From: a virus | Lineage: Duplodnaviria; Caudoviricetes | Reading direction: 5' to 3' (one strand) | IMG/VR virus record: IMGVR_UViG_3300017776_000012 | Location: 1-60,954 of that record | Length of the DNA: 60,954 nucleotides | Shown: positions 1 through 60,954 of the stretch, in pieces | How positions within the stretch are numbered: the stretch's first letter is position 1 | Layout: every line of letters begins with the position of its first letter | The notes under the pieces: model-generated | What the model saw: the letters and a program-made list of their open reading frames with translations, nothing else | Told to the model about the DNA's origin: nothing | The model's database searches: none | Made by a program: the position numbers and the translations under genes

Positions 1-123
1 AGTTTTTTTAGTATAAAGGTACTGACGAATATCTGCAGTGCCTTCAAACTGATGTCCTCCAGAAGCATTGCTTCTAACAACAGCTGGAGCCTCGGCAGAT
101 CGGTCTATTTTACTTTTTAATAC
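1..123. repeat. Terminal direct repeat, left copy (circular assembly overlap)
   Basis: 1-123 is identical to 60832-60954 and falls in frame inside the giant CDS. Confidence 0.95.
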
Positions 124-3100
124 AGAAAAGAATTCTCTTAACTCATTACCCATTCCATCAAAGGAAGAGATTCTTGACTTATACTTATTTAATCCTTCAT
201 CTGTAAGCATTCCCATAAATTCAACATTTAAAGTGGTTTCTTCATCCAACATTGATTTATGTAACGAACCCCCCTCGCTAAAGTACCCCTCCTTGTTGAG
301 GGCATCTAATCGGGCTTTGTCAATTAAAGGAGTCTCTAACTCGGATAACTTTACAAGATGATCATAAATAACAGAAGGCTGTTTGACAATAGAAGCTTTA
401 CGAATGTCCTCAACAGGCAGGATACCTGCAGCAACTAAAGTATTAGTGTCTAAAAGTCTTGACCCTTCCGGATCTTCAATAGAAGAAAGCATTTTACGTT
501 CAGTCAGCTTACCCAATGATCCGGCCCAATTGTCATAAGAAGAACCGCTATCGCTCATCATTTCTGCTCTATCTAATTTTAATTTAAGAGGAACAGGTCC
601 AGACATGTTAATAGTATGACCTTGAAGCATTCCAGACCTATAGCTTAAGTCTTGAACATACTCTGAATTAAGTTTCAGTTCTTCAGCCATCTCTTCTAAG
701 ATAGATCCTACTTCTTTCATTTTAGGATCTTCACTTTCTTTCATTGCTTTGATTTCAGATCTAGCTGAATCACCAGCACGCCCTGAGATAAGACTTTTAC
801 CTGCTAATTGCATAACATCGTCTAAGTCTCTCGATCGTTGCTCAGATCCCATAGAGTTTTCACCAAGTATTCTTCCAGATTTTCCTAATCGGCTATCATA
901 CTTTACAGTTCTAAATAAAGCTGCTCTTAACTTATCTCGATGAAAAGCCATTCTTACATTCAAGTCAGCATCTATGTTTTCTCCAATCTGAGAGAAAGTA
1001 GATAACTTGCTGCCATTGAAAGTACTTTCACTTGATAGAGAGTTATTATCGAATAGCTCAGCTATCATTTGAACAAGCATATACTTTGCATCCCCTGAGG
1101 TAAGGCTTACCTTAGAGTTAATAGTAGCCTCTGTATTAGATCCAGCCAGTGCTAGAGAGTCAATACCACCTTTAAGCTTTTGACCAATTGTTAGTTTTTG
1201 AGCCTTGGATACATAATTGCTATTTGTTGCGGCATCATACAACTCTTCCATACTATAAGTTTTTCCGCTAAGATCAGTATAATCTCCCTTTCTCATATAA
1301 GGAAGCACATGCTTTGCTAAGAATGCAATAGCCAGCTTAGGATCATCATCCACTAATTTTTGGAAATCCACTCTACCATTTGTAATTGTTTTTTGAATTC
1401 TTAGTTCAACATTATTACTAATCGCAGAGAGGGGCATAACTTCTGGCCTATCGTACTCACCGGGCTTAAGGCCTTCGCCAATGCTATTCTCTAATTCTAA
1501 AATTGCCTCATCAAGCTCTTTTACCTCTACACTATCCTTTGATTGACCAAATTCATAGATAAGAGCATCTCGTTCTTTTTTATACGCTTGAATTTGAGCC
1601 AACTTGCTTCCTGTACCCGTATTAAATTGAATGCTACCCTTACGATCCCCTAGATCGCGTAATGGCATTTCGGCCTTACCTAGAAGAACATCAGTCATGC
1701 TGTCTATTTGATTTCTATAGGAAGGATCTAAATCTAAAAATACTTTTCTAATATGCAAAATTTTAGCATATGAGAAGTTAATCATCTTCTGAAGGATGTT
1801 CTTAATAGCAGAACCAGAACCCGATACAGCTTTATCAGCATCTCTATACGCTGCTTCCATTGTTACTCGGTCTTTAAAGGTTCTTGCTTGCATATTATAA
1901 GAGAACAAAGCAGCAACAAACTCATCAGGATTCTCTAAGTAAAACTCAATCTGCCTTTTAGTCTTTCCATCTAATACGCCATTATTCATGGCTAAGACTA
2001 AACGCTTTACAAGCTCGGGAGCTTCTGGGTTATTAAGCATACTATTGGTCATATGCCATTCTGGAGATCCGTGATCATAAAGTCTAGCTTGAGCAGCATG
2101 AGCAATCTCATGAAGAATAACATCAACAGCTGTTAATTCTCTACCCAACCTACCTTTAAGAAGATGCAATGAAATGCCTGTCTTAGACGTATTGATAAAT
2201 CCAGCAGGGCTCCGTCCACCAAAGTTAGGTGCATCCAAACCTTGCTCTTTTGCGAGTTCAATGGCTTTTTGTTTAATGTTACTTGTTTCAAAGAAATCTA
2301 AGTTTTCAAGAAGATTCCCATCCATCTGAGCAAGAACAGCTCTAAGCATTTTAAGTTCTCTAACTGTAAGAGTACCGCTCTGCACTAAGGTTTCTAATTG
2401 CTTATCAATAGCCTCATGAGCTTCACTAGGCTGACCATTCTTATCTTTAATATGATTTCTAAAATTAGTCTTATTCATAAAGTACTCAGCATCACCCGGA
2501 GTACCATCTTCTTTATCGGGATACTCTCCCTTGTACAGCGGCCTATCGGTTTTAATGCCTGTATTAACATCTTGTTCGCTTCTAAGCATGATCTGCCTAG
2601 CAATCTGGACACCCTCATCAATTCTTTTCTTATGATCCTTTTGACGAGGAGTTCCGCCATCCTTGATGTTACCGGGCTCTCGGGCAGCCCGTAGCTCAGG
2701 AGATCCCGGCCTTCCCGGCTCATAATTTAACCATGCTTCATATAATTTTTGATAATCTACATTAGATAATTCTTCACCGTTTAAAATCTTAGTCTGCAGA
2801 TCAGGATCCTCTTGAAGCATCCTCAGTGCAACTGGAGCGTACCCTTGACGAGTTACACCATCACTAACAGCGATATCAATACCATGCTGCAGAATCTTTT
2901 GACTTGCTACGATTTCTTGAGCTGCTGCAAGAACTTTGTCAGTCGCCTTAATGCCATAAGCCGAAGCATATTCAGGATTGTTTAAAATCCTCATGTTAAT
3001 AAACTTAGGATTAATAAAGACAAGGCCTGCTAATCTTTTAGCATCTTTAATCTCAGCATCTGAAAGACCTCCAATCTCTTGAAGCTTCTCTATACTATTA

Positions 3101-6100
3101 CGACCAAAAATTTGCTCGCCTTCTCGGATTTCAGCCTCTTTGGCAACTATAGCTTTTCTAATTCTCTTAAAGTCATCAGCAGTAATATATTGCTTTTTAA
3201 TATCGGCTTTAATAGTTGAGGAGCGACCGCCCAAAATAGCACCTAAAGCTAGTGGTTCAATATCATCTAATCCACTAAGCATTTTTATGTCATCTAAACT
3301 CTTGACACCCAATACTTCTCTTAGCTCTTTTAAACCTACATATTCTACAGGCTCTCCGTCTTGCTTAACGCTAATGATGTATGTAGTGTCTTTGCCTTCT
3401 TTAAGGTTTAACCTGTCTTCTCCTGTAGGATCAAACATTTGACGATCTAACGTATTTAATCGCGAAGCGCTGACTTGATAAGGACTGATAAGATTTAAAT
3501 CTTCTACCCCTAATAGATCCTTTGCTGCAATCTCTTTTTGATCTAGGGTGGACATAATAACTCTATCTCTAAAGCTTTCGTCTTCCCACATTTTCTTTAA
3601 GTCTAAGTAGCGTGTCTGATGGAATGAGGATCGAGACACAACTCCGGGTTCTGCGTTTCTCTCTAAGAAGCCTAAGATTAATTGATTTTCATTATCAAGA
3701 TTTGTAGCAAACTCTCTAGTCTCATTTAAATGACTATCCATCTTAGCGTGACGAGCCTGCACTCTCTTTACATTATTATTTGCTAATGCAGAAGTAAAGA
3801 GCATATCGCCCACGTATCTATTAGAAGAAATCTGAAGAACATGTCTAGCCTGATTGGCACTAGCAACCCGTCGAGTCTGATGCCCAATGATCCTGCCTGA
3901 CATGATCTCTAATCCATTCATGGTAAATCTTACATTCTTATCAGCATTTGGAATCTCAAGATCAGAATGAACAGCTTCATGTAATCGCATGGCTTGATCT
4001 GCATTTAAAGTAAGCTCAATTAATCCATCAGTAATTTTAATCTTCTGATCTGGATACAACTCTGACATATGATTTTGTACAACTTTTCTAAGAACGGTAG
4101 CATCCTTAGCGTGAGTAATTGCAACCACAAAAGCCTCATTAGCGTCTAGGTTTTCAATATCAACATATTCACCATTTTCAGCTCTATACCCAACTGCAAA
4201 CCCTTCTTCAGGAGTGGCAAATCCCTTAACATTAAGTAACCCCCCTGCCTCAATGCGTTCACCTTGTTTCTCCTTTTTAGTAGGATCTTTAACAATAACT
4301 CTATTGTCCGAAGTTTTAAGTAAGAGAGCTCCTGTTTCTGGATCTCTGACATAGCCTATATCTTCTCCTCTAGTTGGAGCTGGCGCTGAGAATTGGGATG
4401 ATGTATCTAACTTATTGCCCTGTAAAGAACCTTGTTCGTCTACCAAGCCAACATTAGACCTACGCCGTTCGTCTTCAGATACAGACAATAAGGCTTCTCT
4501 TAGTGTGAGACGATTGCCTTGTTCGTCTCTTACTTTAAAGGTTCTGATATTCTGATAAGGATCGACAGAATTACTGTCATACGGATTATCTGCAGTGGTT
4601 TCAAAGTCCTCAACTCTTTGGTCTACAACCTTTTGCCATTTTTCTTCTAAAGCTGCAATACCTTTTGTTCTTCTAATCTTGGCTTCACTCTGAGTAATCT
4701 TGCTATCTTTAACTAGTCCGTCAAGAATTTGATCAAACTTCTTAACTTCCTCGTTAAACTTAATAACATTATTAACCCAAACCTGATGACCATAGATTAA
4801 ATCCCATCTTGGTTCTGTTTTATCGACAACTCTTTCAACAGTTCTTTCAATAGTTTTACCAGTAGGAATTTCTTCATCTACGAATTTACCAGTTCCCGCA
4901 CGGCTCTTAGCTCTTTCAGCTAACAGATAATCTAATAGAGGTTCTTTCTTTCCTCTTTTAACTTTAGCAGGAATCGTAATACCTAAGGCTTCTGCCATTT
5001 CAGTTAATTTAGTTTTAGTATATTTTCTATTACCTAAATAAGTTTCTTTAGGAAGATCTAATGTTTCTGCTTTTTCAAGATTGTTTCTTGCATCCTCTTG
5101 AGGAACCTCTCTTCGGACAGAAATCATTTCAGGCTCACTGATAGTTTCAGTAACAGTTTGTTCTCCACCTAATAAATCATCTAAGCCATACTTACGGGCA
5201 TGCTTAGTAAGAATACTTTGAACAATAATATCTGTTTGTTCAGGACTAGATTGAACACCGAGTGTTTCACTTCTACTTAGAGCTTCCATACTAATATCAA
5301 CATCAGCTAAGAATTCTTCATCCGTAAACTCAACCCGATTTCTTTCATCAATATCAAAAAGTACTCCATTCTCTTGGAGGTTTGTATCAATAGTAGTTGA
5401 ATCTCTTTCTGCCAAAAGCTTTCTCTGGACAACAGCTTTCTCGCCATCTGTTCCAGTTGCAAGCTCTTGAGTATAGCCCATAGTCTTAACTTGATGAACT
5501 TCCCTGAGTGCAGGAACACCTAATACATTATCAATATGCTGTGTGGGGTGAATAGCTCTAAAGCCAAGGCCACCGCCCATAGTTCTAGGAGTTTGAGGAG
5601 TAAGCTCCATCAATTTATTTTCAGAATTATTTTGTAATTCTCGTTCTCTTAATCTTTGCTCGATCTCAGGATTTTCTAAATCATCTAATTTTAAATTACC
5701 ATCCTCATCGTACTGCGAGCTCCAAGGATTACCAAATCTTTTACGATACTCTGAATCAGTAGTATCAACATCCTGTTCTTTAATTCTGTTAGACGCTGCT
5801 TCAATGTCATCACTTTGAGCTCTCCACTCTCTAAATGCCTGCTCTTTGGTCATAGGAGGAGTCTGAACAAGAGTACCATCCGCTGTTTTCTGCAACGGTG
5901 CATCAAACTCAGGAGAGATTGTAATAAGAGCATTCTTAAGAGCAAGCCTTCTGATCCTAATTTCTTCTAACTTAGTAGCAGCTGCAATGATATCATCTAC
6001 TGAAGCATCTGGAGAAAGAACACGTTGGCCTTTCTTAGCAAGCTGCTGATTAATCTTACGCCACTCTTCTTGAAGTTGGGTTCTATCTTTAGCCAGTTCT

Positions 6101-9100
6101 TTAATGCGATTAGCAATCTGCTCCCGCTTGGTCATATTACCCATATATTTAATATCGTAAATACCTCCAGCAAAAGCTTTACCCTGATCTACATGCTTTG
6201 CATACCAGTCTGAATGAGACAGTGCTCCTTCAGCATCAGGGTTGTTAGCATAAAGCTCTACAAGCTCAAGATCTTCTCTGGCTTCAGCCTTGCTAGTCTT
6301 AAAGGTTGCATCAGATTCTTCTACAAACTGAACGGGATCCAGAATAACTCTTCTACTTTTCTCACCCTTATGGTCCATCTCCTTAGTATGAGGAGCCACA
6401 AACCGGGTACGCCAGTCCATTAAGTTATTGATATAGATAGCATCATCTGTATTCTCTAAAGCTCTTGAAGGACTCATGCCACCAGCATCTTGACCAGTCA
6501 TCTTAAGAATATGCTTAACACTGGGGTCATCTCTAGCTACAGTAAATGCAGTTCTATTTAAAGCCTGTGTTGTACGATCAAAGAAGGTAAACTTAGATCC
6601 CGTAATAAGACTTTCAAGCTCTTTAATCTTAGGACCATCTTTACTTTCTCTTGCTTTCTGTAATTCATCAATAACAGTAAGCTCTTGCATAAACCTAAGA
6701 CGAGCGATATCCATTGCATCGTCCATAGTTTCGGGGCTTTTGGCTTTCTGTAATTTTTCGCCTACACCCGGAATAGTGCCAACTAGATCAAACTCTTTTT
6801 TACGGAGCATAGATGTTGCAAAAGCTTCAATTTGTAAAGCTCTAAAAATCACATCTACTTCTTTTGCCATAGTAGCTTTATTTTTATTGGCTAGCTTGGC
6901 AAGCTTAGTAGCGTGATCCAGCATAACCTTAATGCCATCAGGGGAATTCCACTCCAGCTTATCATCCAAGATTGCTTTAGGAAGTAAACTATTTCTTAAA
7001 CCATCAGGATCTAAAACAGCTTTCATTCTTCCTGCAGAATCTGGAATACCAGTAGCCTTTTCAACTAATCCCATTAAGGCTCTATCTTTACCGCCAAGCA
7101 TAGCAGTAGTTAATTCTTCAACAACTTGATCGTAGGTAACACCTTCTTTTTTAGCCTGAGCTAACATTGCATTTTTGTACATTGCATTATCAGGATCATC
7201 AAAGAAAGATCTAATTGAGTTTTTAACTGCTTTTCTCTTAGCGTTATAAGGAACAATCATTAAGGGCTTTTTAGCAAAGCTTCGTCCAGCTTTACTCCCT
7301 CTTACCCAGAATGGACGCTCAGTATCAGCATTATTCATTGCATATAAAGCTCGGCGTACACCTATGCTCATGCTGCTATCTCCTGCCTTATCGGGCAGCT
7401 CTGCACCAATCTCATAAGTTAAGTTCTGATAAAAGTCGATATCAGTTGAACCATCTGCTTCCACTAGATCCTTAACTAATTGTAATGCTCCTTCAGCAAC
7501 TTCAGGCTTATCAGAATTTAAAGCTTCAAATAATTGGACTCTTCGTCGGAAAGCGATACTTTCGGCAACACCGTGCTTAGAGCCATTGGTAGATCCATCA
7601 GCCTGTGCAATAAGTCGAGAGCCTTTACCCTTAGAACCCTTAGCTGCCTTAGCTACATCGTCTCCTCTTTCAAAGGCTCTTAAGATCTCAGGAGTCATTT
7701 CGGGATACAACCAAGCAGACGCATCTAAGATTGCATGGGCAATGCTATAGTTATTGTCTGGGTCTGCAAGAGGGATAGCAACAGGGAACCCACCGCTAGG
7801 ATCTGCTTCAGCCCAAGGGTTATCTCTGCCTTCTTCAATGTCATACCTGAAGTATGCTCTTGTGTTGATATCTTCCATGCGAATGCCAAACTGTCCGGGC
7901 AAGGCTTTAAGATCATCATGAATAAAGCTATAATGAGTTGGAGGTAAATCCAACATTTGTTCTACAGTTCGATCAAGGTAAAACTCAATACTCTCTACTC
8001 TATCTAAATCTGTTCTTAGTGGAGGAGGAATCTGATCAGCATGGATAGTTAAGGAAGCTCTATCTTGGGCTGTAGACATATTTTGAGTGAGATTACCATC
8101 TTGAATAAACTTAATAACGTCCTCTTCAGAAGGACCCTTAGGATCATCAAAGTCTAGTTCATTGATTCTACGGACTTTATCCTCATAGATAATCTGATCT
8201 AAAATCTTAGCAATTTGCTTATCAGTTCCGGGTTGAACCGCAGAGAAATCTTTTACTTCTTCACTATTTTTAAACTTAATGACATTAAAAGAATTAGTGT
8301 CTTCATCAAGCTCAATAACCTCAGTATTGTATCGCTTACTGCCATCTACATTATCTCTAAACAAAGAGCGAAGGGCAGCTGCCATTGTATCTGGAGTTTG
8401 GAAATCTAACTCACCATTGCCAAAGATTGCAAGTGCTTTAACGCCTTTTGCTTTTAACTCTGGGCTTATTGGCAGATAGGGAATTACTTCAGCTTCAATA
8501 TACTCAATTGCATTCTTAGTATTTAATAAAGAGCTTCTTGAGAGGTTATCTCCCTTACGGCTACTGAGAGTAATTAAACTTTCTACAAGTTTATTGACAT
8601 AATCTTCTTCATTTGCAGCACCTCTAACTTCAGTACCAGCTTTATTCTTAGCTTCCTGAGCTTCTTGTTTTCTTAACTCAGTCAATAACTGAGATTGCTC
8701 AAGACGTACTTGTTGCGGAGTCTTGCTTGCAGCTGTAGCAGCAGAACTTTGCTCTATTGCCATGTCACGTTGCAGTCCAGCTCTTTTGGCTCTTAACTTG
8801 TCTAATGCTTCCACTTCTTTATTTAGAAGATCTTTAACAGTTTCAAGAGTTTCGCCTTCTTGTAAAGGTTCTTTACCAGAAGCTCTTTTAGTTAAAGATT
8901 CTATTCTATCTTTAGATTTAGCAACACTAGCATTAATTATGGTATACCTTGCAGTGTACTCCTCATTCAGATCTTCTGCTAACTGACGAGTTTTCACATA
9001 TTGAATACCTAAGTCTCTTCTTCGTTCTAAGATCTGAAGAACTTGTTCTAAATTAAAAGTATCAAATTCTCTAGTCGTTCCTTGAGATGCTAACGCTTGT

Positions 9101-12100
9101 CCAAAGACAGCATCAATATCAATGTCAGCTAAAACACTTATGTTGTCATCAATGGCAGATTTAAACAAGGACATGACAGCAGCTCTTGTGCCAGTGCCTT
9201 CATTACCTAAAGATGCATGTTTAGTTTCAGACATCATAACATTCTTAAGTTTTAAGATGGCAGACTCAAGAGCTTGAATATCTTCGTTAATATCATAATC
9301 TAATCTGCTAGCAGCTGCTCTTGCATTTCTAGTTTCAAGGTCTGCTTTAGCATCTGATCTAACTCTAGGTGCTACAAATCTAGACGGATCTCCCATCTTA
9401 ACGTTATCAAGCATTGCTAAAAGAACAGTATTCGCTTGCTTAGCCTGACTCTTCCCTAATTCAAAATCTGCTTCAACGCTTGCTGTATCGTATAAAGTTC
9501 TACGACCAGAAATTGAATTCTGAATATCACGATCATTAACATTTCTTTCGTTAATAACGTCTTGTGCCTCTAAGAGAAGTTGACGCATATTAGCTTCATC
9601 TAATGTCTTTAACTGTAAAAGAGGGTGACTGCTAGGAAGGTATCTTCTAAACAGCTGTCTAGCAAGAGCCTGTGAAACCGTACCATTTGATTTTTCATAG
9701 GCATCTAAGATAGCTTTATTGGTTAAAACTTCAATACTATATTTATCGTAGTTTTTATTAAGCTCTACTTCACGTTGCTCTTCAATGATTCCGCTTTGAT
9801 CTCTAAAGCCAGCACTTGTAGGAATGTCTCCCTGATTATCAGGATCGATGTTTAAATCGCCTGCTTCATTCTGGGCAGCTAACTTTCTAAGTTTTTCTAA
9901 TCGTTCTTTTAAGTATTTGGTTTTCTGATCAGTAATATCTTTTGATTTTCCCCTTTTAGTTTTTCTCTTCTCAGCATTACCAAACTTAGTTTCAACATCA
10001 CTTAACTCTTCTTGGAACTCAATTAAAGTATCTAAAATTTCTCTAGTATCTTTATCCTTTGAATCGACTAATTTCAAGAGCTGCTTAAAAGCTTTTTCTT
10101 TTTTCTTAGGATCAGAGCTCTTAAGATCTTTAACAAGCTTTCTTCTTGCTCCTCTTTTATTTTTACCTATTCTATTGATAACCTTAGGATCAAAAGAAAT
10201 GCCATTAGCTTCTGCAAATGCTTTAATATCAGCAAAGCTGCTTTTAGCTGTAGCAGTTTGTTTCTCAATGCCCACATTCTTTGCCGCAATAAGTTCTTCT
10301 AAACGAGATCTTTGTTCGGCAGTTAAAGGAACTTTACGATTAAGCTCTAACTCTTTAATTGTTTCAGCTGTAAACTTAAAGTTTAAAGCTGCTTCAAAGT
10401 TATTAAGAATGAGCTGAAGCCGTCTTTTTCCTTCAGGAGTCTTTGTTAATTCTTCAGCCGTATTACCTACAGTTAAAAAATCAATCATTCTATTTTTAAT
10501 TCCACCAATAACAGCCTCATCTTCATCAAGCTTAAGTGTAATCTCTGATACTTCTGCATCTACGCCTTCTTGCCTCGTAATTGCTTCAGCAATTCTAGCT
10601 TCAATCAACTCTTGTACTTTAGCACGTCTTTCCTCAGGATCTGGATACGACTTAATGATAGTTTGAAGCTCTGCGTCAACTCCCAATGCTTCTTCTTCTG
10701 CAGCTAAAAGACCGTATTGCTTTTCTTTAAATCTTTTAATATCTTCGTCAGAGTAGAAAGTACCGTCTTTACCCCTCACTTTACTTTGAAACTCTGGGTC
10801 ATCTATAAGCATAGCTCTAAGTCCTTGAGGACCAAGCCCTGAGAAAGTTCCATCTTTTATAGAACTTGCATACTTCTTTTCAATTGATTCTACAGCTCTC
10901 CCTAGGGCCTCTTCCATATCCCCCTCATAGATGGTATTATTCATACCTTCTGTAAATCCAAACCTACTTCTAAGTTCATCTACAGTTGTAACTTGACCAT
11001 CAGTTAAGAGTGATACCATGACATTTGCTCTGGCTCTTTGTCTGGCTCCGCTAAGAAGCAGTTTTGTTCCAACATCTTCTCCTTTAAGCCATCCCATGAA
11101 TCCAACGTTTGATGCCTCATCGAAGTTGTTGTTGGCCTCTGGAGTATCTCCATATACTCTAGCCCAAAGTTCTTTTTGATTTTTAAGTTTATCTGCTGCT
11201 TTAATTCCTTTATTTCCAAATAGCGACTGCAAGTAAAACTCTTTAATCTCTACGTCTTTATTCCCCTTAATGTATTTTTCAACACCAAGGCTAACGCTAG
11301 AACCCATTCCCTTAAATGCAGCACCTAATCCCAAAGAAGCAACAGCACTGGTAAGCGTAGCTGCTGCCCAGTTATCCATAAAGTTAATATCTTCACCTTC
11401 ATTATAAAGGGTAGATAGGATAGATTTTCTTTCTGAATTGCTATAGGCATTTGCAAGGAGTCCTCCAGCAGCTCCATCGATACCCTGAGCACCAGACCAC
11501 ACTAAAGCTTTAGTGGCTCGACTCCAAGTAGTCTGGGTCTCCATTAAAACTTCAGCTAGATTGCCAGTCATGCTTAAGGATCCCGGCCTGACTTTTAACA
11601 AGAGTTCTGTAGCTCTTCCTAAACCTTTGAATTTTTTTGGATCAAGCTTTTCAAGTTGCTTAATCTTTGCTAACTTCTCTTTAACCTTTCTTGACTTATT
11701 AGCAATCTTTCCTGCACGCCGAGCCCACTTAGCGGTAAATACACTCCAGTAAGCTGTAGTTGCTGTAGCACCGATTGGAGCAGCTGCACCTGCTGTAGCT
11801 GTTGTACCTAAGATAGACCCACCTGTTACAATAGCACCTCCTAGTAACTCAATTCCCATTTCTGGAGCCATATCAGGATCTTGGACCAGCATATCTTTAA
11901 TGCTAGTAAGCATGCCTATTTCTGTGTTCCGACTTAACTGCATTTGCTCTAAGACCAACTGATGCTCATAAAGGCGTCTAGATACAGCTTCCATTCCTTT
12001 AACAAAAGCACCTGACTGGCTTTCAGAGAACATCAATGAGTTTTCTTTTGTAACTCCAGCTTGATCTAGCATTTGTTTTAAAACAGGATCTGTTGTTAAA

Positions 12101-12858
12101 GTTCCCCAAAGCCAATCATGGGTATATTCTCCGTCTACAGGAGCGTTTGAGTCTGAGGCAATAATATCTCTTGCATCTTGAACTCTTAACTTTGCTCTTC
12201 CAGTAACATCTGTAGTAGGGTCAAGACCTTTTAAACCCTCGATAAATTGAACACCATACGGATCCGCACCATAAGTAGTATCTAAATCTGCTCTAAGTGA
12301 TTCAAGTTTAGCCTGAGTCTCTTTGCTCATAGCACTCGATAAAAGACCAAGACCAATCAGAGCTTGAGCATCATTAACATTAGCTCTAATATTATCAACA
12401 GCGCCAAAAGCACCTGTTCTAGCTCCTAGCTCCTGTACGCCTGCAGCCTTAAAAGTTGCACCGCCTGTTTGGATGTCCATTGAGATATCGCGTAAACGTT
12501 CTTCTCTTTGCGCTTCTGATTTTTTAAAGGTTGCTTCAGTTAAGCCTTGGTATCCCGGACCAGTAACGTCTGTAATATCCTGTCGGATGCCGCTGTATTC
12601 CAAGCTGCTCGGCAATCCGCTATCTCTTAAAATTTCTTTAAACTCTTGACGCTCTTCTTCCTCTTTAATAAGACTTTCTCTAACAGCATTTTCTTGAGCA
12701 GCAATTGGAGAAAAGGATGATCGATAATACTCTGAAAGAATATTGTCTGCTTCTTGTTGGGCCTCTGTTGGCTGCTCTGCAGGCTCTTGAGTAGGCTCTT
12801 GAATAAAGGGATTATTGAAATTTCTAAGGACATTAATTGGACGATCTTGGTCTACCAT
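1..12858 (-). CDS. Giant internal virion/ejection protein (gp16 slot) with embedded single-subunit RNA polymerase and zincin domains; 5' part of a ~4,983 aa ORF continuing at 60831-58738
   Basis: ATG at 12858 with GAGGA RBS. No stop in the large stretches translated by hand, and the track shows no long minus ORF here, as expected for a frame running off the edge. Motifs: QADGSTNGSKH (A), RSFAKKPLMIVPY (B), LEWNSPDG, HAKDATVLR...KITDG (C candidate), HEIAH...EFVA. Confidence 0.88.
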   Translation of the reverse strand, partial: MVDQDRPINVLRNFNNPFIQEPTQEPAEQPTEAQQEADNILSEYYRSSFSPIAAQENAVRESLIKEEEERQEFKEILRDSGLPSSLEYSGIRQDITDVTGPGYQGLTEATFKKSEAQREERLRDISMDIQTGGATFKAAGVQELGARTGAFGAVDNIRANVNDAQALIGLGLLSSAMSKETQAKLESLRADLDTTYGADPYGVQFIEGLKGLDPTTDVTGRAKLRVQDARDIIASDSNAPVDGEYTHDWLWGTLTTDPVLKQMLDQAGVTKENSLMFSESQSGAFVKGMEAVSRRLYEHQLVLEQMQLSRNTEIGMLTSIKDMLVQDPDMAPEMGIELLGGAIVTGGSILGTTATAGAAAPIGATATTAYWSVFTAKWARRAGKIANKSRKVKEKLAKIKQLEKLDPKKFKGLGRATELLLKVRPGSLSMTGNLAEVLMETQTTWSRATKALVWSGAQGIDGAAGGLLANAYSNSERKSILSTLYNEGEDINFMDNWAAATLTSAVASLGLGAAFKGMGSSVSLGVEKYIKGNKDVEIKEFYLQSLFGNKGIKAADKLKNQKELWARVYGDTPEANNNFDEASNVGFMGWLKGEDVGTKLLLSGARQRARANVMVSLLTDGQVTTVDELRSRFGFTEGMNNTIYEGDMEEALGRAVESIEKKYASSIKDGTFSGLGPQGLRAMLIDDPEFQSKVRGKDGTFYSDEDIKRFKEKQYGLLAAEEEALGVDAELQTIIKSYPDPEERRAKVQELIEARIAEAITRQEGVDAEVSEITLKLDEDEAVIGGIKNRMIDFLTVGNTAEELTKTPEGKRRLQLILNNFEAALNFKFTAETIKELELNRKVPLTAEQRSRLEELIAAKNVGIEKQTATAKSSFADIKAFAEANGISFDPKVINRIGKNKRGARRKLVKDLKSSDPKKKEKAFKQLLKLVDSKDKDTREILDTLIEFQEELSDVETKFGNAEKRKTKRGKSKDITDQKTKYLKERLEKLRKLAAQNEAGDLNIDPDNQGDIPTSAGFRDQSGIIEEQREVELNKNYDKYSIEVLTNKAILDAYEKSNGTVSQALARQLFRRYLPSSHPLLQLKTLDEANMRQLLLEAQDVINERNVNDRDIQNSISGRRTLYDTASVEADFELGKSQAKQANTVLLAMLDNVKMGDPSRFVAPRVRSDAKADLETRNARAAASRLDYDINEDIQALESAILKLKNVMMSETKHASLGNEGTGTRAAVMSLFKSAIDDNISVLADIDIDAVFGQALASQGTTREFDTFNLEQVLQILERRRDLGIQYVKTRQLAEDLNEEYTARYTIINASVAKSKDRIESLTKRASGKEPLQEGETLETVKDLLNKEVEALDKLRAKRAGLQRDMAIEQSSAATAASKTPQQVRLEQSQLLTELRKQEAQEAKNKAGTEVRGAANEEDYVNKLVESLITLSSRKGDNLSRSSLLNTKNAIEYIEAEVIPYLPISPELKAKGVKALAIFGNGELDFQTPDTMAAALRSLFRDNVDGSKRYNTEVIELDEDTNSFNVIKFKNSEEVKDFSAVQPGTDKQIAKILDQIIYEDKVRRINELDFDDPKGPSEEDVIKFIQDGNLTQNMSTAQDRASLTIHADQIPPPLRTDLDRVESIEFYLDRTVEQMLDLPPTHYSFIHDDLKALPGQFGIRMEDINTRAYFRYDIEEGRDNPWAEADPSGGFPVAIPLADPDNNYSIAHAILDASAWLYPEMTPEILRAFERGDDVAKAAKGSKGKGSRLIAQADGSTNGSKHGVAESIAFRRRVQLFEALNSDKPEVAEGALQLVKDLVEADGSTDIDFYQNLTYEIGAELPDKAGDSSMSIGVRRALYAMNNADTERPFWVRGSKAGRSFAKKPLMIVPYNAKRKAVKNSIRSFFDDPDNAMYKNAMLAQAKKEGVTYDQVVEELTTAMLGGKDRALMGLVEKATGIPDSAGRMKAVLDPDGLRNSLLPKAILDDKLEWNSPDGIKVMLDHATKLAKLANKNKATMAKEVDVIFRALQIEAFATSMLRKKEFDLVGTIPGVGEKLQKAKSPETMDDAMDIARLRFMQELTVIDELQKARESKDGPKIKELESLITGSKFTFFDRTTQALNRTAFTVARDDPSVKHILKMTGQDAGGMSPSRALENTDDAIYINNLMDWRTRFVAPHTKEMDHKGEKSRRVILDPVQFVEESDATFKTSKAEAREDLELVELYANNPDAEGALSHSDWYAKHVDQGKAFAGGIYDIKYMGNMTKREQIANRIKELAKDRTQLQEEWRKINQQLAKKGQRVLSPDASVDDIIAAATKLEEIRIRRLALKNALITISPEFDAPLQKTADGTLVQTPPMTKEQAFREWRAQSDDIEAASNRIKEQDVDTTDSEYRKRFGNPWSSQYDEDGNLKLDDLENPEIEQRLRERELQNNSENKLMELTPQTPRTMGGGLGFRAIHPTQHIDNVLGVPALREVHQVKTMGYTQELATGTDGEKAVVQRKLLAERDSTTIDTNLQENGVLFDIDERNRVEFTDEEFLADVDISMEALSRSETLGVQSSPEQTDIIVQSILTKHARKYGLDDLLGGEQTVTETISEPEMISVRREVPQEDARNNLEKAETLDLPKETYLGNRKYTKTKLTEMAEALGITIPAKVKRGKKEPLLDYLLAERAKSRAGTGKFVDEEIPTGKTIERTVERVVDKTEPRWDLIYGHQVWVNNVIKFNEEVKKFDQILDGLVKDSKITQSEAKIRRTKGIAALEEKWQKVVDQRVEDFETTADNPYDSNSVDPYQNIRTFKVRDEQGNRLTLREALLSVSEDERRRSNVGLVDEQGSLQGNKLDTSSQFSAPAPTRGEDIGYVRDPETGALLLKTSDNRVIVKDPTKKEKQGERIEAGGLLNVKGFATPEEGFAVGYRAENGEYVDIENLDANEAFVVAITHAKDATVLRKVVQNHMSELYPDQKIKITDGLIELTLNADQAMRLHEAVHSDLEIPNADKNVRFTMNGLEIMSGRIIGHQTRRVASANQARHVLQISSNRYVGDMLFTSALANNNVKRVQARHAKMDSHLNETREFATNLDNENQLILGFLERNAEPGVVSRSSFHQTRYLDLKKMWEDESFRDRVIMSTLDQKEIAAKDLLGVEDLNLISPYQVSASRLNTLDRQMFDPTGEDRLNLKEGKDTTYIISVKQDGEPVEYVGLKELREVLGVKSLDDIKMLSGLDDIEPLALGAILGGRSSTIKADIKKQYITADDFKRIRKAIVAKEAEIREGEQIFGRNSIEKLQEIGGLSDAEIKDAKRLAGLVFINPKFINMRILNNPEYASAYGIKATDKVLAAAQEIVASQKILQHGIDIAVSDGVTRQGYAPVALRMLQEDPDLQTKILNGEELSNVDYQKLYEAWLNYEPGRPGSPELRAAREPGNIKDGGTPRQKDHKKRIDEGVQIARQIMLRSEQDVNTGIKTDRPLYKGEYPDKEDGTPGDAEYFMNKTNFRNHIKDKNGQPSEAHEAIDKQLETLVQSGTLTVRELKMLRAVLAQMDGNLLENLDFFETSNIKQKAIELAKEQGLDAPNFGGRSPAGFINTSKTGISLHLLKGRLGRELTAVDVILHEIAHAAQARLYDHGSPEWHMTNSMLNNPEAPELVKRLVLAMNNGVLDGKTKRQIEFYLENPDEFVAALFSYNMQARTFKDRVTMEAAYRDADKAVSGSGSAIKNILQKMINFSYAKILHIRKVFLDLDPSYRNQIDSMTDVLLGKAEMPLRDLGDRKGSIQFNTGTGSKLAQIQAYKKERDALIYEFGQSKDSVEVKELDEAILELENSIGEGLKPGEYDRPEVMPLSAISNNVELRIQKTITNGRVDFQKLVDDDPKLAIAFLAKHVLPYMRKGDYTDLSGKTYSMEELYDAATNSNYVSKAQKLTIGQKLKGGIDSLALAGSNTEATINSKVSLTSGDAKYMLVQMIAELFDNNSLSSESTFNGSKLSTFSQIGENIDADLNVRMAFHRDKLRAALFRTVKYDSRLGKSGRILGENSMGSEQRSRDLDDVMQLAGKSLISGRAGDSARSEIKAMKESEDPKMKEVGSILEEMAEELKLNSEYVQDLSYRSGMLQGHTINMSGPVPLKLKLDRAEMMSDSGSSYDNWAGSLGKLTERKMLSSIEDPEGSRLLDTNTLVAAGILPVEDIRKASIVKQPSVIYDHLVKLSELETPLIDKARLDALNKEGYFSEGGSLHKSMLDEETTLNVEFMGMLTDEGLNKYKSRISSFDGMGNELREFFSVLKSKIDRSAEAPAVVRSNASGGHQFEGTADIRQYLYTKKT

Positions 12859-12868
12859 GCTCAGTTCC

Positions 12869-13180
12869 TCACTGTTGGTTTCTTAAGTTCTGTAATAAAA
12901 ACATGTTATTCATGTTTGCAATTTCTTGAGGCTTCTGACCTCTATCTAATAACAGATTATAATCCCGCTCATTTAATTGACCGCGACTAGAGTCTTGTTT
13001 GACATTAACATTAGCAGGAGCTGGATGCCTTTTGATTGTAGGCCTAGATCCTTCTTCTGCAATGAGCTCTACTAGTTCATCTTGCGAGTTCACTTGCATA
13101 GGCTCAATGGTAATTTTTTTACCGTCTAATGGATTTAACCATGTATTTGCGCGTGGTGTTGGTAATAAAAAAGTTCTCAT
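12869..13180 (-). CDS. Hypothetical protein in ejection-protein operon
   Basis: 103 aa ORF; ATGA overlap with the upstream gene; its stop abuts the RBS of the giant gene. Confidence 0.7.
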   Translation of the reverse strand: MRTFLLPTPRANTWLNPLDGKKITIEPMQVNSQDELVELIAEEGSRPTIKRHPAPANVNVKQDSSRGQLNERDYNLLLDRGQKPQEIANMNNMFLLQNLRNQQ

Positions 13181-16100
13181 TCTTCTTCCTCTAGGCTCCT
13201 ATTTAATCGATCAAGGTCTGCTTGGGTGTATGAACTGCCCAGCGTGGCACTCTTCTTTCTAGCCGGAGAAGAAAAGTCTACGTTACCTTTATTAATGGAT
13301 TCAATTCCCCATTGACTTACTGGGATAAACTCACCTTGTAAGGTTTTAGGGAAGTAAAAAGGAAAAGTATCTTGAATGCCTTCGTTAACGCTAGTTGTTG
13401 TTATTGAAAATGTTGTTACGTTTTGTTCAGATTGATTAACATCAAATGAATAGTTATCTGGATTTTTCCACAAACTATATCGTAATGATGGAGTACCAGA
13501 TACTCCTGCGGTAGTTCTATCTAACATGAAGTACATATTTTTCACAGATAGACCTCTTGCCATCTCTACAAGCGCCTGATCAATTTCTTTGGGACTAAAA
13601 AACTCTGGATCGGCACGCTTTCTTTTATAGATTTTAAATTCATCTAAAATATCAAGTTCTTTTGCTAAGGTTTCGTCTAAGTTGTCTTTTAAAAACATCT
13701 CAATACGAAGTGCTCTCTCTTGTCTAATTTCTGCCTCAGGAAAAACTAGAGATAACCCATGCTCTAACACAGTTGTTGTCCGTCTTACTTTGTTTTGAGA
13801 TATAGCATCAGCAATAGCACCTATGTTAGCCTGCACAAGGCGTCTGCCATAGCGAGAGTCACCTACGCCTCTACGTTGATTTCCCGTAAGGTTTGCTTTA
13901 GGGTCGGCATACTGAGCATCTAAAGCCTGCATCGTTCGATGAGCGTGCCTCAATGTACCTGCATCAGAAGCACTGTCTCGTTTAATTATTAGAGGTGTTT
14001 TATTCTCTTGATTTATAACTATAAACGTACCATTTTCTTCATTAAAAGTAGTAGATAAAGCAGCAATATGTGAATCCTGAAGGATTTGATAATAAAGCCT
14101 AGTTTCTCCGTCCACATTTTGATCTGCTTGCAGTCCAGCTAGCTCATCTTTGTTTCTACCTACATTAATCCGTATCTGTCTCTGAAGCTCTCTTTGATAC
14201 TCTTGATTCACTTCAGAGTTAACGTTTGTAAGCTCTGTAATAACTCTACGATTAATACCTTTGTCTTCAAAATGCTTTACAAGACCAGAGAACATGGACT
14301 TATCTGTTCCCTCAAATGTTTTTGTAAATTGTCTTCTAAGCTGTGCCGCGTCTGATCCTTTTGAATCAATCATTCCTAGATAGGTCCTAGCCTTTGCAAC
14401 ACCACCCTCTTGAAGTGTAGAGGGATTTTGGAGAAATGCCATACTTGCCTGCATAAAGGGATTATTATAATTATCTATATCCTGAGATAAACTCATAATA
14501 TTACTTTCTAAGGTTCCCGGAGCAGCTAGTATTAGCTTAGCAGTGACATCAACTTGTGCAGCTAAAGATGTATTTCCTGCTACTTGGCCATTAAGAAAAG
14601 TGCTTCCTTCTATGTGATTTCTATTATCCTGTTCAATAGTGATAGAAGCATCAGCTCCACTTCTGACCGCTACAGCCTCTTCTGTTATACTAAAAGTATT
14701 TCTAACCATTTGTTCATACTCGCCGAAAAAACTATAAATTTCTTCTTCATTCCCAAGCTGTCTATTTAACTGCACTAAAGCGGAGTTAATAAATACTCTA
14801 GCCTCATTGGTAGTAAATACAGCGTTATCTTGTAAAGTAGAACCATCTTTATTAAACGTAATATCTTTATTCTCGTTGCTAGCAAAACTTGCTAAGATAT
14901 CACGAAGGGCTGAAGACTGAGCATCTGTGTCCATTAATATATTGACACCGTTTTGAAGTCCGGTACTCTCACTAGCCAGTCTAGCGTTTTCTAACTCATA
15001 AACATAAGCAGCTGCGGCAATATGTCCTCTTAAGTGTGTAATTATTTCACCTTTAGTTTCAGCGATTTTTGTGATTTTATCGCTCTCGCTTAATCCTTCG
15101 GTTTGATTTATACCATTTACAGTTGTATTATATTCTTCCTTTAAAACCTTAAACAATTGAGGATCCATGCGGAGAACACCAGCAAATTCAGTTTGAACAT
15201 CATCAAACCATTGAGGACTAAGATCCCCTCCGGGGGCAACAAAGCGATTGTTAAATCCTCTTAATACCGCAATAGAGGGCCTTCCTGAATCCTTAGCTAC
15301 TCCTACAGGAGTAACATCTGTTTCTTTAGTATCTAAATTTTGATTTAAAAGCTTTGCCATATCTCCGGGCTCTGCAGTAGAACTTCCAGACATACCTCGC
15401 AGTAAACTCTCATCGTGGCTAGTTAATACTTTTACAATAGACTGCTCTAAAGGATTCAGCAAAGGCATTTCGGCCCTGATAGCTAACACAGTACCTCTCC
15501 TGTTTGGTTCTGTTTGAAGGGTATTAGCTCTAGCTTCAGTAACAAGAGCCATCTCTCTGTCAACTAAATTATCCCAAGTTTTCTTTGCTGCTTCGTAAGA
15601 ATCAAACTTAAAAATGCCTTCAATCTTAGAAGGATCATCACCAATTTGAATCTCATTTAAATCAACCTTAGAGCCATCTCGATTTGAAATGCCAGGATAA
15701 ACAAAGTATTCTCCTTCAGATTCTCCAATCTGCCAGTCATGGACCACAGGCTGACGTTCATTAGGATTAGACGTACTTTGCCATAGGTTAACTCCTACGT
15801 CTACTTTTTCACCCAATGCATCTTTAACTGAGTATTGCCTATAAAGAAAGCTGCCGTTGCTATCAGAGGCAAAAAGACCATTAACTGTATCCATCTCTTC
15901 AGGAAAATAATTGGTTAAGAGAGGAGCAATATTCTCTAAAAAGTATCCCTGAAGAGCTTCAGGATTACCTCTAAATTTGCCTTCAGATGCGTTTAATAAT
16001 GATTCTACTGTAGTCAATACAGGAGCAGCTAATTTTTTCTTAACTTCATCAACAACGCCCTGTCTAAATTCTACATACTCTGCATTAATATCACCAAGAA

Positions 16101-17424
16101 TACTTTGAAAAATATCAGCATCTTCGTTTTTATCTAAACCTGCAGCTATAAATTCATTATAGGTAGGAGAAATAGATTCTAAAGCTTTGTCGCCATAATC
16201 TTCAGTAAAGGTTGTAATGTCTTCAGGCACGAATGTAGTCAAGGCATTAAATCTATTTACGCGATCTATGCGATTAACTTCGGCTTCTTCTAAAGTAGCC
16301 CCTTCATTTGAAGGAATTCCTGTTAAATAAGGTTTATCTAATTCACCTTGTACAAGAGAGGCAAACCTTTGAGCCCAAGAAATAGATTCCCCCCTAGAGT
16401 TTATTGAGGGAGTTTCAGCTAATAAGGCAGCAGCTTCAGAACTAATATCTCTACCAGCATCAATAGCTCCCTGTAACGATAATGTCTTAGACTGCAATCG
16501 CCTGCTGTTTACTTCAGCCCGATCTGCTTCCCGGATTATTTTTTGTGCATTTTGTACAATAGGAACTAAAGCTTCATCTAAAGTACTGTTTAAAGCATCA
16601 AGAGTAAACTGATCTAAAGCTCCTTCTTGTTCTAATTGTTCTAATTCAGGCTGTACTAATGCTGTATAAAAACTATTTCCAATAGCAAGAAAATCATAAT
16701 TACCGTCTTTATCTGGAACAACATTAGTATCTGCAAAAAGGCTTCTTAAGCCTTCTGTATACGCAGGAGTACCCGGAGCCGCACCAATTTTGTCTTGAAT
16801 GCCTTGAGTAACTGCAATAGAAAGCTGCGACTGGGCAGCAGTTAAAGCTCTTTTTTGATTGTTTGCATTAATAGTATCGATTATAGGTCTTGCTTGAGGC
16901 TCTAATTGTTCCCAGACTTGTCCGCCTTCCCACGCATTCTCTAAACTTTTATACTGCTCCATAATCCCATCTTCATCGAAGGGATTGTTTTTAACATAAT
17001 CTTTAAACTCACTAAATCTAGTTTCAGCAATAGCGTCAACATTTAAGCCAGTAGCATTGGCATGCCTCTTAGAAAACTCTTTATGAGCACTGGTTCTATT
17101 AGGGATAACACCTCTACTTGCGACATCTTGATACCGATTAAGGTTCCGTGAAGCTACATCTTCTGTGGTATATCCGTCAATGATGTCTTGGTTCTTTTTA
17201 GTTTCAAGTTCATCTAATACAGAATAACCTTTATTTTCAATAGCCTTACTGAACACATCAAAGGTTCTTTGAAAGTTTTTATCAAAGGCATAGAAGTGGT
17301 CTAAGGCAGATACCTTAGGAGCAACTTGAAGAACAGGAACAGTCTCAACGCCTTGAAACGGAGTTACAGCCGTAGGAACCTTTGCTGGCGTAAATTTATT
17401 ATCTTGTCCAAAAATTATGCTCAT
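13177..17424 (-). CDS. Internal virion protein, T7 gp15-like position (1415 aa)
   Basis: Long helical-composition ORF between the gp14-like and gp16-like genes; call is from synteny only. Confidence 0.65.
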   Translation of the reverse strand: MSIIFGQDNKFTPAKVPTAVTPFQGVETVPVLQVAPKVSALDHFYAFDKNFQRTFDVFSKAIENKGYSVLDELETKKNQDIIDGYTTEDVASRNLNRYQDVASRGVIPNRTSAHKEFSKRHANATGLNVDAIAETRFSEFKDYVKNNPFDEDGIMEQYKSLENAWEGGQVWEQLEPQARPIIDTINANNQKRALTAAQSQLSIAVTQGIQDKIGAAPGTPAYTEGLRSLFADTNVVPDKDGNYDFLAIGNSFYTALVQPELEQLEQEGALDQFTLDALNSTLDEALVPIVQNAQKIIREADRAEVNSRRLQSKTLSLQGAIDAGRDISSEAAALLAETPSINSRGESISWAQRFASLVQGELDKPYLTGIPSNEGATLEEAEVNRIDRVNRFNALTTFVPEDITTFTEDYGDKALESISPTYNEFIAAGLDKNEDADIFQSILGDINAEYVEFRQGVVDEVKKKLAAPVLTTVESLLNASEGKFRGNPEALQGYFLENIAPLLTNYFPEEMDTVNGLFASDSNGSFLYRQYSVKDALGEKVDVGVNLWQSTSNPNERQPVVHDWQIGESEGEYFVYPGISNRDGSKVDLNEIQIGDDPSKIEGIFKFDSYEAAKKTWDNLVDREMALVTEARANTLQTEPNRRGTVLAIRAEMPLLNPLEQSIVKVLTSHDESLLRGMSGSSTAEPGDMAKLLNQNLDTKETDVTPVGVAKDSGRPSIAVLRGFNNRFVAPGGDLSPQWFDDVQTEFAGVLRMDPQLFKVLKEEYNTTVNGINQTEGLSESDKITKIAETKGEIITHLRGHIAAAAYVYELENARLASESTGLQNGVNILMDTDAQSSALRDILASFASNENKDITFNKDGSTLQDNAVFTTNEARVFINSALVQLNRQLGNEEEIYSFFGEYEQMVRNTFSITEEAVAVRSGADASITIEQDNRNHIEGSTFLNGQVAGNTSLAAQVDVTAKLILAAPGTLESNIMSLSQDIDNYNNPFMQASMAFLQNPSTLQEGGVAKARTYLGMIDSKGSDAAQLRRQFTKTFEGTDKSMFSGLVKHFEDKGINRRVITELTNVNSEVNQEYQRELQRQIRINVGRNKDELAGLQADQNVDGETRLYYQILQDSHIAALSTTFNEENGTFIVINQENKTPLIIKRDSASDAGTLRHAHRTMQALDAQYADPKANLTGNQRRGVGDSRYGRRLVQANIGAIADAISQNKVRRTTTVLEHGLSLVFPEAEIRQERALRIEMFLKDNLDETLAKELDILDEFKIYKRKRADPEFFSPKEIDQALVEMARGLSVKNMYFMLDRTTAGVSGTPSLRYSLWKNPDNYSFDVNQSEQNVTTFSITTTSVNEGIQDTFPFYFPKTLQGEFIPVSQWGIESINKGNVDFSSPARKKSATLGSSYTQADLDRLNRSLEEEE

Positions 17425-17426
17425 TT

Positions 17427-18467
17427 TTAAATTCCTTGTCCGCCAATTGGCGCACTGTATGAAGTACCTGTAGGTGAGTTATATGTATAATAGCCTGAAG
17501 GTATTCCTCCGCCTGTAACTACTGAGTCACCCCCCGGTAAAGTTACTGTATTTGTTGCGGGGGATCCCCCAAAACCTTGTCCCCCTGCATTGACGTATGC
17601 TCCAACACCGCCCGCAATACTACCTGCAACGCCCATTAACATCTGAGAATTTGCAGCACTCTTAGCCGCTTGATAGCCTGTTGCGATATTCTGAGTTTCA
17701 GCTTTCTTTGCAATCTCAGCATTGCTTCTAATAAGATCTGCCATTGTTCTAATGTTTGCAGCTTCTGCATCAGCAGAGGCTCTTAAAGAGGCTGAGCTAT
17801 CATATAGGGTAGGCTTTCTACCGGGGACAAATAATGATTTTGAAGACTTTCTTGCTTTAACTTTAATGCTGCGTCTAGCATTTCTTTCAGCTGATCTCAG
17901 TTGAAGCCTTGCAGTAGTATCGTTATTTATAATCTCTTTATCTAAACTATTATAGGCTGCAGCTTTGTACCTCATGACTGAAGAAGAGTAAGGATTAAGA
18001 TTTCTTTTATTAGCAGTATTAGAGAAAGCGTTTAGAGATTTACTAAACTGTTGGTTTGCTGTAGTGTTGGCTTTTTCTTGTTGCATTAAAATGCCCATCT
18101 GCTGATCAGCAAGCTCGTCAGCTAGACCTAAAGGAATGCTTACTCCTCCGCCAGCTCCTGAAGAACTTTGAAAATTCTTCTGCATGACTGCCAGTTGTTC
18201 TCTGTGACTAGCATACTTATAGTTAGCCATAGCAACTTTATTGTTCATATTCTCTTGAGCAATAGCAGCATTAGTCTGTGCAAAGATTCCTTGAATCTGC
18301 ATAGCTTCTTCAGTATCTGCTTTTTGCATAGTCATTTGATAGTTAGCTGCAGCAGCCCGTCTTCTATTTTCTGCCTCTGCTTTTGCTGCTTTTTTAGCGG
18401 CACTGCTTCCAAAAATGCTAGAAGCAATACCTGCTCCTGCTACAATACTTGCTGCTACAATTGGCAT
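17427..18467 (-). CDS. Internal virion protein, T7 gp14-like
   Basis: Ala/Gly hydrophobic N-terminus (MPIVAASIVAGAGIASSIFG), then Ala/Gln coiled coil, then a C-terminal GVAGSIAGGVG segment. Confidence 0.7.
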   Translation of the reverse strand: MPIVAASIVAGAGIASSIFGSSAAKKAAKAEAENRRRAAAANYQMTMQKADTEEAMQIQGIFAQTNAAIAQENMNNKVAMANYKYASHREQLAVMQKNFQSSSGAGGGVSIPLGLADELADQQMGILMQQEKANTTANQQFSKSLNAFSNTANKRNLNPYSSSVMRYKAAAYNSLDKEIINNDTTARLQLRSAERNARRSIKVKARKSSKSLFVPGRKPTLYDSSASLRASADAEAANIRTMADLIRSNAEIAKKAETQNIATGYQAAKSAANSQMLMGVAGSIAGGVGAYVNAGGQGFGGSPATNTVTLPGGDSVVTGGGIPSGYYTYNSPTGTSYSAPIGGQGI

Positions 18468-18468
18468 A

Positions 18469-18921
18469 TTAGTCTCCTAAATATGATATAATATCTTTAA
18501 TCTTATTGTCAAGCTCCTCTGTGTAACAAAAGAAATGAGGTAGCTTCATAAGCTTCTTCTTCTGCTCCAAAAAATGCTCTATAATGTCTAAATGAGTCTG
18601 CTGATTAAATCGAATCTTTTCATTTACAGTCTCCATGCTCTTTAACTGAGCTGCTTTATCTTCACGTTCAAGTATGACAAGTCGTTGTATTTTCTTCCTA
18701 AAAGGCCAAGGATCCCAGAGTTTAACGACAACATCCCTATAGTCTAGGGGCCTTATCTCCTCATCCCACGGCATTTCATAGAAGCCGTTAGGGTTGTCTT
18801 TCTTATCCACATACCAGGGGAAAGACTCACCTACTACAGGCAACCCGCTCAAATGAGCTTCGTGCATTGTAAAAGATGTACCTACTCTAGGGCCAATACC
18901 TGTCACAACTTTCATTACCAC
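18469..18921 (-). CDS. Sulfotransferase-like P-loop protein
   Basis: VVTGIGPRVGTS resembles the PAPS-binding GxxRSGTS loop; downstream DNPNGFYE motif. Confidence 0.6.
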   Translation of the reverse strand: MVMKVVTGIGPRVGTSFTMHEAHLSGLPVVGESFPWYVDKKDNPNGFYEMPWDEEIRPLDYRDVVVKLWDPWPFRKKIQRLVILEREDKAAQLKSMETVNEKIRFNQQTHLDIIEHFLEQKKKLMKLPHFFCYTEELDNKIKDIISYLGD

Positions 18922-20666
18922 TCCCGTTTATTTGATCTCGTTTTAATTTTATCCCAACCAATGAGACGAAGAGGAGCCCTATTGTCTTTCTTAAGCACCT
19001 TAACAGCACCAGAAAGACCTCTAGAGATCATGGCGGACCTACGCCCATCATTCTCCCACCTGTCATACTCATCTTGTTTGTTCTTATGTTCCTGAGCAAC
19101 AATCATCTTATCTACATCAACGCCAAGCATGTCGGTATAGTAGCTTACAGAATGAGCTAAGGCATCAATCCGGTCATCTCGCTTCAATGCTCCTCGCCGT
19201 CTAGAGATGCGAGTTAATTGGATCTGATTCTCTTGATCGCTCAGAACCCTAGGGTCCATGACAAGTCGCCCATTGGCAATTACTGGTTCAATGGTATCTA
19301 AGATTCTCTGCTCTTTATGACCATGAACCCTAAACCCGTCGATGCCTACATGACTGCAATACTTAGCGATAATAGGATGTAGGATGGTTCCAAACATACC
19401 ATCACCAAAGTTCTCTTCATACCGAATAAGCTTGACCTTATATTGCATAGCCAGTTCGGCGATCTTGACAAGAACAGTCTCATCATATCCGCCATCTAGC
19501 CCTAACATCTCATGAATACATATGTATCCAGTAGGGGTAGCTGAGGCAACAATAACACCTGTCTCATCATGACCCCTACCTGAGGGGTCTACATGGATAG
19601 TAGTAATAGTATAATCTTCAAATGCCTCAGACTTGTACATAGGGTGATAAACTTTATCCCCAGACATCCCAACACTATTGATACTCTTATGAGGATTGGA
19701 ACGGGCATGCTGAACTTTCTGGTGGAAGGAATCTAAGCCTACATCCGTACAGATAATATCCTTCAATTTAAGAGGATACTTCTCTTCATCTGAGAGAGAG
19801 GTGTCAAGCAGGAACTGGAGCGCATAATTTGCCGGTCCAATCTTAGCCAGCCTCTCATCTAAAGTTTCTCTATCGAACCTCTCAGGCTGCGTAGGATCGC
19901 CCGGACTAGCTTCGAGCTCTACCATACGTTCTGTGATCCACGGGCTGATGTGCTCCATCCTAGTGGGTATAGTGGGGTCAGGAAACTCTGCCGGGAACTT
20001 AATGAAGGGATATCCTGAGGCTGCCAGCTTATTGTAGTTAGAATCACGGGTATGGGGAGTACCTAGGAAGATAACCCTACCGCCCTTATTACGGATAGAT
20101 TCAAATTCATGGATCCGACCTAACAGCTTGTCCCTCATCTCCTGAGTATCGCAGTTGCCCCGAACCTCAAGGTCATCGCCCACGATATAGTCAGCGTGCC
20201 GACCAATGATCTGGGAGGTAATACCTGCAGCACTTACCGACTTGTCCTGAGATACCTTAACTCGACATGCCGTATTAAAGGCCATAGCGTTATCGGTATC
20301 ATCATCCCCCGGAAGGAGATGGTTCATGAAGGGGACCGCAGTCAGAATGCTTCTCGTCATAGAGATAAAATCAATAGCCTTCTGAGCTGTAGCAGAAGTG
20401 ACCAAGATGGTTGCATTAGGGTCACGTAAGAGCCACCACGAAGCAAGCATAGATGTGATAACACTCTTACCTGTACCACGACCTGCAGCCAGAACCATAT
20501 CATTATCGTGGTTCTGAAGGGAATCCATAATGCCATACTGAATAGGGGTTGGTTCCCCAAATCCCATGTATTTCATTACGTAATAGCCGTAGTTCCTAAA
20601 GTCCTGTATAGCCTCATCAGGCACATTAGATGGGATCATTCTCTCATCTAGTTTATTGTTAATCAT
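18915..20666 (-). CDS. terL: Terminase large subunit (T7 gp19-like)
   Basis: AGRGTGKS Walker A, GRHADYIVGDDLE Walker B, FLGTP, HVDPSGRGHDETG nuclease motif, DDRIDALA. Confidence 0.95.
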   Translation of the reverse strand: MINNKLDERMIPSNVPDEAIQDFRNYGYYVMKYMGFGEPTPIQYGIMDSLQNHDNDMVLAAGRGTGKSVITSMLASWWLLRDPNATILVTSATAQKAIDFISMTRSILTAVPFMNHLLPGDDDTDNAMAFNTACRVKVSQDKSVSAAGITSQIIGRHADYIVGDDLEVRGNCDTQEMRDKLLGRIHEFESIRNKGGRVIFLGTPHTRDSNYNKLAASGYPFIKFPAEFPDPTIPTRMEHISPWITERMVELEASPGDPTQPERFDRETLDERLAKIGPANYALQFLLDTSLSDEEKYPLKLKDIICTDVGLDSFHQKVQHARSNPHKSINSVGMSGDKVYHPMYKSEAFEDYTITTIHVDPSGRGHDETGVIVASATPTGYICIHEMLGLDGGYDETVLVKIAELAMQYKVKLIRYEENFGDGMFGTILHPIIAKYCSHVGIDGFRVHGHKEQRILDTIEPVIANGRLVMDPRVLSDQENQIQLTRISRRRGALKRDDRIDALAHSVSYYTDMLGVDVDKMIVAQEHKNKQDEYDRWENDGRRSAMISRGLSGAVKVLKKDNRAPLRLIGWDKIKTRSNKREW

Positions 20667-20884
20667 GATCCATTCTTAAGCTTAAATGGGGCTTCACCCA
20701 TAGCCATTTGGATCCTTTCAGCTTGCTTCTCGGACAACTCAACGTCCTCTCTAGGAGCTAAGTCCTTGAGTACAGCTCTAGCCGCATTAATAGACTTATC
20801 TGAGACTTCAGTCTCTAAGTAATCAATGGTGCTATCAATGAGTAAATCTTTTAATTTGCTTAATCTTTCATCTAATGTTGTCAT
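20663..20884 (-). CDS. Terminase small subunit (T7 gp18-like)
   Basis: Start moved to ATG 20884 (AAGGAG RBS); INAARAVLKD resembles the gp18-family motif; directly upstream of terL. Confidence 0.65.
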   Translation of the reverse strand: MTTLDERLSKLKDLLIDSTIDYLETEVSDKSINAARAVLKDLAPREDVELSEKQAERIQMAMGEAPFKLKNGS

Positions 20885-21125
20885 GATACAACTCCTTAAA
20901 TTCAATAATATTCTGTTTACAGATTTTGTGACATGTACTTGTAGTCTCACCTAGAATTGTATCAGTAAGCACCACGTATAGGGGAGTTTCGTGAAAAAGA
21001 AATCCTACAGTCTGAGCCGTAGGTAAGTCCTCTTCCGCCCATTCTTTTTGATCCTCAACTGGTTCCCAGCCCGGACCACCGTTTGATTCATGGTCTGTCC
21101 ATATAATGTGCACAATTTTCATCAT
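20868..21125 (-). CDS. Small hypothetical phage protein
   Basis: 85 aa, IxWxD...GW...GFL pattern; coupled to the tail tube B stop. Confidence 0.6.
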   Translation of the reverse strand: MMKIVHIIWTDHESNGGPGWEPVEDQKEWAEEDLPTAQTVGFLFHETPLYVVLTDTILGETTSTCHKICKQNIIEFKELYHDNIR

Positions 21126-24100
21126 TCAATACTCACATTCACACCAATATTTGCATCTACTTGCGCTTCAACATTCGTAAGATTAACAGGAGCATGATAT
21201 GTAGATTTAAGAATAATCTCTACATCGTCAGCATTGCCTGCAATTCTTGCGCTAAATTGACCATTCTTTTGAGTATGCAAGGGGGTACTCGTATCAGCAT
21301 CGTTAATAGTAATCAGAGCATTGCTGGTCCTAGACGGATCGAATAGAAGATCACTCTTCTTATTGGTTCTACCCCGACGAGTAATATCAACTTCATACTT
21401 ACCTGTCTTGTGATGCCTCACATTCAAGCTCTTAAGTTGAACCAATGAGTCAATATGAGTACTGTTCTCATCCCTAAGGATAAAGGGGCTGAGTTCCAGT
21501 TTCATGGTAAATGGCTCCCCAATCGTTACAGATTCGCTTACATGCGTAATGCCTGACTTAGCTACAGTAGTCGTAGTGCCGTCATTAGAATAAGTAAGTC
21601 CAGTTAATGGTTCAAAGTTATTAGAATCACGAACAATAGACACTGAGTCTGTAACATACGGTACAGTCCAATTGGTATTGCCAGAGTTATTGCTACCTGT
21701 GGTTGTTACTTTCTTGTCAAGTAGAATATCAGTCTCTAAAACACGAGACATTGACATTGTTTGTACGTAATATTTATTACTTTCTTTTGTGACAATATGC
21801 AAGTCATCCGAGGTCGTCGAGATGTTTTTAATCTCAGGCGGGGATGCATCATTCTCTCCGTAAATCCAACGATAGAATGACTGCTGACCAATCTTACCGT
21901 CAGGCATAAGCCTTTGATGGAATACATAAACATGATTTTTCTTACTAGTATCATTAGTAGTAAATAAGGCGTAATCATTTGAGGGAACTAAAAGGGTCTG
22001 AGTTACAGTTGTTGGGAAATACCCAAAGACTGGTTCACTGACAGAGTAAGAATACTCTTTACCATTCTTAGTCTTGTTATAGACAAACAAACGCCCAGCA
22101 TCACTGAAGTATAAAGACTCACCAATGTTTAGGGGTTTCGCTGTCTTTGAGGTGCTGTATTCACTAGCCTTACTTAGAACAATAGTGCTAGGAGAAATGT
22201 AATCGTCAGCCCCACTAAGGATAAACTGCTGTGTACCGTCAGTACCTAAGAAACATGAAGAAGCAAACGGCACAATCCATTGGATCTTTGTTGCATCAGT
22301 CTCACTGAGGCTAAGATCAATAGGATCGTCATCAGTAGGATCATCTCCATCATCAAACCACATGTTATATGGATTGTTTCTCTGAGAACTTACAATAGTA
22401 TTACCGGAAGCCATCCACAATCTGTTCTCCCAGTATCCAATAGCACTAATAGTTCCACCAGTATTTGTAGCTGCTTGGTTAATAGTCCCTTCACCCCCTG
22501 TAAAATTACCGGGATCTAATACTAATACTGAATTTTTATAAGAAGGAGCATCATTAAGGGTTTTAACCATATCAGCACCTAAAGTAACAGTAGTATTACC
22601 TTGAGTACCAGTACTCTTTTGAGTTAATACAATCTTAGGATAATGCTCAATATCAACTAAAATAGTACCGTTATGTCCACTGCTTCCTTCAACGGCGGCT
22701 TTAAAGTTACAAGCCCATTCATGACCATTTTGACCATGATGAAAATAAACAGTATTTGAAGGAGGAGTCTGATCCATATCATAAATAGACACTTGCTTGT
22801 ATGTCTTAGTTGTAGGAGAACTTTCACCGTCAATTAATTGGATGGTAGCATTATCGCTTAACCCATAAGGATCACTGTTTGATACTGATGTATATGGATC
22901 TGCTATTTTAGGAGTTTCGCCTCCGCCAACAGGAGAAGTAAATCCAAAATAAGCTTTACCCGGATCTGCTGCAATTAATTCAAGAGAAGCGGCTTTTGCT
23001 GAAATATCATAAGGCTTCTCACTAAGAGAAATAAAAGAGGGACCCGGATTATTAAACTTATTCCCTGATAATCTAGGAGCCCAAGGACCTTCTGAAACTA
23101 AAAAGTCAGGGCTGGAAACAGTACCATCCCATGCAATTAAGTGAGGCATGGTTGTTCTATCAAACACAGATCCTAATTCTGGTGTTCTAACTCTTTGGTA
23201 ATAAGGAGCAAGTCCCTTAAAGTTTGTTAATGAAACCTCAGGATATGCATTTGTATCTGCAATTCTTGGCCCGGGTTCAGGTCTAATTGTTTGGTATACA
23301 GGGACTCCGTGGTCATTTTCACCAAAAGTACTACCGCCGCTTGGATTACCAAATCTTTTAAATTCTTTAACAATTTTGCCTTCTTCTCCTCCGTATAGAT
23401 CGTAATCAATAGGAGTTGAAATAGTTCTATAATAGCCTGAAGGAAAAGGACCGCTTTTTTCTCTAATATAAAAGATAAACCCATCACCATCAGCAGGATT
23501 TCCTAGCAAGTAATGCGCTCCAAATCGTTGTTTATAATCTAAAGATTCTCCATCTCTGAATACCCAAGTAACATCATCTACACCTTCGCTATGTAAAGCT
23601 TTCATAGCATCCCTAACTTCACTCTTATTACGAACAAAAGGTGTTCGGGTTACGGGCCAATTAGCAGTAGTAATGCCTTCAACAACACTAGAACTAAGAG
23701 CATTACTAAACCGTAAAGAGTCAGGACTACCGCCTAAGTCTAAATACTTTCCTACGCTAACTGAGTTTTGATTATCAGCAATACTAGCAAAAGTAGAGTT
23801 ATAAGTTCTATCTCTATTATCAGAAGGAATATATCCAAACTCTTCCCAGTAATCAACATTTCCTAATTGCGAAGAAGTAGCACCTGCAAAATCTGTTTGA
23901 GTAAATTGAGAATCATACCGACTAACTAATTTATAAAGAGGGAAAAATCCATAGGGATAATTAATATAGTCTATATTACCTACAGCTGGAGCAGTATCTA
24001 CGGGATCTGAACCGTCTCCTGTAGCAGCTTGATTTGCCCCATCAGATCCTATGTATATTTTTCGGCCTAATGCTTGTACAAATGATAAGTCATTTGTAAA

Positions 24101-24793
24101 GTTATACTCAAAAAATCTTTTATCGCTAGCTGAAGAGTCAGAACTAGCGTCATCTGAGCCATGATACTTAACTGCCGCTTGATCGGCCATAAAAGGAGGT
24201 GTTCCGTTAAAAAGCCTAGTTTGATTTGAATCACTCATATCTCCCTCCTCTCTAACAGTAAACCTATCCAAAGCTTCATAGGTTAACTCTTGACCTTCAT
24301 CCGTCAACTTAAACTTAGCTTCAGCTTCAGTGTTAAGAATAACAAGAGAGTCTTGAACTCTAAGAACCTTAATCTTATCACTGTAAGCTCCGGATCCAAT
24401 GTTCAAGTAGGTCTTCAACTTTGTCATGTTACCATTGGTATCATTTAAAGAAGAGGCAGTAATTTTATTACCTGTCTGCATGTTAAACAACTGAACAACA
24501 TTAGCTGCAGCAGCTGCAGGATTAACGACAACAAAGATGCTATTGTCTTTATCTAATCTAAAGTTTTCAAAGATTAGCTCTCCTGCTGTAGGCTCAGTAA
24601 TGTTTAAGTCTCCACCAGATCGGTTATCGCTTTTAACAAAGGTAGTGCCATGTCTCTTCTCACTGCTACGTTCAAGGGATAAGAATACGTTATCAGCTTC
24701 CTCTACTTGGTCAGGTCTTCTCTTACTGGGAGCAGTCTTTGCCACACCCCCAGAGAATGAGGGCATCTTAATTGTTGTCTTCTGTGTAGGCAT
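21122..24793 (-). CDS. Tail tubular protein B / nozzle (T7 gp12-like), enlarged
   Basis: N-terminal FSGGV...KRHGT, YWENRLW, DDDPID, QQFIL; follows tail tube A. Confidence 0.9.
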   Translation of the reverse strand: MPTQKTTIKMPSFSGGVAKTAPSKRRPDQVEEADNVFLSLERSSEKRHGTTFVKSDNRSGGDLNITEPTAGELIFENFRLDKDNSIFVVVNPAAAAANVVQLFNMQTGNKITASSLNDTNGNMTKLKTYLNIGSGAYSDKIKVLRVQDSLVILNTEAEAKFKLTDEGQELTYEALDRFTVREEGDMSDSNQTRLFNGTPPFMADQAAVKYHGSDDASSDSSASDKRFFEYNFTNDLSFVQALGRKIYIGSDGANQAATGDGSDPVDTAPAVGNIDYINYPYGFFPLYKLVSRYDSQFTQTDFAGATSSQLGNVDYWEEFGYIPSDNRDRTYNSTFASIADNQNSVSVGKYLDLGGSPDSLRFSNALSSSVVEGITTANWPVTRTPFVRNKSEVRDAMKALHSEGVDDVTWVFRDGESLDYKQRFGAHYLLGNPADGDGFIFYIREKSGPFPSGYYRTISTPIDYDLYGGEEGKIVKEFKRFGNPSGGSTFGENDHGVPVYQTIRPEPGPRIADTNAYPEVSLTNFKGLAPYYQRVRTPELGSVFDRTTMPHLIAWDGTVSSPDFLVSEGPWAPRLSGNKFNNPGPSFISLSEKPYDISAKAASLELIAADPGKAYFGFTSPVGGGETPKIADPYTSVSNSDPYGLSDNATIQLIDGESSPTTKTYKQVSIYDMDQTPPSNTVYFHHGQNGHEWACNFKAAVEGSSGHNGTILVDIEHYPKIVLTQKSTGTQGNTTVTLGADMVKTLNDAPSYKNSVLVLDPGNFTGGEGTINQAATNTGGTISAIGYWENRLWMASGNTIVSSQRNNPYNMWFDDGDDPTDDDPIDLSLSETDATKIQWIVPFASSCFLGTDGTQQFILSGADDYISPSTIVLSKASEYSTSKTAKPLNIGESLYFSDAGRLFVYNKTKNGKEYSYSVSEPVFGYFPTTVTQTLLVPSNDYALFTTNDTSKKNHVYVFHQRLMPDGKIGQQSFYRWIYGENDASPPEIKNISTTSDDLHIVTKESNKYYVQTMSMSRVLETDILLDKKVTTTGSNNSGNTNWTVPYVTDSVSIVRDSNNFEPLTGLTYSNDGTTTTVAKSGITHVSESVTIGEPFTMKLELSPFILRDENSTHIDSLVQLKSLNVRHHKTGKYEVDITRRGRTNKKSDLLFDPSRTSNALITINDADTSTPLHTQKNGQFSARIAGNADDVEIILKSTYHAPVNLTNVEAQVDANIGVNVSIE

Positions 24794-25491
24794 TAGTATC
24801 CCCTTCTCACGCTATCTGAAATGTTAGATCCTGATCTAGGGAAATTGTTTCTACTGACAGCAAAGTACCTATTGAAGTCACCTGTAAAGAGATTTCTGCC
24901 TTTATTATTAATATCATTAGATCTACCTTGAGCTCTAGAGAGTTGAGCCCTACCGCTAAGCATAGCGTCCACATTGGTAGCACCTTGGGTAAGCATTTGA
25001 TATCGTCTTGCAGCCTCTTCCATGACCATACGTCTAGTGTTTACATTAAGGCTAGTAAAGGGGAGATACACCTTAACAACCAATCTAAATCCACCTTGAT
25101 CGCTAACCTTACTCGTATAAGCACTAAAGTCATCAGTTTGAGAAGTCACATTAAAGAGCTTACCGTCACGAACAGCGACATTCATTTGACCTTTATTTTC
25201 ACCACTAGAGTCAGTAACCTCAAGTAAGTCTTGGAGGTAAGCATCAATAGTCCCTGCTGGCAGGGTCACTGTGCTACCACCTCCTGCTGCAGCAATGATT
25301 GTTTCATAAACATTCTCATCGATGCCTCGTTCTTGGACTTCCTTAGTAACTACGTCGTTAAGAATAAACTGTGCAGTAACCGTATCAGTACCTTGATCAG
25401 CTGTCCCTAACGCTGCTACTGGCTGTTCACCAGCACTAATTAACATGTAGTTTACAGCTTCTAATTCAGTTAAGCTATCTGTTGCGGACAT
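24793..25491 (-). CDS. Tail tubular protein A / adaptor (T7 gp11-like)
   Basis: TELEAVNYMLISAGEQPV N-terminus; AARRYQ. Confidence 0.92.
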   Translation of the reverse strand: MSATDSLTELEAVNYMLISAGEQPVAALGTADQGTDTVTAQFILNDVVTKEVQERGIDENVYETIIAAAGGGSTVTLPAGTIDAYLQDLLEVTDSSGENKGQMNVAVRDGKLFNVTSQTDDFSAYTSKVSDQGGFRLVVKVYLPFTSLNVNTRRMVMEEAARRYQMLTQGATNVDAMLSGRAQLSRAQGRSNDINNKGRNLFTGDFNRYFAVSRNNFPRSGSNISDSVRRGY

Positions 25492-25512
25492 ATGTACCTC
25501 TCTTTAAATAGT

Positions 25513-25554
25513 AAAATAAAAAATAATCCCCTTAGCCGTTAAGCCAAGGGGATT
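25513..25554 (-). terminator. Intrinsic terminator after the major capsid gene (T-phi equivalent)
   Basis: Minus-strand AATCCCCTTGGC-TTAACG-GCTAAGGGGATT followed by a T-rich tail. Confidence 0.85.
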
Positions 25555-25570
25555 GGGATTAAAATGTATA

Positions 25571-26899
25571 TCAGACCGAGATCTGAACGTCAGTACCAGC
25601 GTTAAACGCTTCTCTTGACGCGCGGTTATCAAAACCGTTGTTAACAAAGTTATTATTGCCGTCGGTAGTTACACCAGACAAATTCCAAATGGAAGCACAA
25701 AGCTCAGGACGCAAGATACCGCCACCCATGTAGGTGGAAGCAACCGTAAACACGGTATTTCTACGAACGTCTTCAACCGTATCAACCTTCAGACCTTGCT
25801 TACGAACCGAAGCAATAGCACCTCTAGAGAAGATAGCTCCTCTAAAGTTACCTTGAAGTGCTCGGTTTGCATCAGCTTGATCATCACCATCAGCAGGGTT
25901 AATGAATGGGCTTAATGCAACCTGATAGTTAGCATCACCAGCAACATAATTACCTTGTGCTTGAGAAATGTGGTTAGAAGCCATGATGGTGCAACCCATG
26001 TAGTCAAGGGTAGAACTCATGCTAGTAGCTTGAGCAATACCCATAAACAGAGGATCGCTGTATCCACCTTGACTAAACATAGATCCAGCCACGTTACCTA
26101 CACCGTTAGGAGCAACATGAGAAACAGAAGCGATACCCAATCGACGAATCTCGTTAAAGACATTAGCAGGGATCACACAGACCAAGCCGGTATCAGGAAT
26201 ATCTAATTCCTTGTACTTGACCATTTCTTTCTCAATGGCAGCAAGAACAAAGAGGCCTTGCTTTTCGCCACTTAAGGAATCAAAGTGAGTAGTACTATCA
26301 GGATTGTAAATACGTCCGCTATAGCGGGTATCCATACCCTCGTAATCACCTGAGGTATCAACATCTGCGGTAGGAGTTTCCCCTTCTCTCTTATGGACTC
26401 TAGAGCCCTCAATAGAGCAGCTGTGAAGAAGCCGAGCTAATTGACGATCTCTTTCATTAGCAAGCGTAAGACCAGCTTGACGAGCGAGCTCAGATCGGAA
26501 TTCGAACTGCTCACGCATTAAGTCAAGGTTATCGAGCTCGAAGTGAGCAGCGATAGGTCTACGGTCTAATGAGATCGTAAAGGTAGAGGTCGTTGAACCG
26601 CCACCTGAAAGCTCTTCGCCTGATTCCCAAGCGTCTTTAAGAGCAATGGTGCCAGTCACTGGGAACTCAATAGTAGTACCAGAGTCAATGGTTCTTTGAT
26701 CGACTAAGCCTTCAAAGACATTATAGGCATCATAAGAGTGAAGAACTTCACCAGCCCAAGTATTAAGCCAGAGATTCATATCTCCGATTCCGGCCTCTAA
26801 ACCGACTTGCTTGATAGCAGCTGTAGCATCTCCAGATTTCGCACCCCATCTAACAAGATTGAGGTTAGGTTGTGAATGTGAATTATTAAAAGTTGGCAT
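25571..26899 (-). CDS. Major capsid protein (T7 gp10-like)
   Basis: LWLNTWAGEVL, RTIDSGTTIEFPVTG, RSELARQAGLTLANERD, GGGILRPE. Confidence 0.93.
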   Translation of the reverse strand: MPTFNNSHSQPNLNLVRWGAKSGDATAAIKQVGLEAGIGDMNLWLNTWAGEVLHSYDAYNVFEGLVDQRTIDSGTTIEFPVTGTIALKDAWESGEELSGGGSTTSTFTISLDRRPIAAHFELDNLDLMREQFEFRSELARQAGLTLANERDRQLARLLHSCSIEGSRVHKREGETPTADVDTSGDYEGMDTRYSGRIYNPDSTTHFDSLSGEKQGLFVLAAIEKEMVKYKELDIPDTGLVCVIPANVFNEIRRLGIASVSHVAPNGVGNVAGSMFSQGGYSDPLFMGIAQATSMSSTLDYMGCTIMASNHISQAQGNYVAGDANYQVALSPFINPADGDDQADANRALQGNFRGAIFSRGAIASVRKQGLKVDTVEDVRRNTVFTVASTYMGGGILRPELCASIWNLSGVTTDGNNNFVNNGFDNRASREAFNAGTDVQISV

Positions 26900-27030
26900 T
26901 TTAATTTTCCTTTTTAGGTTTAAATAATTAGCTAGAGCAAAAATAGATAAACCCAGAGCTGATTGTTCTCGTTAGAGAGTCAGCTTTACCCGGGGGAGTT
27001 GTTATATCGTAACATCTTGAATACTAATCA

Positions 27031-27042
27031 CTAGTTTCTAGT
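27031..27042 (-). promoter_or_regulatory. Candidate phage promoter motif ACTAGAAACTAG upstream of the capsid gene
   Basis: Exact copy at 52893-52904 and a 1-mismatch copy at 48231-48242; all intergenic. Confidence 0.5.
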
Positions 27043-27073
27043 CTTGTTATAACTCATCCGAGTCGGCGGTCGC

Positions 27074-28036
27074 TCAATTACCGCCATTTGTTAACCAAGG
27101 AGTCATTGCTAATCTTTGAGAGACAAAGGCTCTATACTCAGGATCTTGAACGTATCGTTGATCCCTCATAGCGCCATTCATTTCATGCGGATTAGCAAAC
27201 CCTTGGACTGCCTCGACAGCACTTGCATTTGCAACTCTGCCGGGGACTTGTTGTGGTTCTTCAGCTCGCATAGAGACTGAATCAGCCTCATAACGCGACA
27301 TCAAACCACGCAGTACATACTCGGAACCGGGACCAGCAAGTGCTTCATTCGTTGCAACTCTTTCTTCAGCACTTAAATTTTCCGCTGCCCAAGCAATAAC
27401 TTGTTTCAATTTATCAGGAGTACCTGCAACGCTTACTGCCTTGCTAACATTCTGCTGTTCAACAGATTTCATACCCTGATAGAAGGTGTAAATCATATCA
27501 TCACTTACACCGGGAAATGATTCTTTAATAGACTGAAGGGTTTCAGATGTAAACTGTCCCTGATTCTGCATGTATTCTTGTGACCATGCATCAGTCATTT
27601 CTGTAGTAACTTCTCTTGGTTGAGAAGCATATTTTAAATCTTCCAGAGCCTTGGCCTTAAGGACCTCAGATGGATCTGGAATATTTAAGAAGCCATCATA
27701 GGATCCCTGCTCACCTTCCTGAACTTCAGGGGCTGGTTGAGCTAAAGCATCGGTAGCCATTTGGGCTTTCAATGTTGAGATCTCTTGTCTGGCTTGTGTA
27801 TATTGACCTTGGGCTTCCTTCAATGAATCAAAGTAATCTCCAAAGTCTTTAAAGTTTCCGGGCAAGTCCATGCTGCCCTGAGCACCTTTAACAAACATGT
27901 CTCGCTCATAGTTATACTGCTGAGCTTCGGCACTCAATTGAGGAGGAGCCGTAGCCTGTTGTTCAGTATTAGGTGCTTGGACTTGCTGCTCAACACTAGG
28001 CTGAGCTGGTTGTGGTACTTGTGTATTTTCTTCCAT
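27074..28036 (-). CDS. Capsid scaffolding protein (T7 gp9-like)
   Basis: WAAENLS and C-terminal AMRDQRYVQDPEYRAFV; lies between portal and capsid genes. Confidence 0.88.
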   Translation of the reverse strand: MEENTQVPQPAQPSVEQQVQAPNTEQQATAPPQLSAEAQQYNYERDMFVKGAQGSMDLPGNFKDFGDYFDSLKEAQGQYTQARQEISTLKAQMATDALAQPAPEVQEGEQGSYDGFLNIPDPSEVLKAKALEDLKYASQPREVTTEMTDAWSQEYMQNQGQFTSETLQSIKESFPGVSDDMIYTFYQGMKSVEQQNVSKAVSVAGTPDKLKQVIAWAAENLSAEERVATNEALAGPGSEYVLRGLMSRYEADSVSMRAEEPQQVPGRVANASAVEAVQGFANPHEMNGAMRDQRYVQDPEYRAFVSQRLAMTPWLTNGGN

Positions 28037-28051
28037 GTATTATCTCCTTGG

Positions 28052-29650
28052 TTACATCATTTGCTGAACAGCTTCATTGACTTGTTGAGCTGCTGCAGGT
28101 TGACCTTGTTGTTGCATTTGTGTTGCACTGTTCTGAGCATGAGCAGTAGTCATGGCATTAACGGCTTGCATCTTGGCTTGATCGGCCATTGCTGCCTCTT
28201 TCTCTTCCTCAAGCTCATCAGGACTCTTGACCCAATTTCTAGGATCAAAGCCAAGGCTTGTGATAAGAGCTCTTGCATACTCATCAAACTTAAAGTTTTG
28301 AATAGCTTCTGGTGGGAGGTTGCGAATCATCTCGCCCATAGCCATCAGACGCTCTCTGTCAGACTCTCTACTAAGAGCCTGCAGACCAGTAACAATATCA
28401 ACAGACAGAACACCTGAGTCTTCATCTTGGAATTCGGACACTAAGCGTTCATCAACTTCTTTATTATCTACCATTAAGTAGAATGTTCTTTTTACGATTG
28501 GAACCAATAAGTCTCTAGCAATAGACGAGAACACCCCACCTAAGACTTGCTCTAACTCTTGTCCAATCATACGCACTGCGGTAGCCGTCACTCTGTCACC
28601 AGATGGGATAGCACTACCAGACATGAGGAAGCTTTGAGCCACCTCTTTACGCATGGTTTCCACAGCTTGCATACTTAAAGATACTTGAGGGTTCATGGTA
28701 CTAGAAGGAGTAATAGCAAAGACGTCTTGCTGTCTTGCTGAAACCCAAGTACCATTAGGCTGGGTAGAAATATCATCAAGGGCAGTAATGCCTGATGGAT
28801 CTACAGCCATCCAGAATGCGGAGCTAGCCGAGAGGCCTTCAATAAGGGCTGCAGTGTAAGACTCTAAGGATTTGATATCACCAATATTCATCTCAACATG
28901 GGATCTACCGTAGTTCTCATTGGTAACTGACTGCCATCGCAGTGCAATAACCGGGAGAACCTTATAGATTCCTTCTGAAATAATTTCCTTATTCTTCTCT
29001 ACACTGACTTCCCAATGCTTTGCCTCGTCATTCCATACCAATCTATTAAAGATAGTATCATAACCTTTCTTAGTGACTGATGCTTGATACACCACTCCAG
29101 GGCTGTGAGCGTCTTCCATAGCACCTGTAGTGCTGGATTTAGCTGCATGCTCTAGATAGATAATCTCAATTACTTCACCTCTATGGTTACGTTTAATGAC
29201 GTAATGATCTAACCTTACAGTTCTAAAGATCATGTCATCCTCAAGAATCATTAAGGCATCACCAAGGACCAACAGTTGTTGGAGAGCTTGGTAGATGGAT
29301 TCTCTAAGATTCTTACTATTTAACTTCTTATGTAATTTAGAAGCCATTGACTCAAGGTATTCCTGAGTTTCCAGAGGAGGGTACTCACCAGTCTTAGGAA
29401 AGAACCTAAAGAATGGCAAATCATTGAGAGGCAAAAGCGCACTCATGATTCTAGAGGCTAGAGCATTGACTCCTCTAGCGGGAATGCTAGAGTATGGAGT
29501 AACCAGTTGCTCAGTCTCAGAGTAGCCAATAGGTGGTAACAACTCAGGCAATGTTAATGCAGAACAACCCCTCGCTCTGTCTAGCTTTGCTGTGCGAAGA
29601 GAATCGAATGCAAAGAAGCGATCCTCGATAGATTTTTCTGCCATTTCCAT
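28052..29650 (-). CDS. Portal / head-tail connector (T7 gp8-like)
   Basis: ARGVNALASR, PFFR, ENYGRSHVE, RVTATAVR, ELEQVLGGVFS, IVTGLQALSR. Confidence 0.95.
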   Translation of the reverse strand: MEMAEKSIEDRFFAFDSLRTAKLDRARGCSALTLPELLPPIGYSETEQLVTPYSSIPARGVNALASRIMSALLPLNDLPFFRFFPKTGEYPPLETQEYLESMASKLHKKLNSKNLRESIYQALQQLLVLGDALMILEDDMIFRTVRLDHYVIKRNHRGEVIEIIYLEHAAKSSTTGAMEDAHSPGVVYQASVTKKGYDTIFNRLVWNDEAKHWEVSVEKNKEIISEGIYKVLPVIALRWQSVTNENYGRSHVEMNIGDIKSLESYTAALIEGLSASSAFWMAVDPSGITALDDISTQPNGTWVSARQQDVFAITPSSTMNPQVSLSMQAVETMRKEVAQSFLMSGSAIPSGDRVTATAVRMIGQELEQVLGGVFSSIARDLLVPIVKRTFYLMVDNKEVDERLVSEFQDEDSGVLSVDIVTGLQALSRESDRERLMAMGEMIRNLPPEAIQNFKFDEYARALITSLGFDPRNWVKSPDELEEEKEAAMADQAKMQAVNAMTTAHAQNSATQMQQQGQPAAAQQVNEAVQQMM

Positions 29651-29660
29651 TTATAGTACC

Positions 29661-30164
29661 TCAGTTAAACATGGTTCCTTGGCCACCTTGTCCGGGCAAC
29701 CCTGAACCATCTGGAATTCTAAATGCGCTAAGTCGCTTAAACATACGGCCTCTTCTGCCGCCCTTGCCTCTACGATCAAGCATTTCTTTTCTCATAGCCT
29801 GACCTCTAGAAAGCTTAGAAACTTCTTGTTGACGTTCCTTGTTAATTCTTTGAACTTCAGCCTTGCTTGCAGCTTCTTTAGCCTTGTTGTCTCTTAACCG
29901 AGCTGCTGCCATCGCCGCCCCTTTTTGATCACTTCTTTGCTGCTTAAGTTGGGCTGCAAGGAATTCAGAGACTTCTTTAGCTTCTGCTCTCAGTGCTTCT
30001 TCATCAACTAAATCGTCAGTATCGATCATGTCTGGATCTAAGGTAGCTGGACCGGGAATCATAATGTTTCCCATCTCGTCCGTAATGCCTACCTCTTCAG
30101 CTTCCATGCCTTCGTAACCAACAATGTTGCCTTCTCTATCGTAAATTGGATCACCGTCTGCCAT
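29661..30164 (-). CDS. Hypothetical protein, probable virion assembly protein
   Basis: Acidic N-half, basic C-half; position just before the portal matches T7 gp6.7/7.3. Confidence 0.55.
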   Translation of the reverse strand: MADGDPIYDREGNIVGYEGMEAEEVGITDEMGNIMIPGPATLDPDMIDTDDLVDEEALRAEAKEVSEFLAAQLKQQRSDQKGAAMAAARLRDNKAKEAASKAEVQRINKERQQEVSKLSRGQAMRKEMLDRRGKGGRRGRMFKRLSAFRIPDGSGLPGQGGQGTMFN

Positions 30165-30173
30165 AATACACCT

Positions 30174-30347
30174 TTATTTTTTCTTTTGAATTTTAAATTG
30201 GTTTTGAAGTAAAGCCACTACAGACCTCTGTCCAGCCAAATGAAAACGTTCGCTTTCACTTTTGCTTAAAACATCGTCTGTAAGTTTAAACTTTTCTTCT
30301 AGAATTTCAATCAGCCTCTTGTCGATAAAAGGCCAGTCTTGTTGTTT
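30174..30347 (-). CDS. Small hypothetical protein
   Basis: Likely start MKQQDWPFIDKRLIEILEEKF...AGQRSVVALL, a pattern common before portals of T7-like phages. Confidence 0.6.
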   Translation of the reverse strand, partial: KQQDWPFIDKRLIEILEEKFKLTDDVLSKSESERFHLAGQRSVVALLQNQFKIQKKK

Positions 30348-30774
30348 CATTCTTAACTCTTTCGTATAACTCATCTGGAGTTTGGATATCATCATCCCAT
30401 ATTCTGAGTACCTGCTTACAGCAATGTACGCAGTTATTTTGAGGCTTAGGATAAAGCGCGTGTCCTGTAGATTCCCTTATAATATTAAACAGTAGTGTAT
30501 CTATTACAGGTAGACGCGTAGATTCAAGATATTTATAATCATCAATCTCTTTATCCGTAGGCCCAAAATCGAAAGCCATATCAGGCTTACTAAATCTCTC
30601 CTCGGTGGTCGGATCTTTCAAAGAAACCCAAGCATTTCCTTCAGGCCATGTGCCCAAGTACCAGTGACCCAATAGTATCGCACAATGAGCATACTTAGGG
30701 GAGGCTAAAGAAATATACCAATGGTCTACGAAAGTTTCAGGTTTCCAAAACCCCAGAATCATTCTTTTTTGCAT
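30307..30774 (-). CDS. Permuted papain-like (NlpC/P60 superfamily) hydrolase
   Basis: His before Cys: YAHCAI ... NNCVHCC ... TPDEL. Confidence 0.6.
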   Translation of the reverse strand: MQKRMILGFWKPETFVDHWYISLASPKYAHCAILLGHWYLGTWPEGNAWVSLKDPTTEERFSKPDMAFDFGPTDKEIDDYKYLESTRLPVIDTLLFNIIRESTGHALYPKPQNNCVHCCKQVLRIWDDDIQTPDELYERVKNETTRLAFYRQEAD

Positions 30775-31003
30775 CTGTCTTTTTTCTTGGTCTTCCTACT
30801 TTAGGTTTCTTAAGTTCCTCAATCTCAGCCTTGAATTCTTCAATCTCAGCTTCTAATTGATTGATTACAGATTTGGTACTATTAAGGGCTGTCCACAAAG
30901 GGACAATCCAAGGATGGGCATTTCTTACGCCACCCGCATTACTCTTAAGAGCTTCCTCAATACCTTTAAGTAAGGATGCTCTTGGATCATACATTTCACT
31001 CAT
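30737..31003 (-). CDS. Hypothetical coiled-coil protein
   Basis: Likely start MSEMYDP (GGAG RBS); heptad repeat and KVGRPRKK tail. Confidence 0.6.
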   Translation of the reverse strand: MSEMYDPRASLLKGIEEALKSNAGGVRNAHPWIVPLWTALNSTKSVINQLEAEIEEFKAEIEELKKPKVGRPRKKTDAKKNDSGVLET

Positions 31004-32015
31004 TACATTCTCCCCATTCAGATAAAACTTTGAGTACGGCATTAAAGCCATTATTTGTCTGTGGATGATACTTAAAAGCGGCAACATCTGCAAGAACTTT
31101 TAATAAATCTTGAAATCCTACCATACCATCCTCATTTAAATCAGAAGGACAGCTGTTGTCTGGGTAGTAGTCCACGAAGTACGGCGCTCGGTCACAGTTG
31201 TAACCTTGGTTGCAGGCGAACCTTATAACCCCACCACTACCGAAGTAGTCAGGACCAGTGAAGCGGGCAATGTGGAACGAACCGGGATGCTTCTCGCTCT
31301 CCCAGTCCACGCTATAGCCCCTCCACATGATCAGATCGGCGTAGTCATTTTGGCTGGGTGAATCGCAGCAGACCTCACCCACGATGGTCTGACGGTGCGG
31401 CCAGAAGATCAGCGTGTCGGATTCAATAAGATCCGTGTACTGAGCCTGCACCTGCGGATACTTGAGTTGGCTGAAGGCTCCATACTTCTTGCCGGGTTCA
31501 CCGTGCAAGATCCAAGAGTCAGCCCAGAAGTATTCCAGTCCTACCTGATCGAAGGTATTGGGCACTCCGCTCACCGTGTCCCAGTTGACTGGGGTGTGGT
31601 TCTGACCAAGGTACATCCAACGCTGGTGCGGGTTGCCTTGGATGCAGTCCCAATATTCGCCCGGTGTAGGGCAAGCAATGCTGGTGTACTGCTCCCAGTA
31701 GTCAATACACTCAGGGCAGTTCTCAAGGAACGGGTAGGTTGCGTCGTTGCGGTTCTTGAACACGTCACCCTCAACAGTCCACGCAAACGCACGAGTAGGC
31801 ACTTCGCTGCCTCTGGTGCTGCCAATAGTGTACGGAGGGCGTGGGCTGCCATTTGGTTGGGAAAACTCAGGGTCAAACCCAGTCTGGATGTACACATCGA
31901 ACGTACGTCCAAACGGAGTAAGTCTACCTAAGTCATCTACCCACATCTCTACAGTGTCAGGGTTAGCAGGAGGACCAGCTAATACGGATAATAATAAAGT
32001 TATTAGCATTTCCAT
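30996..32015 (-). CDS. Secreted protein with C-terminal dockerin-like (EF-hand) domain of Phycisphaerales type
   Basis: Signal-peptide-like N-terminus (start may be 32009); C-terminal CPSDLNEDGMVGFQDLLKVL...LSEWGEC; GC-rich core. Confidence 0.7.
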   Translation of the reverse strand: MEMLITLLLSVLAGPPANPDTVEMWVDDLGRLTPFGRTFDVYIQTGFDPEFSQPNGSPRPPYTIGSTRGSEVPTRAFAWTVEGDVFKNRNDATYPFLENCPECIDYWEQYTSIACPTPGEYWDCIQGNPHQRWMYLGQNHTPVNWDTVSGVPNTFDQVGLEYFWADSWILHGEPGKKYGAFSQLKYPQVQAQYTDLIESDTLIFWPHRQTIVGEVCCDSPSQNDYADLIMWRGYSVDWESEKHPGSFHIARFTGPDYFGSGGVIRFACNQGYNCDRAPYFVDYYPDNSCPSDLNEDGMVGFQDLLKVLADVAAFKYHPQTNNGFNAVLKVLSEWGECNE

Positions 32016-32266
32016 CTCCTACGAGCTTTTCTTAAGCGGCTGTTCGGATCTTTAGCAGCCTTAGGGAACTTCTTCATCTGTCCAGCTGAGCGGGCACAAT
32101 ATGATTTCTTTCTTGACCCACCCCCCGGTTGAGGTGCTTTTAAGTTAGACCCTGTTCTTTTATTAATCATGGCACGGCCCTTAGCAGTTAAACCACCAGC
32201 TTTGCTCTTACACTTGTTGCCGATGTTGCAGCCCTTCATGGCTCCCTTTTTCTTGCTCTTTGCCAT
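32003..32266 (-). CDS. Small basic protein (RKKSYCARS family, DUF6321-like)
   Basis: GGLTAKGR...NLKAP...RKKSYCARSAGQMK...SRLRKARRRWKC; start moved to MAKSKK. Confidence 0.7.
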   Translation of the reverse strand: MAKSKKKGAMKGCNIGNKCKSKAGGLTAKGRAMINKRTGSNLKAPQPGGGSRKKSYCARSAGQMKKFPKAAKDPNSRLRKARRRWKC

Positions 32267-32267
32267 A

Positions 32268-32516
32268 TTATTTTCCTTTTTTCTTTTTACTCCATGAGAT
32301 TGAAGCAGGACCTTTTTTCTTGCTTTTAGCAGAGTTGCACATAGCCTTGGTAGGGCGACAGGCAGGATATGGTCTTTTGCTGCCGCCCTTTGCTGACTTC
32401 CGACCACATGTTTTACCAGTCTTGCAGTCTACCCAGCCCTTCCCTTTGTTACGAGAGAACCAGCCGTGTAGACCCTTCTTCTTCTCTGCACTAAAGTTAG
32501 CTTTTTTCTTAGCCAT
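32268..32516 (-). CDS. Small basic Cys-containing protein
   Basis: GLHGWF...WVDC...CGR...YPACRP pattern. Confidence 0.7.
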   Translation of the reverse strand: MAKKKANFSAEKKKGLHGWFSRNKGKGWVDCKTGKTCGRKSAKGGSKRPYPACRPTKAMCNSAKSKKKGPASISWSKKKKGK

Positions 32517-32677
32517 TACTTCTTCCTACTCTTGCCTTTATTGCCCCAGTTTTTTGCCCCAACTTTACGGCATTTAACAAGAGCTCCAGAAGCATATGCA
32601 CTAGGCCACTTTGTATATCTACTCTTTACCTTGTGATAACAAGCATCCTTCTTACCACCGCTTTTCTTTTTAGCCAT
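32516..32677 (-). CDS. Small basic protein (not in ORF track)
   Basis: Hand translation MAKKKSGGKKDACYHKVKSRYTKWPSAYASGALVKCRKVGAKNWGNKGKSRKK; TAATG coupling to the next gene. Confidence 0.75.
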   Translation of the reverse strand: MAKKKSGGKKDACYHKVKSRYTKWPSAYASGALVKCRKVGAKNWGNKGKSRKK

Positions 32678-32697
32678 ATCCTGTCTCCGCTTTTAGA

Positions 32698-32814
32698 TTA
32701 CATCTTCTTACGACGAGCAACCTTCTTCTTCTTCTTAGTAACCTTTGCGTCAGCCATGATGCCCTTAGGCTTCATGCCTGCACTTTTCTTACCCATTTTC
32801 TTTCTTCCGCGCAT
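32698..32814 (-). CDS. Very small Lys-rich peptide (not in ORF track)
   Basis: MRGRKKMGKKSAGMKPKGIMADAKVTKKKKKVARRKKM fills the gap between genes. Confidence 0.55.
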   Translation of the reverse strand: MRGRKKMGKKSAGMKPKGIMADAKVTKKKKKVARRKKM

Positions 32815-33319
32815 GTTCAGCTCTCTTTCTAGTATTGATATAATCCATAAAATCTTTAGAACAATGATCGTAGTAGCCCTGTTTGTTGAGCATTTCCGAG
32901 TACTTGTTCAGTTCCGATAGGCTTTGTATAAACACAAGCCCGTACACAAAATCCACATGACATGGTAAATGTTCCATGTCGTAATCTGGATCCTCAACCT
33001 CGTCCTGAGATGCAGATACCATTAAGTACAGATTGTCCTGGGCTAGTGTCTTGTTACGGACATCTGCCCAGCTTTCTGCATCTTCATCTGACCACAGTTC
33101 CGGATCGTAAGCAATGCCTACCAGCTCGTAAGAAGAGTCCCAGTTAGAGATCTTTTCTTCGACAGTAGACGCATCGCCTATAATTATTTTAGTCTTATTA
33201 TCTCTCCACGCTTTTAACGCGAAAGGACAAGGCTTTAAGCCGTTATAGAATTCACTAGGAACATCAAGGTATTCTTGTATCCATTGATCAATCTCTTTGT
33301 GAATTGCCTCTATATTCAT
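32789..33319 (-). CDS. DUF1415-like hypothetical protein
   Basis: WIQEYL...PCPFA N-terminal motif. Confidence 0.55.
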   Translation of the reverse strand: MNIEAIHKEIDQWIQEYLDVPSEFYNGLKPCPFALKAWRDNKTKIIIGDASTVEEKISNWDSSYELVGIAYDPELWSDEDAESWADVRNKTLAQDNLYLMVSASQDEVEDPDYDMEHLPCHVDFVYGLVFIQSLSELNKYSEMLNKQGYYDHCSKDFMDYINTRKRAEHARKKENG

Positions 33320-33435
33320 CGCTTCTTAGAGCCCTTTGGTGTTTTCTTCATTGGTGAGCTATTGACGTACTTCTCAGCACTCTTGCCCTGATAGCTAGTG
33401 GTTCGACCACAGGCACATGGAAATTTCTTAATCAT
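33316..33435 (-). CDS. Small hypothetical peptide (not in ORF track)
   Basis: MIKKFPCACGRTTSY..., ATGA-coupled at both ends. Confidence 0.55.
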   Translation of the reverse strand: MIKKFPCACGRTTSYQGKSAEKYVNSSPMKKTPKGSKKR

Positions 33436-33572
33436 AAGATTCTTCCAATCCAGTTTTGCAGGTCCTGTAATCTATTGACCAAGAAATCTGCTGCAGTTCT
33501 AACGGAAACTTTGATGCCTCCTACAAATCCAATGAGCCCAAGCTCCATCCATTCTACAAATTTAGTAAGCAT
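33432..33572 (-). CDS. Small hypothetical peptide (not in ORF track)
   Basis: MLTKFVEWMELGLIGFVGGIKV..., 46 aa, AAGGA RBS, coupled stop. Confidence 0.5.
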   Translation of the reverse strand: MLTKFVEWMELGLIGFVGGIKVSVRTAADFLVNRLQDLQNWIGRIL

Positions 33573-33574
33573 AT

Positions 33575-33802
33575 TTAATCCTTTATCTCACCTTCAATCC
33601 GTGAGACTTTATTCTCTAAGGATCGTAATCTTTCTTCTAATGCGACAAGAGATTTATCTAATCTCCCAACCGCATTGTCTAATCTAGCAGCAGTGTCGTG
33701 CATGCATGCAAATACTCCTTGCAATTTACCCGCAGCCCATATAACACCGCCAATAACGGCTATTAATTCTAGCCAGTTGTTTACTTCTGAAATGTCAACC
33801 AT
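33575..33802 (-). CDS. Membrane-anchored coiled-coil protein (lysis cassette)
   Basis: One TM (LIAVIGGVIWAAG) plus heptads ending VSRIEG. Confidence 0.6.
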   Translation of the reverse strand: MVDISEVNNWLELIAVIGGVIWAAGKLQGVFACMHDTAARLDNAVGRLDKSLVALEERLRSLENKVSRIEGEIKD

Positions 33803-33804
33803 GT

Positions 33805-33978
33805 TTAATCTCTATTTTGCTGAAACATCATTGCTAATAGTAGTAATAACAGTAATACTACAAAACACAAAGAAGAGTCAGGGTCGATGGTTGGCGGTAG
33901 TTTAGGGTTAAGGGTTTCATATTCTACTTGAGGTGTACTGGAACATCCAGTTGCAAGGAGTAATAATAATCTCATCAT
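33805..33978 (-). CDS. Small lipoprotein with C-terminal TM (u-spanin-like; not in ORF track)
   Basis: MMRLLLLLATG-C lipobox, Pro-rich linker, CFVVLLLLLLLAMMF; ATGA overlap with the holin stop. Confidence 0.6.
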   Translation of the reverse strand: MMRLLLLLATGCSSTPQVEYETLNPKLPPTIDPDSSLCFVVLLLLLLLAMMFQQNRD

Positions 33979-34403
33979 GGTTTAGCACTGCTTGTGCCAA
34001 AGTAAAACCCAACAATAGCAAGAAGCACTTGTCGTAGCTCAGGGATAAGAACCACACCATTGATCTCAGTAAAGACCTTGGTGGTTGGTTCAGCAATTAA
34101 ACCCCACAGAACGCTAGTACCTTGTACGTCATTCTCTAAGATTACTGGGAGGCCCCATAACGGGGCAAGTAAGGGCAGGAATACCACTGCAAATAGAATT
34201 GCAATAACAATAAACCGCCTTACAAACTTACCAGCCTTAGATGAAACTCTTGCTGCTGCCTTATCAGCGGACTGATCTGAAACTTCCCTAAGTTTTAGGG
34301 AAGTCATTAATAAATCTTGCTGATTCTGAGAACGAATAGCTAAGAGTTTCATTACATAGCCAGCCAATGTGCCGCCTAGTGTAGTTAAAAGCTCTATAGT
34401 CAT
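33975..34403 (-). CDS. Putative 3-TM holin
   Basis: Start MTIELLTTLGG (GAGG RBS); three hydrophobic segments; C-terminal IVGFYFG. Confidence 0.65.
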   Translation of the reverse strand: MTIELLTTLGGTLAGYVMKLLAIRSQNQQDLLMTSLKLREVSDQSADKAAARVSSKAGKFVRRFIVIAILFAVVFLPLLAPLWGLPVILENDVQGTSVLWGLIAEPTTKVFTEINGVVLIPELRQVLLAIVGFYFGTSSAKP

Positions 34404-34404
34404 A

Positions 34405-34677
34405 TCAGTCCTCTGAAGACTCTTCTTCTTTTTCCTTAGTTCCGTCCTCAATTTTGCCCATTACGTCTTCAATGGCCTCGTGATACATTCCTAAGATTGC
34501 ATCAATCTGAACCGTTAAACCGATAATAAGACTTCGATCTCCTACAGGAGCCTTTGGGGTAACTTCAACTAAGGTTTGAACGCATTTAGCTAAACCATTT
34601 AATAGGTCTACTACATTTTGGCTATTTGTATTAGCCTCTGATTTAACTTCTTGCACTTCTTCCATTACTTCAGACAT
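34405..34677 (-). CDS. Hypothetical protein
   Basis: 90 aa with AAGGAG RBS. Confidence 0.65.
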   Translation of the reverse strand: MSEVMEEVQEVKSEANTNSQNVVDLLNGLAKCVQTLVEVTPKAPVGDRSLIIGLTVQIDAILGMYHEAIEDVMGKIEDGTKEKEEESSED

Positions 34678-34795
34678 TTGTTTCTCCTTGATATTGTCTC
34701 TCGAAAGACCTTAAAGGGGGCGTGAGCCCCCTCCAAGGGCCAAGGAGAGACTAGTTGTATGTCTTTTCGCTGTTCTTTTGTTGGAACTAAGTGGG

Positions 34796-35584
34796 CTACC
34801 ACGGCATCTTATGCGTAATAGCCTTAGTTTCCTTGTCGTATTCTTCAGGCCTAAGCAAATGAAGAGAGATGAATTGAGAATCTAAATAGTCATCAGGATC
34901 AGTAAACCCTGCTGCCATTGCGTTCTTTTTCTTCTCTTCATATTTAGGTTTAACGTTGTTCCAAGCATCTCTATTTTCCTGTCTGATCTCTTTAACCTTA
35001 TCTTCAATAGATAAAGAGCCGCTTAAAACCTTTTTAGCCCAAGCTGGGCCTCGTCCAAAGATACCCCAGATATTATCCGAGGAATCTCCTGACACTAACT
35101 GGGTCAATTCGTTTAGTTCTGCTTCTTCTTTGCTGACATAAACTGGTTCATCTTCTTTTCGAGGATTCCAATGCCAACCAGCAACAGTTCTAAAGTCTTT
35201 ATCAACACCAATAGAAGTCCAAAGCCCATTAGAAACGAGCATGGAGACGATATCATCGGCTTCCAGTCGATCAATTGCAACGCTTTTCTCCACAGAATCT
35301 GAGGCTGTAGCGTAAGCACACGCATCACCTAAGAATACTGGTTTTGGTTTGTTGTTTCTGTTATTCTTATACAAAGGCCAAAAAGCCTTACGGAAGTTAT
35401 CTTCACGACTGCATGAGAATGCAATGTATGTAGTCTCAAAGTTAGAGGATAAGTCTTTTAAGTCGTACTCAATGCGATCCTCTAAATAATCGTAGCCCTC
35501 ATTATCTGCATAGCATGCAGCAGTGTAGGCTAACCAATCTCCGTCAATTATGCATTTCGTCGGAGTCGTCTTCGTCTGGGTCAT
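34796..35584 (-). CDS. 5'-3' exonuclease (T7 gp6-like)
   Basis: IIDGDWLAY, NFRK...YKNNR, LEADD, DKDF, GDSSDNIWGIFGRG. Confidence 0.92.
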   Translation of the reverse strand: MTQTKTTPTKCIIDGDWLAYTAACYADNEGYDYLEDRIEYDLKDLSSNFETTYIAFSCSREDNFRKAFWPLYKNNRNNKPKPVFLGDACAYATASDSVEKSVAIDRLEADDIVSMLVSNGLWTSIGVDKDFRTVAGWHWNPRKEDEPVYVSKEEAELNELTQLVSGDSSDNIWGIFGRGPAWAKKVLSGSLSIEDKVKEIRQENRDAWNNVKPKYEEKKKNAMAAGFTDPDDYLDSQFISLHLLRPEEYDKETKAITHKMPW

Positions 35585-36371
35585 AGAAATCCAATCCTTC
35601 ATTAGTTAGAAAATCATCATTATTTTTATCAAACAGATCTCGAAGTGCAGTGTGAATCTGTCTCAACAGCTCTTCTTTTTCTTCTTCTGTTAAGTCATCT
35701 AAGTATACCTCTTCTTTATCTACTGAGGCTACAACTTTGAGTCCTAAAACAAAAGGTGCAACCAGTTTAACTAGCTGCTCAAGATCTTCTAAGGAAGTCT
35801 CGTTTGTCATCCAATACATGTCATGTTGCACTGGACCTTCCCAAGGCATCTTTACGTTAAAGAATCGTTCGATACGATGCTGTACGCCTTGAGTCTTGTC
35901 AAGAGACTTAGCTAGCTTTTCTGATTCGTGGTTTCTCCACCTTGCTTTGGGGTAAGGCAATCGTTCTCCAGCACAGATATGCATAAGCTGCCCACCTTGT
36001 TTTAGGATCATGTCTACCTCGTTCTGATACCGAACATCGTCAATGATAATAATACGTTCCCAGTACTTCTCATTACATTCAATATCAAGGTTTTCATTAT
36101 CAATAGCTGTAAGAATCTTCATTTGTGCCTCATCCAAGAAAAAGCTAGGATCTCCGGAACGTTTCTCTGCTCCAAACTTTTGGCAAAACTTTCTGTATTT
36201 TACGTGATCTTTTTCTTTTGTAAGCCCTTGCTCCTTTGCTGCATCTTTGATAGGATCAGCAAAAGAAACAAGCTCAGGTACAAACCCCTTAGAAAAGGCA
36301 ATAGCCATGAGCTGTCTAGCCACATGAGTCTTACCTGCTCTTGCTTGTCCTGTTAGTCCGATTAATCTCAT
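35544..36371 (-). CDS. Deoxynucleoside monophosphate kinase
   Basis: LIGLTGQARAGKT, SFADPIK, IIDDVRYQNE, HESE. Confidence 0.85.
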   Translation of the reverse strand: MRLIGLTGQARAGKTHVARQLMAIAFSKGFVPELVSFADPIKDAAKEQGLTKEKDHVKYRKFCQKFGAEKRSGDPSFFLDEAQMKILTAIDNENLDIECNEKYWERIIIIDDVRYQNEVDMILKQGGQLMHICAGERLPYPKARWRNHESEKLAKSLDKTQGVQHRIERFFNVKMPWEGPVQHDMYWMTNETSLEDLEQLVKLVAPFVLGLKVVASVDKEEVYLDDLTEEEKEELLRQIHTALRDLFDKNNDDFLTNEGLDFYDPDEDDSDEMHN

Positions 36372-36703
36372 ATTTCAATTCCACATAAAGGGATCTCATA
36401 GTAAATTGAGATACCTAATTCTTTAGCATATGCCCATTCCCAGTTAGCACCGGGGCTATTTTCATAACCAGACATCATGTATATTGCGTCTACAGTCTTG
36501 AGTGCTTTTAAATCTCTACGAGCTGCCTTCATGTAGTCTTCCCGTGTGAACTCTACGTCAGGCTTTAAGCCCTCTTTTAAGTCCATCTCACAAGGATTAA
36601 TGACTTCCCATCGTGCTGCTTCTAGTTCTTCTTGCTTACGAAGAAAAGCACCATAGTTATTATCAGGATGGCCCGACATAGGGCCTGCTATATAAATCTT
36701 CAT
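36368..36703 (-). CDS. DUF4406 / nucleoside 2-deoxyribosyltransferase-like protein
   Basis: KIYIAGPMSG, VINP, DAIYMMSGYENSPGANWE. Confidence 0.8.
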   Translation of the reverse strand: MKIYIAGPMSGHPDNNYGAFLRKQEELEAARWEVINPCEMDLKEGLKPDVEFTREDYMKAARRDLKALKTVDAIYMMSGYENSPGANWEWAYAKELGISIYYEIPLCGIEI

Positions 36704-38514
36704 TAGTGACACTCCGACCAGTTTTTACCGATAGTTGCTTCTGCTGCAATAGGCATACGAATATTCAACAGTTTACCAGCTTCCTCAGCTGCGTCAACCA
36801 GAATATTAGACACTTCTTCAGCATATTTCTCTTGACACTCCCACTGCATTTCGTCATGGATAAAGCCAATCTGATATGCTGGGAGTCCCGCTTCTTGAAT
36901 CATACGATTAGCAGTAATGCACCACATCTTAGATACAATAGCACCTGCACCCTGAAGCAGCACATTTAGTGCCTTATGTACAGAGCGGACAGGCGTTACC
37001 CTACCATCAAGTAGTTTAATATTACCTTGCCTACCGGCTTGGGTAGTAACATTATCTATAAGCTTCTTAAGTGCTGGGATATTCTCAAAGAAACGATTCT
37101 TCATCTGACCACCCTGTTTAGAGGAGCCGTCAATGATAGAGCCGATCTTTGTATTGCCTGCACCATAGATCAAGGCATAGATAAAGACCTTAGCTTGGTT
37201 TCTTGTTTGAAGACCTGCAGCTTTCTGGTTCATAGTATGAATATCATCATTAAGAATAATATGAGCATACTGACCACCATCGTTAGGATGCATGTAATGT
37301 GCGAGGCACCTAAGCTCTAGACCAGATAGGTCTGAACCCACTTGTACCATACCTGGGCTAGGGCCCCATAGGGAGCGAGCCTCTTTGTTACTAGACACTT
37401 GCTGAATGTTAGGTTGGCTTGCACTGGTTCTACCAGTAACTGTACCTAATGTATTCAGAGAGCCATGTATTCTATTGTCCCTAGAATACTGAGCCCTAAG
37501 ATTCCAATCTTCTACTTGACCCCGAAGCTTATCTAAGTCTCGATACTCAAGCAGTAACTTGGCTTCTGGAAAATCTAGTTCCTTAAGTACCTGCACATCA
37601 CATACAGGGTTTCCAGTTTCAGGATTGTACTTGGGTTCCCAAGTGTACTTCTCCTTAAATCTCTCTACAATCTGTTGAGAGCTACCGGGATTAAAGGGAA
37701 TAAGCTTAAACTTATTAGGACCTTTAACCAAGCGTTCCTTGATAACGCTAGAACCCTTGCCCTTGACCTCTCCTTTTGTCAAGTACTGCAGGTTGGTTTC
37801 AGGATCTACGTAGTATGCTACAGACTTAAGGTACTCTTTCTTGTCAGGAAAGATTTTACGAAGGTCATCTTCAATGCCTCGCTTGTCTGAGAGCAGCTTG
37901 AATAAGATTTGCTCACCTAACTTAAAGTTGTACCACCAGCCTCTGCCGGTTTGGCCTGCAATGATCTTAGCAAAAGCATGCTCAAACTTCATCACATTTG
38001 CAGGAACATGCTTACACTTTTCAGTTAACACATTAAATAAATCTGCATTTGTTTTTACATCTTGTATGCAATACTTAAGCATAGATGCATTGAAGTCTTC
38101 CCACGATCCTTCATACTCTGATTTCTGATTATCTAATCCAAAAGCTTGGGACAATGCCTTGAGGCCATAGCCCTTTGCTTCATTGGTTTGCCTATCAGGA
38201 TACAAAAGCATAGCCATAAGCATTGTATCTATAACCTTCTTGTCCTCTAGGACTTCAGCATTGTGAAGTCTTTTGAGGACAGGAAGATCATAGTTGATGA
38301 TATTGTGACCAATTAACACATCTCCTGTGGCTAGGAAATCAATACCATCTTGAATCTGATGAGGATAGAAAACATGCTCAGCCCTTGTATTTAAATCTAT
38401 AACTACAAGGCAGTGAACAGTAGTGCATTCAGTAAACACCTGACCTTTTTGATTAATCTTTAGTTCATTGTAGCCGTTTGTTTCGATGTCAAAGACAAAG
38501 ACTTTTTGTTTCAT
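36703..38514 (-). CDS. DNA polymerase, family A (T7 gp5-like)
   Basis: FDIET exo I, GHNIINYD exo II, YCIQDV exo III, DLSGLELR, RNQAKVFIYALIYG, IHDE. Confidence 0.97.
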   Translation of the reverse strand: MKQKVFVFDIETNGYNELKINQKGQVFTECTTVHCLVVIDLNTRAEHVFYPHQIQDGIDFLATGDVLIGHNIINYDLPVLKRLHNAEVLEDKKVIDTMLMAMLLYPDRQTNEAKGYGLKALSQAFGLDNQKSEYEGSWEDFNASMLKYCIQDVKTNADLFNVLTEKCKHVPANVMKFEHAFAKIIAGQTGRGWWYNFKLGEQILFKLLSDKRGIEDDLRKIFPDKKEYLKSVAYYVDPETNLQYLTKGEVKGKGSSVIKERLVKGPNKFKLIPFNPGSSQQIVERFKEKYTWEPKYNPETGNPVCDVQVLKELDFPEAKLLLEYRDLDKLRGQVEDWNLRAQYSRDNRIHGSLNTLGTVTGRTSASQPNIQQVSSNKEARSLWGPSPGMVQVGSDLSGLELRCLAHYMHPNDGGQYAHIILNDDIHTMNQKAAGLQTRNQAKVFIYALIYGAGNTKIGSIIDGSSKQGGQMKNRFFENIPALKKLIDNVTTQAGRQGNIKLLDGRVTPVRSVHKALNVLLQGAGAIVSKMWCITANRMIQEAGLPAYQIGFIHDEMQWECQEKYAEEVSNILVDAAEEAGKLLNIRMPIAAEATIGKNWSECH

Positions 38515-38636
38515 ATCTTCTCATGTTCTTTTAGAGTGTTCATAATCCATGTGAATGCTGCCTTCAGGTCTCGTGTAAGAAAAGACTTACGATCAGGGTG
38601 AGTTAGAATTAACCTTAAGATCTGCATAAAGCCCAT
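38511..38636 (-). CDS. Small hypothetical peptide (not in ORF track)
   Basis: 41 aa MGFMQILRLIL...; stop overlaps the polymerase ATG. Confidence 0.4.
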   Translation of the reverse strand: MGFMQILRLILTHPDRKSFLTRDLKAAFTWIMNTLKEHEKI

Positions 38637-38661
38637 AGATACTTCATAAGTAAATTTAGGT

Positions 38662-40371
38662 TTAGGCACTGGCAAACTCCGGCACTCCTCCTACGAACGT
38701 AGGATCTACTTCTTCCAGCCGATTAGTATTATGGCTGTAGAACAGACCTGTAGCAACTCCAGCCCTACCTGTCAAACGATTCTTAAGAACACGAACAACA
38801 GTAGTGTTGGCTTCATCATGGTTACTTGCTTGGCGATTACGTTCCAAACCAATAACGGTATTAGGAACGGATGAAAGAGAGCCTGAGCCACGAAGGTCTT
38901 GCAAGGTAATGCGAGAGCCTTCTTCGTAGGGCTTGTCAGTCTTCTTCAATTGTGAGATAATATCAACATGAACACCTGTCCTCACACAGAGGGAACGAAT
39001 ACCCTTCATAAGAGTATCGATCAGTAAGCGTTCGCTATTATTATCTTCTGAGGCCATCATAGCGGTAGCTGCCGCAGTAATGTGGTCAAGAACAATAACC
39101 TTGACTCCCAAGCTGGCAGCCATAAATTCCATTCTTTGCAAGAGATTTTGCATAGCGTTGTGACCTTCATGATCATAAACATAGAACCCTGTCTCCGATA
39201 GCCATTTCTTAGCACCCATATACTCATCTTCTGAGTAGTCATTGCACACAGTGTAATCAACACGTTCAACACCCATGTTTTCTCTAAGATCATTCATGGT
39301 ATTGGCTGCTCGAATAGATCGAATAGGTTTATTAATATGAAGAGAAACAATATCATCCACAGTCTCCTGCGGTGTCTCCTCTAGCATAATAGCACCCACA
39401 CTACGATTCTCATTCAAGTGGGAGTAGATTAGCTCACGCACAATGGTACTCTTGCCTGAGCCTGTACCTGATGTCCAGAGCGTAATCTCACCGCTACGCT
39501 GACCGATAAGAAACTCATTGAGTCCGGGCCAAGGAATAGACCACACTTCAGTGTTGGTATTATTATCAGCAATAACATTACTGACGTGCAAGATTTCGTC
39601 TGGGCTGTATAGCTGGGCTTCCCAGATAGCATTGATAAGACTCTTGGTTTCTCCAGCAAGCAGGTGCTCATTGGGATCCTTAAGCATGATCTTAGCAATC
39701 TTAGCTTTGCCCGGAGGCAAGACATCTGCAACAGCCTTGGCTGCTTCACGTCCTGCATCGTCGTTGTCAAAGAGTAAGACTACTTCTTCATACGATGCAA
39801 CAAAATCATAGTTGTTCTTAATGTCTCGTACAGCACTGGCTGCACCGTTAGGTAGAGAGACAACTGGCCACTTGTTCTCCATGAGCTGAGACACTGTAAG
39901 ACAGTCAATCTCGCCTTCTGTGATAACAAGTCGTTTACCGTTCATCTTGAATAGACCTTGACCAAAGAGCTCAGGGTTACGACTGTTGCCTACCCACTTG
40001 AAGTCCTTTGTGTCATTCTTACGTAGCTTCTGAGCAATGAGAGTTCCATCCTTGAAAGCATTCCAGAATTGGAAATCTTGCTCACCCACCTTAGCACACT
40101 TGTAGCCATAGAGCCTACAAGTCTTCACGTTAATCTGTCTATCTTCTAGATCAGTATAGTATCCATTGTATGGATTCCAGTTGCCTTCTACCTTAACAGC
40201 TTTCTTGACATAAGAACCGCTGGCGTTTTCATGATAACCGCAAGCAAAGCAGTGAGCATGACCGTCATTATACCTAGCAAGGTTGTCACAGGATGTGTCC
40301 TTGCCTTGACGATTGCATTCAGGGCATTGTTCCCTGTCTACAACAAAAGTAATTTCTTCTTCGTTTTTCAT
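38662..40371 (-). CDS. Primase-helicase (T7 gp4-like)
   Basis: CPEC...HCFAC zinc finger, ITEGEID and FDNDDAG TOPRIM motifs, SGTGSGKS, LDHI, DLRGSG, KNR. Confidence 0.97.
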   Translation of the reverse strand: MKNEEEITFVVDREQCPECNRQGKDTSCDNLARYNDGHAHCFACGYHENASGSYVKKAVKVEGNWNPYNGYYTDLEDRQINVKTCRLYGYKCAKVGEQDFQFWNAFKDGTLIAQKLRKNDTKDFKWVGNSRNPELFGQGLFKMNGKRLVITEGEIDCLTVSQLMENKWPVVSLPNGAASAVRDIKNNYDFVASYEEVVLLFDNDDAGREAAKAVADVLPPGKAKIAKIMLKDPNEHLLAGETKSLINAIWEAQLYSPDEILHVSNVIADNNTNTEVWSIPWPGLNEFLIGQRSGEITLWTSGTGSGKSTIVRELIYSHLNENRSVGAIMLEETPQETVDDIVSLHINKPIRSIRAANTMNDLRENMGVERVDYTVCNDYSEDEYMGAKKWLSETGFYVYDHEGHNAMQNLLQRMEFMAASLGVKVIVLDHITAAATAMMASEDNNSERLLIDTLMKGIRSLCVRTGVHVDIISQLKKTDKPYEEGSRITLQDLRGSGSLSSVPNTVIGLERNRQASNHDEANTTVVRVLKNRLTGRAGVATGLFYSHNTNRLEEVDPTFVGGVPEFASA

Positions 40372-40382
40372 AATTCTCCGAT

Positions 40383-40414
40383 AAAAAAATCCCCTTCCAT
40401 TGCTGAAAGGGGAT
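40383..40414 (-). terminator. Intrinsic terminator between resolvase and primase genes
   Basis: Minus RNA AUCCCCUUUCA-GCAA-UGGAAGGGGAU followed by a U run. Confidence 0.75.
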
Positions 40415-40418
40415 CTCG

Positions 40419-40763
40419 TTAATCTACTGGTTCTTGCGATAAGCCGGTTAGCTTAAATGATATGTATTCCTTGCTCTTCTCCGTCTTAACCTTAGTAACT
40501 TCAAGATAGTATATTCTATTATCGTTAAAGCCATAATGTTTTTGTAAGACATCTATGAAGGGCTTGAGGCAGTTGTCAATGTCAGAAGCTCTATTACTGT
40601 ACCCAACCCGGATACGCAAGGACAGAGGACCTGTCCTTGGTATCCTGAGCTTTGGGAGCATTTTGGGTAACTTAATTTCATAGTTTCTGTACTTAGCAGA
40701 CTTGCGTTTTCTGCCCATGAATGCTTCATTCATACTAAGCGGCTTGATAGCCAGCTTATGCAT
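40419..40763 (-). CDS. RusA-like Holliday junction resolvase
   Basis: PLSMN...DIDNCLKPFIDVLQ...NDNRI. Confidence 0.85.
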   Translation of the reverse strand: MHKLAIKPLSMNEAFMGRKRKSAKYRNYEIKLPKMLPKLRIPRTGPLSLRIRVGYSNRASDIDNCLKPFIDVLQKHYGFNDNRIYYLEVTKVKTEKSKEYISFKLTGLSQEPVD

Positions 40764-40766
40764 TCA

Positions 40767-41303
40767 TTAGAATGGCATGTCCGCGCCCTCTTCGGGCTCT
40801 GCTTCCTCAGTCATTGCGGCAGCAACCTTCTCCGAAACATAACCGCCTTCGACCTTATCGAAGCCGCTGCTCGCAGAACCTTGCTCGTTCTTTTCAATAA
40901 TTTGAACACCATCAAGATAGAGAGACATGCTGTTATCTCTTTCAAGAAGTGCTGGAACCAAACGCAAACGAACTACATCCCCACCAAAGGGAGTATCAGT
41001 AGTCTTTGTGTTTTGCGAGTCAAAGCATGGGAACATAGATGCACTAGGGTTATCCTTAGCGTACTGACTGTTCTTAACTTTGAGCAATTTGACTCCATCC
41101 CGTTCAGACACACCATTGACCTTAGATACCTTAGCGAAGTTGCATTTCTTTGCAGCATCGTTAATAAGGGTATTAAGTTCTTCTGTCAGTTCAACAGTAA
41201 TGTTATGGTTTGGATTACCAAACTTAACATCAGGCTTGTGTAAGTGGGCCCAAGTAACCGTGGCGTTAGGTGTAACAAAAGACTTTCCGTATTTGTTAGC
41301 CAT
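40767..41303 (-). CDS. ssDNA-binding protein (T7 gp2.5-like)
   Basis: FVTP...WAHLHKPD.KFG, GGDVVR, SLYLDGVQII, acidic tail ending in Phe. Confidence 0.88.
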   Translation of the reverse strand: MANKYGKSFVTPNATVTWAHLHKPDVKFGNPNHNITVELTEELNTLINDAAKKCNFAKVSKVNGVSERDGVKLLKVKNSQYAKDNPSASMFPCFDSQNTKTTDTPFGGDVVRLRLVPALLERDNSMSLYLDGVQIIEKNEQGSASSGFDKVEGGYVSEKVAAAMTEEAEPEEGADMPF

Positions 41304-41338
41304 AAATAATCTCCTTCAGTAGAAAACAATTGAGTAGT

Positions 41339-41367
41339 ATTATAGTGAAAGGTACTCCCAATGTGAG
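41339..41367 (-). promoter_or_regulatory. Candidate promoter upstream of SSB
   Basis: Minus strand CTCACA-17 nt-TATAAT (sigma70-like); also contains the T7-like core TCACTATA. Confidence 0.35.
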
Positions 41368-41399
41368 AGCATAATAACTTAATTTCTGTAAAATTTCTT

Positions 41400-42080
41400 T
41401 CATAACGGCATAGGCTCAAATACAGCGAGCTCTCCGTCTATAACTACTCCGCACCCAAGAATGGGTTTCTGATTAAACTTTTTGCCATAGTTCATTGCAG
41501 CAGACTTTACATCAATACCACAACCAACTTGCATACCGAAGCATCTAAAGCGTTCATTATTATAGAACTCTACTCCGGCTTGACTGTGAAAGTGTCCTTG
41601 CACAATCGAAGAGAACTGAGCTTTTGCATTATTAAAAGCTACATTTCTCTGTCCACTAGAACCTCTGTCACCGTGTTGATACATAACGTCATCAATAACC
41701 TTACTACCAAAACGTGGAATAACTTCCCAACCTTGGACACCCCATATATCTGCGTATGATTTTAGTACGCTTAGAGGTAGACCGCAGTCTTGAGCATGCC
41801 GTTCTGTTAGGGCATCATGATTACCTACGAACCATGTAACATCAGGTCCTAATTCTGCGTATAACATTTGAACTTGTTCATACGCTTTACGATATTCTAA
41901 TTCACTGTTTTTAAGACTTGGAGCCTTAGGATGATAAGAGATACTTGCCCAATCGACAAGATCTCCAATGTGAACTACCGTGTCACACGACCATTCATCT
42001 CTCACATCGGCAAGAAACTGAACATATGTAGGGTGCATGACAGGAGCATGTGTATCTCCTACAACCAAAACTCTACTCAT
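41400..42080 (-). CDS. Calcineurin-like metallophosphoesterase
   Basis: GDTH, HIGDLVD, GNHD, HGD, GHFH. Confidence 0.9.
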   Translation of the reverse strand: MSRVLVVGDTHAPVMHPTYVQFLADVRDEWSCDTVVHIGDLVDWASISYHPKAPSLKNSELEYRKAYEQVQMLYAELGPDVTWFVGNHDALTERHAQDCGLPLSVLKSYADIWGVQGWEVIPRFGSKVIDDVMYQHGDRGSSGQRNVAFNNAKAQFSSIVQGHFHSQAGVEFYNNERFRCFGMQVGCGIDVKSAAMNYGKKFNQKPILGCGVVIDGELAVFEPMPL

Positions 42081-42336
42081 TTTTTGTCTCCTTTGGTTTA
42101 ATACCATGAACAATGTAACGCCACTCTTCTAGTGTAATTTCATTTCTTGTGTACGCCTCATTAGCTTCCACGGCATCTCTATACTTTTTAGTATGAATCC
42201 GACTTGCAGAAACATGATCCCCTTTGCCCGCACTTAGTTTGCGACCTTGGGAATCCCATTTATCTAAGTCAGCATTGACCCCGCCTAGTTGACGAGCGTC
42301 TTCATTACCTCTTCTAACAAAGGTATCTTTACCCAT
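42073..42336 (-). CDS. Hypothetical protein
   Basis: 87 aa with GAGG RBS right after the RNAP gene. Confidence 0.65.
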   Translation of the reverse strand: MGKDTFVRRGNEDARQLGGVNADLDKWDSQGRKLSAGKGDHVSASRIHTKKYRDAVEANEAYTRNEITLEEWRYIVHGIKPKETKNE

Positions 42337-42342
42337 ATTACC

Positions 42343-44826
42343 TCACGAAAAAAAGTATTCTGATGTTAACACATCATGAATATCTAAAGAACTCTTAGAA
42401 GGCGGATGAATTGTACAAGATTCCCAGTCATGTGTACCTGTTTTCTTTGCAGTAGTTTCTGCCAGTACAATAGCTGGGTTGTAATTATCATACATCTCTA
42501 CAAACGATTCCCTAATGTGCTTGTGCATCTTAGGTACATCGTTCGCATGACATCCAAATGAGTCATGAATCATAGAGAAAGAATCAATACCATCATTATA
42601 CATTCTATTAATGGTATCAAGCATATGGCTTGCATCAAGCGAATGAATAAAATTAGGGGCAATACCTGAAGTCATTTCAGATGTGCTTAACTTCGCGTCT
42701 TTCTCTGCAGGAATGGAAAAGACAACCAACTGAGCATCAACACGCAATCGAACCTTACGGTCTTCATAGTAATTGTGTTTAATGGTATTCCCAATTGGAG
42801 TCTCCCACTCTAGATAGTCATCAACCTTGTTTACCTGCTTAGCCAACTCCTTAGCCCATGCCATAAACTGGTAAGAGGCTGAGACTACTGAGGGAATAGC
42901 CTCGTTCATAAGAACAGTACCAATGTACTTAGCTGCCAATCCCTTCTTCTCCCCAGCCCAATCACAATGACCGTCTTCCTTTAAAGCTCTTACGCAACCA
43001 TGCAACGTTACACCATAGGCGTAAGTCATGCAAGGTCGCTTGGCGCACTTCCTGCTTACTCTTTCTTCTCTCCACGCTGAATGCCACTCGTCTTCTACCT
43101 TTGTAGATAGATACTTATTAGCAGCATCTGCAACCTCTGTATAGAGGTCACATGGTTCAGAAACAGGAATTAAATTTGTAGCTCTAGCTCCAACAGGATC
43201 TCTACCGATAGCTGACCAATGCTGGATACCATTACACGATCCATCCATTTGTACAGCAACGTAGTTCAATCCAGATTCATTATAATAATCTAACAATGAA
43301 GCTAACAATTGCCACTTCTTACGATCATCTCCTTGCTTTGCCCAGAATGTATTGTCAATGGGGTCTGCAGCAGAGGCTTTAAGATAGGCCTCGTTCTTGT
43401 TAAACCATTGTACACGCTCATCAAAAGAGAGTTTATCCTCGCCACACAAGTTAGCGATCTGGACCTTCATCCAGTATCGACCTTCTTGGGTGTAGGGCTT
43501 ACCCTCGGCAAAGCAACATAAAGCCTTGTCAAAGTCGGAGCCTTGAGGGCTAAGCATTTCTGTAGCAGTATAACATCTACCTCTAAAATCTACAGTGATT
43601 GGAAGATAGAATTGTTTAAAGTTAGCAAGATCCTTAGCCAAATCAAGGCGTTGAATCATACGTAACCTATCTGCCCAGAGCTTTGCCCACTCCTTGTGAG
43701 CGTTCTCTAACTGAGACAGGTGTTGAGCAAACTCTACAGTATACTTACCGTCTTCGTCTTTTGGTTCACCTTCGTAGTCTTGGAAAACAAAGTTGTCCTG
43801 AGAGTATCTAGGACAATCTGCTAGTTCTAAGTTACTGGTAAACACATGCTTCATGACTTCTAAGACATCAGCATTTACTTTATACTTGGTATTCTGCAAA
43901 GAGTTGATAGCCCGTACACTGGCATGAGACATTTGAGATAGACCAAATGAGTCATACCCCGGAGATGCAGGTCTGACGAACTTCATCTGCATGCCTGGAA
44001 CAATGTAGCCCCCCTCCCATCGACCATTCTTTTTGGTCCAAGGGTTAGGAGTGCAAATCATTGGAGCCCATTTGGGTCTTAACCATTGTCTGAATTTATG
44101 ATTATCTACCATATCAGAAACAATGTTAGGATTGACCTCAATGTATGAGGTTCGCTTCCTGCCGTCCCAATGCAAGATACGTTGAGCAAAGTAATTGCCC
44201 TCTCGTATGTCTTCATCTTTGACAGCATTGACGATACATTGCAACAAGGCTACACCAAACTGAAGCTTAACCTTCTTGGGCATAAAAGCCATAGTTGAAA
44301 CTTCTTTGATAAACCTATTGCGTTTCTTAGCAGTCCAGTTTTTAATAATTTTAGATCTATATCCCCAAATCTCTTTATGCTCGTCTCTTGCCTTGATGTA
44401 GTGCAAAAGCTGCCATGTCTGCTCAGCAATGTTTTGGGCTACAGTCTGTAGCTTAATACGATTACCTAACACAGAGACACCATGATCTCGTTTAGGGTAA
44501 GCAGAAGGGATGAGGCACTTAAAGGTGATAAGTGCTAAGTGTTCAGGGGTTAAGAATAAGGCTGGTACTTGCCAGCTAGTAAACTGTCGCATGCCTTCTA
44601 AGATGCTTACTTGCATCTCTTTAAAGGCTGGAATAAAGTAAGGACCATAATAATGAATGATCTCTTCTTCGGTAGTACGAAGCACTGAAGGGTCTTGAGA
44701 GATAGCTAATTCAGCTTCAGAAGCCGTAGACTCAAGGCCAGTAGTGCCCCAATACCTACGTAAGCCAGCTAATAGCATGTCTTCTTCTCTAGCTATTTCT
44801 AGTCCAATTAAGTATGTGTTATCCAA
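42343..44826 (-). CDS. T7-like single-subunit DNA-directed RNA polymerase (full length)
   Basis: PMICTPNPW...GGY, DFRGR, LSPQG, DGSCNGIQH, RKCAKRPCMTYAYG, WETPIG, PNFIHSLD, IHDSFG, C-terminal YFFS. Confidence 0.97.
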   Translation of the reverse strand: MDNTYLIGLEIAREEDMLLAGLRRYWGTTGLESTASEAELAISQDPSVLRTTEEEIIHYYGPYFIPAFKEMQVSILEGMRQFTSWQVPALFLTPEHLALITFKCLIPSAYPKRDHGVSVLGNRIKLQTVAQNIAEQTWQLLHYIKARDEHKEIWGYRSKIIKNWTAKKRNRFIKEVSTMAFMPKKVKLQFGVALLQCIVNAVKDEDIREGNYFAQRILHWDGRKRTSYIEVNPNIVSDMVDNHKFRQWLRPKWAPMICTPNPWTKKNGRWEGGYIVPGMQMKFVRPASPGYDSFGLSQMSHASVRAINSLQNTKYKVNADVLEVMKHVFTSNLELADCPRYSQDNFVFQDYEGEPKDEDGKYTVEFAQHLSQLENAHKEWAKLWADRLRMIQRLDLAKDLANFKQFYLPITVDFRGRCYTATEMLSPQGSDFDKALCCFAEGKPYTQEGRYWMKVQIANLCGEDKLSFDERVQWFNKNEAYLKASAADPIDNTFWAKQGDDRKKWQLLASLLDYYNESGLNYVAVQMDGSCNGIQHWSAIGRDPVGARATNLIPVSEPCDLYTEVADAANKYLSTKVEDEWHSAWREERVSRKCAKRPCMTYAYGVTLHGCVRALKEDGHCDWAGEKKGLAAKYIGTVLMNEAIPSVVSASYQFMAWAKELAKQVNKVDDYLEWETPIGNTIKHNYYEDRKVRLRVDAQLVVFSIPAEKDAKLSTSEMTSGIAPNFIHSLDASHMLDTINRMYNDGIDSFSMIHDSFGCHANDVPKMHKHIRESFVEMYDNYNPAIVLAETTAKKTGTHDWESCTIHPPSKSSLDIHDVLTSEYFFS

Positions 44827-44884
44827 TTATGATTCCTATGTATACCTAAGTTCCTTGCGACTGTAGTTGATACTAAGTGGTTAG

Positions 44885-44957
44885 TAGTCCCGATGGGATT
44901 CGAACCCATACTGGGAGGATTTTAAGTCCTCTGCCTCTGCCATTGGGCTACGGGACC
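44885..44957 (-). tRNA. tRNA-Leu(UAA), short variable loop
   Basis: Cloverleaf: GGTCCCG acceptor, GAGGA-CTTAAAA-TCCTC anticodon arm, GTTCGAATC T loop, discriminator A; no encoded CCA. Confidence 0.85.
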
Positions 44958-44962
44958 TGAAA

Positions 44963-45036
44963 CGCTCTCGGCAAGACTCGAACTTGCAACCTACTGCTTA
45001 GAAGGCAGTTGCTCTATCCAATTGAGCTACGAAAGC
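44963..45036 (-). tRNA. tRNA-Arg(UCU)
   Basis: GCTTTCG acceptor, AGCTCAATTGGATAGAGC D arm, ACTGC-CTTCTAA-GCAGT anticodon arm, GTTCGAGTC. Confidence 0.92.
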
Positions 45037-45045
45037 TAGAATCAA

Positions 45046-45273
45046 TCACTCATTTGTTGGAGCGGTTGACCATGAAACACAACACTGATTTACAAACTCA
45101 ATGTTTGGGACAGCAAACTCACGAGAGATCCATCCATCTCCCTCGCTGCGTCCGTCCATCTTAATGATGAATGCGTTTTGAATACGACGCACTGTAAAAT
45201 CATCATCAACAGACTTAAACTCTCCCATAAAATCTTGAACTTGCTCTAAACAACAGCTTTGGTTTTCACCCAT
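45046..45273 (-). CDS. Hypothetical protein
   Basis: 75 aa with AAGGA RBS. Confidence 0.6.
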   Translation of the reverse strand: MGENQSCCLEQVQDFMGEFKSVDDDFTVRRIQNAFIIKMDGRSEGDGWISREFAVPNIEFVNQCCVSWSTAPTNE

Positions 45274-45291
45274 AGTATTATTTCCTTGTAT

Positions 45292-45714
45292 TTAAACGAA
45301 GTACTCTTTAAGATCATCTGAAAGGGCATACCCGCATCCACAGCGGACCCAGATCCAAGTACCGTCATCTATCTCAATTATAGCATCTCTAGTTAAAGGG
45401 TGTGCTAACATTTTCTCAGCTAAATAAGAAGAAATAAGAAAATATTGCATAGGCTCAAAGTAATCGTCATCTTCAAGTTCAGGGTAATGGATTGTAACCC
45501 AAGGAACATCATCTTTCATCAGGTACTCACCAATAAGATTTGCACGGCAGTACACCTCTTGGTCTACCCGTTTTAGAAGCTGAGCCTCTTCATAACTATT
45601 CATTATCATAAACTTCTTCCTCGATTTGTCGATCATACTCATCAAGGTGTTCTTGAACTGCGGATTGATCTGCTCGCATAACAGCTTCGACAAGATCTCT
45701 CCAGTATTCCTCAT
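45292..45714 (-). CDS. Hypothetical protein
   Basis: 140 aa with C-terminal WIWVRCGCGYAL. Confidence 0.65.
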   Translation of the reverse strand: MRNTGEILSKLLCEQINPQFKNTLMSMIDKSRKKFMIMNSYEEAQLLKRVDQEVYCRANLIGEYLMKDDVPWVTIHYPELEDDDYFEPMQYFLISSYLAEKMLAHPLTRDAIIEIDDGTWIWVRCGCGYALSDDLKEYFV

Positions 45715-45844
45715 AATTCACGGTTTTTATTCCTTTTTAAATATAATGCAATAAAACCTAAACTCATAAGTGATGAGTAAAGTCCTAAAGAATAGATGTG
45801 ATACTGTATTTCAGCATGATAATAAAACCAATAATACCAACTCA

Positions 45845-46060
45845 TTAGTCCTCCCTCGTCATGTCGCGCATTTTATCTTCATGTTCTTCTTTAAAGATTT
45901 TATATGTCTCATAAATGTAATGAAGACGTTCAATCATATGGGGAATATCCGTTGATCTTATTTTAGGTACAACTTCTTCGCCATAACAAAATCTAAAATC
46001 GCCACACGAACCATACTTAGCAGTTGATTCGTCCAATGTAATGTGATTAAATCGTATCAT
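45845..46060 (-). CDS. Hypothetical protein
   Basis: Likely start MIRFNH, ATGA-coupled to the upstream stop. Confidence 0.5.
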   Translation of the reverse strand: MIRFNHITLDESTAKYGSCGDFRFCYGEEVVPKIRSTDIPHMIERLHYIYETYKIFKEEHEDKMRDMTRED

Positions 46061-46485
46061 TCTTCTGGCAACCAACCTGCAATTTGCATGCCGGGTTCCT
46101 TGTAGAACCATTCATTGAAATCAATGTTCCAATCATGTTCTTTAATACGTTCTATAATCTTATCATAAATAACATAAGGCGGATTCCATGCAGTATCATA
46201 ACTACCATCAAGATGAATCCACTCGTTATCATTAAACTCTTCGGTTGATGTAGCAAGAGCGTACTCTGTCATCTCCCACTTGCAGCCCCAAGCGTCACGC
46301 TGGGCTTCAATAGTAGAGAAACCAGTTTCATCTTCTTCAAAGTTACCCATAGGCGAGATCTTTTCGTATAAAAAACGATAAGAATCTTTCTGATTAGGAT
46401 CTTCTTCACAGTATGTAGCAAGAAAGTCTTCCATATCGGATTTATTGCCACTTATACTAACATCATTTTCACACCAGTTAGGCAT
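46057..46485 (-). CDS. DUF1281/YubB ferredoxin-like domain protein
   Basis: MPNWCEN...WGCKW...YDTAWNPP...EPGM signature. Confidence 0.75.
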   Translation of the reverse strand: MPNWCENDVSISGNKSDMEDFLATYCEEDPNQKDSYRFLYEKISPMGNFEEDETGFSTIEAQRDAWGCKWEMTEYALATSTEEFNDNEWIHLDGSYDTAWNPPYVIYDKIIERIKEHDWNIDFNEWFYKEPGMQIAGWLPEE

Positions 46486-46530
46486 TTGTTCTCCATCTGC
46501 ACAATAGATTGCGCGGTTGTGGGACACAGA

Positions 46531-46977
46531 TCATTCTCCGTCAGTAGTCTTAAAGCTTTGATTGCAAGCATCTGCTTCTTGCTTTTCATGGCTTTTAAGC
46601 TGATCACGAAGATGAGTAATTACATCATTTCTTTCTTTAAGCTGACCTAGCAAGCCTTCTCGTTGGTTGACAAAACCTACAGCCATTGCAGTATGAAAAC
46701 CATCTTGACGAGAAGCGATGCAATTAATAATTCCAGTAATAAAATCATCAATCTTAGAACAACAATCTCGTTCCAGAGCTTCATTAACCTGATCAAGAAC
46801 TGGTTCAAGATCTACATGTGCAGCAATGTCACATGAAAGATCTTCTACAATACTATTACGAAGATCGTATTCACGATTGTCAAAGACATCTTCAGCAATA
46901 GTTTCAACATCCATTTGATCTTTAATTTTATCTACAAGATAATCAACTTCATAGTCATCAAACTCAACACTAGCCAT
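46531..46977 (-). CDS. Hypothetical acidic protein
   Basis: Start MASVEFDD with AAGGAG RBS. Confidence 0.65.
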   Translation of the reverse strand: MASVEFDDYEVDYLVDKIKDQMDVETIAEDVFDNREYDLRNSIVEDLSCDIAAHVDLEPVLDQVNEALERDCCSKIDDFITGIINCIASRQDGFHTAMAVGFVNQREGLLGQLKERNDVITHLRDQLKSHEKQEADACNQSFKTTDGE

Positions 46978-47251
46978 CGTGATTCTCCTTGTTAATTTCA
47001 AAGGTTTTAAAAGTTTTAGAGAAATCTAAAACAACATCATTTAAATCTTTATCTGAATTCTCTGTCCACTCACCGCCCCAGTCAAGAACTGTACCGTTCT
47101 CGTTGCAATGAAAGATCATAGTTTCAGGTTTATTGGTATCAAAAGCAAGAACCTTACTACAGAAAAAGTATTGTCCGTTAATAAGGTGTACTTCCTGCTG
47201 AATAGATCCCTCTTTAGTACACTCATAACAAAATGTATTGTGAGCAATCAT
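46970..47251 (-). CDS. Hypothetical protein
   Basis: 93 aa, ETMIF motif, coupled to neighbours. Confidence 0.6.
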   Translation of the reverse strand: MIAHNTFCYECTKEGSIQQEVHLINGQYFFCSKVLAFDTNKPETMIFHCNENGTVLDWGGEWTENSDKDLNDVVLDFSKTFKTFEINKENHDG

Positions 47252-47373
47252 CTTAGTTTAGCTCCATTGCCGGATCTGCTTGTCTTAGCTTTCCCGCGTT
47301 CTTTTGGGCCTAGCTTTGAGCGTCGAGGTTTTCCGGGTTTTACAGAACCAATAGATTTATTTTGTTTAGCCAT
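47248..47373 (-). CDS. Small basic peptide (not in ORF track)
   Basis: MAKQNKSIGSVKPGKPRRSKLGPKERGK..., coupled at both ends. Confidence 0.5.
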   Translation of the reverse strand: MAKQNKSIGSVKPGKPRRSKLGPKERGKAKTSRSGNGAKLR

Positions 47374-47561
47374 TAAAAGAAATCCTTGTATCTAGGGTGA
47401 TGCTTTAAGTCAGTCCATCTTTTCTTATCTACAATTCTTGGAACTCTTTTGCCTGTTAGGCGAGCTTTCTGTTTTGTAGTAGCAAAGTCTCTAGCTAGGT
47501 GATCAAGTCGTGCCATACGAATCATTTCACCTAAAGAAAAGTCCGAGTTTTCTTCGGTCAT
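47373..47561 (-). CDS. Hypothetical protein
   Basis: 62 aa with AAGGA RBS. Confidence 0.55.
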   Translation of the reverse strand: MTEENSDFSLGEMIRMARLDHLARDFATTKQKARLTGKRVPRIVDKKRWTDLKHHPRYKDFF

Positions 47562-47670
47562 TTAGCTATCCTTATCTTCTTCAAACACTACTAAAGATGA
47601 GTCATTAGTTACATCGTCCCAAGGTGGTTCGATATAATAATCCTCACATTGAATATCATCCAACGGTAAA

Positions 47671-47847
47671 TTAGGCTTCGGGGTCAAAGTCATACCATTC
47701 TGTCAGCCAGTCGGGCTGCCCTTCTTCGTCGTCGAGATGATTATAATACCACTGTGTGGCCTCTTCGTCTACGTCTCCTTCGAGATCATAGACTTCTTCG
47801 TTCTTTTCCTCGTTGTCTTCAGGATCAGGATCACATGTACAAATCAT
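47671..47847 (-). CDS. Small highly acidic protein
   Basis: Start MICTCD with GGAGG RBS; Asp/Glu- and aromatic-rich. Confidence 0.6.
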   Translation of the reverse strand: MICTCDPDPEDNEEKNEEVYDLEGDVDEEATQWYYNHLDDEEGQPDWLTEWYDFDPEA

Positions 47848-48220
47848 TGATATCCTCCGGTACATTAGCATCATTAATACGGGATAAAGCCATACCAATA
47901 TCTTCAACTGTAACATCAACAGTTTCACCTGTGTCATCTGTCCGGAAGAGTACGGCATTGCCTACCAAGTGTGGAAAGATCTGAGATACAAAAGCGGCAT
48001 AAAAGTTAGGAGCTTTGCCGGTAAAAAGACCTTCATCGTCCATCCACATGGTTACTGTGTCGTAATTATCGTCTTCTGGGTTATTGTTCTTAACTCCAAC
48101 AATAGTGCCGCAATCGCAATCGACTGCTGCGTTAAAATCTTTGTAGTCATTTACATTAATAACTTCAAGATTACCAGATACGGGAATAAAAAGTGCTTTA
48201 GCCATTAGTTTTACTTTCAT
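47831..48220 (-). CDS. DUF3846-like protein
   Basis: MWMDDEGL...PN..A...LVGNAVL. Confidence 0.65.
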   Translation of the reverse strand: MKVKLMAKALFIPVSGNLEVINVNDYKDFNAAVDCDCGTIVGVKNNNPEDDNYDTVTMWMDDEGLFTGKAPNFYAAFVSQIFPHLVGNAVLFRTDDTGETVDVTVEDIGMALSRINDANVPEDINDLYM

Positions 48221-48230
48221 TCTGGAAAAG

Positions 48231-48242
48231 CTAGTCTCTAGT
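48231..48242 (-). promoter_or_regulatory. Candidate phage promoter motif ACTAGAGACTAG
   Basis: 1-mismatch copy of the 27031/52893 motif, just downstream of a strong terminator. Confidence 0.45.
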
Positions 48243-48286
48243 GATAGTGACTAGAAAAATGTAGATATACATTATCTCTACATATG

Positions 48287-48341
48287 AAAAAAAAAATGGG
48301 CTATCCTAGGATAATTCCTAGGACAGCCCATATACGAAGTT
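48287..48341 (-). terminator. Strong intrinsic terminator ending the short-RNAP operon
   Basis: Minus RNA AUGGGCUGUCCUAGGA-AUUA-UCCUAGGAUAGCCCAU followed by a long U run. Confidence 0.9.
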
Positions 48342-48347
48342 AAATTA

Positions 48348-48533
48348 TTAGTTTACGATATTTGAGATAAACTCATTATCGTTTGCATTCTGTTCTTTGG
48401 CTTCAATAGCATCGAGACGATCTTGAGCCATCTTACGCTTTTCTTCACTAGTATTGATCATAGCGACAATATTAGTCAAGATCACTTTACCTTCAGAACC
48501 TTCCAAATGATTATAGTTTTTAGGTTGTGCCAT
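48348..48533 (-). CDS. Hypothetical protein
   Basis: Start MAQPKNY with AAGGA RBS. Confidence 0.55.
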   Translation of the reverse strand: MAQPKNYNHLEGSEGKVILTNIVAMINTSEEKRKMAQDRLDAIEAKEQNANDNEFISNIVN

Positions 48534-48555
48534 TTTCTTTCCTTTATAGTTTATG

Positions 48556-48620
48556 ACAAACAAATAAACAAACAAACAAAACGATCGGGACACCGATCTG
48601 TCGAGCGAAGCGAGTGGGGA
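48556..48620. other. Candidate replication origin / ssDNA initiation element
   Basis: (AAAC)n-like tract, GATCGG-GACA-CCGATC hairpin, CGAGCGAAGCGAGT. Confidence 0.35.
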
Positions 48621-48632
48621 CAAGGTGTAATG

Positions 48633-50558
48633 TTAGGATATAAGAGATATTGACATATCATTAATATCCCATGAACCTTTATTCGGTATCGATTTAGTTG
48701 GAAGTCCATCAAGTTCATTGAATGATAATTCCATATGAGTATCAATCATGCCTTGACGTACAATTTCTTTGATTTTAATACAATCTATAATTCTTGTACC
48801 CCATGAATCATGAATAGGAGATACAGGAATATTTTCTTTAAACGCTAAACTACATGAATATAACATTACTGCTGCATCAATAGAGTGAATTCTGTTAGGA
48901 CTTTGGCCTGCGGTACTTGCTACATTTTGCAAGACTTCAGAGATGCCTCTACTTTTGCTGTATGGTACAGTAAAGTTAATATCTTTTTCTAGTGTTACTG
49001 CTTTTTGATTGAAACAGAACATACCAATAGGTGATTTCCATTGAACACTTCTGTTATGAAGATTAAATGTCTTTTGAGACACTTGTTTCATGAAATTAAT
49101 AAATTCAGTAATAGATGGGAATAACAATTGAAGAGATCTAGAATAAGCATTTGCTAGACAAAGTAAAAGATGTCCGGGTTTAACTCCAGCTTCTCTTGCT
49201 GCTTTAACAGTTTTAGGAAATGGGATTTCATTCTTATTAATGACTTGACCCCATGTTAACTTGTCAAGTACATCAATTTCTTTCTGATCTTCTTCTAGCG
49301 TATACTTTACGTCTGCGTCATTTAGCCAGCCTCTTGCAATACCCATGATTGATGAACCATAAGCAATGATCATAACTGGTTTCTTTGCAGATTTACGAGA
49401 AGACAATTCATCATAAACTTCTTTGTTTTCAAGTAATGAAGATACATCGTACTCTTTGCCATATTCTTTGTATGTAAAGAAACGATTGTTTTCTACTGCA
49501 TGAGACGCAGTAACGCTGTACAGATCTTCATTTTTATCAATCTTAGTTCTAAGTGCCGTATGGTATGCAAGTCTAGCATCTTTCATAATACAGGCCATGT
49601 GACCCATACCTGAGCATGTAGCATCTTGTTGCATGATGTATGAAGTTTCACCATACTGCAAGCACTCGTACAATGCCAGTGCTGCCCTGTAACGACACCA
49701 TACTTTATCTTTAGATTTGTATATTTTCTTTTCAATGCCGTAATACGGATCATTTAGGATATGTGCATAGTTATCTACATTGATATTATACTCATCTTGT
49801 AAATGTTGTAAGAAGAGTTTGAAGTATGCACAACTTATATCAACTGCATAATTCTCAGCATAGTCACACAAGGCTCTGTGTATATCGCCATTCTGATATG
49901 ACAACAATGAGCCTGAATCTGTGTAAATGCGACCACGCCAGTCTAAGAAACACGGAAGATAATACTCATGTTCTTGTTCTTTTTTGGCATATTCAATACA
50001 ATAACTCTCAATGTGTTGATCATCTGAAAGAACAATATGTCTTTTCATAGCTTGAAGTACATGTTGATTTATTTTGTAAGGTACTTCTTGAATAGTATTA
50101 ATAGCATCTACTTGTTTCTGAGAAGCCCATGTCATAGGTCTACCACTAATTAAATAGTCTGAACTAGTGTTTGTAATTTCTAGTTTTCTTGGTTTATTTT
50201 TCAACGGTCTAATAGGTTCTAGAGCATTATCTCGATGATCATGATCAAAGAATACCTTGTTTGTTTTACCGTTAACTAGAATGATTCCATTTTCTTGCCA
50301 TGTTCCAATGAGTTTCCATAATTGGATTTGAACATGAGCACAATCATTTGGATTCTCTAGTGCTGCAATAGTAGGTGCATGCTTTCTAATCCATTCGTAT
50401 GCTTTTAGATTAAACTTATCAAAACCTCTCATTTCTCGCCAAAAGTCTACGGATAGAGGTGTTACCCACTCATCCATATAAGATGGCATATATTTAATAG
50501 ATTTAGCAGAGTCAATTAGCTTATCTAAGGTTTTGTTCAACTTTATTCCTTTTTGCAA
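48633..50558 (-). CDS. Second single-subunit RNA polymerase, short (N-terminal domain reduced)
   Basis: AINTIQEVPYKIN, LDWRGRIY, SYQNG, QQDATCSGMGH, DLY, RKSAKKPVMIIAYG, WKSPIG, PNRIHSIDA, IHDSWG. Confidence 0.93.
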   Translation of the reverse strand: MQKGIKLNKTLDKLIDSAKSIKYMPSYMDEWVTPLSVDFWREMRGFDKFNLKAYEWIRKHAPTIAALENPNDCAHVQIQLWKLIGTWQENGIILVNGKTNKVFFDHDHRDNALEPIRPLKNKPRKLEITNTSSDYLISGRPMTWASQKQVDAINTIQEVPYKINQHVLQAMKRHIVLSDDQHIESYCIEYAKKEQEHEYYLPCFLDWRGRIYTDSGSLLSYQNGDIHRALCDYAENYAVDISCAYFKLFLQHLQDEYNINVDNYAHILNDPYYGIEKKIYKSKDKVWCRYRAALALYECLQYGETSYIMQQDATCSGMGHMACIMKDARLAYHTALRTKIDKNEDLYSVTASHAVENNRFFTYKEYGKEYDVSSLLENKEVYDELSSRKSAKKPVMIIAYGSSIMGIARGWLNDADVKYTLEEDQKEIDVLDKLTWGQVINKNEIPFPKTVKAAREAGVKPGHLLLCLANAYSRSLQLLFPSITEFINFMKQVSQKTFNLHNRSVQWKSPIGMFCFNQKAVTLEKDINFTVPYSKSRGISEVLQNVASTAGQSPNRIHSIDAAVMLYSCSLAFKENIPVSPIHDSWGTRIIDCIKIKEIVRQGMIDTHMELSFNELDGLPTKSIPNKGSWDINDMSISLIS

Positions 50559-50820
50559 TAGCTTGATCAGCTTCTTTCAAAGCGTCATGGAATTTAAGAG
50601 TCTTTTTTATCTGATCAGCAATAACTTTTAAGTCTTTACCTTGACAGATAAAATCCCAAGTATCATAATTGTGATTCAATGCATCTTTGTTTGCTTTTTC
50701 AATAGCTCCTTCAGGATTTTCAGGGAAGTGACCTAGATATTGGAACCCTGTTTCACATTGATACACGTAATACAGGTGATCGTACTTCTTTTTAATATTT
50801 TCAATCATCATCGTCTCCAA
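50521..50820 (-). CDS. Hypothetical early protein
   Basis: 99 aa ORF tiled in the operon. Confidence 0.55.
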   Translation of the reverse strand: METMMIENIKKKYDHLYYVYQCETGFQYLGHFPENPEGAIEKANKDALNHNYDTWDFICQGKDLKVIADQIKKTLKFHDALKEADQAIAKRNKVEQNLR

Positions 50821-51037
50821 ATGTTTGTTTCCATCCCATTGGTGAGATGCCTGAAATTAGAAATTCTCTAGTTTCTGCCGATTCATTAGGAAGATAATCT
50901 TGAATCATCTTACTTGGATCTTTTTGATCAATATATTCTTGGATTACATTTGGTACTTGTACTTCAAAGTACTCCTCTGTAACAACACACGTTCCTTCAA
51001 TAAGGTAATCTCCGTTTTCCAATTGGATTACGGCCAT
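50801..51037 (-). CDS. Hypothetical early protein
   Basis: Start MAVIQL (GGAGG RBS); IQDYLP...REFLISGI...W pattern. Confidence 0.65.
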   Translation of the reverse strand: MAVIQLENGDYLIEGTCVVTEEYFEVQVPNVIQEYIDQKDPSKMIQDYLPNESAETREFLISGISPMGWKQTFGDDDD

Positions 51038-51056
51038 ATTACCTCCTAACAGTCCA

Positions 51057-51278
51057 TTAAGTGCTCTGTCCAATTTGAATCTCCATGTTTTTGATCATTG
51101 TGAAAAGAGTTTCATACGCTTTCAAATCATTGTAGGCTTTATCAGCTTCTTCATTACCACTTAGTGCAAGGTTAGTAACACGTGATAAAGCTGATTCCCA
51201 GTAATGGTTTTTAAGTTCAACAAGATCGTCCTTAGAAGGATCTTGTTTACTCTGGAGGGTTTTTACATTTACTAGCAT
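51057..51278 (-). CDS. Hypothetical early protein
   Basis: 73 aa with GAGGA RBS. Confidence 0.55.
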   Translation of the reverse strand: MLVNVKTLQSKQDPSKDDLVELKNHYWESALSRVTNLALSGNEEADKAYNDLKAYETLFTMIKNMEIQIGQST

Positions 51279-51528
51279 AATTTAATTCCTCTACATAAGC
51301 CATAATAACTTCGTCTTTTGCTAGACGACGTTTCATTTTAGTTTCGGCAACAGTTATAATTCTACGAATTTTGTCATAACTTAAAGGATCATCTGGATGA
51401 AGGGCATTCCAAGCAGCATGAATTTCAACTGCTTGGGCTACGGGCTTATTCCAGACAGATCTACTCCAGTTTTCTTTTTCTTTAGACATATCTAAAGCTG
51501 AATGTGGTTCATTATTTGAGATCGACAT
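51247..51528 (-). CDS. Hypothetical early protein, possible HTH
   Basis: LSYDKIRRIITVAETKMKR loosely resembles a sigma region-4-type HTH. Confidence 0.45.
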   Translation of the reverse strand: MSISNNEPHSALDMSKEKENWSRSVWNKPVAQAVEIHAAWNALHPDDPLSYDKIRRIITVAETKMKRRLAKDEVIMAYVEELNYASKCKNPPE

Positions 51529-52009
51529 AACCTACATGCTCCTTAATATGGTCTTCGATAGTATTGACAAGTCCATACATGTCACCAAAATCAGTAGTTC
51601 CATATTTATGACGAATTAAATGAAGAATAGAACACAAGAATCCTGTACTTTTACGAGCTTCATTACGCTCATTTTGATACATATCTTTTGTATAATTCAG
51701 GCACTTGTTAAGTTCTTTAATTTCAGTTTGCTGTTTGTAATGAGAGTCTCGACAATTCGCAAGTTTCTCATTCAACTTATTAGACCAATCTCGTGCTTTC
51801 TGAAGTTCTTTTTCATGGATGGATTTGGCTACTGTATCGTCAGATTTTAAGTCTTCGTTTTCTTCAGATGCAGTATGATATCGTTTCTTTAATTCAGTAA
51901 ACGATTTATAGGCGTTCTTGATTCTTCGAGCATCTTCTTCAATCTTTTCTTGTAAAGATTCAATAAGTTTTTCTCGTTCATCATTAACAAACTCTTCGTT
52001 ATTAGTCAT
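51512..52009 (-). CDS. Coiled-coil early protein
   Basis: Start MTNNEE (AAGGAG RBS); long heptad repeat. Confidence 0.65.
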   Translation of the reverse strand: MTNNEEFVNDEREKLIESLQEKIEEDARRIKNAYKSFTELKKRYHTASEENEDLKSDDTVAKSIHEKELQKARDWSNKLNEKLANCRDSHYKQQTEIKELNKCLNYTKDMYQNERNEARKSTGFLCSILHLIRHKYGTTDFGDMYGLVNTIEDHIKEHVGYVDLK

Positions 52010-52413
52010 AAGTTCTCCTTTACTTTGTTCCAATGTGGCAGAGTACAAGACTTCTTGTGTCCATTAGGGCCACCATTATGCATCCTAGAAACATGCTCTT
52101 GGGTAGGTTCACATCCAAGTCTACGAGCATTGCAGTATCTTGCCATATAGGCCCGTACAATACGCTCTGCGTACTTAGGATTGAAACAATCCTCATATAC
52201 CCCTCCAATACTTGGATCGTATTCTACGGCATCCTGCCAATAACTACGGTGAATCTGATAAATGCCAATTGCATCTCCTCCATCGCCAATGGCATCTGGA
52301 TTATTGTTTGACTCTACTACGCGAATAGCAGCAAGAACCTCAGTCATCTCTTGTTCAGAGATTGACCAAGATTGAGATGTCATGACACACATTAAGATAA
52401 TAATACGAAACAT
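52006..52413 (-). CDS. Invertebrate-type (destabilase-like) lysozyme with signal peptide
   Basis: IRVVES...GIYQIHRSYWQDA...AYMARY...RMHNGGPNG...WNKV; hydrophobic N-terminus. Confidence 0.8.
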   Translation of the reverse strand: MFRIIILMCVMTSQSWSISEQEMTEVLAAIRVVESNNNPDAIGDGGDAIGIYQIHRSYWQDAVEYDPSIGGVYEDCFNPKYAERIVRAYMARYCNARRLGCEPTQEHVSRMHNGGPNGHKKSCTLPHWNKVKENL

Positions 52414-52427
52414 AATTTAAATCTCCT

Positions 52428-52507
52428 ACCTAGGTTTCCTAGGTTATAAAGGTATATAGTATTATCCTTAGGACAACCTAGGTCTTAGGTCCCTATAGAT
52501 AATACTA
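52428..52507. repeat. CCTAGG-rich overlapping inverted repeats
   Basis: CCTAGG at 52429, 52438 and 52477, plus variants; TAGTATTATC/GATAATACTA pair at 52457/52498. Confidence 0.7.
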
Positions 52508-52508
52508 A

Positions 52509-52868
52509 CTAGTTTTCATCCATTTCTAGGATGGTTAAGATTTGATTCAATTGTTTACTAGTAGCAGTTGTTTCAATGAGCCTTGAGATTTTATTCCTTT
52601 GCAGTTCTTGAGCATCAGCAATAGAATTTAGAAACTCATTCATATATTCCTTGATGTGTTCAATTTCTTCTTCATACATCTTGATTTGTTCTAGGAAATA
52701 ACTATGGCTAAATTCTTGATCTATGGTATCGTGAGAAGGAATGTCACCTGTAATTGAGGAGTTTGTATTGTGTGTTAAGGAAAATGTCCAATCTGCCTTA
52801 ATGAATCGATGAATCTTACAATCCAGTTTATTGGTCAAGTGATTACGATTAAAGTAAATTCTATCCAT
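52509..52868 (-). CDS. Hypothetical early protein
   Basis: 119 aa with AAGGA RBS. Confidence 0.6.
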   Translation of the reverse strand: MDRIYFNRNHLTNKLDCKIHRFIKADWTFSLTHNTNSSITGDIPSHDTIDQEFSHSYFLEQIKMYEEEIEHIKEYMNEFLNSIADAQELQRNKISRLIETTATSKQLNQILTILEMDEN

Positions 52869-52892
52869 AATTTTACAATCCTTTCGAATTTG

Positions 52893-52904
52893 CTAGTTTC
52901 TAGT
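52893..52904 (-). promoter_or_regulatory. Candidate phage promoter motif ACTAGAAACTAG
   Basis: Identical to 27031-27042; lies between a terminator and the next RBS. Confidence 0.5.
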
Positions 52905-52916
52905 GGCAATACAACG

Positions 52917-52953
52917 TGAAAGCCCCGGACACGTGATAGTGTGCCCGGGGCTT
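52917..52953 (-). terminator. Intrinsic terminator
   Basis: Minus RNA AAGCCCCGGGCAC...GUGUCCGGGGCUU followed by a short U tract. Confidence 0.7.
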
Positions 52954-52963
52954 CCGTCGTTAG

Positions 52964-53011
52964 TTACCCTTGTTCTTCACGTTGGGTAATGTATTCTTCT
53001 AAATCGTCCAT
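52964..53011 (-). CDS. Possible 15 aa micropeptide MDDLEEYITQREEQG
   Basis: TAAGGAG RBS overlapping the upstream stop. Confidence 0.35.
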   Translation of the reverse strand: MDDLEEYITQREEQG

Positions 53012-53021
53012 GTGACTCTCC

Positions 53022-53726
53022 TTAGATTGCGAGTTCTTCACTTGCAGCCTTGACATTTTCCTCTTGAGGTTCAAGCATTTGCTCTTCCTCACTTGGAATG
53101 TTCATGTCAATCTTGAATGAGGGATCAAAGGGATTGATTGCATTCTGCCGACAGTAGGCAAGGTGCTCTTGGAAATTCTCAGACCAGCAGGCCTTGCGAG
53201 GAGCACCTTTGATCCCACGACTGGCAATTGTTTTTTCGTGTCCCTTTAGAATTCGATTTTGATCTGTGGTTCGCTGAGCTTCTGGCAATGCCTTGATCTC
53301 TGCGAGTCCTTCAAGACTGAACCAAGTTGTCAATCCACGGGACCAATTAACTGGTTTCTTTTCCATTTGCATGGTATCAGGATTGAGCTCTTGTCCGCCA
53401 TCTACGAACTGGTAGATGGTTCTTGTTGTTCCAGTCTCCAAGGTTTCGTTAAGAATGACAGGGAATCCATCCTCATTCAATTGAACTTCAGGGATGATTC
53501 CAGCAATGTATGATCGTCCTTTGTCATGCTTATCCCACTTGAGGGTCATGATGTCTCCACGCTGAGGAGCCTGAAGGCCTTGGTTTTGAGGACTGCTCAT
53601 CCAGAGGGCTGTGATTCGCTTGAAAGAATAGTATCGATCAAAAGCATTGGCATGATCTTCGCTAAGGGTTTCACGGTATGTTTTTTGAGCGTTCTTGTAG
53701 TTTGCAATTTGAGGAATCTCGTTCAT
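53022..53726 (-). CDS. Hypothetical early protein with acidic tail
   Basis: 234 aa, GGAG RBS, bracketed by a hairpin element and a terminator. Confidence 0.75.
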   Translation of the reverse strand: MNEIPQIANYKNAQKTYRETLSEDHANAFDRYYSFKRITALWMSSPQNQGLQAPQRGDIMTLKWDKHDKGRSYIAGIIPEVQLNEDGFPVILNETLETGTTRTIYQFVDGGQELNPDTMQMEKKPVNWSRGLTTWFSLEGLAEIKALPEAQRTTDQNRILKGHEKTIASRGIKGAPRKACWSENFQEHLAYCRQNAINPFDPSFKIDMNIPSEEEQMLEPQEENVKAASEELAI

Positions 53727-53792
53727 TGTAATTCTCCATTAGAATTGATAAAAGCAGGTCAGACACACAACGTGTCCAACCACATGGATGCA

Positions 53793-53806
53793 CGCCCGCA
53801 AGGGCG
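53793..53806 (-). promoter_or_regulatory. Candidate hairpin promoter (CGCCC-GCAA-GGGCG on the template strand), copy 2
   Basis: Identical 14-mer at 54820; 67 nt upstream of an early ATG; no U tract. Confidence 0.55.
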
Positions 53807-53930
53807 TATCCGTAGTCTCGGAAGATGTCAAACGTGCAACCAGTGCTCGTCGTAAAGGTCAGTCGTAGTAGTAGTCGCTAGTCTCGCGTAAGCGTAAGCC
53901 ACTATCACGCTGTCGTGCCTAGTGCAGGGC

Positions 53931-53957
53931 AAAAAAAGAAAGCCCCCGAAGGGGCTT
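53931..53957 (-). terminator. Intrinsic terminator
   Basis: AAGCCCC-TTCG-GGGGCTT followed by TCTTTTTTT. Confidence 0.9.
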
Positions 53958-53960
53958 AAT

Positions 53961-54050
53961 TTATTTCGCTGCTTTCTTTCGAGCCTGAGCCTTCTTGATT
54001 ACAGCCTTCAATGGATTACTTAATAACACTTTAAACTGATTGTGAGTCAT
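53961..54050 (-). CDS. Small basic peptide (not in ORF track)
   Basis: MTHNQFKVLLSNPLKAVIKKAQARKKAAK; AAGGAG RBS; ATGA coupling. Confidence 0.5.
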   Translation of the reverse strand: MTHNQFKVLLSNPLKAVIKKAQARKKAAK

Positions 54051-54403
54051 ACTAACTCTCCTTTTTCATACATTGTGATCAGCTTTTGAGCATGGTTCCC
54101 GATCTTGAGATTGTTGTCGTACTCCTGCCGAGCTTGTCTTCGGATCTCTTGCTCTTCTGGAGTAGGATCCTCATGCACATCGCATGAGATACGATCCTGC
54201 ACCACGTCATTAATCCAATCTATTTGGACAAGAGTAGCATCATCCAATCTCTTGTTCAAGTTCTTCCATTGTCTAGCCTCTCGCTCATCGTGACGAGTTC
54301 GAGTAGAGATGCCGGTCTTGCTTCGCTGATTTCTTCGGATATGCCGAGCATGCTCCAGTTCTCGCTTTGCAATAGTCTTTGTCATGTAAGTATGATTACG
54401 CAT
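54047..54403 (-). CDS. Hypothetical early protein
   Basis: Start MRNHTY with AAGGAG RBS. Confidence 0.65.
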   Translation of the reverse strand: MRNHTYMTKTIAKRELEHARHIRRNQRSKTGISTRTRHDEREARQWKNLNKRLDDATLVQIDWINDVVQDRISCDVHEDPTPEEQEIRRQARQEYDNNLKIGNHAQKLITMYEKGELV

Positions 54404-54425
54404 TGTAAATCTCCTTGATTGAATA

Positions 54426-54749
54426 TTAACCGTTGTAAGTACCAAACTCATTCTCGTACTCTCCGATGAGCACAAGTCTTCTTGAGCAGTCTTCTTCTCT
54501 CTCAATCATCTTGCGAAGATCCCGCTCAGCTTCCTTAAATTCAGCCTTCATAAAGCATTTGAAACAGAGGCCATCAGCATCACAGTGTGTACCCTCTGGA
54601 GCTACGTCCTCAGACGAACCACACCAAGCACACAGCCCGTTCTCGTGACGGTACTCCAAGAGCTGATCCTCAGTCATGTAGCCAGTATTGACCACATCCT
54701 TAGGAACAGGACGGAAGAAGGCAAGAAACAGTTCAAATAGTTTACGCAT
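54426..54749 (-). CDS. First early gene, CxxC...CxxC zinc-binding protein
   Basis: CAWC...CFKC; AAGGAG RBS. Confidence 0.7.
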   Translation of the reverse strand: MRKLFELFLAFFRPVPKDVVNTGYMTEDQLLEYRHENGLCAWCGSSEDVAPEGTHCDADGLCFKCFMKAEFKEAERDLRKMIEREEDCSRRLVLIGEYENEFGTYNG

Positions 54750-54819
54750 GGTAGTATCTCCTTGACATGCATTAACAGACAGGATGTGTTACACTCTGCA
54801 ACACAATCATAAAAGGGCC

Positions 54820-54833
54820 CGCCCGCAAGGGCG
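54820..54833 (-). promoter_or_regulatory. Candidate hairpin promoter (CGCCC-GCAA-GGGCG), copy 1
   Basis: 71 nt upstream of the first early ATG; preceded by AAAA on the template strand. Confidence 0.5.
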
Positions 54834-54941
54834 GCCTGTGACGCACAAATTTCGGGGGGTGATGGGGGTCCAAATAATTACCATACTGCAGGGGGACCCC
54901 TCTTGAATACGCGACCCCATTTTAGGATGGGGCCCTAGGAC

Positions 54942-55205
54942 CTACTTCTTCTTAGGTCTGCCCCCAGATCCCTGTCTCGCCCTGTTCTTTGCCGGGCTCT
55001 CAAGCCTCATAGAGCCGTTCTTGGTGTGACTTAGGTCTTTGCCACCCTTGCCCATGATGCCTCTCCTGCGCCGCTCACGGGCCAGTGTGGCCCTATACTT
55101 CTTTCTAGCAGGAGATTTATGATATTCTGTATCATATTGAGCCTTTTTGGCCCTAGATTTTGGGTTCTTGGCGTAAAACGCTGCACTCTTGCTCTTCTTA
55201 GCCAT
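54942..55205 (-). CDS. Small basic HNH-like protein
   Basis: GKDLSH...ESPAKNRARQG pattern; last late gene. Confidence 0.55.
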   Translation of the reverse strand: MAKKSKSAAFYAKNPKSRAKKAQYDTEYHKSPARKKYRATLARERRRRGIMGKGGKDLSHTKNGSMRLESPAKNRARQGSGGRPKKK

Positions 55206-56070
55206 AATATTCTGTCAAATTATTTAAATATGCTGTTAATTCATCGCCAGACATGGCATCGATCTGCTCTTGGTCCATTAAATCAAAGCCCATACCTGTA
55301 TTGCCACCTAACTCGGCAAGATCGCTCTCTTCCATGAAGTCTCCAGCGTAATCTTCACCGTATTTCATACCAGATACTTTCTTAAAGGACTCTTCATACT
55401 GATCATAGGCAGCCTGAGCCTCGGCACTCGACTCGCCGTACTGGTCCCTCATGGCCTGTACCTGACTCGCCGCTGCGGTCAACTCGGGAGCAAACTCAGC
55501 TTGAGCTGCGTCGTAATCCTCAGAGAACTGCAACTCAGTAAACTGACGATCTTGATCCTTTAGCTTTTCAACCATTTGATTGTATTGGTCCTCACTACCG
55601 AATTGTTTCATGTTATCTAACATGCCTCGGAAATCTTCGTCGGAGTACCTATACTCGCCTGTATTCTCGCCCCTGTCTAGACGTAAATCAGCATTCTCAA
55701 TCATTCGATCAAATTGAGTCATTGCTCTATTAGCGTTATAGTCCTCTCCAAAGCCTTTCTTATAGCCTTTGGTTGAATGACCAGTGACATTACCAAATTG
55801 ATCCTTGGTTTCAACAAACATAGCCTTATTCTTAGCATCGAGTACATCAGTTCTTTGGCCTTCTAAACCTTGATACTGAGCTAATGCCTCATCATATGAA
55901 GTCTGTGCTCCACCCATACCCTCTTGTAACCCTTGCAATTGAGTCAAAGATTCAATATAATTAAGATAATCTTGCTTAGCGGTATCACTAAGACCGCTAT
56001 AGGTATCTTTAAAGCTTGTAGTCTTCTTGCCTTCTTTTCTAGCCTTTGTTCTGCTTCCACTGCTTGACAT
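55198..56070 (-). CDS. Hypothetical helical protein (late region)
   Basis: 290 aa, AAGGA RBS. Confidence 0.7.
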   Translation of the reverse strand: MSSSGSRTKARKEGKKTTSFKDTYSGLSDTAKQDYLNYIESLTQLQGLQEGMGGAQTSYDEALAQYQGLEGQRTDVLDAKNKAMFVETKDQFGNVTGHSTKGYKKGFGEDYNANRAMTQFDRMIENADLRLDRGENTGEYRYSDEDFRGMLDNMKQFGSEDQYNQMVEKLKDQDRQFTELQFSEDYDAAQAEFAPELTAAASQVQAMRDQYGESSAEAQAAYDQYEESFKKVSGMKYGEDYAGDFMEESDLAELGGNTGMGFDLMDQEQIDAMSGDELTAYLNNLTEYYG

Positions 56071-56086
56071 GTCAATATTCCTTTTC

Positions 56087-57223
56087 TTATGCGTCTGGGT
56101 CTACGTACCCATCTCTAGGGATAATATCATTTAGGATCCATCCCCCTCTATTTGCGATTGTGCCAGCTACTTCGCCGACAGCCCTTTCGAGGGAGGTATG
56201 AATCCCGCCCACATGTGTCTTGTTATATGTCACTACCCAAGTATCAGTGAAGATACTTTTGATCTCACATAACTGGAGATCTCCGTGAAATTTCTTAGAT
56301 ACCCGAAGGCCAAGCTTTACATCAGCTACCTCAGCTGGTTCTAAGAAGTCTAAGTACTTTGTAAAGGTATCTACTGAGGCATCAAAGGATCCTTCAATAG
56401 TGCCAATTTTCCGGGTGGCGCCTGTGTCTACAAAGATGTCTAATACTGTGCTTCCTGCGCCACCTAAGCCCAATACGGTTACGGTGGGGGCGGCGGCTTT
56501 GTAAGTATGGTCTGCTGGCAGATTGCGGGCTAAGCCGTACTTATGGGCTAGATAACCCTCGATCTTTAAACGGTCTGCATCTGTAAGTGTGGCGCCGCCA
56601 ACCAAGATTTCAGCAATATCGCCAGTCATGGCTCCAGCACCAACAGCACGCGCACCTATGTCAAAGTTGGATGAGTTTGAAATGCTCGTCGTATTGGTTG
56701 TGCCTGTAGTACTACTTGCAGTTCCATTGACGAACCCGTTGCACGTTGCTGAGACTCGTGAGGCTGTAGCCAGCACAAACTCGATGCGGCTCCAACTGCC
56801 TGAGTTCTGCAAGGGCGTGTTTGTGGTTGCACCAAGTGTCATTTCTAACTTGCCATTTGACAGACACCGAAGCCCGAAAGCGGTAGCACCCTTTTCAAAG
56901 AAGTTCTGTGCCCCGGAATCGTCAGTTGACTTGAACACGCAAGCAAGCCAGATATCGCCTGTTCCCACATCAAGATCTGCGATGTCGCCATCGCTTACAA
57001 TGTCGTTGCTGCCGTCAAACCGAACTACCGGAAGACTGTTTAACTCACTAGTCTGAAGGGTTGGCTGTCTGGACGAAGTGGCCTGAGCAGCGTTATGTCC
57101 ATTACCACTAGAATCAGCCCATGCAGATATACTGTCACCGTCAGAGCCTGATATCGAATCGGCCTTGAACCACGCTGTTAATGTACTTCCTAAATTTGAA
57201 GGAGTCCATGCTTGACTTCCCAT
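56087..57223 (-). CDS. LamG/ConA-like lectin virion protein (lectin domain + domain X)
   Basis: WTPS..LTAWFKAD, WADSSGNG, RFDG, GDIAEI, IEGYLAHKYGL; C-terminal domain shared with the neighbour. Confidence 0.75.
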   Translation of the reverse strand: MGSQAWTPSNLGSTLTAWFKADSISGSDGDSISAWADSSGNGHNAAQATSSRQPTLQTSELNSLPVVRFDGSNDIVSDGDIADLDVGTGDIWLACVFKSTDDSGAQNFFEKGATAFGLRCLSNGKLEMTLGATTNTPLQNSGSWSRIEFVLATASRVSATCNGFVNGTASSTTGTTNTTSISNSSNFDIGARAVGAGAMTGDIAEILVGGATLTDADRLKIEGYLAHKYGLARNLPADHTYKAAAPTVTVLGLGGAGSTVLDIFVDTGATRKIGTIEGSFDASVDTFTKYLDFLEPAEVADVKLGLRVSKKFHGDLQLCEIKSIFTDTWVVTYNKTHVGGIHTSLERAVGEVAGTIANRGGWILNDIIPRDGYVDPDA

Positions 57224-57233
57224 TTAATTATCC

Positions 57234-58379
57234 TTATTTATTGGGTCTAAATTCTTTATAAAGGTGTCTGGCAGATAATAAGCTGGTTAATCCAAACTTA
57301 TGACAGTGCCATCCTTCTAGTTTTTTACGTTCTAACTCTGTAGGGATGTAAGATAATAAAATAAAATCTGCCATCAGACCTGCAAAACTTTGAACACTGT
57401 TGTCTGCAATACTAGCTGTATCCCCAAGAGTAAGCTCATCGGTAGCTCCTAGTGTTTCAGCGTCCTCATCATTCGTGGTATCTGCTAAAACTGTATTTAA
57501 AAAGCCTTTAAGTTGACCCCCACCGCTATCTGGATCTCCTTCATACTCATAGGAATGAGCTACGAGGGTCCACGAATTACCGCTTACAGAGCCTAAGCTT
57601 ACGTTTCCGCTTTTTAAATTAGAATACACATTCCTGCTCCCACTGCTTAGTCCTGAAAAGTAAATTCTATTTGTAGTTCCGCCTAAGGCATAGACAGTAT
57701 CGTTACCTGTCTGACCTTCAGGTTTAGCTAAAACTTGAATAAACCGATCTGTGATGGTACTAAAATTAGGAGTGCTTAGCTCAGAAGAGTAGAAATCCTG
57801 TCCCTCATCCTCAAAGTTTAAGATTCTATTATTTTTTGTAGATGCTGAAGGCCCAAAAATACTAGAAGTCTTCTCATCTAAGGTAGGACCACCATTACCA
57901 TCATTGGTAAAGGCAGTATCTTTAAAGGTTCCTGTAGGGTACAGCACGCCTGCGTCTCCATTGAGAGAGCCTGCAGCATCATTAAAGTTCAACCACAGCG
58001 TGACCCCATTCGGCAAATCTGAAGGTGTCCACTCTTCAGGAGCATCAAAGCCATTCTTGGCAATAACGGCGGATAAAAGCCATCCTCCCCTTCGAGCAAA
58101 AGTACCGTTAGCCTTACCTAAAGCCTTGTAGATCGAATCAAACTTTCCGCCATAAATAACCTCATTAAATTTTAATACGTACTGAGTACTGGTTACTTCA
58201 GTAATAGTAAAACGATTTAACGGGCCATGAATAGGCACAGATAATCTAGAAGTACTTAAAATCTCATCTACATTTTCACTAGTTAAGCTATTCAGCCAAT
58301 CATTGTAGTTATCGTAATCAGTGGTTACTTCAATTTCGCCCAGGACTCTAGATCCAACTTTAACTTCTAATGTGCTCAT
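57234..58379 (-). CDS. LamG/ConA-like lectin virion protein (domain X + lectin domain)
   Basis: WTPSDL..LWL, FAGLMADFI, LEGWHCHKFGL; N-terminal domain shared with the neighbour. Confidence 0.7.
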   Translation of the reverse strand: MSTLEVKVGSRVLGEIEVTTDYDNYNDWLNSLTSENVDEILSTSRLSVPIHGPLNRFTITEVTSTQYVLKFNEVIYGGKFDSIYKALGKANGTFARRGGWLLSAVIAKNGFDAPEEWTPSDLPNGVTLWLNFNDAAGSLNGDAGVLYPTGTFKDTAFTNDGNGGPTLDEKTSSIFGPSASTKNNRILNFEDEGQDFYSSELSTPNFSTITDRFIQVLAKPEGQTGNDTVYALGGTTNRIYFSGLSSGSRNVYSNLKSGNVSLGSVSGNSWTLVAHSYEYEGDPDSGGGQLKGFLNTVLADTTNDEDAETLGATDELTLGDTASIADNSVQSFAGLMADFILLSYIPTELERKKLEGWHCHKFGLTSLLSARHLYKEFRPNK

Positions 58380-58735
58380 TCTTCAAAGAGAGCGTCAGCC
58401 CTCGTATCCTTTCTAACAGGACCTGACTGGAGCCCTCTCATAGGATCTCTAGGAGGAGCCGGAGCCGGTCTTTGGGGAGCAGGCGGTTGAGGAGATGGCG
58501 GCACAGGCTGTACTTGGGGTTCCTGTTCTATGGTTGGAACTTCTTCGACAGGGGGCTGCATAATAGAAGGCTCTGCCATAGGTGCAGGAGGACCTGCAAA
58601 TCCTTCAGGAAGGTTTAAAGGCTCCATTGGCGTATCGTTATCAAAGAAAGTAGGATCCATTTTTAAGATCTCTTCTTCCATTACATCAAAAACAAGGCGA
58701 AGATCAATATCATCTCTTAATCCTAAAGTATCCAT
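58376..58735 (-). CDS. Proline-rich hypothetical protein
   Basis: 119 aa, AGGAG RBS. Confidence 0.65.
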   Translation of the reverse strand: MDTLGLRDDIDLRLVFDVMEEEILKMDPTFFDNDTPMEPLNLPEGFAGPPAPMAEPSIMQPPVEEVPTIEQEPQVQPVPPSPQPPAPQRPAPAPPRDPMRGLQSGPVRKDTRADALFEE

Positions 58736-58737
58736 AA

Positions 58738-60831
58738 TTAGTTACTCCTAAATTTATCTACGTTTTGTTGCATACGATCAATTATCTGTTGCCGCATTTC
58801 ATTGGCTTTTGCTCGATTGTGCTTTCTAACTTGCTCTCGATCTAAGAACATCATATTTCTTTGATTATCATATTTCATCTGTTCTCGCAACGTACGCGGT
58901 TTAGTACGATCTCGGTAGATTCTTGAAAACATTGAAGAAAGAATTGGAAGAGTTTCATAGAAAGAGTCAGTAGTCGATCGGCTATACGGTGAGTCACCGC
59001 CTATAGCGGTTTCACCTAAGAAATCAACACCAGTTCCAATGAGGTTAAAGGTTTTATCAAAGACTCCTTCAGCTGGGCTTCCAAAAGGATCAAAAGGAAT
59101 TAAGTCATTTGTGTAATAAGGCTGCTTACGCCCCAAAACATCTTCATTAATAAAACGACTTTTTTGAGCTTGCTGTGCTAGATATCCTAAAACTGCCGTT
59201 CCATACTTACCCCCAAATATAGGCATTCGCATCGCTTTTTTAGCTGCAAAGAAACCGTAATCATTCTTAGCCTCGTGTATAACTTGCTCTGAGCTCTTAC
59301 CTCTAGCCATTTCCATAAGTGTTGTATAAACGGTATCCCAAACTAGGTGACTGAAATAGATTCCCGCTAATCTACCGATGCCTTTACTAGCCAGTCTTGA
59401 TGCCCCTATGAAAGTTTTTTGCTCATAGAAAGCTCTGACCCAAGACATGTAAATGTTTTGGAATGCATTGAATCCGGTATTGTTTAATAGCGGTCTATCA
59501 AAAATACGGGGTTCCACATTAAAAGCATCTACACGCATCACAACAAAGGTGTTCATAGCATTTCTAAATCTGTCCTGTAACGCCGCATCTTTCCGTAAGA
59601 CGCTAGCTTGAGCCTGTAAAGACCTAGAGTCGCTAGCATCCATAGTATGTCCGATTCTAGCCTTTCTGTTTAATTCAGTAGCTCTTTGGCCTTTAAGTCT
59701 AGCTTCTTTAAATGTTCTAGCATAATCAATATATCTAGTTTCTACTGCGTTAGAGTTTTTTATGGTAGCTTCTAAGATAGGTAATAATTCTCTATCCAAT
59801 AAACCGGATTTTTGTAATTCTAAGGCTGTTGAATAGTCAATACCAGCTTTAGTAGTAGCCTGTTTAAATCTCTTCTGAGCTGCTTTTCTATTAGCCCTAT
59901 CTGAAGACATAATGTTATCCATATTAGACTCAGGTAAACCAGTTGTTGACAATGAGTCCTTAATGCTTTCTAACTCTGTAATAAGCTTTTCCAAACGACC
60001 ATCGATGACATACCCAATAATCTTATCATGAGCTTGTAATCCTACTAATTCTTTATTCGCATTAATCATCATTTGAGAAGGTTTTCCGATTAAACCTACA
60101 GCAGCTTTAGCTCCTTTTGCTAAAGAACTTCTATCTCTGCCGCCTAGCTCATGCTCACGGGTGTCAACTTCTAAGTTAATATTAGTCCTACTTATAGCTT
60201 CTGCTCTTAAAGTTTGTAGAACAATTGAAGTTTGTTTTAAGGCTCTTGACCTGTCAATAGGTCGCAATCCTTGAGTAAGACCTTTAGCTATCAGGCTAAA
60301 TGCTGCTACAGGATGTGTGACCATCTTGCGCATTAGGGGAAGAGTACTTTGGCCTGTTTCTTCTAACAAAGCTCCGGGTAAGTTAGCACCATAATAAATA
60401 AATGTCAGAGGATTTAATACAGACAAAGCGGTATCATATGCTGCATCAGATTTATCAAAAGATGAGCGATAGCCTAAAATATTTTCTCTAGCTCTATTAA
60501 AGTATTCTAAACTTTTTCTCAAAGATTCTTTTGTTTCAGGCTCCATAGGAACTTGATCAGTAAAATCACTTAATGCTTTAGTAAGTGTTCTTGTGTTTAA
60601 ATTCTTCACACCTACTTTATTACCTTTATCTCCTATTTCAATACTCTTACCTATTGCAGCAGTAAAGTTTAAGGAATCTGCAGCATCTGCCCCAATACCT
60701 CTTGCCATACCTGAGGATAAAATAACAGGATTATAATCAAGCATTGCTGATAAAGTTTCATCTTCAAAGATATCATTAATTTCAAAATAATCTAAATCTC
60801 CCGGATCAAAACGAACTGAGTTTTTAGCTAC
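58738..60831 (-). CDS. 3' part of the giant gp16-slot protein (continues from position 1)
   Basis: Frame is open from 60831 into the track ORF at 60744 and in phase with 12858->1; C-terminal FQNIYMSW...hydrophobic helix arrangement loosely resembles gp16 C-termini. Confidence 0.85.
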   Translation of the reverse strand, partial: VAKNSVRFDPGDLDYFEINDIFEDETLSAMLDYNPVILSSGMARGIGADAADSLNFTAAIGKSIEIGDKGNKVGVKNLNTRTLTKALSDFTDQVPMEPETKESLRKSLEYFNRARENILGYRSSFDKSDAAYDTALSVLNPLTFIYYGANLPGALLEETGQSTLPLMRKMVTHPVAAFSLIAKGLTQGLRPIDRSRALKQTSIVLQTLRAEAISRTNINLEVDTREHELGGRDRSSLAKGAKAAVGLIGKPSQMMINANKELVGLQAHDKIIGYVIDGRLEKLITELESIKDSLSTTGLPESNMDNIMSSDRANRKAAQKRFKQATTKAGIDYSTALELQKSGLLDRELLPILEATIKNSNAVETRYIDYARTFKEARLKGQRATELNRKARIGHTMDASDSRSLQAQASVLRKDAALQDRFRNAMNTFVVMRVDAFNVEPRIFDRPLLNNTGFNAFQNIYMSWVRAFYEQKTFIGASRLASKGIGRLAGIYFSHLVWDTVYTTLMEMARGKSSEQVIHEAKNDYGFFAAKKAMRMPIFGGKYGTAVLGYLAQQAQKSRFINEDVLGRKQPYYTNDLIPFDPFGSPAEGVFDKTFNLIGTGVDFLGETAIGGDSPYSRSTTDSFYETLPILSSMFSRIYRDRTKPRTLREQMKYDNQRNMMFLDREQVRKHNRAKANEMRQQIIDRMQQNVDKFRSN

Positions 60832-60954
60832 AGTTTTTTTAGTATAAAGGTACTGACGAATATCTGCAGTGCCTTCAAACTGATGTCCTCCAGAAGCATT
60901 GCTTCTAACAACAGCTGGAGCCTCGGCAGATCGGTCTATTTTACTTTTTAATAC
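60832..60954. repeat. Terminal direct repeat, right copy
   Basis: Identical to 1-123. Confidence 0.95.

What the first reader, a model, noticed from the sequence alone, without database searches (positions are those of the whole stretch)
1..12858. Hidden ~4,983 aa ejection protein carrying a virion RNA polymerase, in the T7 gp16 slot
Seen: one minus frame runs from ATG 12858 through base 1 and across the 123-bp overlap to the stop at 58738 (14,952 nt); the ORF track reports only its last 668 aa. Hand translation gives T7-superfamily RNAP motifs in order: motif A LIAQADGSTNGSKH (Asp at 7597-7599, ~aa 1754), DFYQ, motif B RSFAKKPLMIVPY (R/K/Y spaced like T7 R627/K631/Y639; 7284-7246), LEWNSPDG, then THAKDATVLR and KITDG. 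Known: N4-like phages inject a ~3,500 aa vRNAP, whereas T7 gp16 (1,318 aa) has no polymerase. Inference: an N4-style injected RNAP has been built into the gp14-gp15-gp16 ejectosome of a T7-like virion.
Basis: partly seen in the sequence, partly recalled or inferred. Interest (0 to 1): 0.96.

Follow-up and report, generated by a model that had tools for sequence, protein, structure and literature searches.

The report
Giant ejection protein with RNA polymerase
A marine T7-like phage encodes one unbroken 4,983-residue, cysteine-free protein among its internal-virion genes, and this protein carries a very divergent T7-type RNA polymerase module, so the phage probably injects its own polymerase as phage N4 does.

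Summary
The minus-strand frame runs from ATG 12858 through base 1 and across an exact 123-bp end overlap to the stop at 58738. That is 14,952 nt, or 4,983 aa, with no stop. Relatives of 4,870-5,003 aa carry the same gene whole inside their contigs, so it is not a misassembly.

The middle of the protein is homologous to T7-type single-subunit RNA polymerases:
- hhalign gives probability 96%, E 1.7e-9, over motifs A and B.
- PHROG 414 matches at E 1.6e-5.
- A relative (26% identical, BLASTP 1e-28) passes Pfam PF00940.

Virion packaging and ejection are inferred, not shown. The protein has 0 Cys in 4,983 residues, as do N4 gp50 and T7 gp15/gp16. It has a conserved HExxH downstream of the polymerase, as in N4 gp50. 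It lies between terminase-side cysteine-free proteins and tail-fibre-like genes.

An invariant IHDD upstream of motif A and an invariant DWRTR downstream of motif B match T7 motif C and T/DxxGR better. The motif order is therefore non-canonical. AlphaFold models were too poor to settle the fold.

I file this as a new variant of the N4-type virion RNA polymerase, in a T7-like phage that has two further RNA polymerase genes.

The parts
1..12858 (-). Giant ORF, N-terminal 4,286 codons (start ATG 12858-12856)
   Evidence: aligned with 4 full-length homologues
58738..60831 (-). Giant ORF, C-terminal 697 codons plus stop. Bases 60832-60954 repeat bases 1-123.
6886..7635 (-). RNA polymerase block with motif A (Asp1754, nt 7597-7599), DFY (aa 1808-1810), motif B (R1859/K1863/Y1871, nt 7246-7284) and WNSPDG. 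Covers aa 1742-1991.
   Evidence: hhalign against the T7-like RNAP alignment gives probability 96.3, E 1.7e-9, T7 residues 525-748. phrog_414 E 1.6e-5. These residues are invariant in 11 of 11 sequences.
7879..8061 (-). Upstream block resembling T7 motif C (aa 1600-1660). IHDD is at aa 1646-1649 (nt 7912-7923).
   Evidence: hhalign against T7 residues 746-824 gives probability 47, E 1.9e-4. H1647-D1648 align to T7 H811-D812. 0 of 70 column shuffles reach the score. H1647 and D1648 are invariant in 11 of 11.
6328..6579 (-). Downstream block resembling the T7 T/DxxGR region (aa 2094-2177). DWRTR is at aa 2148-2152 (nt 6403-6417).
   Evidence: hhalign against T7 residues 317-448 gives probability 13.8, E 0.002. 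0 of 70 shuffles reach the score. D2148, W2149, R2150 and R2152 are invariant in 11 of 11.
3907..4200 (-).
   Evidence: hhalign against T7 residues 755-876 gives probability 1.4, E 0.038. 2 of 70 shuffles reach the score. H2916 and D2919 are invariant. D2944 is not conserved in distant relatives.
2098..2112 (-). HExxH (HEIAH, aa 3583-3587) with conserved NPDEF about 60 aa downstream
   Evidence: Nearly invariant in the family. An HExxH also follows the polymerase in 7 of 7 N4-like vRNAPs and is noted in N4 gp50 domain C1 (PMC13434306).
12869..13180 (-). 103-aa ORF directly upstream. Its ATG overlaps the stop of the 1,415-aa gene (ATGA).
   Evidence: conserved in L002 and L004. A 122-aa ORF holds the same place in L007.
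13177..17424 (-). 1,415-aa protein with 0 Cys and no family match; candidate second large ejection protein
   Evidence: Counterparts of 1,399 aa in L002 and 1,002 aa in L007.
17427..18921 (-). 346-aa (0 Cys) and 150-aa proteins; candidate small internal virion proteins
18915..20666 (-). Large terminase subunit
   Evidence: phrog_38 E 3.7e-86. Best tblastn matches are T7-like phages at under 40% identity.
56087..58379 (-). Two virion structural, lectin-like proteins (381 and 378 aa) just downstream of the giant gene
   Evidence: phrog_10356; PF13385 E 6.8e-6. Tail-fibre genes hold this place in L007.
42343..44826 (-). Conventional T7-like RNA polymerase, 827 aa
   Evidence: PF00940 E 2e-84
48633..50558 (-). 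Second, shorter single-subunit RNA polymerase, 641 aa
   Evidence: PF00940 E 1.4e-29

Best explanation
The 4,983-aa protein is the largest internal-virion (ejection) protein of a roughly 60.8-kb marine T7-like podophage. It carries a divergent T7-superfamily RNA polymerase module at about aa 1600-3000, followed by an HExxH domain and a long C-terminal part. The layout is the same as in N4 gp50: N-terminal domain, polymerase, HExxH domain, C-terminal domain.

The likely mechanism has four steps.
1. A few copies are packed in the head together with the neighbouring cysteine-free proteins (150, 346, 1,415 and 103 aa).
2. They are threaded unfolded through the tail at infection.
3. The polymerase module transcribes the first genes to enter, and may help pull the DNA in.
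4. The two conventional phage RNA polymerases (641 and 827 aa) take over later genes.

What is shown: the ORF, the homology of the polymerase module, the conserved catalytic-type residues, the composition and the gene order. What is inferred: packaging, ejection, catalytic activity and the order of the transcription cascade.
For: ORF continuity is established.

Polymerase homology:
- phrog_414 'RNA polymerase' matches aa 1808-1980 at E 1.6e-5.
- The family profile aligns colinearly to the window's own 827-aa RNAP over motif A, DxY and motif B.
- hhalign gives probability 95-96%, E 2e-8 to 2e-9. The same test gives a bona fide N4 vRNAP family only E 6.5e-4 for that block.
- Relative P0054 scores 32.6 bits against PF00940 (cut-off 22) and P0053 scores 22.0.
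- The window protein matches P0054 by BLASTP at 1e-28 over 592 columns.
- Motif A DG..NG, DFY and motif B R...K.......Y are invariant in 11 of 11 sequences that are only 21-76% identical.
- As a lead only, the ESM Atlas nearest clusters are RNA_pol and N4 vRNAP families at 0.89-0.90.

Ejection-protein signature:
- The giant has 0 Cys in 4,983 aa, and 9 of 10 relatives also have 0 Cys. The 21 other window proteins pooled have 1.08% Cys, and the two cytoplasmic RNAPs have about 2%.
- The 1,415-aa and 346-aa neighbours also have 0 Cys.
- T7 gp15 and gp16, N4 gp50, gp51 and gp52, and 7 of 7 N4-like vRNAPs have 0 Cys.
- An HExxH follows the polymerase, as in 7 of 7 N4-like vRNAPs. The N4 C1 domain is described with this motif.
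- Gene order is conserved in a close relative (L002) and a distant one (L007): terminase, small ORFs, a 1,000-1,400-aa protein, a small ORF, the giant, then tail-fibre-like genes.
- Three weak but colinear hhalign matches to the N4 family exist: N-terminal domain, A-B block and HExxH, each E about 0.01.
Against: - The window protein itself has no Pfam hit, even at E 10.
- There is no sequence hit to solved structures, either as a single sequence or as a 3-row profile.
- tblastn of aa 1500-3099 found no match in 50,697 phage records.
- The exhaustive HMMER search reached no ordinary T7-like or N4 polymerase (8 proteins at E<=0.001 in 1.84 billion).
- Similarity to N4 gp50 is not significant (best E 0.007). 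Similarity to T7 gp14, gp15 and gp16 is absent.
- The second catalytic Asp is not securely placed, and the motif order differs from every described T7-type polymerase.
- Both AlphaFold models were poor (mean pLDDT 51 and 43), with only the fingers helices confident. Foldseek found nothing at E<=0.001.
- No virion proteome, transcript or isolate exists. Zero cysteine and gene order are circumstantial.
Confidence: 0.58

Rival explanations
1. The protein is an ejected internal-virion protein, but its polymerase-like module is a catalytically dead relic. It would be kept for DNA binding or as a structural 'bead'. Early transcription would then be done by the host enzyme or by the two conventional phage polymerases.
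For: The motif order is non-canonical. The window protein has no Pfam hit. The genome already has two complete RNAP genes.
Against: Motif A Asp, motif B Arg, Lys and Tyr, the IHDD His-Asp and DWRTR are invariant in 11 of 11 sequences at 21-76% identity. That is the pattern expected of an active site under selection. The two other RNAPs must themselves first be transcribed by something.
Confidence: 0.17
2. The protein is an active polymerase but is not packaged. It would be a giant cytoplasmic multi-domain protein, like the large polyvalent proteins of phages and plasmids, made after infection.
For: There is no direct evidence of packaging. One of the ESM Atlas nearest clusters for the HExxH region carries a large-polyvalent-protein domain in 18% of its members (a lead only).
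Against: Zero cysteine in 4,983 aa contrasts with about 2% in the phage's cytoplasmic polymerases. The gene lies within the late structural gene run, between terminase-side cysteine-free proteins and fibre-like genes, in the window, L002 and L007. The layout is the same as in the packaged N4 gp50.
Confidence: 0.12
3. The module is packaged and active but makes DNA, or only primers or a translocation motor, rather than acting as an early-gene transcriptase. That would make it a family-A-type polymerase used to pull in or repair the entering genome.
For: T7-type RNAPs and family A DNA polymerases share the palm and fingers. IHD[DE] resembles the HDE of family A DNA polymerases (this resemblance is recalled, not tested here).
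Against: The profile match is to RNA polymerases (phrog_414, PF00940). The Tyr aligned to T7 Tyr639, which selects ribonucleotides (recalled knowledge), is invariant. The genome has its own family A DNA polymerase at 36703-38514.
Confidence: 0.08
4. The long ORF is an artefact of circularising or misassembling the contig.
For: The ORF crosses the contig ends through a 123-bp overlap.
Against: Full-length genes of 5,003 aa lie inside two independent contigs. Four homologues have 4,870-5,003 aa. More distant ones have 4,070-4,924 aa. The end piece aligns colinearly.
Confidence: 0.02

Closest known systems
Phage N4 gp50 virion RNA polymerase (Schitoviridae), 3,500 aa
   Same: Both are giant single chains with a central single-subunit RNAP module. 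In both, an HExxH motif shortly follows the module, a long helical C-terminal part comes after that, and there are no cysteines (PMC13434306). Both are encoded last in a run of smaller cysteine-free virion proteins. In both phages the genome also encodes a further T7-like RNAP activity.
   Different: No significant sequence similarity was found. The window protein is about 1,480 aa longer. Its A-B block is much closer to T7-like RNAPs (E 1.7e-9) than N4's own block is (E 6.5e-4). N4 has the canonical order T/DxxGR, A, B, C, and this family does not. The phage has T7-type capsid, portal, nozzle and replication genes and two complete monomeric RNAPs rather than a split RNAPII.
T7 RNA polymerase and the T7-like RNAPs (Pfam PF00940)
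   Same: Motif A, DxY, motif B and W..P.G are colinear with T7 residues 525-748.
   Different: The module is embedded in a 4,983-aa protein. The blocks that best match T7 motif C and T/DxxGR lie on the 'wrong' sides of A-B. About 900 aa separate W..P.G from the HxxD block. The window protein itself scores below Pfam detection.
T7 gp16 / internal virion protein D family
   Same: Both are the largest, cysteine-free protein of the internal-protein gene run that precedes the fibre genes. Hardies et al. report that IVP-D homologues host cytoplasm-destined domains, including the N4 vRNAP and a methylase-like domain in phage H66 gp60 (PMC4819975, passages read).
   Different: No profile similarity to gp16 was found. 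No lytic transglycosylase domain was found. The terminase gene lies between the nozzle gene and this run, unlike in T7.
Putative vRNAP of podophage StenR_269 and the Zobellviridae large internal proteins
   Same: These are large, cysteine-free, helical proteins in podophages that have been proposed to be virion RNAPs (PMC10747016, passages read).
   Different: In the passages I read, that proposal rests on size, composition and secondary structure, and no polymerase motifs are named. Here motifs A and B are identified by profile comparison.

Membership tests
T7-type single-subunit RNA polymerase (PF00940) | Motif A with catalytic Asp (D-G-x-x-x-G-x-x-H) | tested here: met
   DGSTNGSKH at aa 1754-1762 aligns to T7 motif A. 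D1754, G1755, N1758 and G1759 are invariant in 11 of 11.
T7-type single-subunit RNA polymerase (PF00940) | Motif B, R-x3-K-x7-Y | tested here: met
   R1859, K1863 and Y1871 are invariant in 11 of 11 and align to the motif B of the T7-like enzymes.
T7-type single-subunit RNA polymerase (PF00940) | Motif C Asp downstream of motif B | tested here: inconclusive
   KITDG lies 28 aa after an HxxD, the same spacing as in T7. However, hhalign gives E 0.038, 2 of 70 shuffles reach the score, and the Asp is absent in 4 of 4 distant relatives. The better candidate, IHDD, lies upstream of motif A (E 1.9e-4, 0 of 70 shuffles).
T7-type single-subunit RNA polymerase (PF00940) | T/DxxGR motif upstream of motif A | tested here: not met
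   No conserved D..GR lies before motif A. An invariant DWRTR that aligns to T7 DWRGR lies about 290 aa after motif B.
T7-type single-subunit RNA polymerase (PF00940) | Pfam score above the gathering cut-off | tested here: not met
   The window protein has no hit at E<=10. Among relatives, P0054 scores 32.6 bits, P0053 22.0 and P0006 15.0, against a cut-off of 22.
T7-type single-subunit RNA polymerase (PF00940) | Right-hand fold with the two Asp residues together | tested here: inconclusive
   AlphaFold mean pLDDT was 51 (window aa 1560-2110) and 43 (P0054 core), with no palm strands. Foldseek gave no match at E<=0.001.
N4-type virion RNA polymerase | Giant chain with central RNAP module, HExxH domain after it, and no cysteine | tested here: met
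   the N4 domain description is in PMC13434306.
N4-type virion RNA polymerase | Sequence or profile homology to gp50 | tested here: not met
   tblastn against phages found nothing. The HMM against gp50 found nothing. The best hhalign E values are 0.007-0.014.
N4-type virion RNA polymerase | Present in virions and ejected into the cell | not testable with these tools
   Inferred from composition and gene order only.
N4-type virion RNA polymerase | Hairpin promoters on single-stranded template before early genes | not tested
   Two copies of a CGCCC-GCAA-GGGCG hairpin were seen at 53790-53806 and 54817-54833. One is followed by a T run and could be a terminator. No test was made.
T7 gp16 / IVP-D | Profile similarity to gp16 | tested here: not met
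   A sliding hhalign of the whole family alignment against T7 gp16 gave a best E of 0.25. This was against a single gp16 sequence, so sensitivity was low.
T7 gp16 / IVP-D | Largest, last gene of the internal-protein run before the fibre genes | tested here: met
   The caveat is that the terminase gene precedes the run.

The most novel reading that the evidence does not exclude
The polymerase of this family has a rearranged active-site topology. The catalytic motif C (IHDD) lies before motif A, and the T/DxxGR element (DWRTR) lies after the fingers. This order, C-A-B-T/DxxGR, is not known for any T7-type RNA polymerase or family A polymerase. A C-A-B order is known only in some viral RNA-dependent RNA polymerases (recalled, not checked here). 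The enzyme would be the injected first tier of a three-polymerase transcription cascade that is independent of the host RNA polymerase, in a T7-like phage.
Probability: 0.35. Interest if true: 0.88.

Novelty: new variant of a known kind. Interest (0 to 1): 0.76.

Why it matters
Injected virion RNA polymerases of the single-subunit type are known from N4-like phages. T7-like phages are defined by making their polymerase after infection and by relying on the host enzyme for the first genes.

A T7-like phage lineage that also packs a polymerase inside a roughly 5,000-aa ejection protein would show that this strategy arose, or was kept, outside Schitoviridae. It would give a second, very different sequence family for studying how a megadalton-scale enzyme is threaded through a podophage tail. 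It would add a polymerase with its own, unknown promoter type.

If the odd motif order is real, it is a natural experiment on how far the palm of this polymerase superfamily can be rewired.

The family is rare. It has 8 clusters at 50% identity in 1.84 billion representatives. It carries no functional name in the sources I could see.

Tried and rejected
Structure prediction.
- AlphaFold2 on window aa 1560-2110 with an 11-row alignment gave mean pLDDT 51.2.
- AlphaFold2 on the compact core of relative P0054 (1,071 aa, 11 rows) gave mean pLDDT 42.7.
- Only the fingers helices were confident, so neither model can say where the Asp residues sit.
A mitochondrial RNAP at rank 4 (E 1.4) and a Vibrio phage vRNAP at rank 26 (E 2.2) are not significant.
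- The VIA-align libraries were not on the machine.

Complex prediction. I sent core aa 1590-2000, aa 2085-2185, and aa 2880-3000 as partner. The job returned 'no answer' with score 0.00 and no controls folded. It is not used as evidence either way.

Sequence searches that found nothing:
- Solved structures, with a single sequence and with a 3-row profile.
- The family HMM against T7 RNAP, T7 gp13-16 and N4 gp50-53.
- GTDB genome contigs, scanned twice.
- IMG/VR, which gave only one close relative and one distant one.

Considered and dropped:
It is deleted in the distant relatives.
- A simple circular permutation. The block order (T7 746-824, then 525-748, then 317-448) is not a cyclic rotation of the T7 order.
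- A tandem-triplication-with-loss model. It is possible, but the sliding scan gave no support for degenerate extra fingers domains.
- The hhalign match of window aa 2968-3092 to N4 2977-3095 (E 6.5e-4). It is out of order with the other N4 matches and I left it unexplained.

Literature. Four searches (listings only) showed no paper describing this family or a permuted T7-type polymerase. I could not see supplements, and most subscription papers are not in the library, so this is not proof of absence. I did not map reads across the junction.

Full report
**Observation.** The window is a complete virus record of 60,954 bases whose first and last 123 bases are identical. On the minus strand, one frame is open from ATG 12858 to base 1 (4,286 codons). 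The same frame is open from the window end down to the stop at 58738. Removing one copy of the overlap gives a single ORF of 14,952 nt, or 4,983 aa, with no internal stop.

The ORF is not an artefact. A search of 5.8 billion proteins returned four homologues of 5,003, 4,995, 4,892 and 4,870 aa at 84-54% identity. In two independent contigs (L002, L003) the 5,003-aa gene lies entirely inside the contig. The window's end piece aligns colinearly to residues 4254-5000 of P0001.

**The phage.** All large genes are on the minus strand. PHROG and Pfam identify the following:
- a T7-type portal (E 5.5e-104), scaffold and major capsid protein;
- tail tubular protein A and the nozzle (PF25675, E 3e-54);
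- a large terminase subunit;
- a family A DNA polymerase, primase-helicase and exonuclease;
- a conventional 827-aa T7-like RNA polymerase (PF00940, E 2e-84);
- a second RNA polymerase of 641 aa (PF00940, E 1.4e-29).

The terminase is less than 40% identical to any of 2,694 matching phage records. The best matches are T7-like pelagiphages, cyanophages and Ralstonia phages. This is a deep-branching T7-like lineage with a genome about 20 kb larger than usual. One relative's contig is from a Tara (TARA-labelled) scaffold.

**Is there an RNA polymerase in the giant protein?** At the level of single-sequence searches the evidence is thin:
- no Pfam hit, even at E 10;
- nothing among solved structures;
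- nothing by tblastn in phage genomes;
- one PHROG hit, phrog_414 'RNA polymerase', at E 1.6e-5 for aa 1808-1980.

An exhaustive HMMER search with a profile of aa 1560-2110 found only 8 clusters in 1.84 billion representatives. All are giant proteins or fragments of them (4,995, 4,924, 4,546, 4,070 and 2,869 aa, plus three short pieces), and none is an ordinary polymerase.

Profile comparison is clear, however. A family profile aligns colinearly to the window's own 827-aa RNAP from motif A through DxY to motif B. hhalign of the family alignment against an alignment of 43 T7-like RNAPs plus T7 itself gives probability 96%, E 1.7e-9, for window aa 1742-1991 against T7 residues 525-748. In a sliding scan of the whole 4,983 aa, only the two windows covering this block score.

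As a yardstick, the A-B block of seven genuine N4-like vRNAPs scores only E 6.5e-4 against the same T7-like alignment.

Two more distant family members found later close the chain to Pfam. P0054 (4,225 aa) scores 32.6 bits against PF00940 (cut-off 22) and P0053 scores 22.0. The window protein matches the P0054 core by plain BLASTP at 1e-28 over 592 columns.

In an alignment of the window protein with 10 relatives (21-76% identity), the following are invariant: D1754-G-x-x-N-G, D1808-F-Y, and R1859, K1863, P1865, M1867, Y1871. The ESM Atlas also places the fragment nearest RNA_pol and N4-vRNAP clusters, at 0.89-0.90. That is a lead only.

This block does resemble T7. The HxxD...LR aligns to T7 VHSQD...LR, and the Asp of KITDG lies 28 aa after the His, as in T7. 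N4 motif C reads KIFDG. But the block scores only E 0.038, and 2 of 70 column-shuffled versions do as well. The KITDG Asp is replaced by Glu in one close relative and is absent in 4 of 4 distant relatives. H2916 and D2919 are invariant.

Two other blocks score better:
- Upstream of motif A, aa 1600-1660 align to T7 746-824, with ...SFIHDDL... on T7 ...ALIHDSF..., so that H1647-D1648 fall on T7 H811-D812. This gives probability 47%, E 1.9e-4, and 0 of 70 shuffles reach the score. H1647 and D1648 are invariant in 11 of 11.
- Downstream of the fingers, aa 2094-2177 align to T7 317-448, with ALNRTAF on the AIN..Q.T.W element and DWRTR on T7 DWRGR. This gives E 0.002, and 0 of 70 shuffles reach the score. 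D2148, W2149, R2150 and R2152 are invariant in 11 of 11.

No conserved T/DxxGR lies in the canonical place before motif A.

The family's conserved elements therefore stand in this order: C-like, A, B, T/DxxGR-like, HxxD. That is neither the T7/N4 order nor a cyclic rotation of it. I could not settle whether this is a true rewiring of the palm, the debris of ancient tandem copies, or a coincidence of short motifs. Both AlphaFold models were poor (mean pLDDT 51 and 43), fold searches were empty, and the complex job gave no answer.

**Is it a virion, ejected protein?** There is no direct evidence, but three independent features point that way.

1. Composition. The giant has no cysteine in 4,983 residues, and 9 of 10 relatives also have none (P0054 has 4 in 4,225). 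The 1,415-aa and 346-aa neighbours have none. The 21 other proteins of the window have 1.08% Cys pooled, and its two cytoplasmic RNAPs have about 2%. At 1.08%, the chance of zero in 4,983 residues is about 3e-24 (my arithmetic). The same signature holds for T7 gp15 and gp16, N4 gp50, gp51 and gp52, and 7 of 7 N4-like vRNAPs.

2. Layout. An HExxH at aa 3583-3587, nearly invariant in the family with a conserved acidic motif about 60 aa later, follows the polymerase. An HExxH also follows the polymerase domain in 7 of 7 N4-like vRNAPs. The 2026 structural paper on N4 describes it as the C1 domain of gp50, followed by a large helical C2 (PMC13434306, passages read). Three weak hhalign matches to the N4 family are colinear: N-terminal domain, A-B block and HExxH, each E about 0.01.

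3. Gene order. The run is terminase, 150 aa, 346 aa, 1,415 aa, 103 aa, the giant, then two lectin-like virion proteins. The same run is found in the close relative L002. In the distant relative L007, tail-fibre genes flank it. N4 has the comparable run gp52 (150 aa), gp51 (644 aa) and gp50. T7 has gp13-14-15-16 before the fibre gene. 'The gp16 slot' is thus a fair analogy, with two caveats: the terminase gene sits between the nozzle gene and this run, and no similarity to gp16 itself was detectable.

**Comparison with what is known.** The concept is in print. [quoted passage not shown] Bellis et al. treat N4 gp50 as the third ejection protein, analogous to T7 gp16 (PMC13434306, abstract and passages).

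Four things are new here:
- The carrier is a T7-like phage with its own conventional RNAP, and a second one besides.
- The protein is about 1,480 aa longer than N4 gp50 and unrelated to it at the sequence level.
- Its polymerase block is nearer to T7-like enzymes than N4's is.
- The motif order is unusual.

Four literature searches (listings only) turned up no description of this family. The sources give no functional name to any member I looked up.

**Verdict.** I file it as a new variant of the N4-type virion RNA polymerase. It fails the sequence-membership test for N4 gp50 and for T7 gp16. It meets the motif A and B tests for the T7-type polymerase superfamily but not the canonical-order test.

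Noticed in passing
window 12869-13180 (-): An unlisted 103-aa, cysteine-free ORF fills the apparent gap before the giant gene. Its ATG overlaps the stop of the 1,415-aa gene (ATGA). The last ~50 nt before the giant's ATG are identical in the window, L002 and L004, although the proteins are only 49-87% identical. This suggests a conserved translation or transcription signal.
   Followed up: partly
window 42343-44826 and 48633-50558 (-): Together with the giant protein, the genome carries three single-subunit RNAP-type genes. The 641-aa one matches PF00940 from profile position 37 and lacks the N-terminal domain hit of the 827-aa one.
   Followed up: partly
window 53790-53806 and 54817-54833: There are two copies of a GC-rich hairpin, CGCCC-GCAA-GGGCG, upstream of small ORFs in the presumed early region. 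The copy at 54817-54833 is followed by CTTTTAT on the coding strand and could be a terminator. The other copy has no T run.
   Followed up: partly
window 50862-50876, 51754-51768, 52887-52901: A 15-nt motif, AATTCTCTAGTTTCT (87-100% identical), occurs three times in the early region. It is a candidate promoter for one of the phage polymerases.
   Followed up: no
P0010 aa 1742-1777; P0054 aa 801-839: Two distant giant relatives carry a Rho_N (SAP-like nucleic-acid-binding) motif, at E 4.8e-7 and 6e-4. In P0010 it lies just before motif A. The window protein has no such hit.
   Followed up: no
window aa 2968-3092 of the giant (nt about 3583-3957): hhalign matches this stretch to N4 gp50 residues 2977-3095 (probability 27.5, E 6.5e-4). 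That is out of order with respect to the HExxH match. Unexplained.
   Followed up: no
homologues of the 827-aa RNAP: Several relatives at 28-34% identity lie on contigs of 56-71 kb (P0028, P0029, P0034, P0036, P0047, P0048). This hints that enlarged T7-like genomes of this kind form a wider group. I did not check whether they carry giant genes.
   Followed up: no
window 56087-57223 (-): The 378-aa protein downstream of the giant has a concanavalin-like lectin domain (PF13385, E 6.8e-6, just under the cut-off). It is probably a receptor-binding protein.
   Followed up: no

What the first reader, a model, noticed from the sequence alone, without database searches (positions are those of the whole stretch)
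1..54833. Three single-subunit RNA polymerases: a candidate three-tier, host-independent transcription cascade
Seen: RNAP motifs in the giant virion protein, in 48633-50558 (641 aa, early region) and in 42343-44826 (827 aa, head of the replication module). There are also two classes of repeated intergenic element (GCAA hairpins before the first genes; ACTAGARACTAG before later operons), and intrinsic terminators divide the early region into units. Known: T7 uses host RNAP then one phage RNAP; N4 uses vRNAP, then RNAPII, then host RNAP. Inference: injected vRNAP -> short RNAP -> T7-like RNAP, a hybrid of both strategies. I know of no described phage with this triple set, but cannot search to confirm.
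Basis: partly seen in the sequence, partly recalled or inferred. Interest (0 to 1): 0.95.

Follow-up and report, generated by a model that had tools for sequence, protein, structure and literature searches.

The report
T7-like phage with three RNA polymerases
An uncultured marine T7-like phage encodes two ordinary phage-type RNA polymerases plus a third polymerase module inside a 4,983-residue cysteine-free protein that is probably injected with the DNA, so it may start its own transcription without the host enzyme.

Summary
The window is a complete, circularly assembled 60.8 kb phage genome with T7-like gene order, all genes on the minus strand. The three polymerase genes are real. The 827 aa protein is a full-length T7-type RNAP (PF00940, 2e-84). 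The 641 aa protein is an N-terminally short RNAP (1.4e-29) from its own deep clade, with all catalytic motifs invariant in 12 of 12 members. The third is a giant ORF that wraps the contig ends (4,983 aa) and sits in the T7 gp16 slot. It has 0 cysteines. Its module aligns to T7 RNAP residues 530-736 (hhalign 96%, E 2.9e-9).

Motifs A, B, T/DxxGR and an IHDD motif C are invariant across 14 homologues that are about 27% identical. Their order is C-A-B-T/DxxGR, not the canonical one. Both AlphaFold attempts failed, so no fold confirms this.

The trio recurs in both other sufficiently long relatives. The distant one has 11 hairpin units, all in the first 5.7 kb, ending just after its short-RNAP gene. 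No deposited phage (50,697 records) matches the giant module, and six literature searches found no description.

The cascade vRNAP, then short RNAP, then T7-like RNAP is plausible but untested. The 12-mer does not sort by tier. This scan's own first-reader notes had already flagged these features on the same genome.

The parts
1..12858 (-). Giant ORF, N-terminal 4,286 codons. It starts at 12858 and runs off the window at position 1.
   Evidence: It has 0 Cys. Homologues are 4,070-5,011 aa long.
58738..60831 (-). Giant ORF, C-terminal 697 codons plus stop. It continues in frame across the circular junction; 60832-60954 repeats 1-123.
   Evidence: The total is 4,983 aa.
3679..8421 (-). Conserved core of the giant protein (aa 1480-3060), which holds the polymerase module.
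   Evidence: Conservation profile. hhalign and sub-HMM results. No tblastn match in 50,697 phage records.
7912..7923 (-). IHDD (aa 1646-1649), a motif-C-like element lying upstream of motif A.
   Evidence: H and D are invariant in 14 of 14 homologues, and three lineages read IHDDFGT. hhalign maps it to T7 794-818 at E 0.0084, or 3.1e-4 with the sub-alignment. The window's own HMM score of -2.6 bits is not above shuffles.
7573..7599 (-). Motif A, DGxxNGxxH (D1754-H1762).
   Evidence: Invariant in 14 of 14 homologues. It lies within the 96% hhalign match.
7246..7284 (-). Motif B, RxxxKxPxMxxxY (R1859, K1863, Y1871).
   Evidence: Invariant. Covered by phrog_414 at 1.6e-5. It aligns to N4 motif B at E 0.0013.
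6403..6417 (-). DWRTR (aa 2148-2152), a T/DxxGR motif lying downstream of motif B.
   Evidence: Invariant DWR[TS]R. The T7 400-450 HMM hits this site in 14 of 14 homologues, with P0014 at 20.5 bits. Shuffle maxima for five of the six proteins tested were -0.3 to 4.0; P0010 gave one outlier of 12.9.
4102..4113 (-). HAKD (aa 2916-2919), a conserved H-x-x-D that possibly corresponds to T7 HSQD.
   Evidence: Conserved in 13 of 13 homologues that reach it. The hhalign match is only E 0.34, or 0.059 with the sub-alignment.
2098..2112 (-). HEIAH (aa 3583-3587), a zincin-like HExxH motif.
   Evidence: H3583, E3584 and H3587 are invariant in 8 of 8 aligned homologues. The motif was located. No Pfam family was hit.
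12869..18467 (-). Three cysteine-free proteins (103, 1,415 and 346 aa) directly upstream of the giant gene. They are presumed ejection or internal-core proteins.
   Evidence: 0 Cys in each. They lie after the terminase and tail-tube genes. Only one weak PHROG hit of unknown function was found.
48633..50558 (-). Short single-subunit RNAP (641 aa as listed). Relatives suggest a start about 7 codons further in.
   Evidence: PF00940 at 1.4e-29 with no RPOL_N hit. It aligns to T7 358-875. The motifs are invariant in 12 of 12 family members.
42343..44826 (-). Full-length T7-type RNAP (827 aa).
   Evidence: PF00940 at 2e-84, RPOL_N at 6.8e-9, phrog_414 at 6e-173. It is under 31% identical to any deposited phage RNAP.
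44884..45036 (-). tRNA-Arg(UCU) and tRNA-Leu(UAA), immediately upstream of the long RNAP gene.
54819..54834 (-). GC hairpin 1 (CCGCCC-TTGC-GGGCGG on the coding strand), 70 nt upstream of the first early ATG. A second small hairpin follows it.
   Evidence: The G001 copy reads CTGCCC-TTGC-GGGCAG, which is one compensatory pair.
53793..53806 (-). GC hairpin 2 (the same CGCCC-TTGC-GGGCG), inside a roughly 250-nt leader that is highly conserved with G001.
53940..53957 (-). Terminator-like hairpin with a T run, ending early unit 1.
52918..52955 (-). Terminator-like hairpin ending early unit 2.
48296..48331 (-). Terminator-like hairpin with T10, ending the unit that holds the short RNAP.
52893..52904 (-). 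ACTAGAAACTAG, 35 nt upstream of the first ATG of the short-RNAP operon.
   Evidence: G001 has CACTAGAGACTAC at the same place.
48231..48242 (-). ACTAGAGACTAG, before the operon that leads to the tRNAs and the long RNAP.
27031..27042 (-). ACTAGAAACTAG, between the scaffold gene and the major capsid gene.
53871..53882 (-). ACTAGCGACTAC, a variant copy inside the conserved leader.

Best explanation
This is the complete genome of an uncultured marine podophage of the T7 supergroup. It carries three polymerases of the single-subunit (T7/N4/mitochondrial) kind.

What is shown:
(1) An 827 aa full-length T7-type RNAP sits at the head of the replication module.
(2) A 641 aa RNAP lacks about 150-180 residues of the N-terminal domain. 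It belongs to its own deep clade and is encoded in a terminator-bounded early unit.
(3) A 4,983 aa cysteine-free protein in the gp16 (internal core/ejection protein) position holds a polymerase module. All four hallmark motifs of the module are invariant in the family but stand in the order C, A, B, T/DxxGR.

What is inferred:
- The giant protein is packaged and ejected with the three cysteine-free proteins encoded before it, as N4 does with its vRNAP.
- Its polymerase module transcribes the first units from the hairpin-bearing leaders, which also helps to draw the DNA in.
- One of these units yields the short RNAP, which takes the role of N4 RNAPII and transcribes the middle region with the tRNAs and the T7-type RNAP.
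- The T7-type RNAP then transcribes the replication and structural genes, as in T7.

Whether host RNAP is dispensable is open.
For: Genome and synteny: the record is complete, with terminal repeats and a 123-bp overlap. The T7-like order runs RNAP, gp2.5-like SSB, primase/helicase, DNAP, exonuclease, portal, scaffold, capsid, tail tube A/B. The portal is about 30% identical to 2,197 T7-like records.

The two ordinary RNAPs: Pfam and PHROG hits. The alignments show T/DxxGR, A, B, HSxD and C. These residues are invariant in 12 of 12 short-family members.

The giant module:
- hhalign of 14 homologues against 55 T7-like RNAPs gives 96.1%, E 2.9e-9, over giant 1747-1979 = T7 530-736. The next three suboptimal alignments are exactly motif C, T/DxxGR and HSQD.
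- The A-B sub-HMM hits 14 of 14 homologues at 9.2-31.3 bits. Reversed controls reach at most -0.1 and shuffles at most 7.1.
- The T/DxxGR sub-HMM hits the same site in 14 of 14.
- PF00940 scores 22.3 bits in the G003 giant, and 22.6 and 24.3 bits in two family fragments. It scores 21.9 and 16.9 bits, just under the cut-off of 22, in two more.
- phrog_414 scores 2.3e-13 in P0014.
- In the Atlas feature search, 21 of 30 named hits are PF00940 clusters. This is a lead only.

Ejection:
- The giant protein has 0 Cys in 4,983 aa, and 7 full-length homologues also have 0. The three upstream proteins have 0.
- The two cytoplasmic RNAPs have 13 of 641 and 16 of 827 Cys.
- Passages in PMC3821669 and PMC10747016 treat lack of cysteine as a mark of N4 vRNAP.

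Conservation of the trio: PF00940 hits in three separate ORFs occur in G000, in G003 (63 kb, giant only 27% identical) and in the 38 kb fragment G001. The 19.8 kb fragment G002 holds only the giant gene.

Early elements:
- G003 has 11 copies of a hairpin-plus-box unit, all on the coding strand and all within its first 5,741 nt. Ten lie before and one right after its short-RNAP gene.
- The window and G001 each have two GCCC-TTGC-GGGC hairpins at equivalent early positions, with one compensatory stem change.
- Sigma-70-like sites are not enriched: 31 found against 36.1 +/- 5.5 expected.
Against: - No fold evidence exists. AlphaFold2 gave mean pLDDT 49.0 with 6 sequences and 45.3 with 13 sequences.
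- Foldseek found nothing at E <= 0.001. T7 RNAP appeared only at E 1.5 and 3.5 over about 146 columns.
- In the window's own protein the direct family hits are weak (phrog_414 at 1.6e-5 only), and P0008 and P0011 gave no RNAP family hit.
- The motif-C assignment is weak. The best HMM score is 4.7 bits, while shuffles reach 5.3.
- The IHDD site is hit in 12 of 14 homologues. It is the top hit in 9. In the window, L005 and P0005 a hit near HAKD scores slightly higher. P0009 and P0010 gave no hit.
- The motif order is not a simple circular permutation of T7, which calls for caution about whether one chain folds into a working palm.
- The window has only 2 hairpins and 3-4 copies of the 12-mer, and no long repeated promoter family.
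- The 12-mer precedes units of all supposed tiers.
- There are no virion proteomics, no transcript data and no known host.
Confidence: 0.5

Rival explanations
1. The scheme is T7-like with help from the host. Host RNAP transcribes the first units. The giant protein's polymerase module serves mainly as a motor that pulls the genome in, or transcribes only a short leader. The short and long RNAPs share middle and late transcription.
For: The rest of the genome is T7-like, and T7 itself relies on host RNAP for early genes and DNA entry (recalled textbook knowledge). The GC hairpins are each followed by a T-rich run and score as intrinsic-terminator-like sites, so they may be terminators and not vRNAP promoters. 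The window has few repeated early elements.
Against: Sigma-70-like sites are not enriched in the early region. In G003, 11 units with a conserved box of about 25 nt and no -10-like element precede nearly every early gene. A packaged polymerase whose catalytic motifs are invariant is costly to keep only as a motor.
Confidence: 0.25
2. The polymerase-like module of the giant protein is not a working RNA polymerase. It is a rearranged relic kept for a structural or DNA-binding role in the ejectosome, or it has another nucleotidyl-transfer activity.
For: The motif order C-A-B-T/DxxGR is scrambled. Large inserts separate the motifs: about 280 aa between B and T/DxxGR and about 770 aa from there to HAKD. 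No confident fold was obtained. There is no significant similarity to solved RNAPs by sequence.
Against: The catalytic Asp of motif A, the R/K/Y of motif B, the HD of the motif-C-like element and DWRxR are invariant in 14 of 14 homologues. Those homologues share only about 25-34% identity in this region. That pattern fits selection on catalysis. The best family matches are to RNAP families, not DNA polymerase families.
Confidence: 0.13
3. The short and long RNAPs are not successive tiers. They are parallel enzymes with different promoter sets or conditions of use, for example one as a back-up against host defences.
For: The same 12-mer stands before the short-RNAP operon, before the long-RNAP operon and before the capsid gene. 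No second promoter class was found.
Against: In both the window and G003 the short RNAP gene closes the early block. It is followed by a terminator or by the last hairpin unit. The long RNAP gene lies about 4-6 kb further on, at the head of the replication genes. This layout is that of N4 RNAPII genes within N4 early genes.
Confidence: 0.12

Closest known systems
Coliphage N4 (Schitoviridae) transcription scheme: vRNAP gp50, RNAPII gp15+gp16, then host RNAP
   Same: Both have a giant cysteine-free virion protein with an internal single-subunit-type polymerase module, encoded next to other ejection proteins. Both have a small early-encoded RNAP of about 640-670 residues in all that lacks most of the T7 N-terminal domain. 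Both have hairpins in the early leaders (abstract start of PMC4496689 in the listing).
   Different: - The genome backbone here is T7-like, not N4-like.
- The giant protein is about 1,500 aa longer. It shows only E 0.0013 to mini-vRNAP at motif B and no vRNAP Pfam domains.
- Its motif order is not canonical.
- The small RNAP is one chain, not two. It does not group with gp16 in the tree, where the gp16 branch of 4.56 is unresolved.
- The third enzyme is a phage T7-type RNAP in place of host RNAP.
Phage T7 and other Autographivirales: a single RNAP gp1 and internal core proteins gp14/15/16
   Same: The gene order and the replication and structural genes are alike. The 827 aa RNAP has the RPOL_N and RNA_pol domains. 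The giant gene sits in the gp16 position, after two or three internal proteins and before the fibre genes.
   Different: T7 has one RNAP and no polymerase in its core proteins, and its early genes use host RNAP (recalled). Here there are two extra polymerases. The terminase gene lies between tail tube B and the internal proteins. The genome is about 20 kb larger.
Virion RNAPs fused to structural proteins in other phages (crAss-like phi14:2 gp66; Thermus P23-45 tape-measure RNAP)
   Same: The principle is the same: a polymerase rides on a huge injected structural protein and transcribes pre-early genes, one of which encodes a second, non-virion RNAP (abstract starts of 10.1101/2020.03.07.982082 and 10.1101/2022.12.01.518664 in the listing).
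   Different: Those enzymes are two-barrel (multisubunit-type) polymerases. This one is of the right-hand T7/Pol I type.
Permuted palm (C-A-B) RNA-dependent RNA polymerases of birnaviruses and permutotetraviruses
   Same: Motif C lies upstream of motif A in the chain.
   Different: That is a different polymerase family. Here T/DxxGR also follows motif B, and no structure shows that the palm is formed.

Membership tests
Single-subunit DNA-dependent RNAP (Pfam RNA_pol PF00940), 827 aa protein | Score above the Pfam gathering cut-off, N-terminal RPOL_N domain, and motifs T/DxxGR, A, B and C in canonical order | tested here: met
   284.4 bits against a cut-off of 22. RPOL_N scores 36 bits against 30.1. 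DFRGR, MDGSCNGIQH, RKCAKRPCMTYAYG and MIHDSFG are visible and aligned.
Single-subunit DNA-dependent RNAP (PF00940), 641 aa protein | Score above the cut-off, with the catalytic motifs present and conserved | tested here: met
   103.7 bits against a cut-off of 22. D206-R210, D312, R388/K392/Y400, H558/D561 and H583/D584 are invariant in 12 of 12 members.
Full-length T7-type RNAP, 641 aa protein | N-terminal promoter-binding domain (RPOL_N, about 300 residues before the thumb) | tested here: not met
   There is no PF14700 hit. The alignment to the 827 aa enzyme starts at residue 146 against 300, and to T7 at about 157 against 358.
N4 RNAPII, 641 aa protein | Heterodimer of two gene products split between T/DxxGR and motif A | tested here: not met
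   It is a single ORF here and in 12 of 12 relatives. N4 gp15 ends just after T/DxxGR, and gp16 begins before motif A.
N4 RNAPII, 641 aa protein | Specific sequence kinship with gp15/gp16 | tested here: inconclusive
   Pairwise BLASTP gives E 5e-4 to gp15 and 0.004 to gp16, at the motifs only. In the quick tree the short clade (13 rows, support 99) is separate, and gp16 sits on a branch of 4.56.
Single-subunit RNAP, giant protein module | Profile-level homology to RNA_pol over the palm motif A and the fingers motif B | tested here: met
   hhalign gives 96.1%, E 2.9e-9. The A-B HMM hits 14 of 14 homologues. PF00940 is at or over the cut-off in 3 family members and just under it in 2. phrog_414 scores 2.3e-13 in P0014 and 1.6e-5 in the window.
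Single-subunit RNAP, giant protein module | Canonical order T/DxxGR, A, B, C in one chain | tested here: not met
   The order along the chain is IHDD (1646), motif A (1754), motif B (1859-1871), DWRTR (2148).
Single-subunit RNAP, giant protein module | Right-hand fold with a complete palm | tested here: inconclusive
   The two AlphaFold2 models have pLDDT 49.0 and 45.3. Foldseek found no hit at E <= 0.001. The VIA wide library was unavailable.
N4-type vRNAP (Schitoviridae gp50) | Sequence or domain kinship (vRNAP Pfam domains, mini-vRNAP) | tested here: not met
   No vRNAP domain family appears at E <= 0.1. hhalign to mini-vRNAP gives 18.5%, E 0.0013, at motif B only. The exhaustive profile search found 18 hits in 1.84 billion proteins. 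The 11 with E <= 1e-10 match several hundred profile positions and read as the same giant family; the seven weaker hits were only partly classified and include P0025, a weak PF00940 protein.
N4-type vRNAP (Schitoviridae gp50) | Lack of cysteine in a giant virion protein | tested here: met
   The giant has 0 Cys in 4,983 aa, and 7 of 7 full-length homologues also have 0.
N4-type vRNAP (Schitoviridae gp50) | Packaged in the virion and injected; transcribes early genes from hairpin promoters | not testable with these tools
   Only indirect evidence is available: the gene's position, the cysteine-free neighbours and the early hairpins.
T7 gp16-type internal core protein | Position after gp14/gp15-like proteins and before the fibres | tested here: met
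   The downstream genes hit phrog_10356, a virion structural protein family.
T7 gp16-type internal core protein | Sequence homology to gp16, or a lytic transglycosylase domain | tested here: not met
   No such Pfam or PHROG hit was found.

The most novel reading that the evidence does not exclude
A lineage of T7-like marine phages has built a right-hand (T7/Pol I-type) RNA polymerase with rearranged connectivity into its 5,000-residue gp16-like ejection protein. In this module motif C comes before A, and T/DxxGR comes after B. Together with a minimal early RNAP and a classical T7-type RNAP, it makes the whole infection cycle independent of host RNA polymerase. This would be a third, independently evolved kind of virion RNAP. 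It would also be the first non-canonically connected member of the single-subunit RNAP family, and a living link between the T7 and N4 strategies.
Probability: 0.3. Interest if true: 0.92.

Novelty: new variant of a known kind. Interest (0 to 1): 0.78.

Why it matters
Phage transcription strategies are textbook cases. T7 uses host RNAP and then one phage RNAP. N4 uses an injected RNAP, then a second phage RNAP, then host RNAP.

A T7-backbone phage that carries an injected polymerase module and two more phage RNAPs would show that the two strategies can be combined. It would give a natural system for asking how virion RNAPs arise from ejection proteins. It would also offer three new orthogonal single-subunit RNAPs for synthetic biology, one of only about 630 residues.

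If the rearranged motif order is borne out by a structure, it would extend the known topological freedom of right-hand polymerases to the DNA-dependent RNAP family.

The family is rare and uncultured. The exhaustive profile search found 18 proteins in 1.84 billion representatives, the 11 strongest of which read as members of this family. A few marine virome contigs were also found. The case therefore rests on sequence for now.

Tried and rejected
Structure of the giant module
- AlphaFold2 on aa 1480-2560 of the window (6-row alignment A3) gave pLDDT 49.0.
- AlphaFold2 on P0014 aa 1146-2292 (13-row alignment A4) gave pLDDT 45.3.
- Foldseek against the PDB gave no hit at E <= 0.001 for either model. 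The second listed T7 RNAP at E 1.5 (probability 0.82, 146 columns), which I do not count as evidence.
- The pdb_via_wide library was not available.

Sequence searches of the giant module
- Against solved structures, phmmer on aa 1500-3100 and the A1 profile returned only chance-level coiled-coil hits.

- It read HAKD as the HSxD motif, with motif C 25 residues later at D2944. I rejected it for motif C because D2944 is replaced by A, E or L in the distant clades.
- HAKD itself is conserved but matches T7 HSQD only at E 0.059-0.34.
- I first read EDINTRAY (about aa 1662) as T/DxxGR. I rejected that because it is not conserved.

Other rejected or empty leads
- I looked for a simple circular permutation. 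The order C-A-B-T is not a rotation of T-A-B-C.
- I looked for a repeated T7-style promoter family in the window and in G003 outside the early block. None was found.
- The exact 12-mer is absent from G001, G002 and G003.
- Rfam found only the two tRNAs.
- Sequencing runs: no RNA holder is listed. Read laying was not used, because only contigs of DNA viromes were on offer.
- Searches of IMG/VR for relatives of P0014 and P0011 found nothing.
- The contigs of P0005-P0008 and of the 56-65 kb contigs that carry more distant long RNAPs could not be fetched. The wider spread of the trio is therefore untested.
- The careful tree search did not finish in 300 s. The quick IQ-TREE result is reported, using all 77 rows.

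Literature
- Six searches found no paper describing this trio or a rearranged single-subunit RNAP. They cover only CC-licensed PMC and bioRxiv.
- I read passages of PMC10747016, PMC3821669 and PMC10654107.
- For PMC4496689, PMC13434306, PMC11445570, 10.1101/2020.03.07.982082 and 10.1101/2022.12.01.518664 I saw only search-listing abstract starts.
- No supplements were opened.

Full report
WHAT THE WINDOW IS

The window is a whole IMG/VR virus record of 60,954 bp, classed as having direct terminal repeats and 100% complete. Its first and last 123 bases are identical. It is therefore a circular assembly of 60,831 bp.

All long ORFs lie on the minus strand. PHROG hits give a T7-like order, read from high to low coordinates:
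- a set of small early genes (54.7-45 kb);
- an RNAP (42343-44826);
- a metallophosphoesterase and a gp2.5-like SSB;
- primase/helicase, DNA polymerase and exonuclease;
- portal (28052-29650), scaffold and major capsid protein (25571-26899);
- tail tube A and B, and large terminase (18915-20666);
- proteins of 346, 1,415 and 103 aa;
- the giant ORF;
- three further genes, two of which hit a virion-structural PHROG.

The portal is about 30% identical to 2,197 T7-like phage records and under 60% identical to all of them. The 827 aa RNAP is under 31% identical to any deposited phage RNAP. The phage is thus a deep, uncultured branch of the T7 supergroup. Near-identical DNA is held by viral metagenome runs from at least two samples, and related contigs come from marine metagenomes.

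THE TWO ORDINARY RNAPs

The 827 aa protein matches Pfam RNA_pol at 2e-84 and RPOL_N at 6.8e-9, and phrog_414 at 6e-173.

The 641 aa protein matches RNA_pol at 1.4e-29, with no RPOL_N hit.
- It aligns to T7 RNAP residues 358-875 and to the 827 aa enzyme from residue 300 on. It is only 22% identical to that enzyme.
- It therefore lacks about 150-180 residues of the N-terminal domain. It keeps T/DxxGR (DWRGR), motif A (QQDATCSG), motif B (RKSAKKPVMIIAYG), HSID and motif C (IHDSWG).
- A search of 5.8 billion proteins found 11 relatives of 625-663 aa at 33-88% identity, and a further set of about 480-530 aa PF00940 proteins.
- In the 12-row alignment every catalytic residue is invariant.
- In a quick maximum-likelihood tree of the motif-A-to-C-terminus region (77 rows, all used; the careful search did not finish), the short enzymes form a 13-row clade (support 99) on a stem of 1.47. 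That clade includes the G003 copy and is apart from the 51 full-length T7-like rows. The 827 aa enzyme sits with the G003 long copy in a 15-row clade (support 99).
- The short enzyme is thus not a recent duplicate of the long one.
- Its similarity to N4 RNAPII is confined to the motifs: gp15 at E 5e-4 and gp16 at E 0.004. N4 gp16 sits on a branch of 4.56 whose place is unresolved.
- It is collinear with gp15 plus gp16 and of like total size (641 against 269 + 404 aa), but it is a single chain.

THE GIANT PROTEIN

The ORF from 12858 to 1 is open at the window's edge. The frame continues from 60831 to a stop at 58738, giving 4,983 aa. Homologues of 4,870-5,011 aa align along the whole length, which supports the wrap-around reading.

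It has no cysteine at all. Nor do 7 of 7 full-length homologues (4,070-4,995 aa), nor the 103, 346 and 1,415 aa proteins encoded just before it. The two cytoplasmic RNAPs, by contrast, have 13 and 16 cysteines. Passages in two papers treat lack of cysteine as a property tied to passage of N4 vRNAP through the tail and periplasm (PMC3821669; PMC10747016). Together with the gp16-like position, this makes an ejected internal protein the natural reading. No proteomic evidence exists.

IS THERE A POLYMERASE IN IT?

In the window's own protein the direct evidence is thin. There is phrog_414 at 1.6e-5 on aa 1808-1980. There is no Pfam hit and no sequence match to solved structures.

At family level the evidence is firm.
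- I collected 14 distinct homologues: 5, loci, and 4 from the exhaustive HMMER search. They share only about 25-34% identity between clades in this region.
- PF00940 scores 22.3 bits (cut-off 22) in the giant ORF of G003 and 16.9 bits in that of G002. It scores 22.6 and 24.3 bits in two family fragments and 21.9 bits in P0014.
- phrog_414 scores 2.3e-13 in P0014. P0008 (PHROGs) and P0011 (Pfam) gave no RNAP hit.
- hhalign of the 14-row alignment of aa 1450-3160 against 55 T7-like RNAPs gives 96.1% probability, E 2.9e-9, for giant 1747-1979 against T7 530-736. That span covers motif A, the fingers, motif B and the W-x-P-x-G element.
- An HMM of T7 525-745 hits this site in 14 of 14 homologues at 9.2-31.3 bits. 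Reversed sequences reach at most -0.1, and 1,800 shuffles reach at most 7.1.
- DGxxNGxxH (D1754) and RxxxKxPxMxxxY (R1859, K1863, Y1871) are invariant.

THE OTHER TWO CATALYTIC MOTIFS AND THEIR ORDER

The next three suboptimal hhalign alignments are, in rank order:
- giant 1631-1654 to T7 794-818, which is motif C (E 0.0084; 3.1e-4 with the sub-alignment);
- giant 2139-2165 to T7 412-436, which is T/DxxGR (E 0.039; 0.0042 with the sub-alignment);
- giant 2914-2927 to T7 782-795, which is HSQD (E 0.34; 0.059 with the sub-alignment).

DWR[TS]R at 2148 is invariant. In P0014 the surrounding sequence is close enough to score 20.5 bits with the T7 400-450 HMM. All 14 homologues have their hit at this site. 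Shuffle maxima for five of the six proteins tested were -0.3 to 4.0, with one outlier of 12.9 for P0010.

The HD of IHDD at 1646 is invariant, and three lineages read IHDDFGT against T7's IHDSFGT. The HMM support is weak, however.
- The best score is 4.7 bits, while shuffles reach 5.3.
- The site is hit in 12 of 14 homologues and is the top hit in 9.
- In the window, L005 and P0005 a hit near HAKD scores slightly higher. P0009 and P0010 gave no hit.

The residue that a companion first-reader note proposed as the motif-C aspartate (D2944) is not conserved.

The best reading is therefore the order C (1646), A (1754), B (1859-1871), T/DxxGR (2148), HxxD (2916). This is neither the canonical order nor a simple rotation of it. 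N4 RNAPII shows that the fold tolerates a break between T/DxxGR and motif A. Permuted C-A-B palms are known in some RNA-virus polymerases; that is recalled and was not checked here. A working enzyme is therefore conceivable.

I could not confirm it. Both AlphaFold2 runs were of low confidence (pLDDT 49.0 and 45.3), and Foldseek found nothing significant.

The module is only marginally like N4 mini-vRNAP (E 0.0013, at motif B). The exhaustive profile search of 1.84 billion representatives returned 18 proteins. The 11 with E <= 1e-10 match several hundred profile positions and read as this same family. The seven weaker hits were only partly classified, and include P0025, a weak PF00940 protein. 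None carried a vRNAP annotation in the two Pfam checks I ran. No deposited phage has a match. An ESM-Atlas feature search pointed to PF00940 clusters in 21 of 30 named hits, which is a lead only.

IS THE TRIO CONSERVED?

PF00940 searched over the whole records gives three separate ORFs in each of three records:
- the window;
- G003, which is 63 kb and estimated complete, with a long RNAP of 836 aa, a short ORF of 697 aa and a giant ORF of 4,253 aa;
- the 38 kb fragment G001, where the third hit is the start of the long RNAP at the contig end.

The 19.8 kb fragment G002 holds only the giant gene.

Pattern scans of IMG/VR found the short-RNAP family only in G001 and G003, and the giant family only in G001-G003. 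These scans work by peptide patterns and can miss members. Between the window and G003, identity falls from about 61% (long RNAP) to about 35% (short RNAP) to 27% (giant).

REGULATORY ELEMENTS

In the window the early region reads, in the direction of transcription:
- a 192-nt non-coding stretch with hairpin CCGCCC-TTGC-GGGCGG (54834-54819) and a second small hairpin;
- two genes, then a terminator-like hairpin (53957-53940);
- a 320-nt gap that holds a leader with the same GCCC-TTGC-GGGC hairpin (53806-53793);
- one gene, then a terminator-like hairpin (52955-52918);
- ACTAGAAACTAG (52904);
- nine genes that include the short RNAP, then a terminator-like hairpin with T10 (48331-48296);
- ACTAGAGACTAG (48242);
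- the genes leading to two tRNAs (Arg-UCU, Leu-UAA) and the long RNAP.

The third 12-mer copy lies before the capsid gene. About 250 nt of the gap are almost unchanged in G001. G001 has both hairpins at equivalent places, one with a compensatory C-G to T-A change.

In G003 a different, much more repeated unit is present. It consists of a GC hairpin with a stem of about 11 bp, a conserved box of about 25 nt (TCCTTGTTGATCTGGCAAT.GTGCC), and a Shine-Dalgarno site. There are 11 copies, all on the coding strand and all within the first 5,741 nt of 63,334. Ten lie before and one directly after the short-RNAP gene (3644-5692).

This is the clearest sign that the block ending with the short RNAP is a separate transcription class served by a phage-specific element. 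Sigma-70-like sites are not enriched in the window's early region (31 against 36.1 +/- 5.5).

Two cautions apply. The hairpins are each followed by a T-rich run, so they may act as terminators, promoters or both. And the 12-mer stands before the short-RNAP operon, the long-RNAP operon and the capsid gene, so it does not mark one tier.

VERDICT

The giant protein very probably carries a polymerase module derived from single-subunit RNAPs (about 0.85-0.9). It is probably an injected, active enzyme (about 0.6-0.65).

The three-tier order (giant protein, then short RNAP, then T7-type RNAP) is the best-fitting scheme, at about 0.5. It rests on synteny in two divergent genomes, the early hairpin class and analogy with N4. 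Full independence from host RNAP is possible but unshown.

I found no description of such a phage in six full-text searches, which cover open-access papers and bioRxiv only. First-reader notes of this same scan had already flagged the giant protein, the short RNAP, the hairpins, the 12-mer and the HExxH motif on this genome. I tested most of them here, and I disagree with one of them, on the placement of motif C.

Noticed in passing
window 44884-45036 (-): Two tRNA genes, Arg(UCU) and Leu(UAA), lie directly upstream of the T7-type RNAP gene. Their anticodons read AGA and UUA, which suit an AT-rich phage in a GC-richer host.
   Followed up: partly
window 53727-54046 (-), and L005 27430-27660: A non-coding leader of about 250 nt is almost identical between the window and G001, although the flanking genes are more diverged or absent. 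It holds a terminator, an ACTAGCGACTAC box, the GCCC-TTGC-GGGC hairpin and a second hairpin with an 11-bp stem. No Rfam family matches it.
   Followed up: partly
G003 (L028) 186-3662 and 5726-5741: There are eleven copies of a 50-74 nt hairpin-plus-box unit, one before nearly every early gene. All lie within the first 5.7 kb of a 63 kb genome.
   Followed up: yes
window 2098-2112 (-), giant aa 3583-3587: An HExxH (HEIAH) motif and a downstream PDEF..A.FSY block are both invariant in 8 of 8 aligned homologues. This suggests a zincin-like peptidase domain C-terminal to the polymerase module. No Pfam hit was found.
   Followed up: partly
window 18915-20666 (-): The large terminase gene lies between tail tube B and the internal/ejection proteins, not at the end of the genome as in T7. 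G003 has the same arrangement.
   Followed up: no
window 30996-32015 (-): A 339 aa protein with 10 cysteines and no PHROG hit sits inside the replication/structural junction. A first-reader note used it to infer a Planctomycetota host. I did not test that.
   Followed up: no
proteins P0037-P0047: A separate clade of about 477-531 aa PF00940 proteins (10 rows, support 92) is even shorter than the 641 aa enzyme. One carries a source label from a Flavobacteriales MAG. This may be another family of minimal single-subunit RNAPs.
   Followed up: no
protein P0025 (1,360 aa): This is the only non-family hit of the giant-module profile that I classified (E 4.3e-4, at motif B); several weaker hits were not classified. 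It has a weak PF00940 match (22.2 bits) and pairs with N4 mini-vRNAP in the quick tree. Both sit on long branches, so the pairing may be an artefact.
   Followed up: no
protein P0011 aa 1742-1777: One divergent giant-protein homologue carries a Rho_N (SAP-like nucleic-acid-binding) domain, at 30.1 bits, inserted between the motif-C-like element and motif A.
   Followed up: no
window 56087-58379 (-): Two adjacent genes of 381 and 378 aa both hit the virion-structural phrog_10356. They are likely paralogous fibre or receptor-binding proteins downstream of the giant gene.
   Followed up: no

Follow-up and report, generated by a model that had tools for sequence, protein, structure and literature searches.

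The giant gene lies in the genome of a 60.8-kb T7-like podovirus, of which it takes up about one quarter, and is flanked by terminase and tail-tube genes and by virion structural genes. The window, i.e. the whole stretch of 60,954 nucleotides that was analysed, starts and ends with the same 123 bp (positions 1-123 are identical to 60832-60954). Because this terminal overlap closes the record and the reading frame stays open across it, the ORF amounts to 4983 aa; the initial annotation had missed that it does not stop at the window edge. In the relatives L006/L007 and L010/L011 the ORF runs without a break, at 5011 and 4943 aa. The genome layout is T7-like, with T7-type RNA polymerases (RNAPs), a gp2.5-like SSB, a primase-helicase, a family A DNA polymerase and tail tube A/B. 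Two genes precede the giant gene, and L010 has the same pair (1268 and 329 aa) ahead of its own; the three genes together occupy the position of the T7 internal virion proteins. The giant protein contains no Cys, and the same holds for all eight relatives and for the 3500 residues of N4 vRNAP; the two other RNAPs of the genome, which are cytoplasmic, have 16 Cys in 827 residues and 13 in 641. A zincin-like HExxH motif is conserved in the family, and the SprT-like Pfam match at this site is weak (E 0.016, below the cut-off). A repeat scan yielded no clear promoter family. The coordinates of all features are given in Table 1.

Table 1. Features of the giant gene, its protein and the other RNAP genes; positions are those of the window.
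Feature	Residues (aa)	Window positions	Strand	Remarks
Giant gene, first 4286 codons		1..12858	minus	Start codon at 12858; runs off record start, continues at 60831
Giant gene, last 697 codons		58738..60831	minus	Reached across terminal overlap
Two genes upstream of giant gene, 1415 aa and 346 aa		13177..18467	minus	Both Cys-free
Second T7-type RNAP, 827 aa		42343-44826		W674 to H728, 54 residues
Third T7-type RNAP, 641 aa		48633-50558		W507 to H558, 51 residues
Upstream module	1471-1662	7873..8448	minus	Matches last third of T7-like RNAPs (fingers end, loop, HSxD, motif C)
Candidate motif C, HYSFIHDDLK	1642-1651	7906..7935	minus	H1647, D1648; ahead of motif A
Counterpart of T/DxxGR strand and PQ turn, AILDASAWLYPEMTP	1708-1722	7693..7737	minus	Degenerate; low-confidence end of the 95% alignment
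Motif A, LIAQADGSTNGSKHG	1749-1763	7570..7614	minus	Predicted catalytic Asp, D1754
Fingers helices	1808-1936	7051..7437	minus	Sole confidently modelled part; AF2 pLDDT 64-92
Motif B, KAGRSFAKKPLMIVPYNAK	1856-1874	7237..7293	minus	R1859, K1863, Y1871
Upstream anchor, LEWNSPDG	1968-1975	6934..6957	minus	Aligned with LEWETPIG of RNAP1
Between-anchor stretch, 945 residues	1971-2915	4114..6948	minus	Conserved family-specific module(s)
MDWRTRFVAPH	2146-2156	6391..6423	minus	Invariant D-W-R-T/S-R (2148-2152), 9/9
Downstream anchor THAKD, FVVAITHAKDATVLRK	2910-2925	4084..4131	minus	H2916 and D2919 invariant, 10/10; after hydrophobic strand
Earlier-proposed motif C (D2944), KIKITDGLIELTLNADQAMRLHEAV	2939-2963	3970..4044	minus	
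HExxH, zincin-like, VDVILHEIAHAAQA	3579-3592	2083..2124	minus	H3583, E3584, H3587 in 9/9 covering the site

Members of the family are rare: when 1.84 billion representative proteins were searched exhaustively, nine were returned at E <=0.001, and tblastn with aa 1650-3050 against 50,697 phage records gave no match. Full-length relatives span 4546-5011 aa and the family falls into three clades, A, B and C, with a mutual identity of only 23-29%. Across the three clades, 70 of 925 columns are invariant in the between-anchor stretch; in the core that holds motifs A and B the figure is 23 of 247, and in the upstream module 23 of 192.

The giant protein holds a T7-type single-subunit RNAP core with T7-like motifs A and B and T7-like fingers. 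Comparison of aa 1690-2000 with an alignment of 42 T7-like RNAP sequences by hhalign gave a probability of 95.9% (E 5.7e-9), and phrog_414 matches the giant protein at E 1.6e-5 and 4.7e-8, through phrog_414 positions 543-677 only. PF00940 (RNA_pol) gave no match at E up to 10 in protein or six-frame searches, which leaves the protein below the curated threshold. In motif A, QADGSTNGSKHG aligns to QMDGSCNGIQHW, and D1754, G1755, N1758 and G1759 are present in all nine sequences covering the site. In motif B (R-x3-K-x7-Y-G, O helix), RSFAKKPLMIVPYNA aligns to RKCAKRPCMTYAYGV, with R1859, K1863 and Y1871 in 9 of 9. Structural comparison of the modelled fingers with VIA-align gave Z 8.8 for T7 RNAP (3e2e_A 569-688; rmsd 2.7 over 94 residues) and Z 8.2 for human mitochondrial RNAP, the next row scoring 5.4; 9pnq_A, which bears on a likeness to the N4-like vRNAP, ranked 21st with Z 4.4. 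No recognisable N-terminal domain or thumb of a T7-type RNAP was detected in the giant protein.

T/DxxGR does not occur before motif A: the aligned strand reads LDASAW, and W, L, M or I stands at the Arg position. The protein's nearest thing to this motif is the D-W-R-T/S-R site about 280 residues past motif B, which was the sole match of the T7-like T/DxxGR segment profile in a scan of the whole protein, and this in clade B. The slice containing this site did not match the T7-like profile significantly, since 8 of 60 shuffles reached its score.

Downstream of the core lie the two anchors LEWNSPDG and THAKD, which the initial annotation had taken for the borders of an insertion of about 900 residues at the specificity loop, with D2944 in ITDG as motif C. 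A recount confirmed the 946 codons from W1970 (window 6951) to H2916 (4113) on the minus strand, and the corresponding spacing in the two other RNAPs of the genome is close to the 50 claimed. The 25 residues from D2919 to D2944 fit T7-like spacing, as the other RNAPs have 24 and 23 and N4 vRNAP has 22. Of the earlier interpretation, the T7-type core, the equation of LEWNSPDG with W..P.G and the invariant H2916 and D2919 held up; the assignment of D2944 as motif C did not, since the initial annotation had itself named a lack of conservation of ITDG as refuting it, and the family shows just that. W1970 itself is kept in only five of nine sequences. The 945-residue stretch between the anchors is not a chance gap, as all full-length relatives that were found have kept it. 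Searches of Pfam, PHROGs, PDB sequences, the ESM Atlas and the T7- and N4-like profiles recovered neither a known family nor a known fold for it, the best weak match being phrog_21669, of unknown function (E 0.0015).

If the stretch were an insertion, the polymerase would retain the canonical order and accommodate about 945 extra residues at the specificity loop, with THAKD corresponding to T7 HSQD and K-I-T-D-G (D2944) serving as motif C like K-I-F-D-G of N4. The spacings just given fit this reading, as do the invariance of H2916 and D2919 and the canonical order of the T-like strand, motif A, motif B and W..P.G ahead of the stretch. By eye, THAKD looks like HS.D in T7-like RNAPs and also like THAGD in the vRNAP of phage PEV2, which has THAGDS...NIHDA at the corresponding place. 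The N4 motif C had also been given correctly in the initial annotation (N4 reads TLKIFDGMNIGL...ANEAV around D951), and within the N4 polymerase region aa 2900-2975 find their best local match at this motif. However, this pairwise score was reached by 76 of 300 shuffles, and the match of aa 2880-3100 to the T7-like RNAP profile does not rise above noise (E 0.27; 6 of 60 shuffles scored at least as high). Comparison with the N4-like vRNAP profile gave nothing at the D2944 region, and N4-like motif C segment profiles miss the site, except for a weak match in 1 of 10. Residue 2944 is Asp in only 4 of 10 sequences; it is Glu in one close relative with 79% overall identity and S, G, K, K and A in clades B and C, which also lack the eight residues just ahead of this position, although their motifs A and B are intact. 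Only 2 of 11 residues around D2944 are invariant even among five close relatives, indicating fast local divergence, and no His is found where motif C would canonically stand, after the specificity loop and HS.D. The insertion model implies that clades B and C lost the catalytic Asp. Because the motif placed after the stretch is unconserved and the core is preceded by a better candidate, a 900-residue insertion in the specificity loop is doubtful, and we regard it as unlikely.

The better candidate is HYSFIHDDLK, in the upstream module. H1647 and D1648 are present in all nine sequences, which represent the three clades, and I/L-H-D-D/E at 1646-1649 is invariant. All ten residues of HYSFIHDDLK are identical among the five close relatives, and a pattern scan identified this region as the most conserved pattern of the family. 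The T7-like motif C segment profile scored best at aa 1642-1651 in 7 of the 10 sequences scanned (all five of clade A, and P0055 and L010 of clade C); clade B gave no match, nor did P0057, a fragment that does not extend over the site. When aa 1450-1700 were compared by hhalign, they aligned onto RNAP1 609-769 with a score of 31.3 and E 0.0036 at a probability of only 9%, and the most confident columns were a helix plus M-I-H-D-S. This score was reached by none of 360 column shuffles (0 of 60 and 0 of 300; null mean 16.2, sd 2.6, maximum 28.7), a result that needs correction because about ten slices were tried. The same target region was found by clades A and C separately (E 0.012 and 0.075). 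The alignment was not reproduced with clade B alone, and N4-like profiles did not recognise the upstream module (E 0.38). In this module an Arg (PPxLR) stands where the HS.D histidine would be expected. The upstream motif and the T/DxxGR-equivalent strand are no more than about 60 residues apart, so that no thumb fits there.

From these alignments we tentatively favour a palm permuted in the order C-A-B, behind which comes a conserved module of unknown fold; we consider this a real possibility, if somewhat short of probable. The second catalytic carboxylate would then be D1648 rather than D2944, set in the invariant I/L-H-D-D/E hairpin motif about 100 residues ahead of motif A, and aa 1471-1662 would correspond to the last third of T7-like RNAPs. 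Such a palm would be internally permuted as after a tandem duplication in which the outer parts were lost. The 945 residues after LEWNSPDG would constitute one or more downstream modules instead of a specificity-loop insertion, and ITDG would be a decaying relic. Several results count against permutation. AF2 with the nine-row alignment gave pLDDT <50 across aa 1576-1765, both D1648 and D1754 included, and to this are added the low hhalign probability, the results for clade B and the N4-like profiles, the lack of room for a thumb and the absent Arg. The 10/10 conservation of H2916 and D2919, the 25-residue spacing, the N4 motif C match and the likeness of THAKD to THAGD also speak against it.

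The invariant H2916/D2919 pair and D-W-R-T/S-R are not explained by a permuted palm.

It is also conceivable, but quite unlikely in our view, that the core no longer polymerises and survives as a relic that binds nucleic acid or has a structural role within an ejection protein, transcription being left to the two free-standing RNAPs or to the host enzyme. This agrees with the lack of a Pfam RNA_pol match at any threshold tried, the missing T/DxxGR Arg at the aligned strand, the loss of the canonical motif C in two clades and the presence of two T7-type RNAPs in the same phage; however, the invariance of D1754, R1859, K1863, Y1871 and the upstream H-D at such low identity between clades would be hard to maintain without catalysis. 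Least parsimonious and most improbable is an active site in three segments, in which the 945 residues interrupt the polymerase, H2916/D2919 are the counterpart of T7 H784/D787 and the upstream I-H-D-D is the catalytic hairpin: it would account for two invariant pairs beside a variable D2944, and for the upstream Arg if the His came from downstream, but T7-like enzymes carry the H..D segment, its helix and motif C as one continuous stretch, and the upstream module already has a counterpart of the H..D helix, so that two segments would compete for one place.

As indicated by gene position and composition, the giant protein most likely belongs to the internal virion proteins and is ejected into the host, like N4 gp50, and its RNAP core would serve to transcribe the first genes of the DNA as it enters. 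No internal-virion-protein family matched in PHROG searches at E up to 0.1 with six pieces of the protein lying outside aa 1001-3050. The N4-like vRNAP (gp50) is packaged in the capsid, ejected, and transcribes early genes from hairpin promoters. Like the N4 enzyme (gp50, Schitoviridae), the protein described here is a giant Cys-free single polypeptide (4983 versus 3500 aa) with a T7-type core in its middle third, and by eye its motif A (ADG.TNG) and motif B (AK.PL...Y) are nearer to N4 than to T7. In hhalign, nine N4-like polymerase regions match motifs A-B only (probability 66%, E 5.6e-5). Unlike N4, it lacks TxxGR, and its gene resides in a T7-like genome with two further T7-type RNAPs rather than in the genome context of Schitoviridae. 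Motifs B and C are about 270 residues apart in N4, whereas 1073 residues separate motif B from the earlier-proposed motif C here, and N4-like vRNAPs have no I-H-D-D ahead of TxxGR. Hardies et al. (PMC4819975) place N4 vRNAP within a homologue of internal virion protein D.

The likeness to T7-type RNAPs (PF00940, phrog_414 and the 827-aa and 641-aa enzymes of the same genome) comprises motifs A and B, the D-F/I-Y turn, W..P.G and the fold of the fingers; the giant protein differs from them in its H-D motif before motif A and in that no motif C is conserved where it would canonically stand. As with T7 gp14-gp16 (IVP-B to IVP-D), the three consecutive genes rise in size (346, 1415 and 4983 aa) and lie within the late region, ahead of the virion structural genes, here all Cys-free, but the large terminase gene precedes the trio instead of following the fibre gene. 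PMC8310298 and PMC4666646 describe the motif order C-A-B for right-hand polymerases, the palm-permuted RdRps of birnaviruses and permutotetraviruses. These enzymes belong to an unrelated family and use an RNA template, and the analogy concerns topology only. A full-text literature search found no permuted T7-type RNAP and no description of the giant-protein family.

In its fullest form, the permuted-palm reading would describe a family of virion-ejected proteins of about 5000 residues in T7-like podoviruses, with the first C-A-B active site observed in a T7-type RNAP, arisen by tandem duplication and reciprocal decay. H2916/D2919 and ITDG would be downstream relics of the canonical C-terminal block, and three polymerases would render transcription host-independent; this whole picture is only a little less likely than the permuted palm itself. 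N4-like phages are already known to carry a polymerase within the capsid, embedded in a protein that is ejected. Here, this arrangement would recur in a genome of T7 type, which also encodes two other T7-type polymerases. Provided that the enzyme is active, either its palm is permuted or about 945 residues split its active site, with the catalytic Asp replaced in two clades, and either arrangement would broaden the known range of single-subunit RNA polymerases.

The giant gene spans the ends of the 60,954-bp record, whose first 123 bp are identical to its last 123 bp and fall within the gene. The ORF runs on the minus strand to position 1 and continues in frame at the other end of the record, yielding 4983 aa in total and occupying a quarter of the genome. 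Since the record closes on this overlap inside the gene, the '668-aa ORF' at 58738-60744 is no gene of its own but encodes the C-terminal end of the giant protein. The joined ORF is no assembly accident, because related contigs have unbroken ORFs of 5011 and 4943 aa.

Direct searches revealed little. Pfam gave no match to the giant protein, and phrog_414 matched aa 1808-1980 only (E 1.6e-5 with the protein, 4.7e-8 in six frames). PDB sequence searches with the protein, a four-row core profile and a five-row full-length profile returned nothing relevant, and tblastn of aa 1650-3050 found no match among 50,697 phage records. Four close relatives of 4870-5003 aa share 54-83% identity with the window protein and form clade A with it. 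An exhaustive HMMER search of 1.84 billion representative proteins yielded nine proteins at E <=0.001, adding two clades: P0052/P0051 (clade B, ~30% identity) and P0055/P0057 (clade C, ~25%). Five metagenome loci each closely resembled an already collected protein, and viral-contig scans produced a single related contig.

From the profile and structural comparisons, we conclude that the palm-fingers core is sound. Profile-profile alignment of aa 1690-2000 with 42 T7-like RNA polymerases (RNAPs; probability 95.9%, E 5.7e-9) paired motif A (QADGSTNGSKHG with QMDGSCNGIQHW), motif B (RSFAKKPLMIVPYNA with RKCAKRPCMTYAYGV) and the upstream anchor (LEWNSPDG with LEWETPIG), upholding both this anchor and D1754 as the motif A aspartate. 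AlphaFold2 modelling of aa 1440-2010 from a nine-row alignment (mean pLDDT 47.6) was confident at aa ~1808-1936, so that only the fingers were usable; a single-sequence model of aa 1467-2000 (mean pLDDT 43.8) was unusable. The fingers matched T7 RNAP 569-688 (Z 8.8, rmsd 2.7 Å over 94 residues) and human mitochondrial RNAP (Z 8.2), the next and unrelated row having Z 5.4; Foldseek gave no PDB match at E <=0.001.

Downstream of this core, the initial annotation had proposed a palm split by a huge insertion, with motif C at ITDG (D2944). Its measurements were accurate: W1970 to H2916 is exactly 946 codons, against 54 and 51 residues from W..P.G to HS.D in the two other RNAPs of the genome (given as about 50), and D2919 lies 25 residues before D2944, compared with 24 and 23 in those enzymes and 22 in N4. 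The N4 motif C was also given correctly, as the N4 gene sequence places vRNAP D951 within TLKIFDGMNIGL...ANEAV; the N4 residues D559, R666, K670, Y678, D901 and R904 each occurred at the expected position. What did not stand was a conserved motif C: the initial annotation had itself listed a lack of conservation at ITDG as grounds for rejecting its reading, and the family displays this lack. Position 2944 is Asp in four of ten sequences, Glu in P0003 (SDEG), a protein 79% identical overall, and S, G, K, K and A across the two other clades, which also miss the eight preceding residues. Just two of the 11 residues of KIKITDGLIEL are invariant among the five close relatives. W1970 was found in 5/9 sequences, and H2916 and D2919 in all ten. 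Against the T7-like profile, aa 2880-3100 scored 17.4 (E 0.27), reached by 6/60 column shuffles; against nine N4-like polymerase regions the slice aligned elsewhere (E 0.23). In a simple pairwise search, aa 2900-2975 did match N4 best at the N4 motif C, at a score equalled in 76 of 300 shuffles, and N4-like segment profiles gave scattered matches over the giant proteins.

The invariance of motifs A and B between clades that share 23-29% identity is an argument for a working enzyme in every clade; it would then need a second conserved carboxylate, and D2944 cannot be that residue. For clade A, the split palm of the initial annotation is kept as an improbable reading.

A better candidate, H1647/D1648, precedes motif A. 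The I/L-H-D-D/E motif at 1646-1649 (HYSFIHDDLKAL) is invariant, with H and D in 9/9 sequences from all three clades. Hhalign placed aa ~1471-1662 on residues 609-769 of RNAP1, the final third of the T7-like RNAP; the most confident columns paired a helix and HYSFIHDD with a helix and SFSMIHDS, the motif C. This alignment was assigned only 9% probability (E 0.0036), yet not one column shuffle out of 360 attained its score of 31.3 (null mean 16.2, sd 2.6, maximum 28.7). As about ten slices were tried, the match is suggestive and no proof. Taken singly, clades A (E 0.012) and C (E 0.075) recovered this target region too, and clade B alone did not reproduce the alignment to the T7-like profile. 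When short T7-like motif C profiles were run over the whole proteins of ~5000 residues, this site was the best match in seven of ten family sequences (5/5 of clade A, plus P0055 and L010 of clade C), with no match in clade B or in P0057, a fragment in which the site is not covered. Among the polymerase-related parts, invariant columns are most frequent in the upstream module (23/192, versus 23/247 for motifs A-B). Pairwise Smith-Waterman comparisons with shuffles were significant for neither the upstream nor the downstream block.

The simplest reading suggested by these alignments is a palm in the order C-A-B, followed by a conserved module; we favor it tentatively, as possible rather than probable. 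Such an order could have arisen by tandem duplication with loss of the outer parts. Under the C-A-B reading, the 945 residues would represent downstream modules and ITDG a decaying relic. Both modules contain a counterpart of the T7-like segment from motif B to W..P.G, matching a prediction of the duplication model; comparing the upstream block with the downstream one (E 0.43 and 0.25) lends the duplication no support. Palm-permuted RNA-dependent RNA polymerases, reportedly first described in 2002, offer a precedent for topology only.

Several observations do not accord with the C-A-B reading, and we therefore also retain, as improbable, a hybrid in which the active site is built from three separated segments. 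H2916 and D2919 are invariant and by eye resemble the T7-like HS.D and the THAGD of PEV2 vRNAP; D-W-R-T/S-R (2148-2152) is likewise invariant and the best T/DxxGR look-alike of the protein. The strand aligned to T/DxxGR before motif A has lost its Arg, and the thumb does not fit between that strand and the upstream motif. The D-W-R-T/S-R slice was not significant against the T7-like profile, and complex prediction of aa 1530-2010 with aa 2890-3070 was uninformative either way (both runs gave ipSAE 0.00, with the partner at pLDDT <50). A second polymerase copy running from D-W-R-T/S-R to THAKD was rejected, as no second motif A or B was found and the score of the slice does not rise above noise; an HD-domain phosphohydrolase at I-H-D-D was dismissed for want of a Pfam hit and of a conserved upstream His.

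In the 945-residue stretch, 70/925 columns are invariant across the three clades, with conserved blocks such as TFFDRTTQ, DWRTR, KG.KSRR, TMGGGLG.R.IHPT.HID and EDERRRSNVG. The D-W-R-T/S-R block (MDWRTRFV) was present in 9/9 sequences, ~280 residues past motif B. Searches of Pfam, PHROGs, PDB sequences and the ESM Atlas, and comparison with both polymerase profiles, gave no informative match to the stretch; the ESM Atlas also gave no usable match to aa 2880-3130. Pfam and PHROGs searches with the stretch, the C-terminal block and other pieces returned sub-threshold or unknown-function rows only. Hhalign of aa 900-1500 and 2000-2900 against T7-like profiles found nothing, and all slices outside motifs A-B were negative against N4-like profiles. 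Conceivably, though only as conjecture, the stretch engages DNA or promoters. A helix-extension-helix segment (SAP/Rho-N-like) was seen by eye (KLTEMAEALGITIPAKVKRGKKEPLLDYLL); it occurs in three close relatives, is deleted in P0004/P0005 and has no Pfam match, and a similar segment precedes motif A in P0055 (aa ~1745-1790).

The most conserved block of the giant protein (30/200 columns invariant) surrounds an HExxH site at residue 3583 (VDVILHEIAHAAQ), invariant in 9/9 covering sequences. In Pfam, a SprT-like family matched weakly (E 0.016), short of the cut-off. This region may be a zincin peptidase, possibly self-processing.

The remaining genes lie on the same strand as the giant gene, in a T7-like layout.

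Features of the viral record and of the giant protein
Feature	Window coordinates	Residues	Remarks
Terminal overlap	1-123, 60832-60954		
T7-type RNA polymerase, 641 aa	48633-50558		phrog_414, E 1.7e-51
T7-type RNA polymerase, 827 aa	42343-44826		phrog_414, E 6.2e-173
gp2.5-like SSB, primase-helicase, family A DNA polymerase, exonuclease			next in order
Portal, scaffold, capsid, tail tube A and B			then
Large terminase	18915-20666		after tail tube genes
346-aa gene	17427-18467		after large terminase
1415-aa gene	13177-17424		after 346-aa gene, before giant gene
Giant gene, first part	1-12858		minus strand, start at 12858; after 1415-aa gene, virion structural genes next
Giant gene, continuation	60831-58738		minus strand, in frame
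W1970 of LEWNSPDG	6951	1970	
D-W-R-T/S-R block	6391-6423	2146-2156	
Helix-extension-helix segment	4909-5022	~2613-2650	
H2916 of THAKD	4113	2916	
HExxH site	2083-2124	3579-3592	

In contrast to T7, the large terminase gene has the tail-tube genes on one side and the internal-protein-like genes on the other. L010 (209-20248), from the most distant clade, carries its giant gene (4943 aa) behind two ORFs, of 329 and 1268 aa, a three-gene arrangement that matches the window. Most of the N-terminal domain is missing from the 641-aa RNAP, as it aligns only to the C-terminal 55% of phrog_414 (372-809 and a short stretch at 281-309); its gene is surrounded by small early-type ORFs. A repeat scan for promoters found no clear family.

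Cysteine is absent from all 4983 residues of the giant protein, from all eight relatives and from the 1415-aa and 346-aa neighbors; the two free-standing RNAPs contain 16 and 13. The N4 vRNAP likewise has none in 3500 residues. A 2023 paper (PMC10747016) recognizes N4-type virion polymerases by, among other things, their absence of Cys, and Hardies et al. (PMC4819975) describe the N4 vRNAP as embedded in a homologue of internal virion protein D; further N4 background came from PMC4496689 and PMC13492108. Given the lack of Cys, these precedents and the gene order, the giant protein is likely to be an internal virion protein that is ejected. Transcription of the incoming DNA would begin with its polymerase core, the 641-aa and 827-aa enzymes following. 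The giant protein would thus represent a variant of the N4-type solution within a T7-like phage, with a non-canonical arrangement of motifs.
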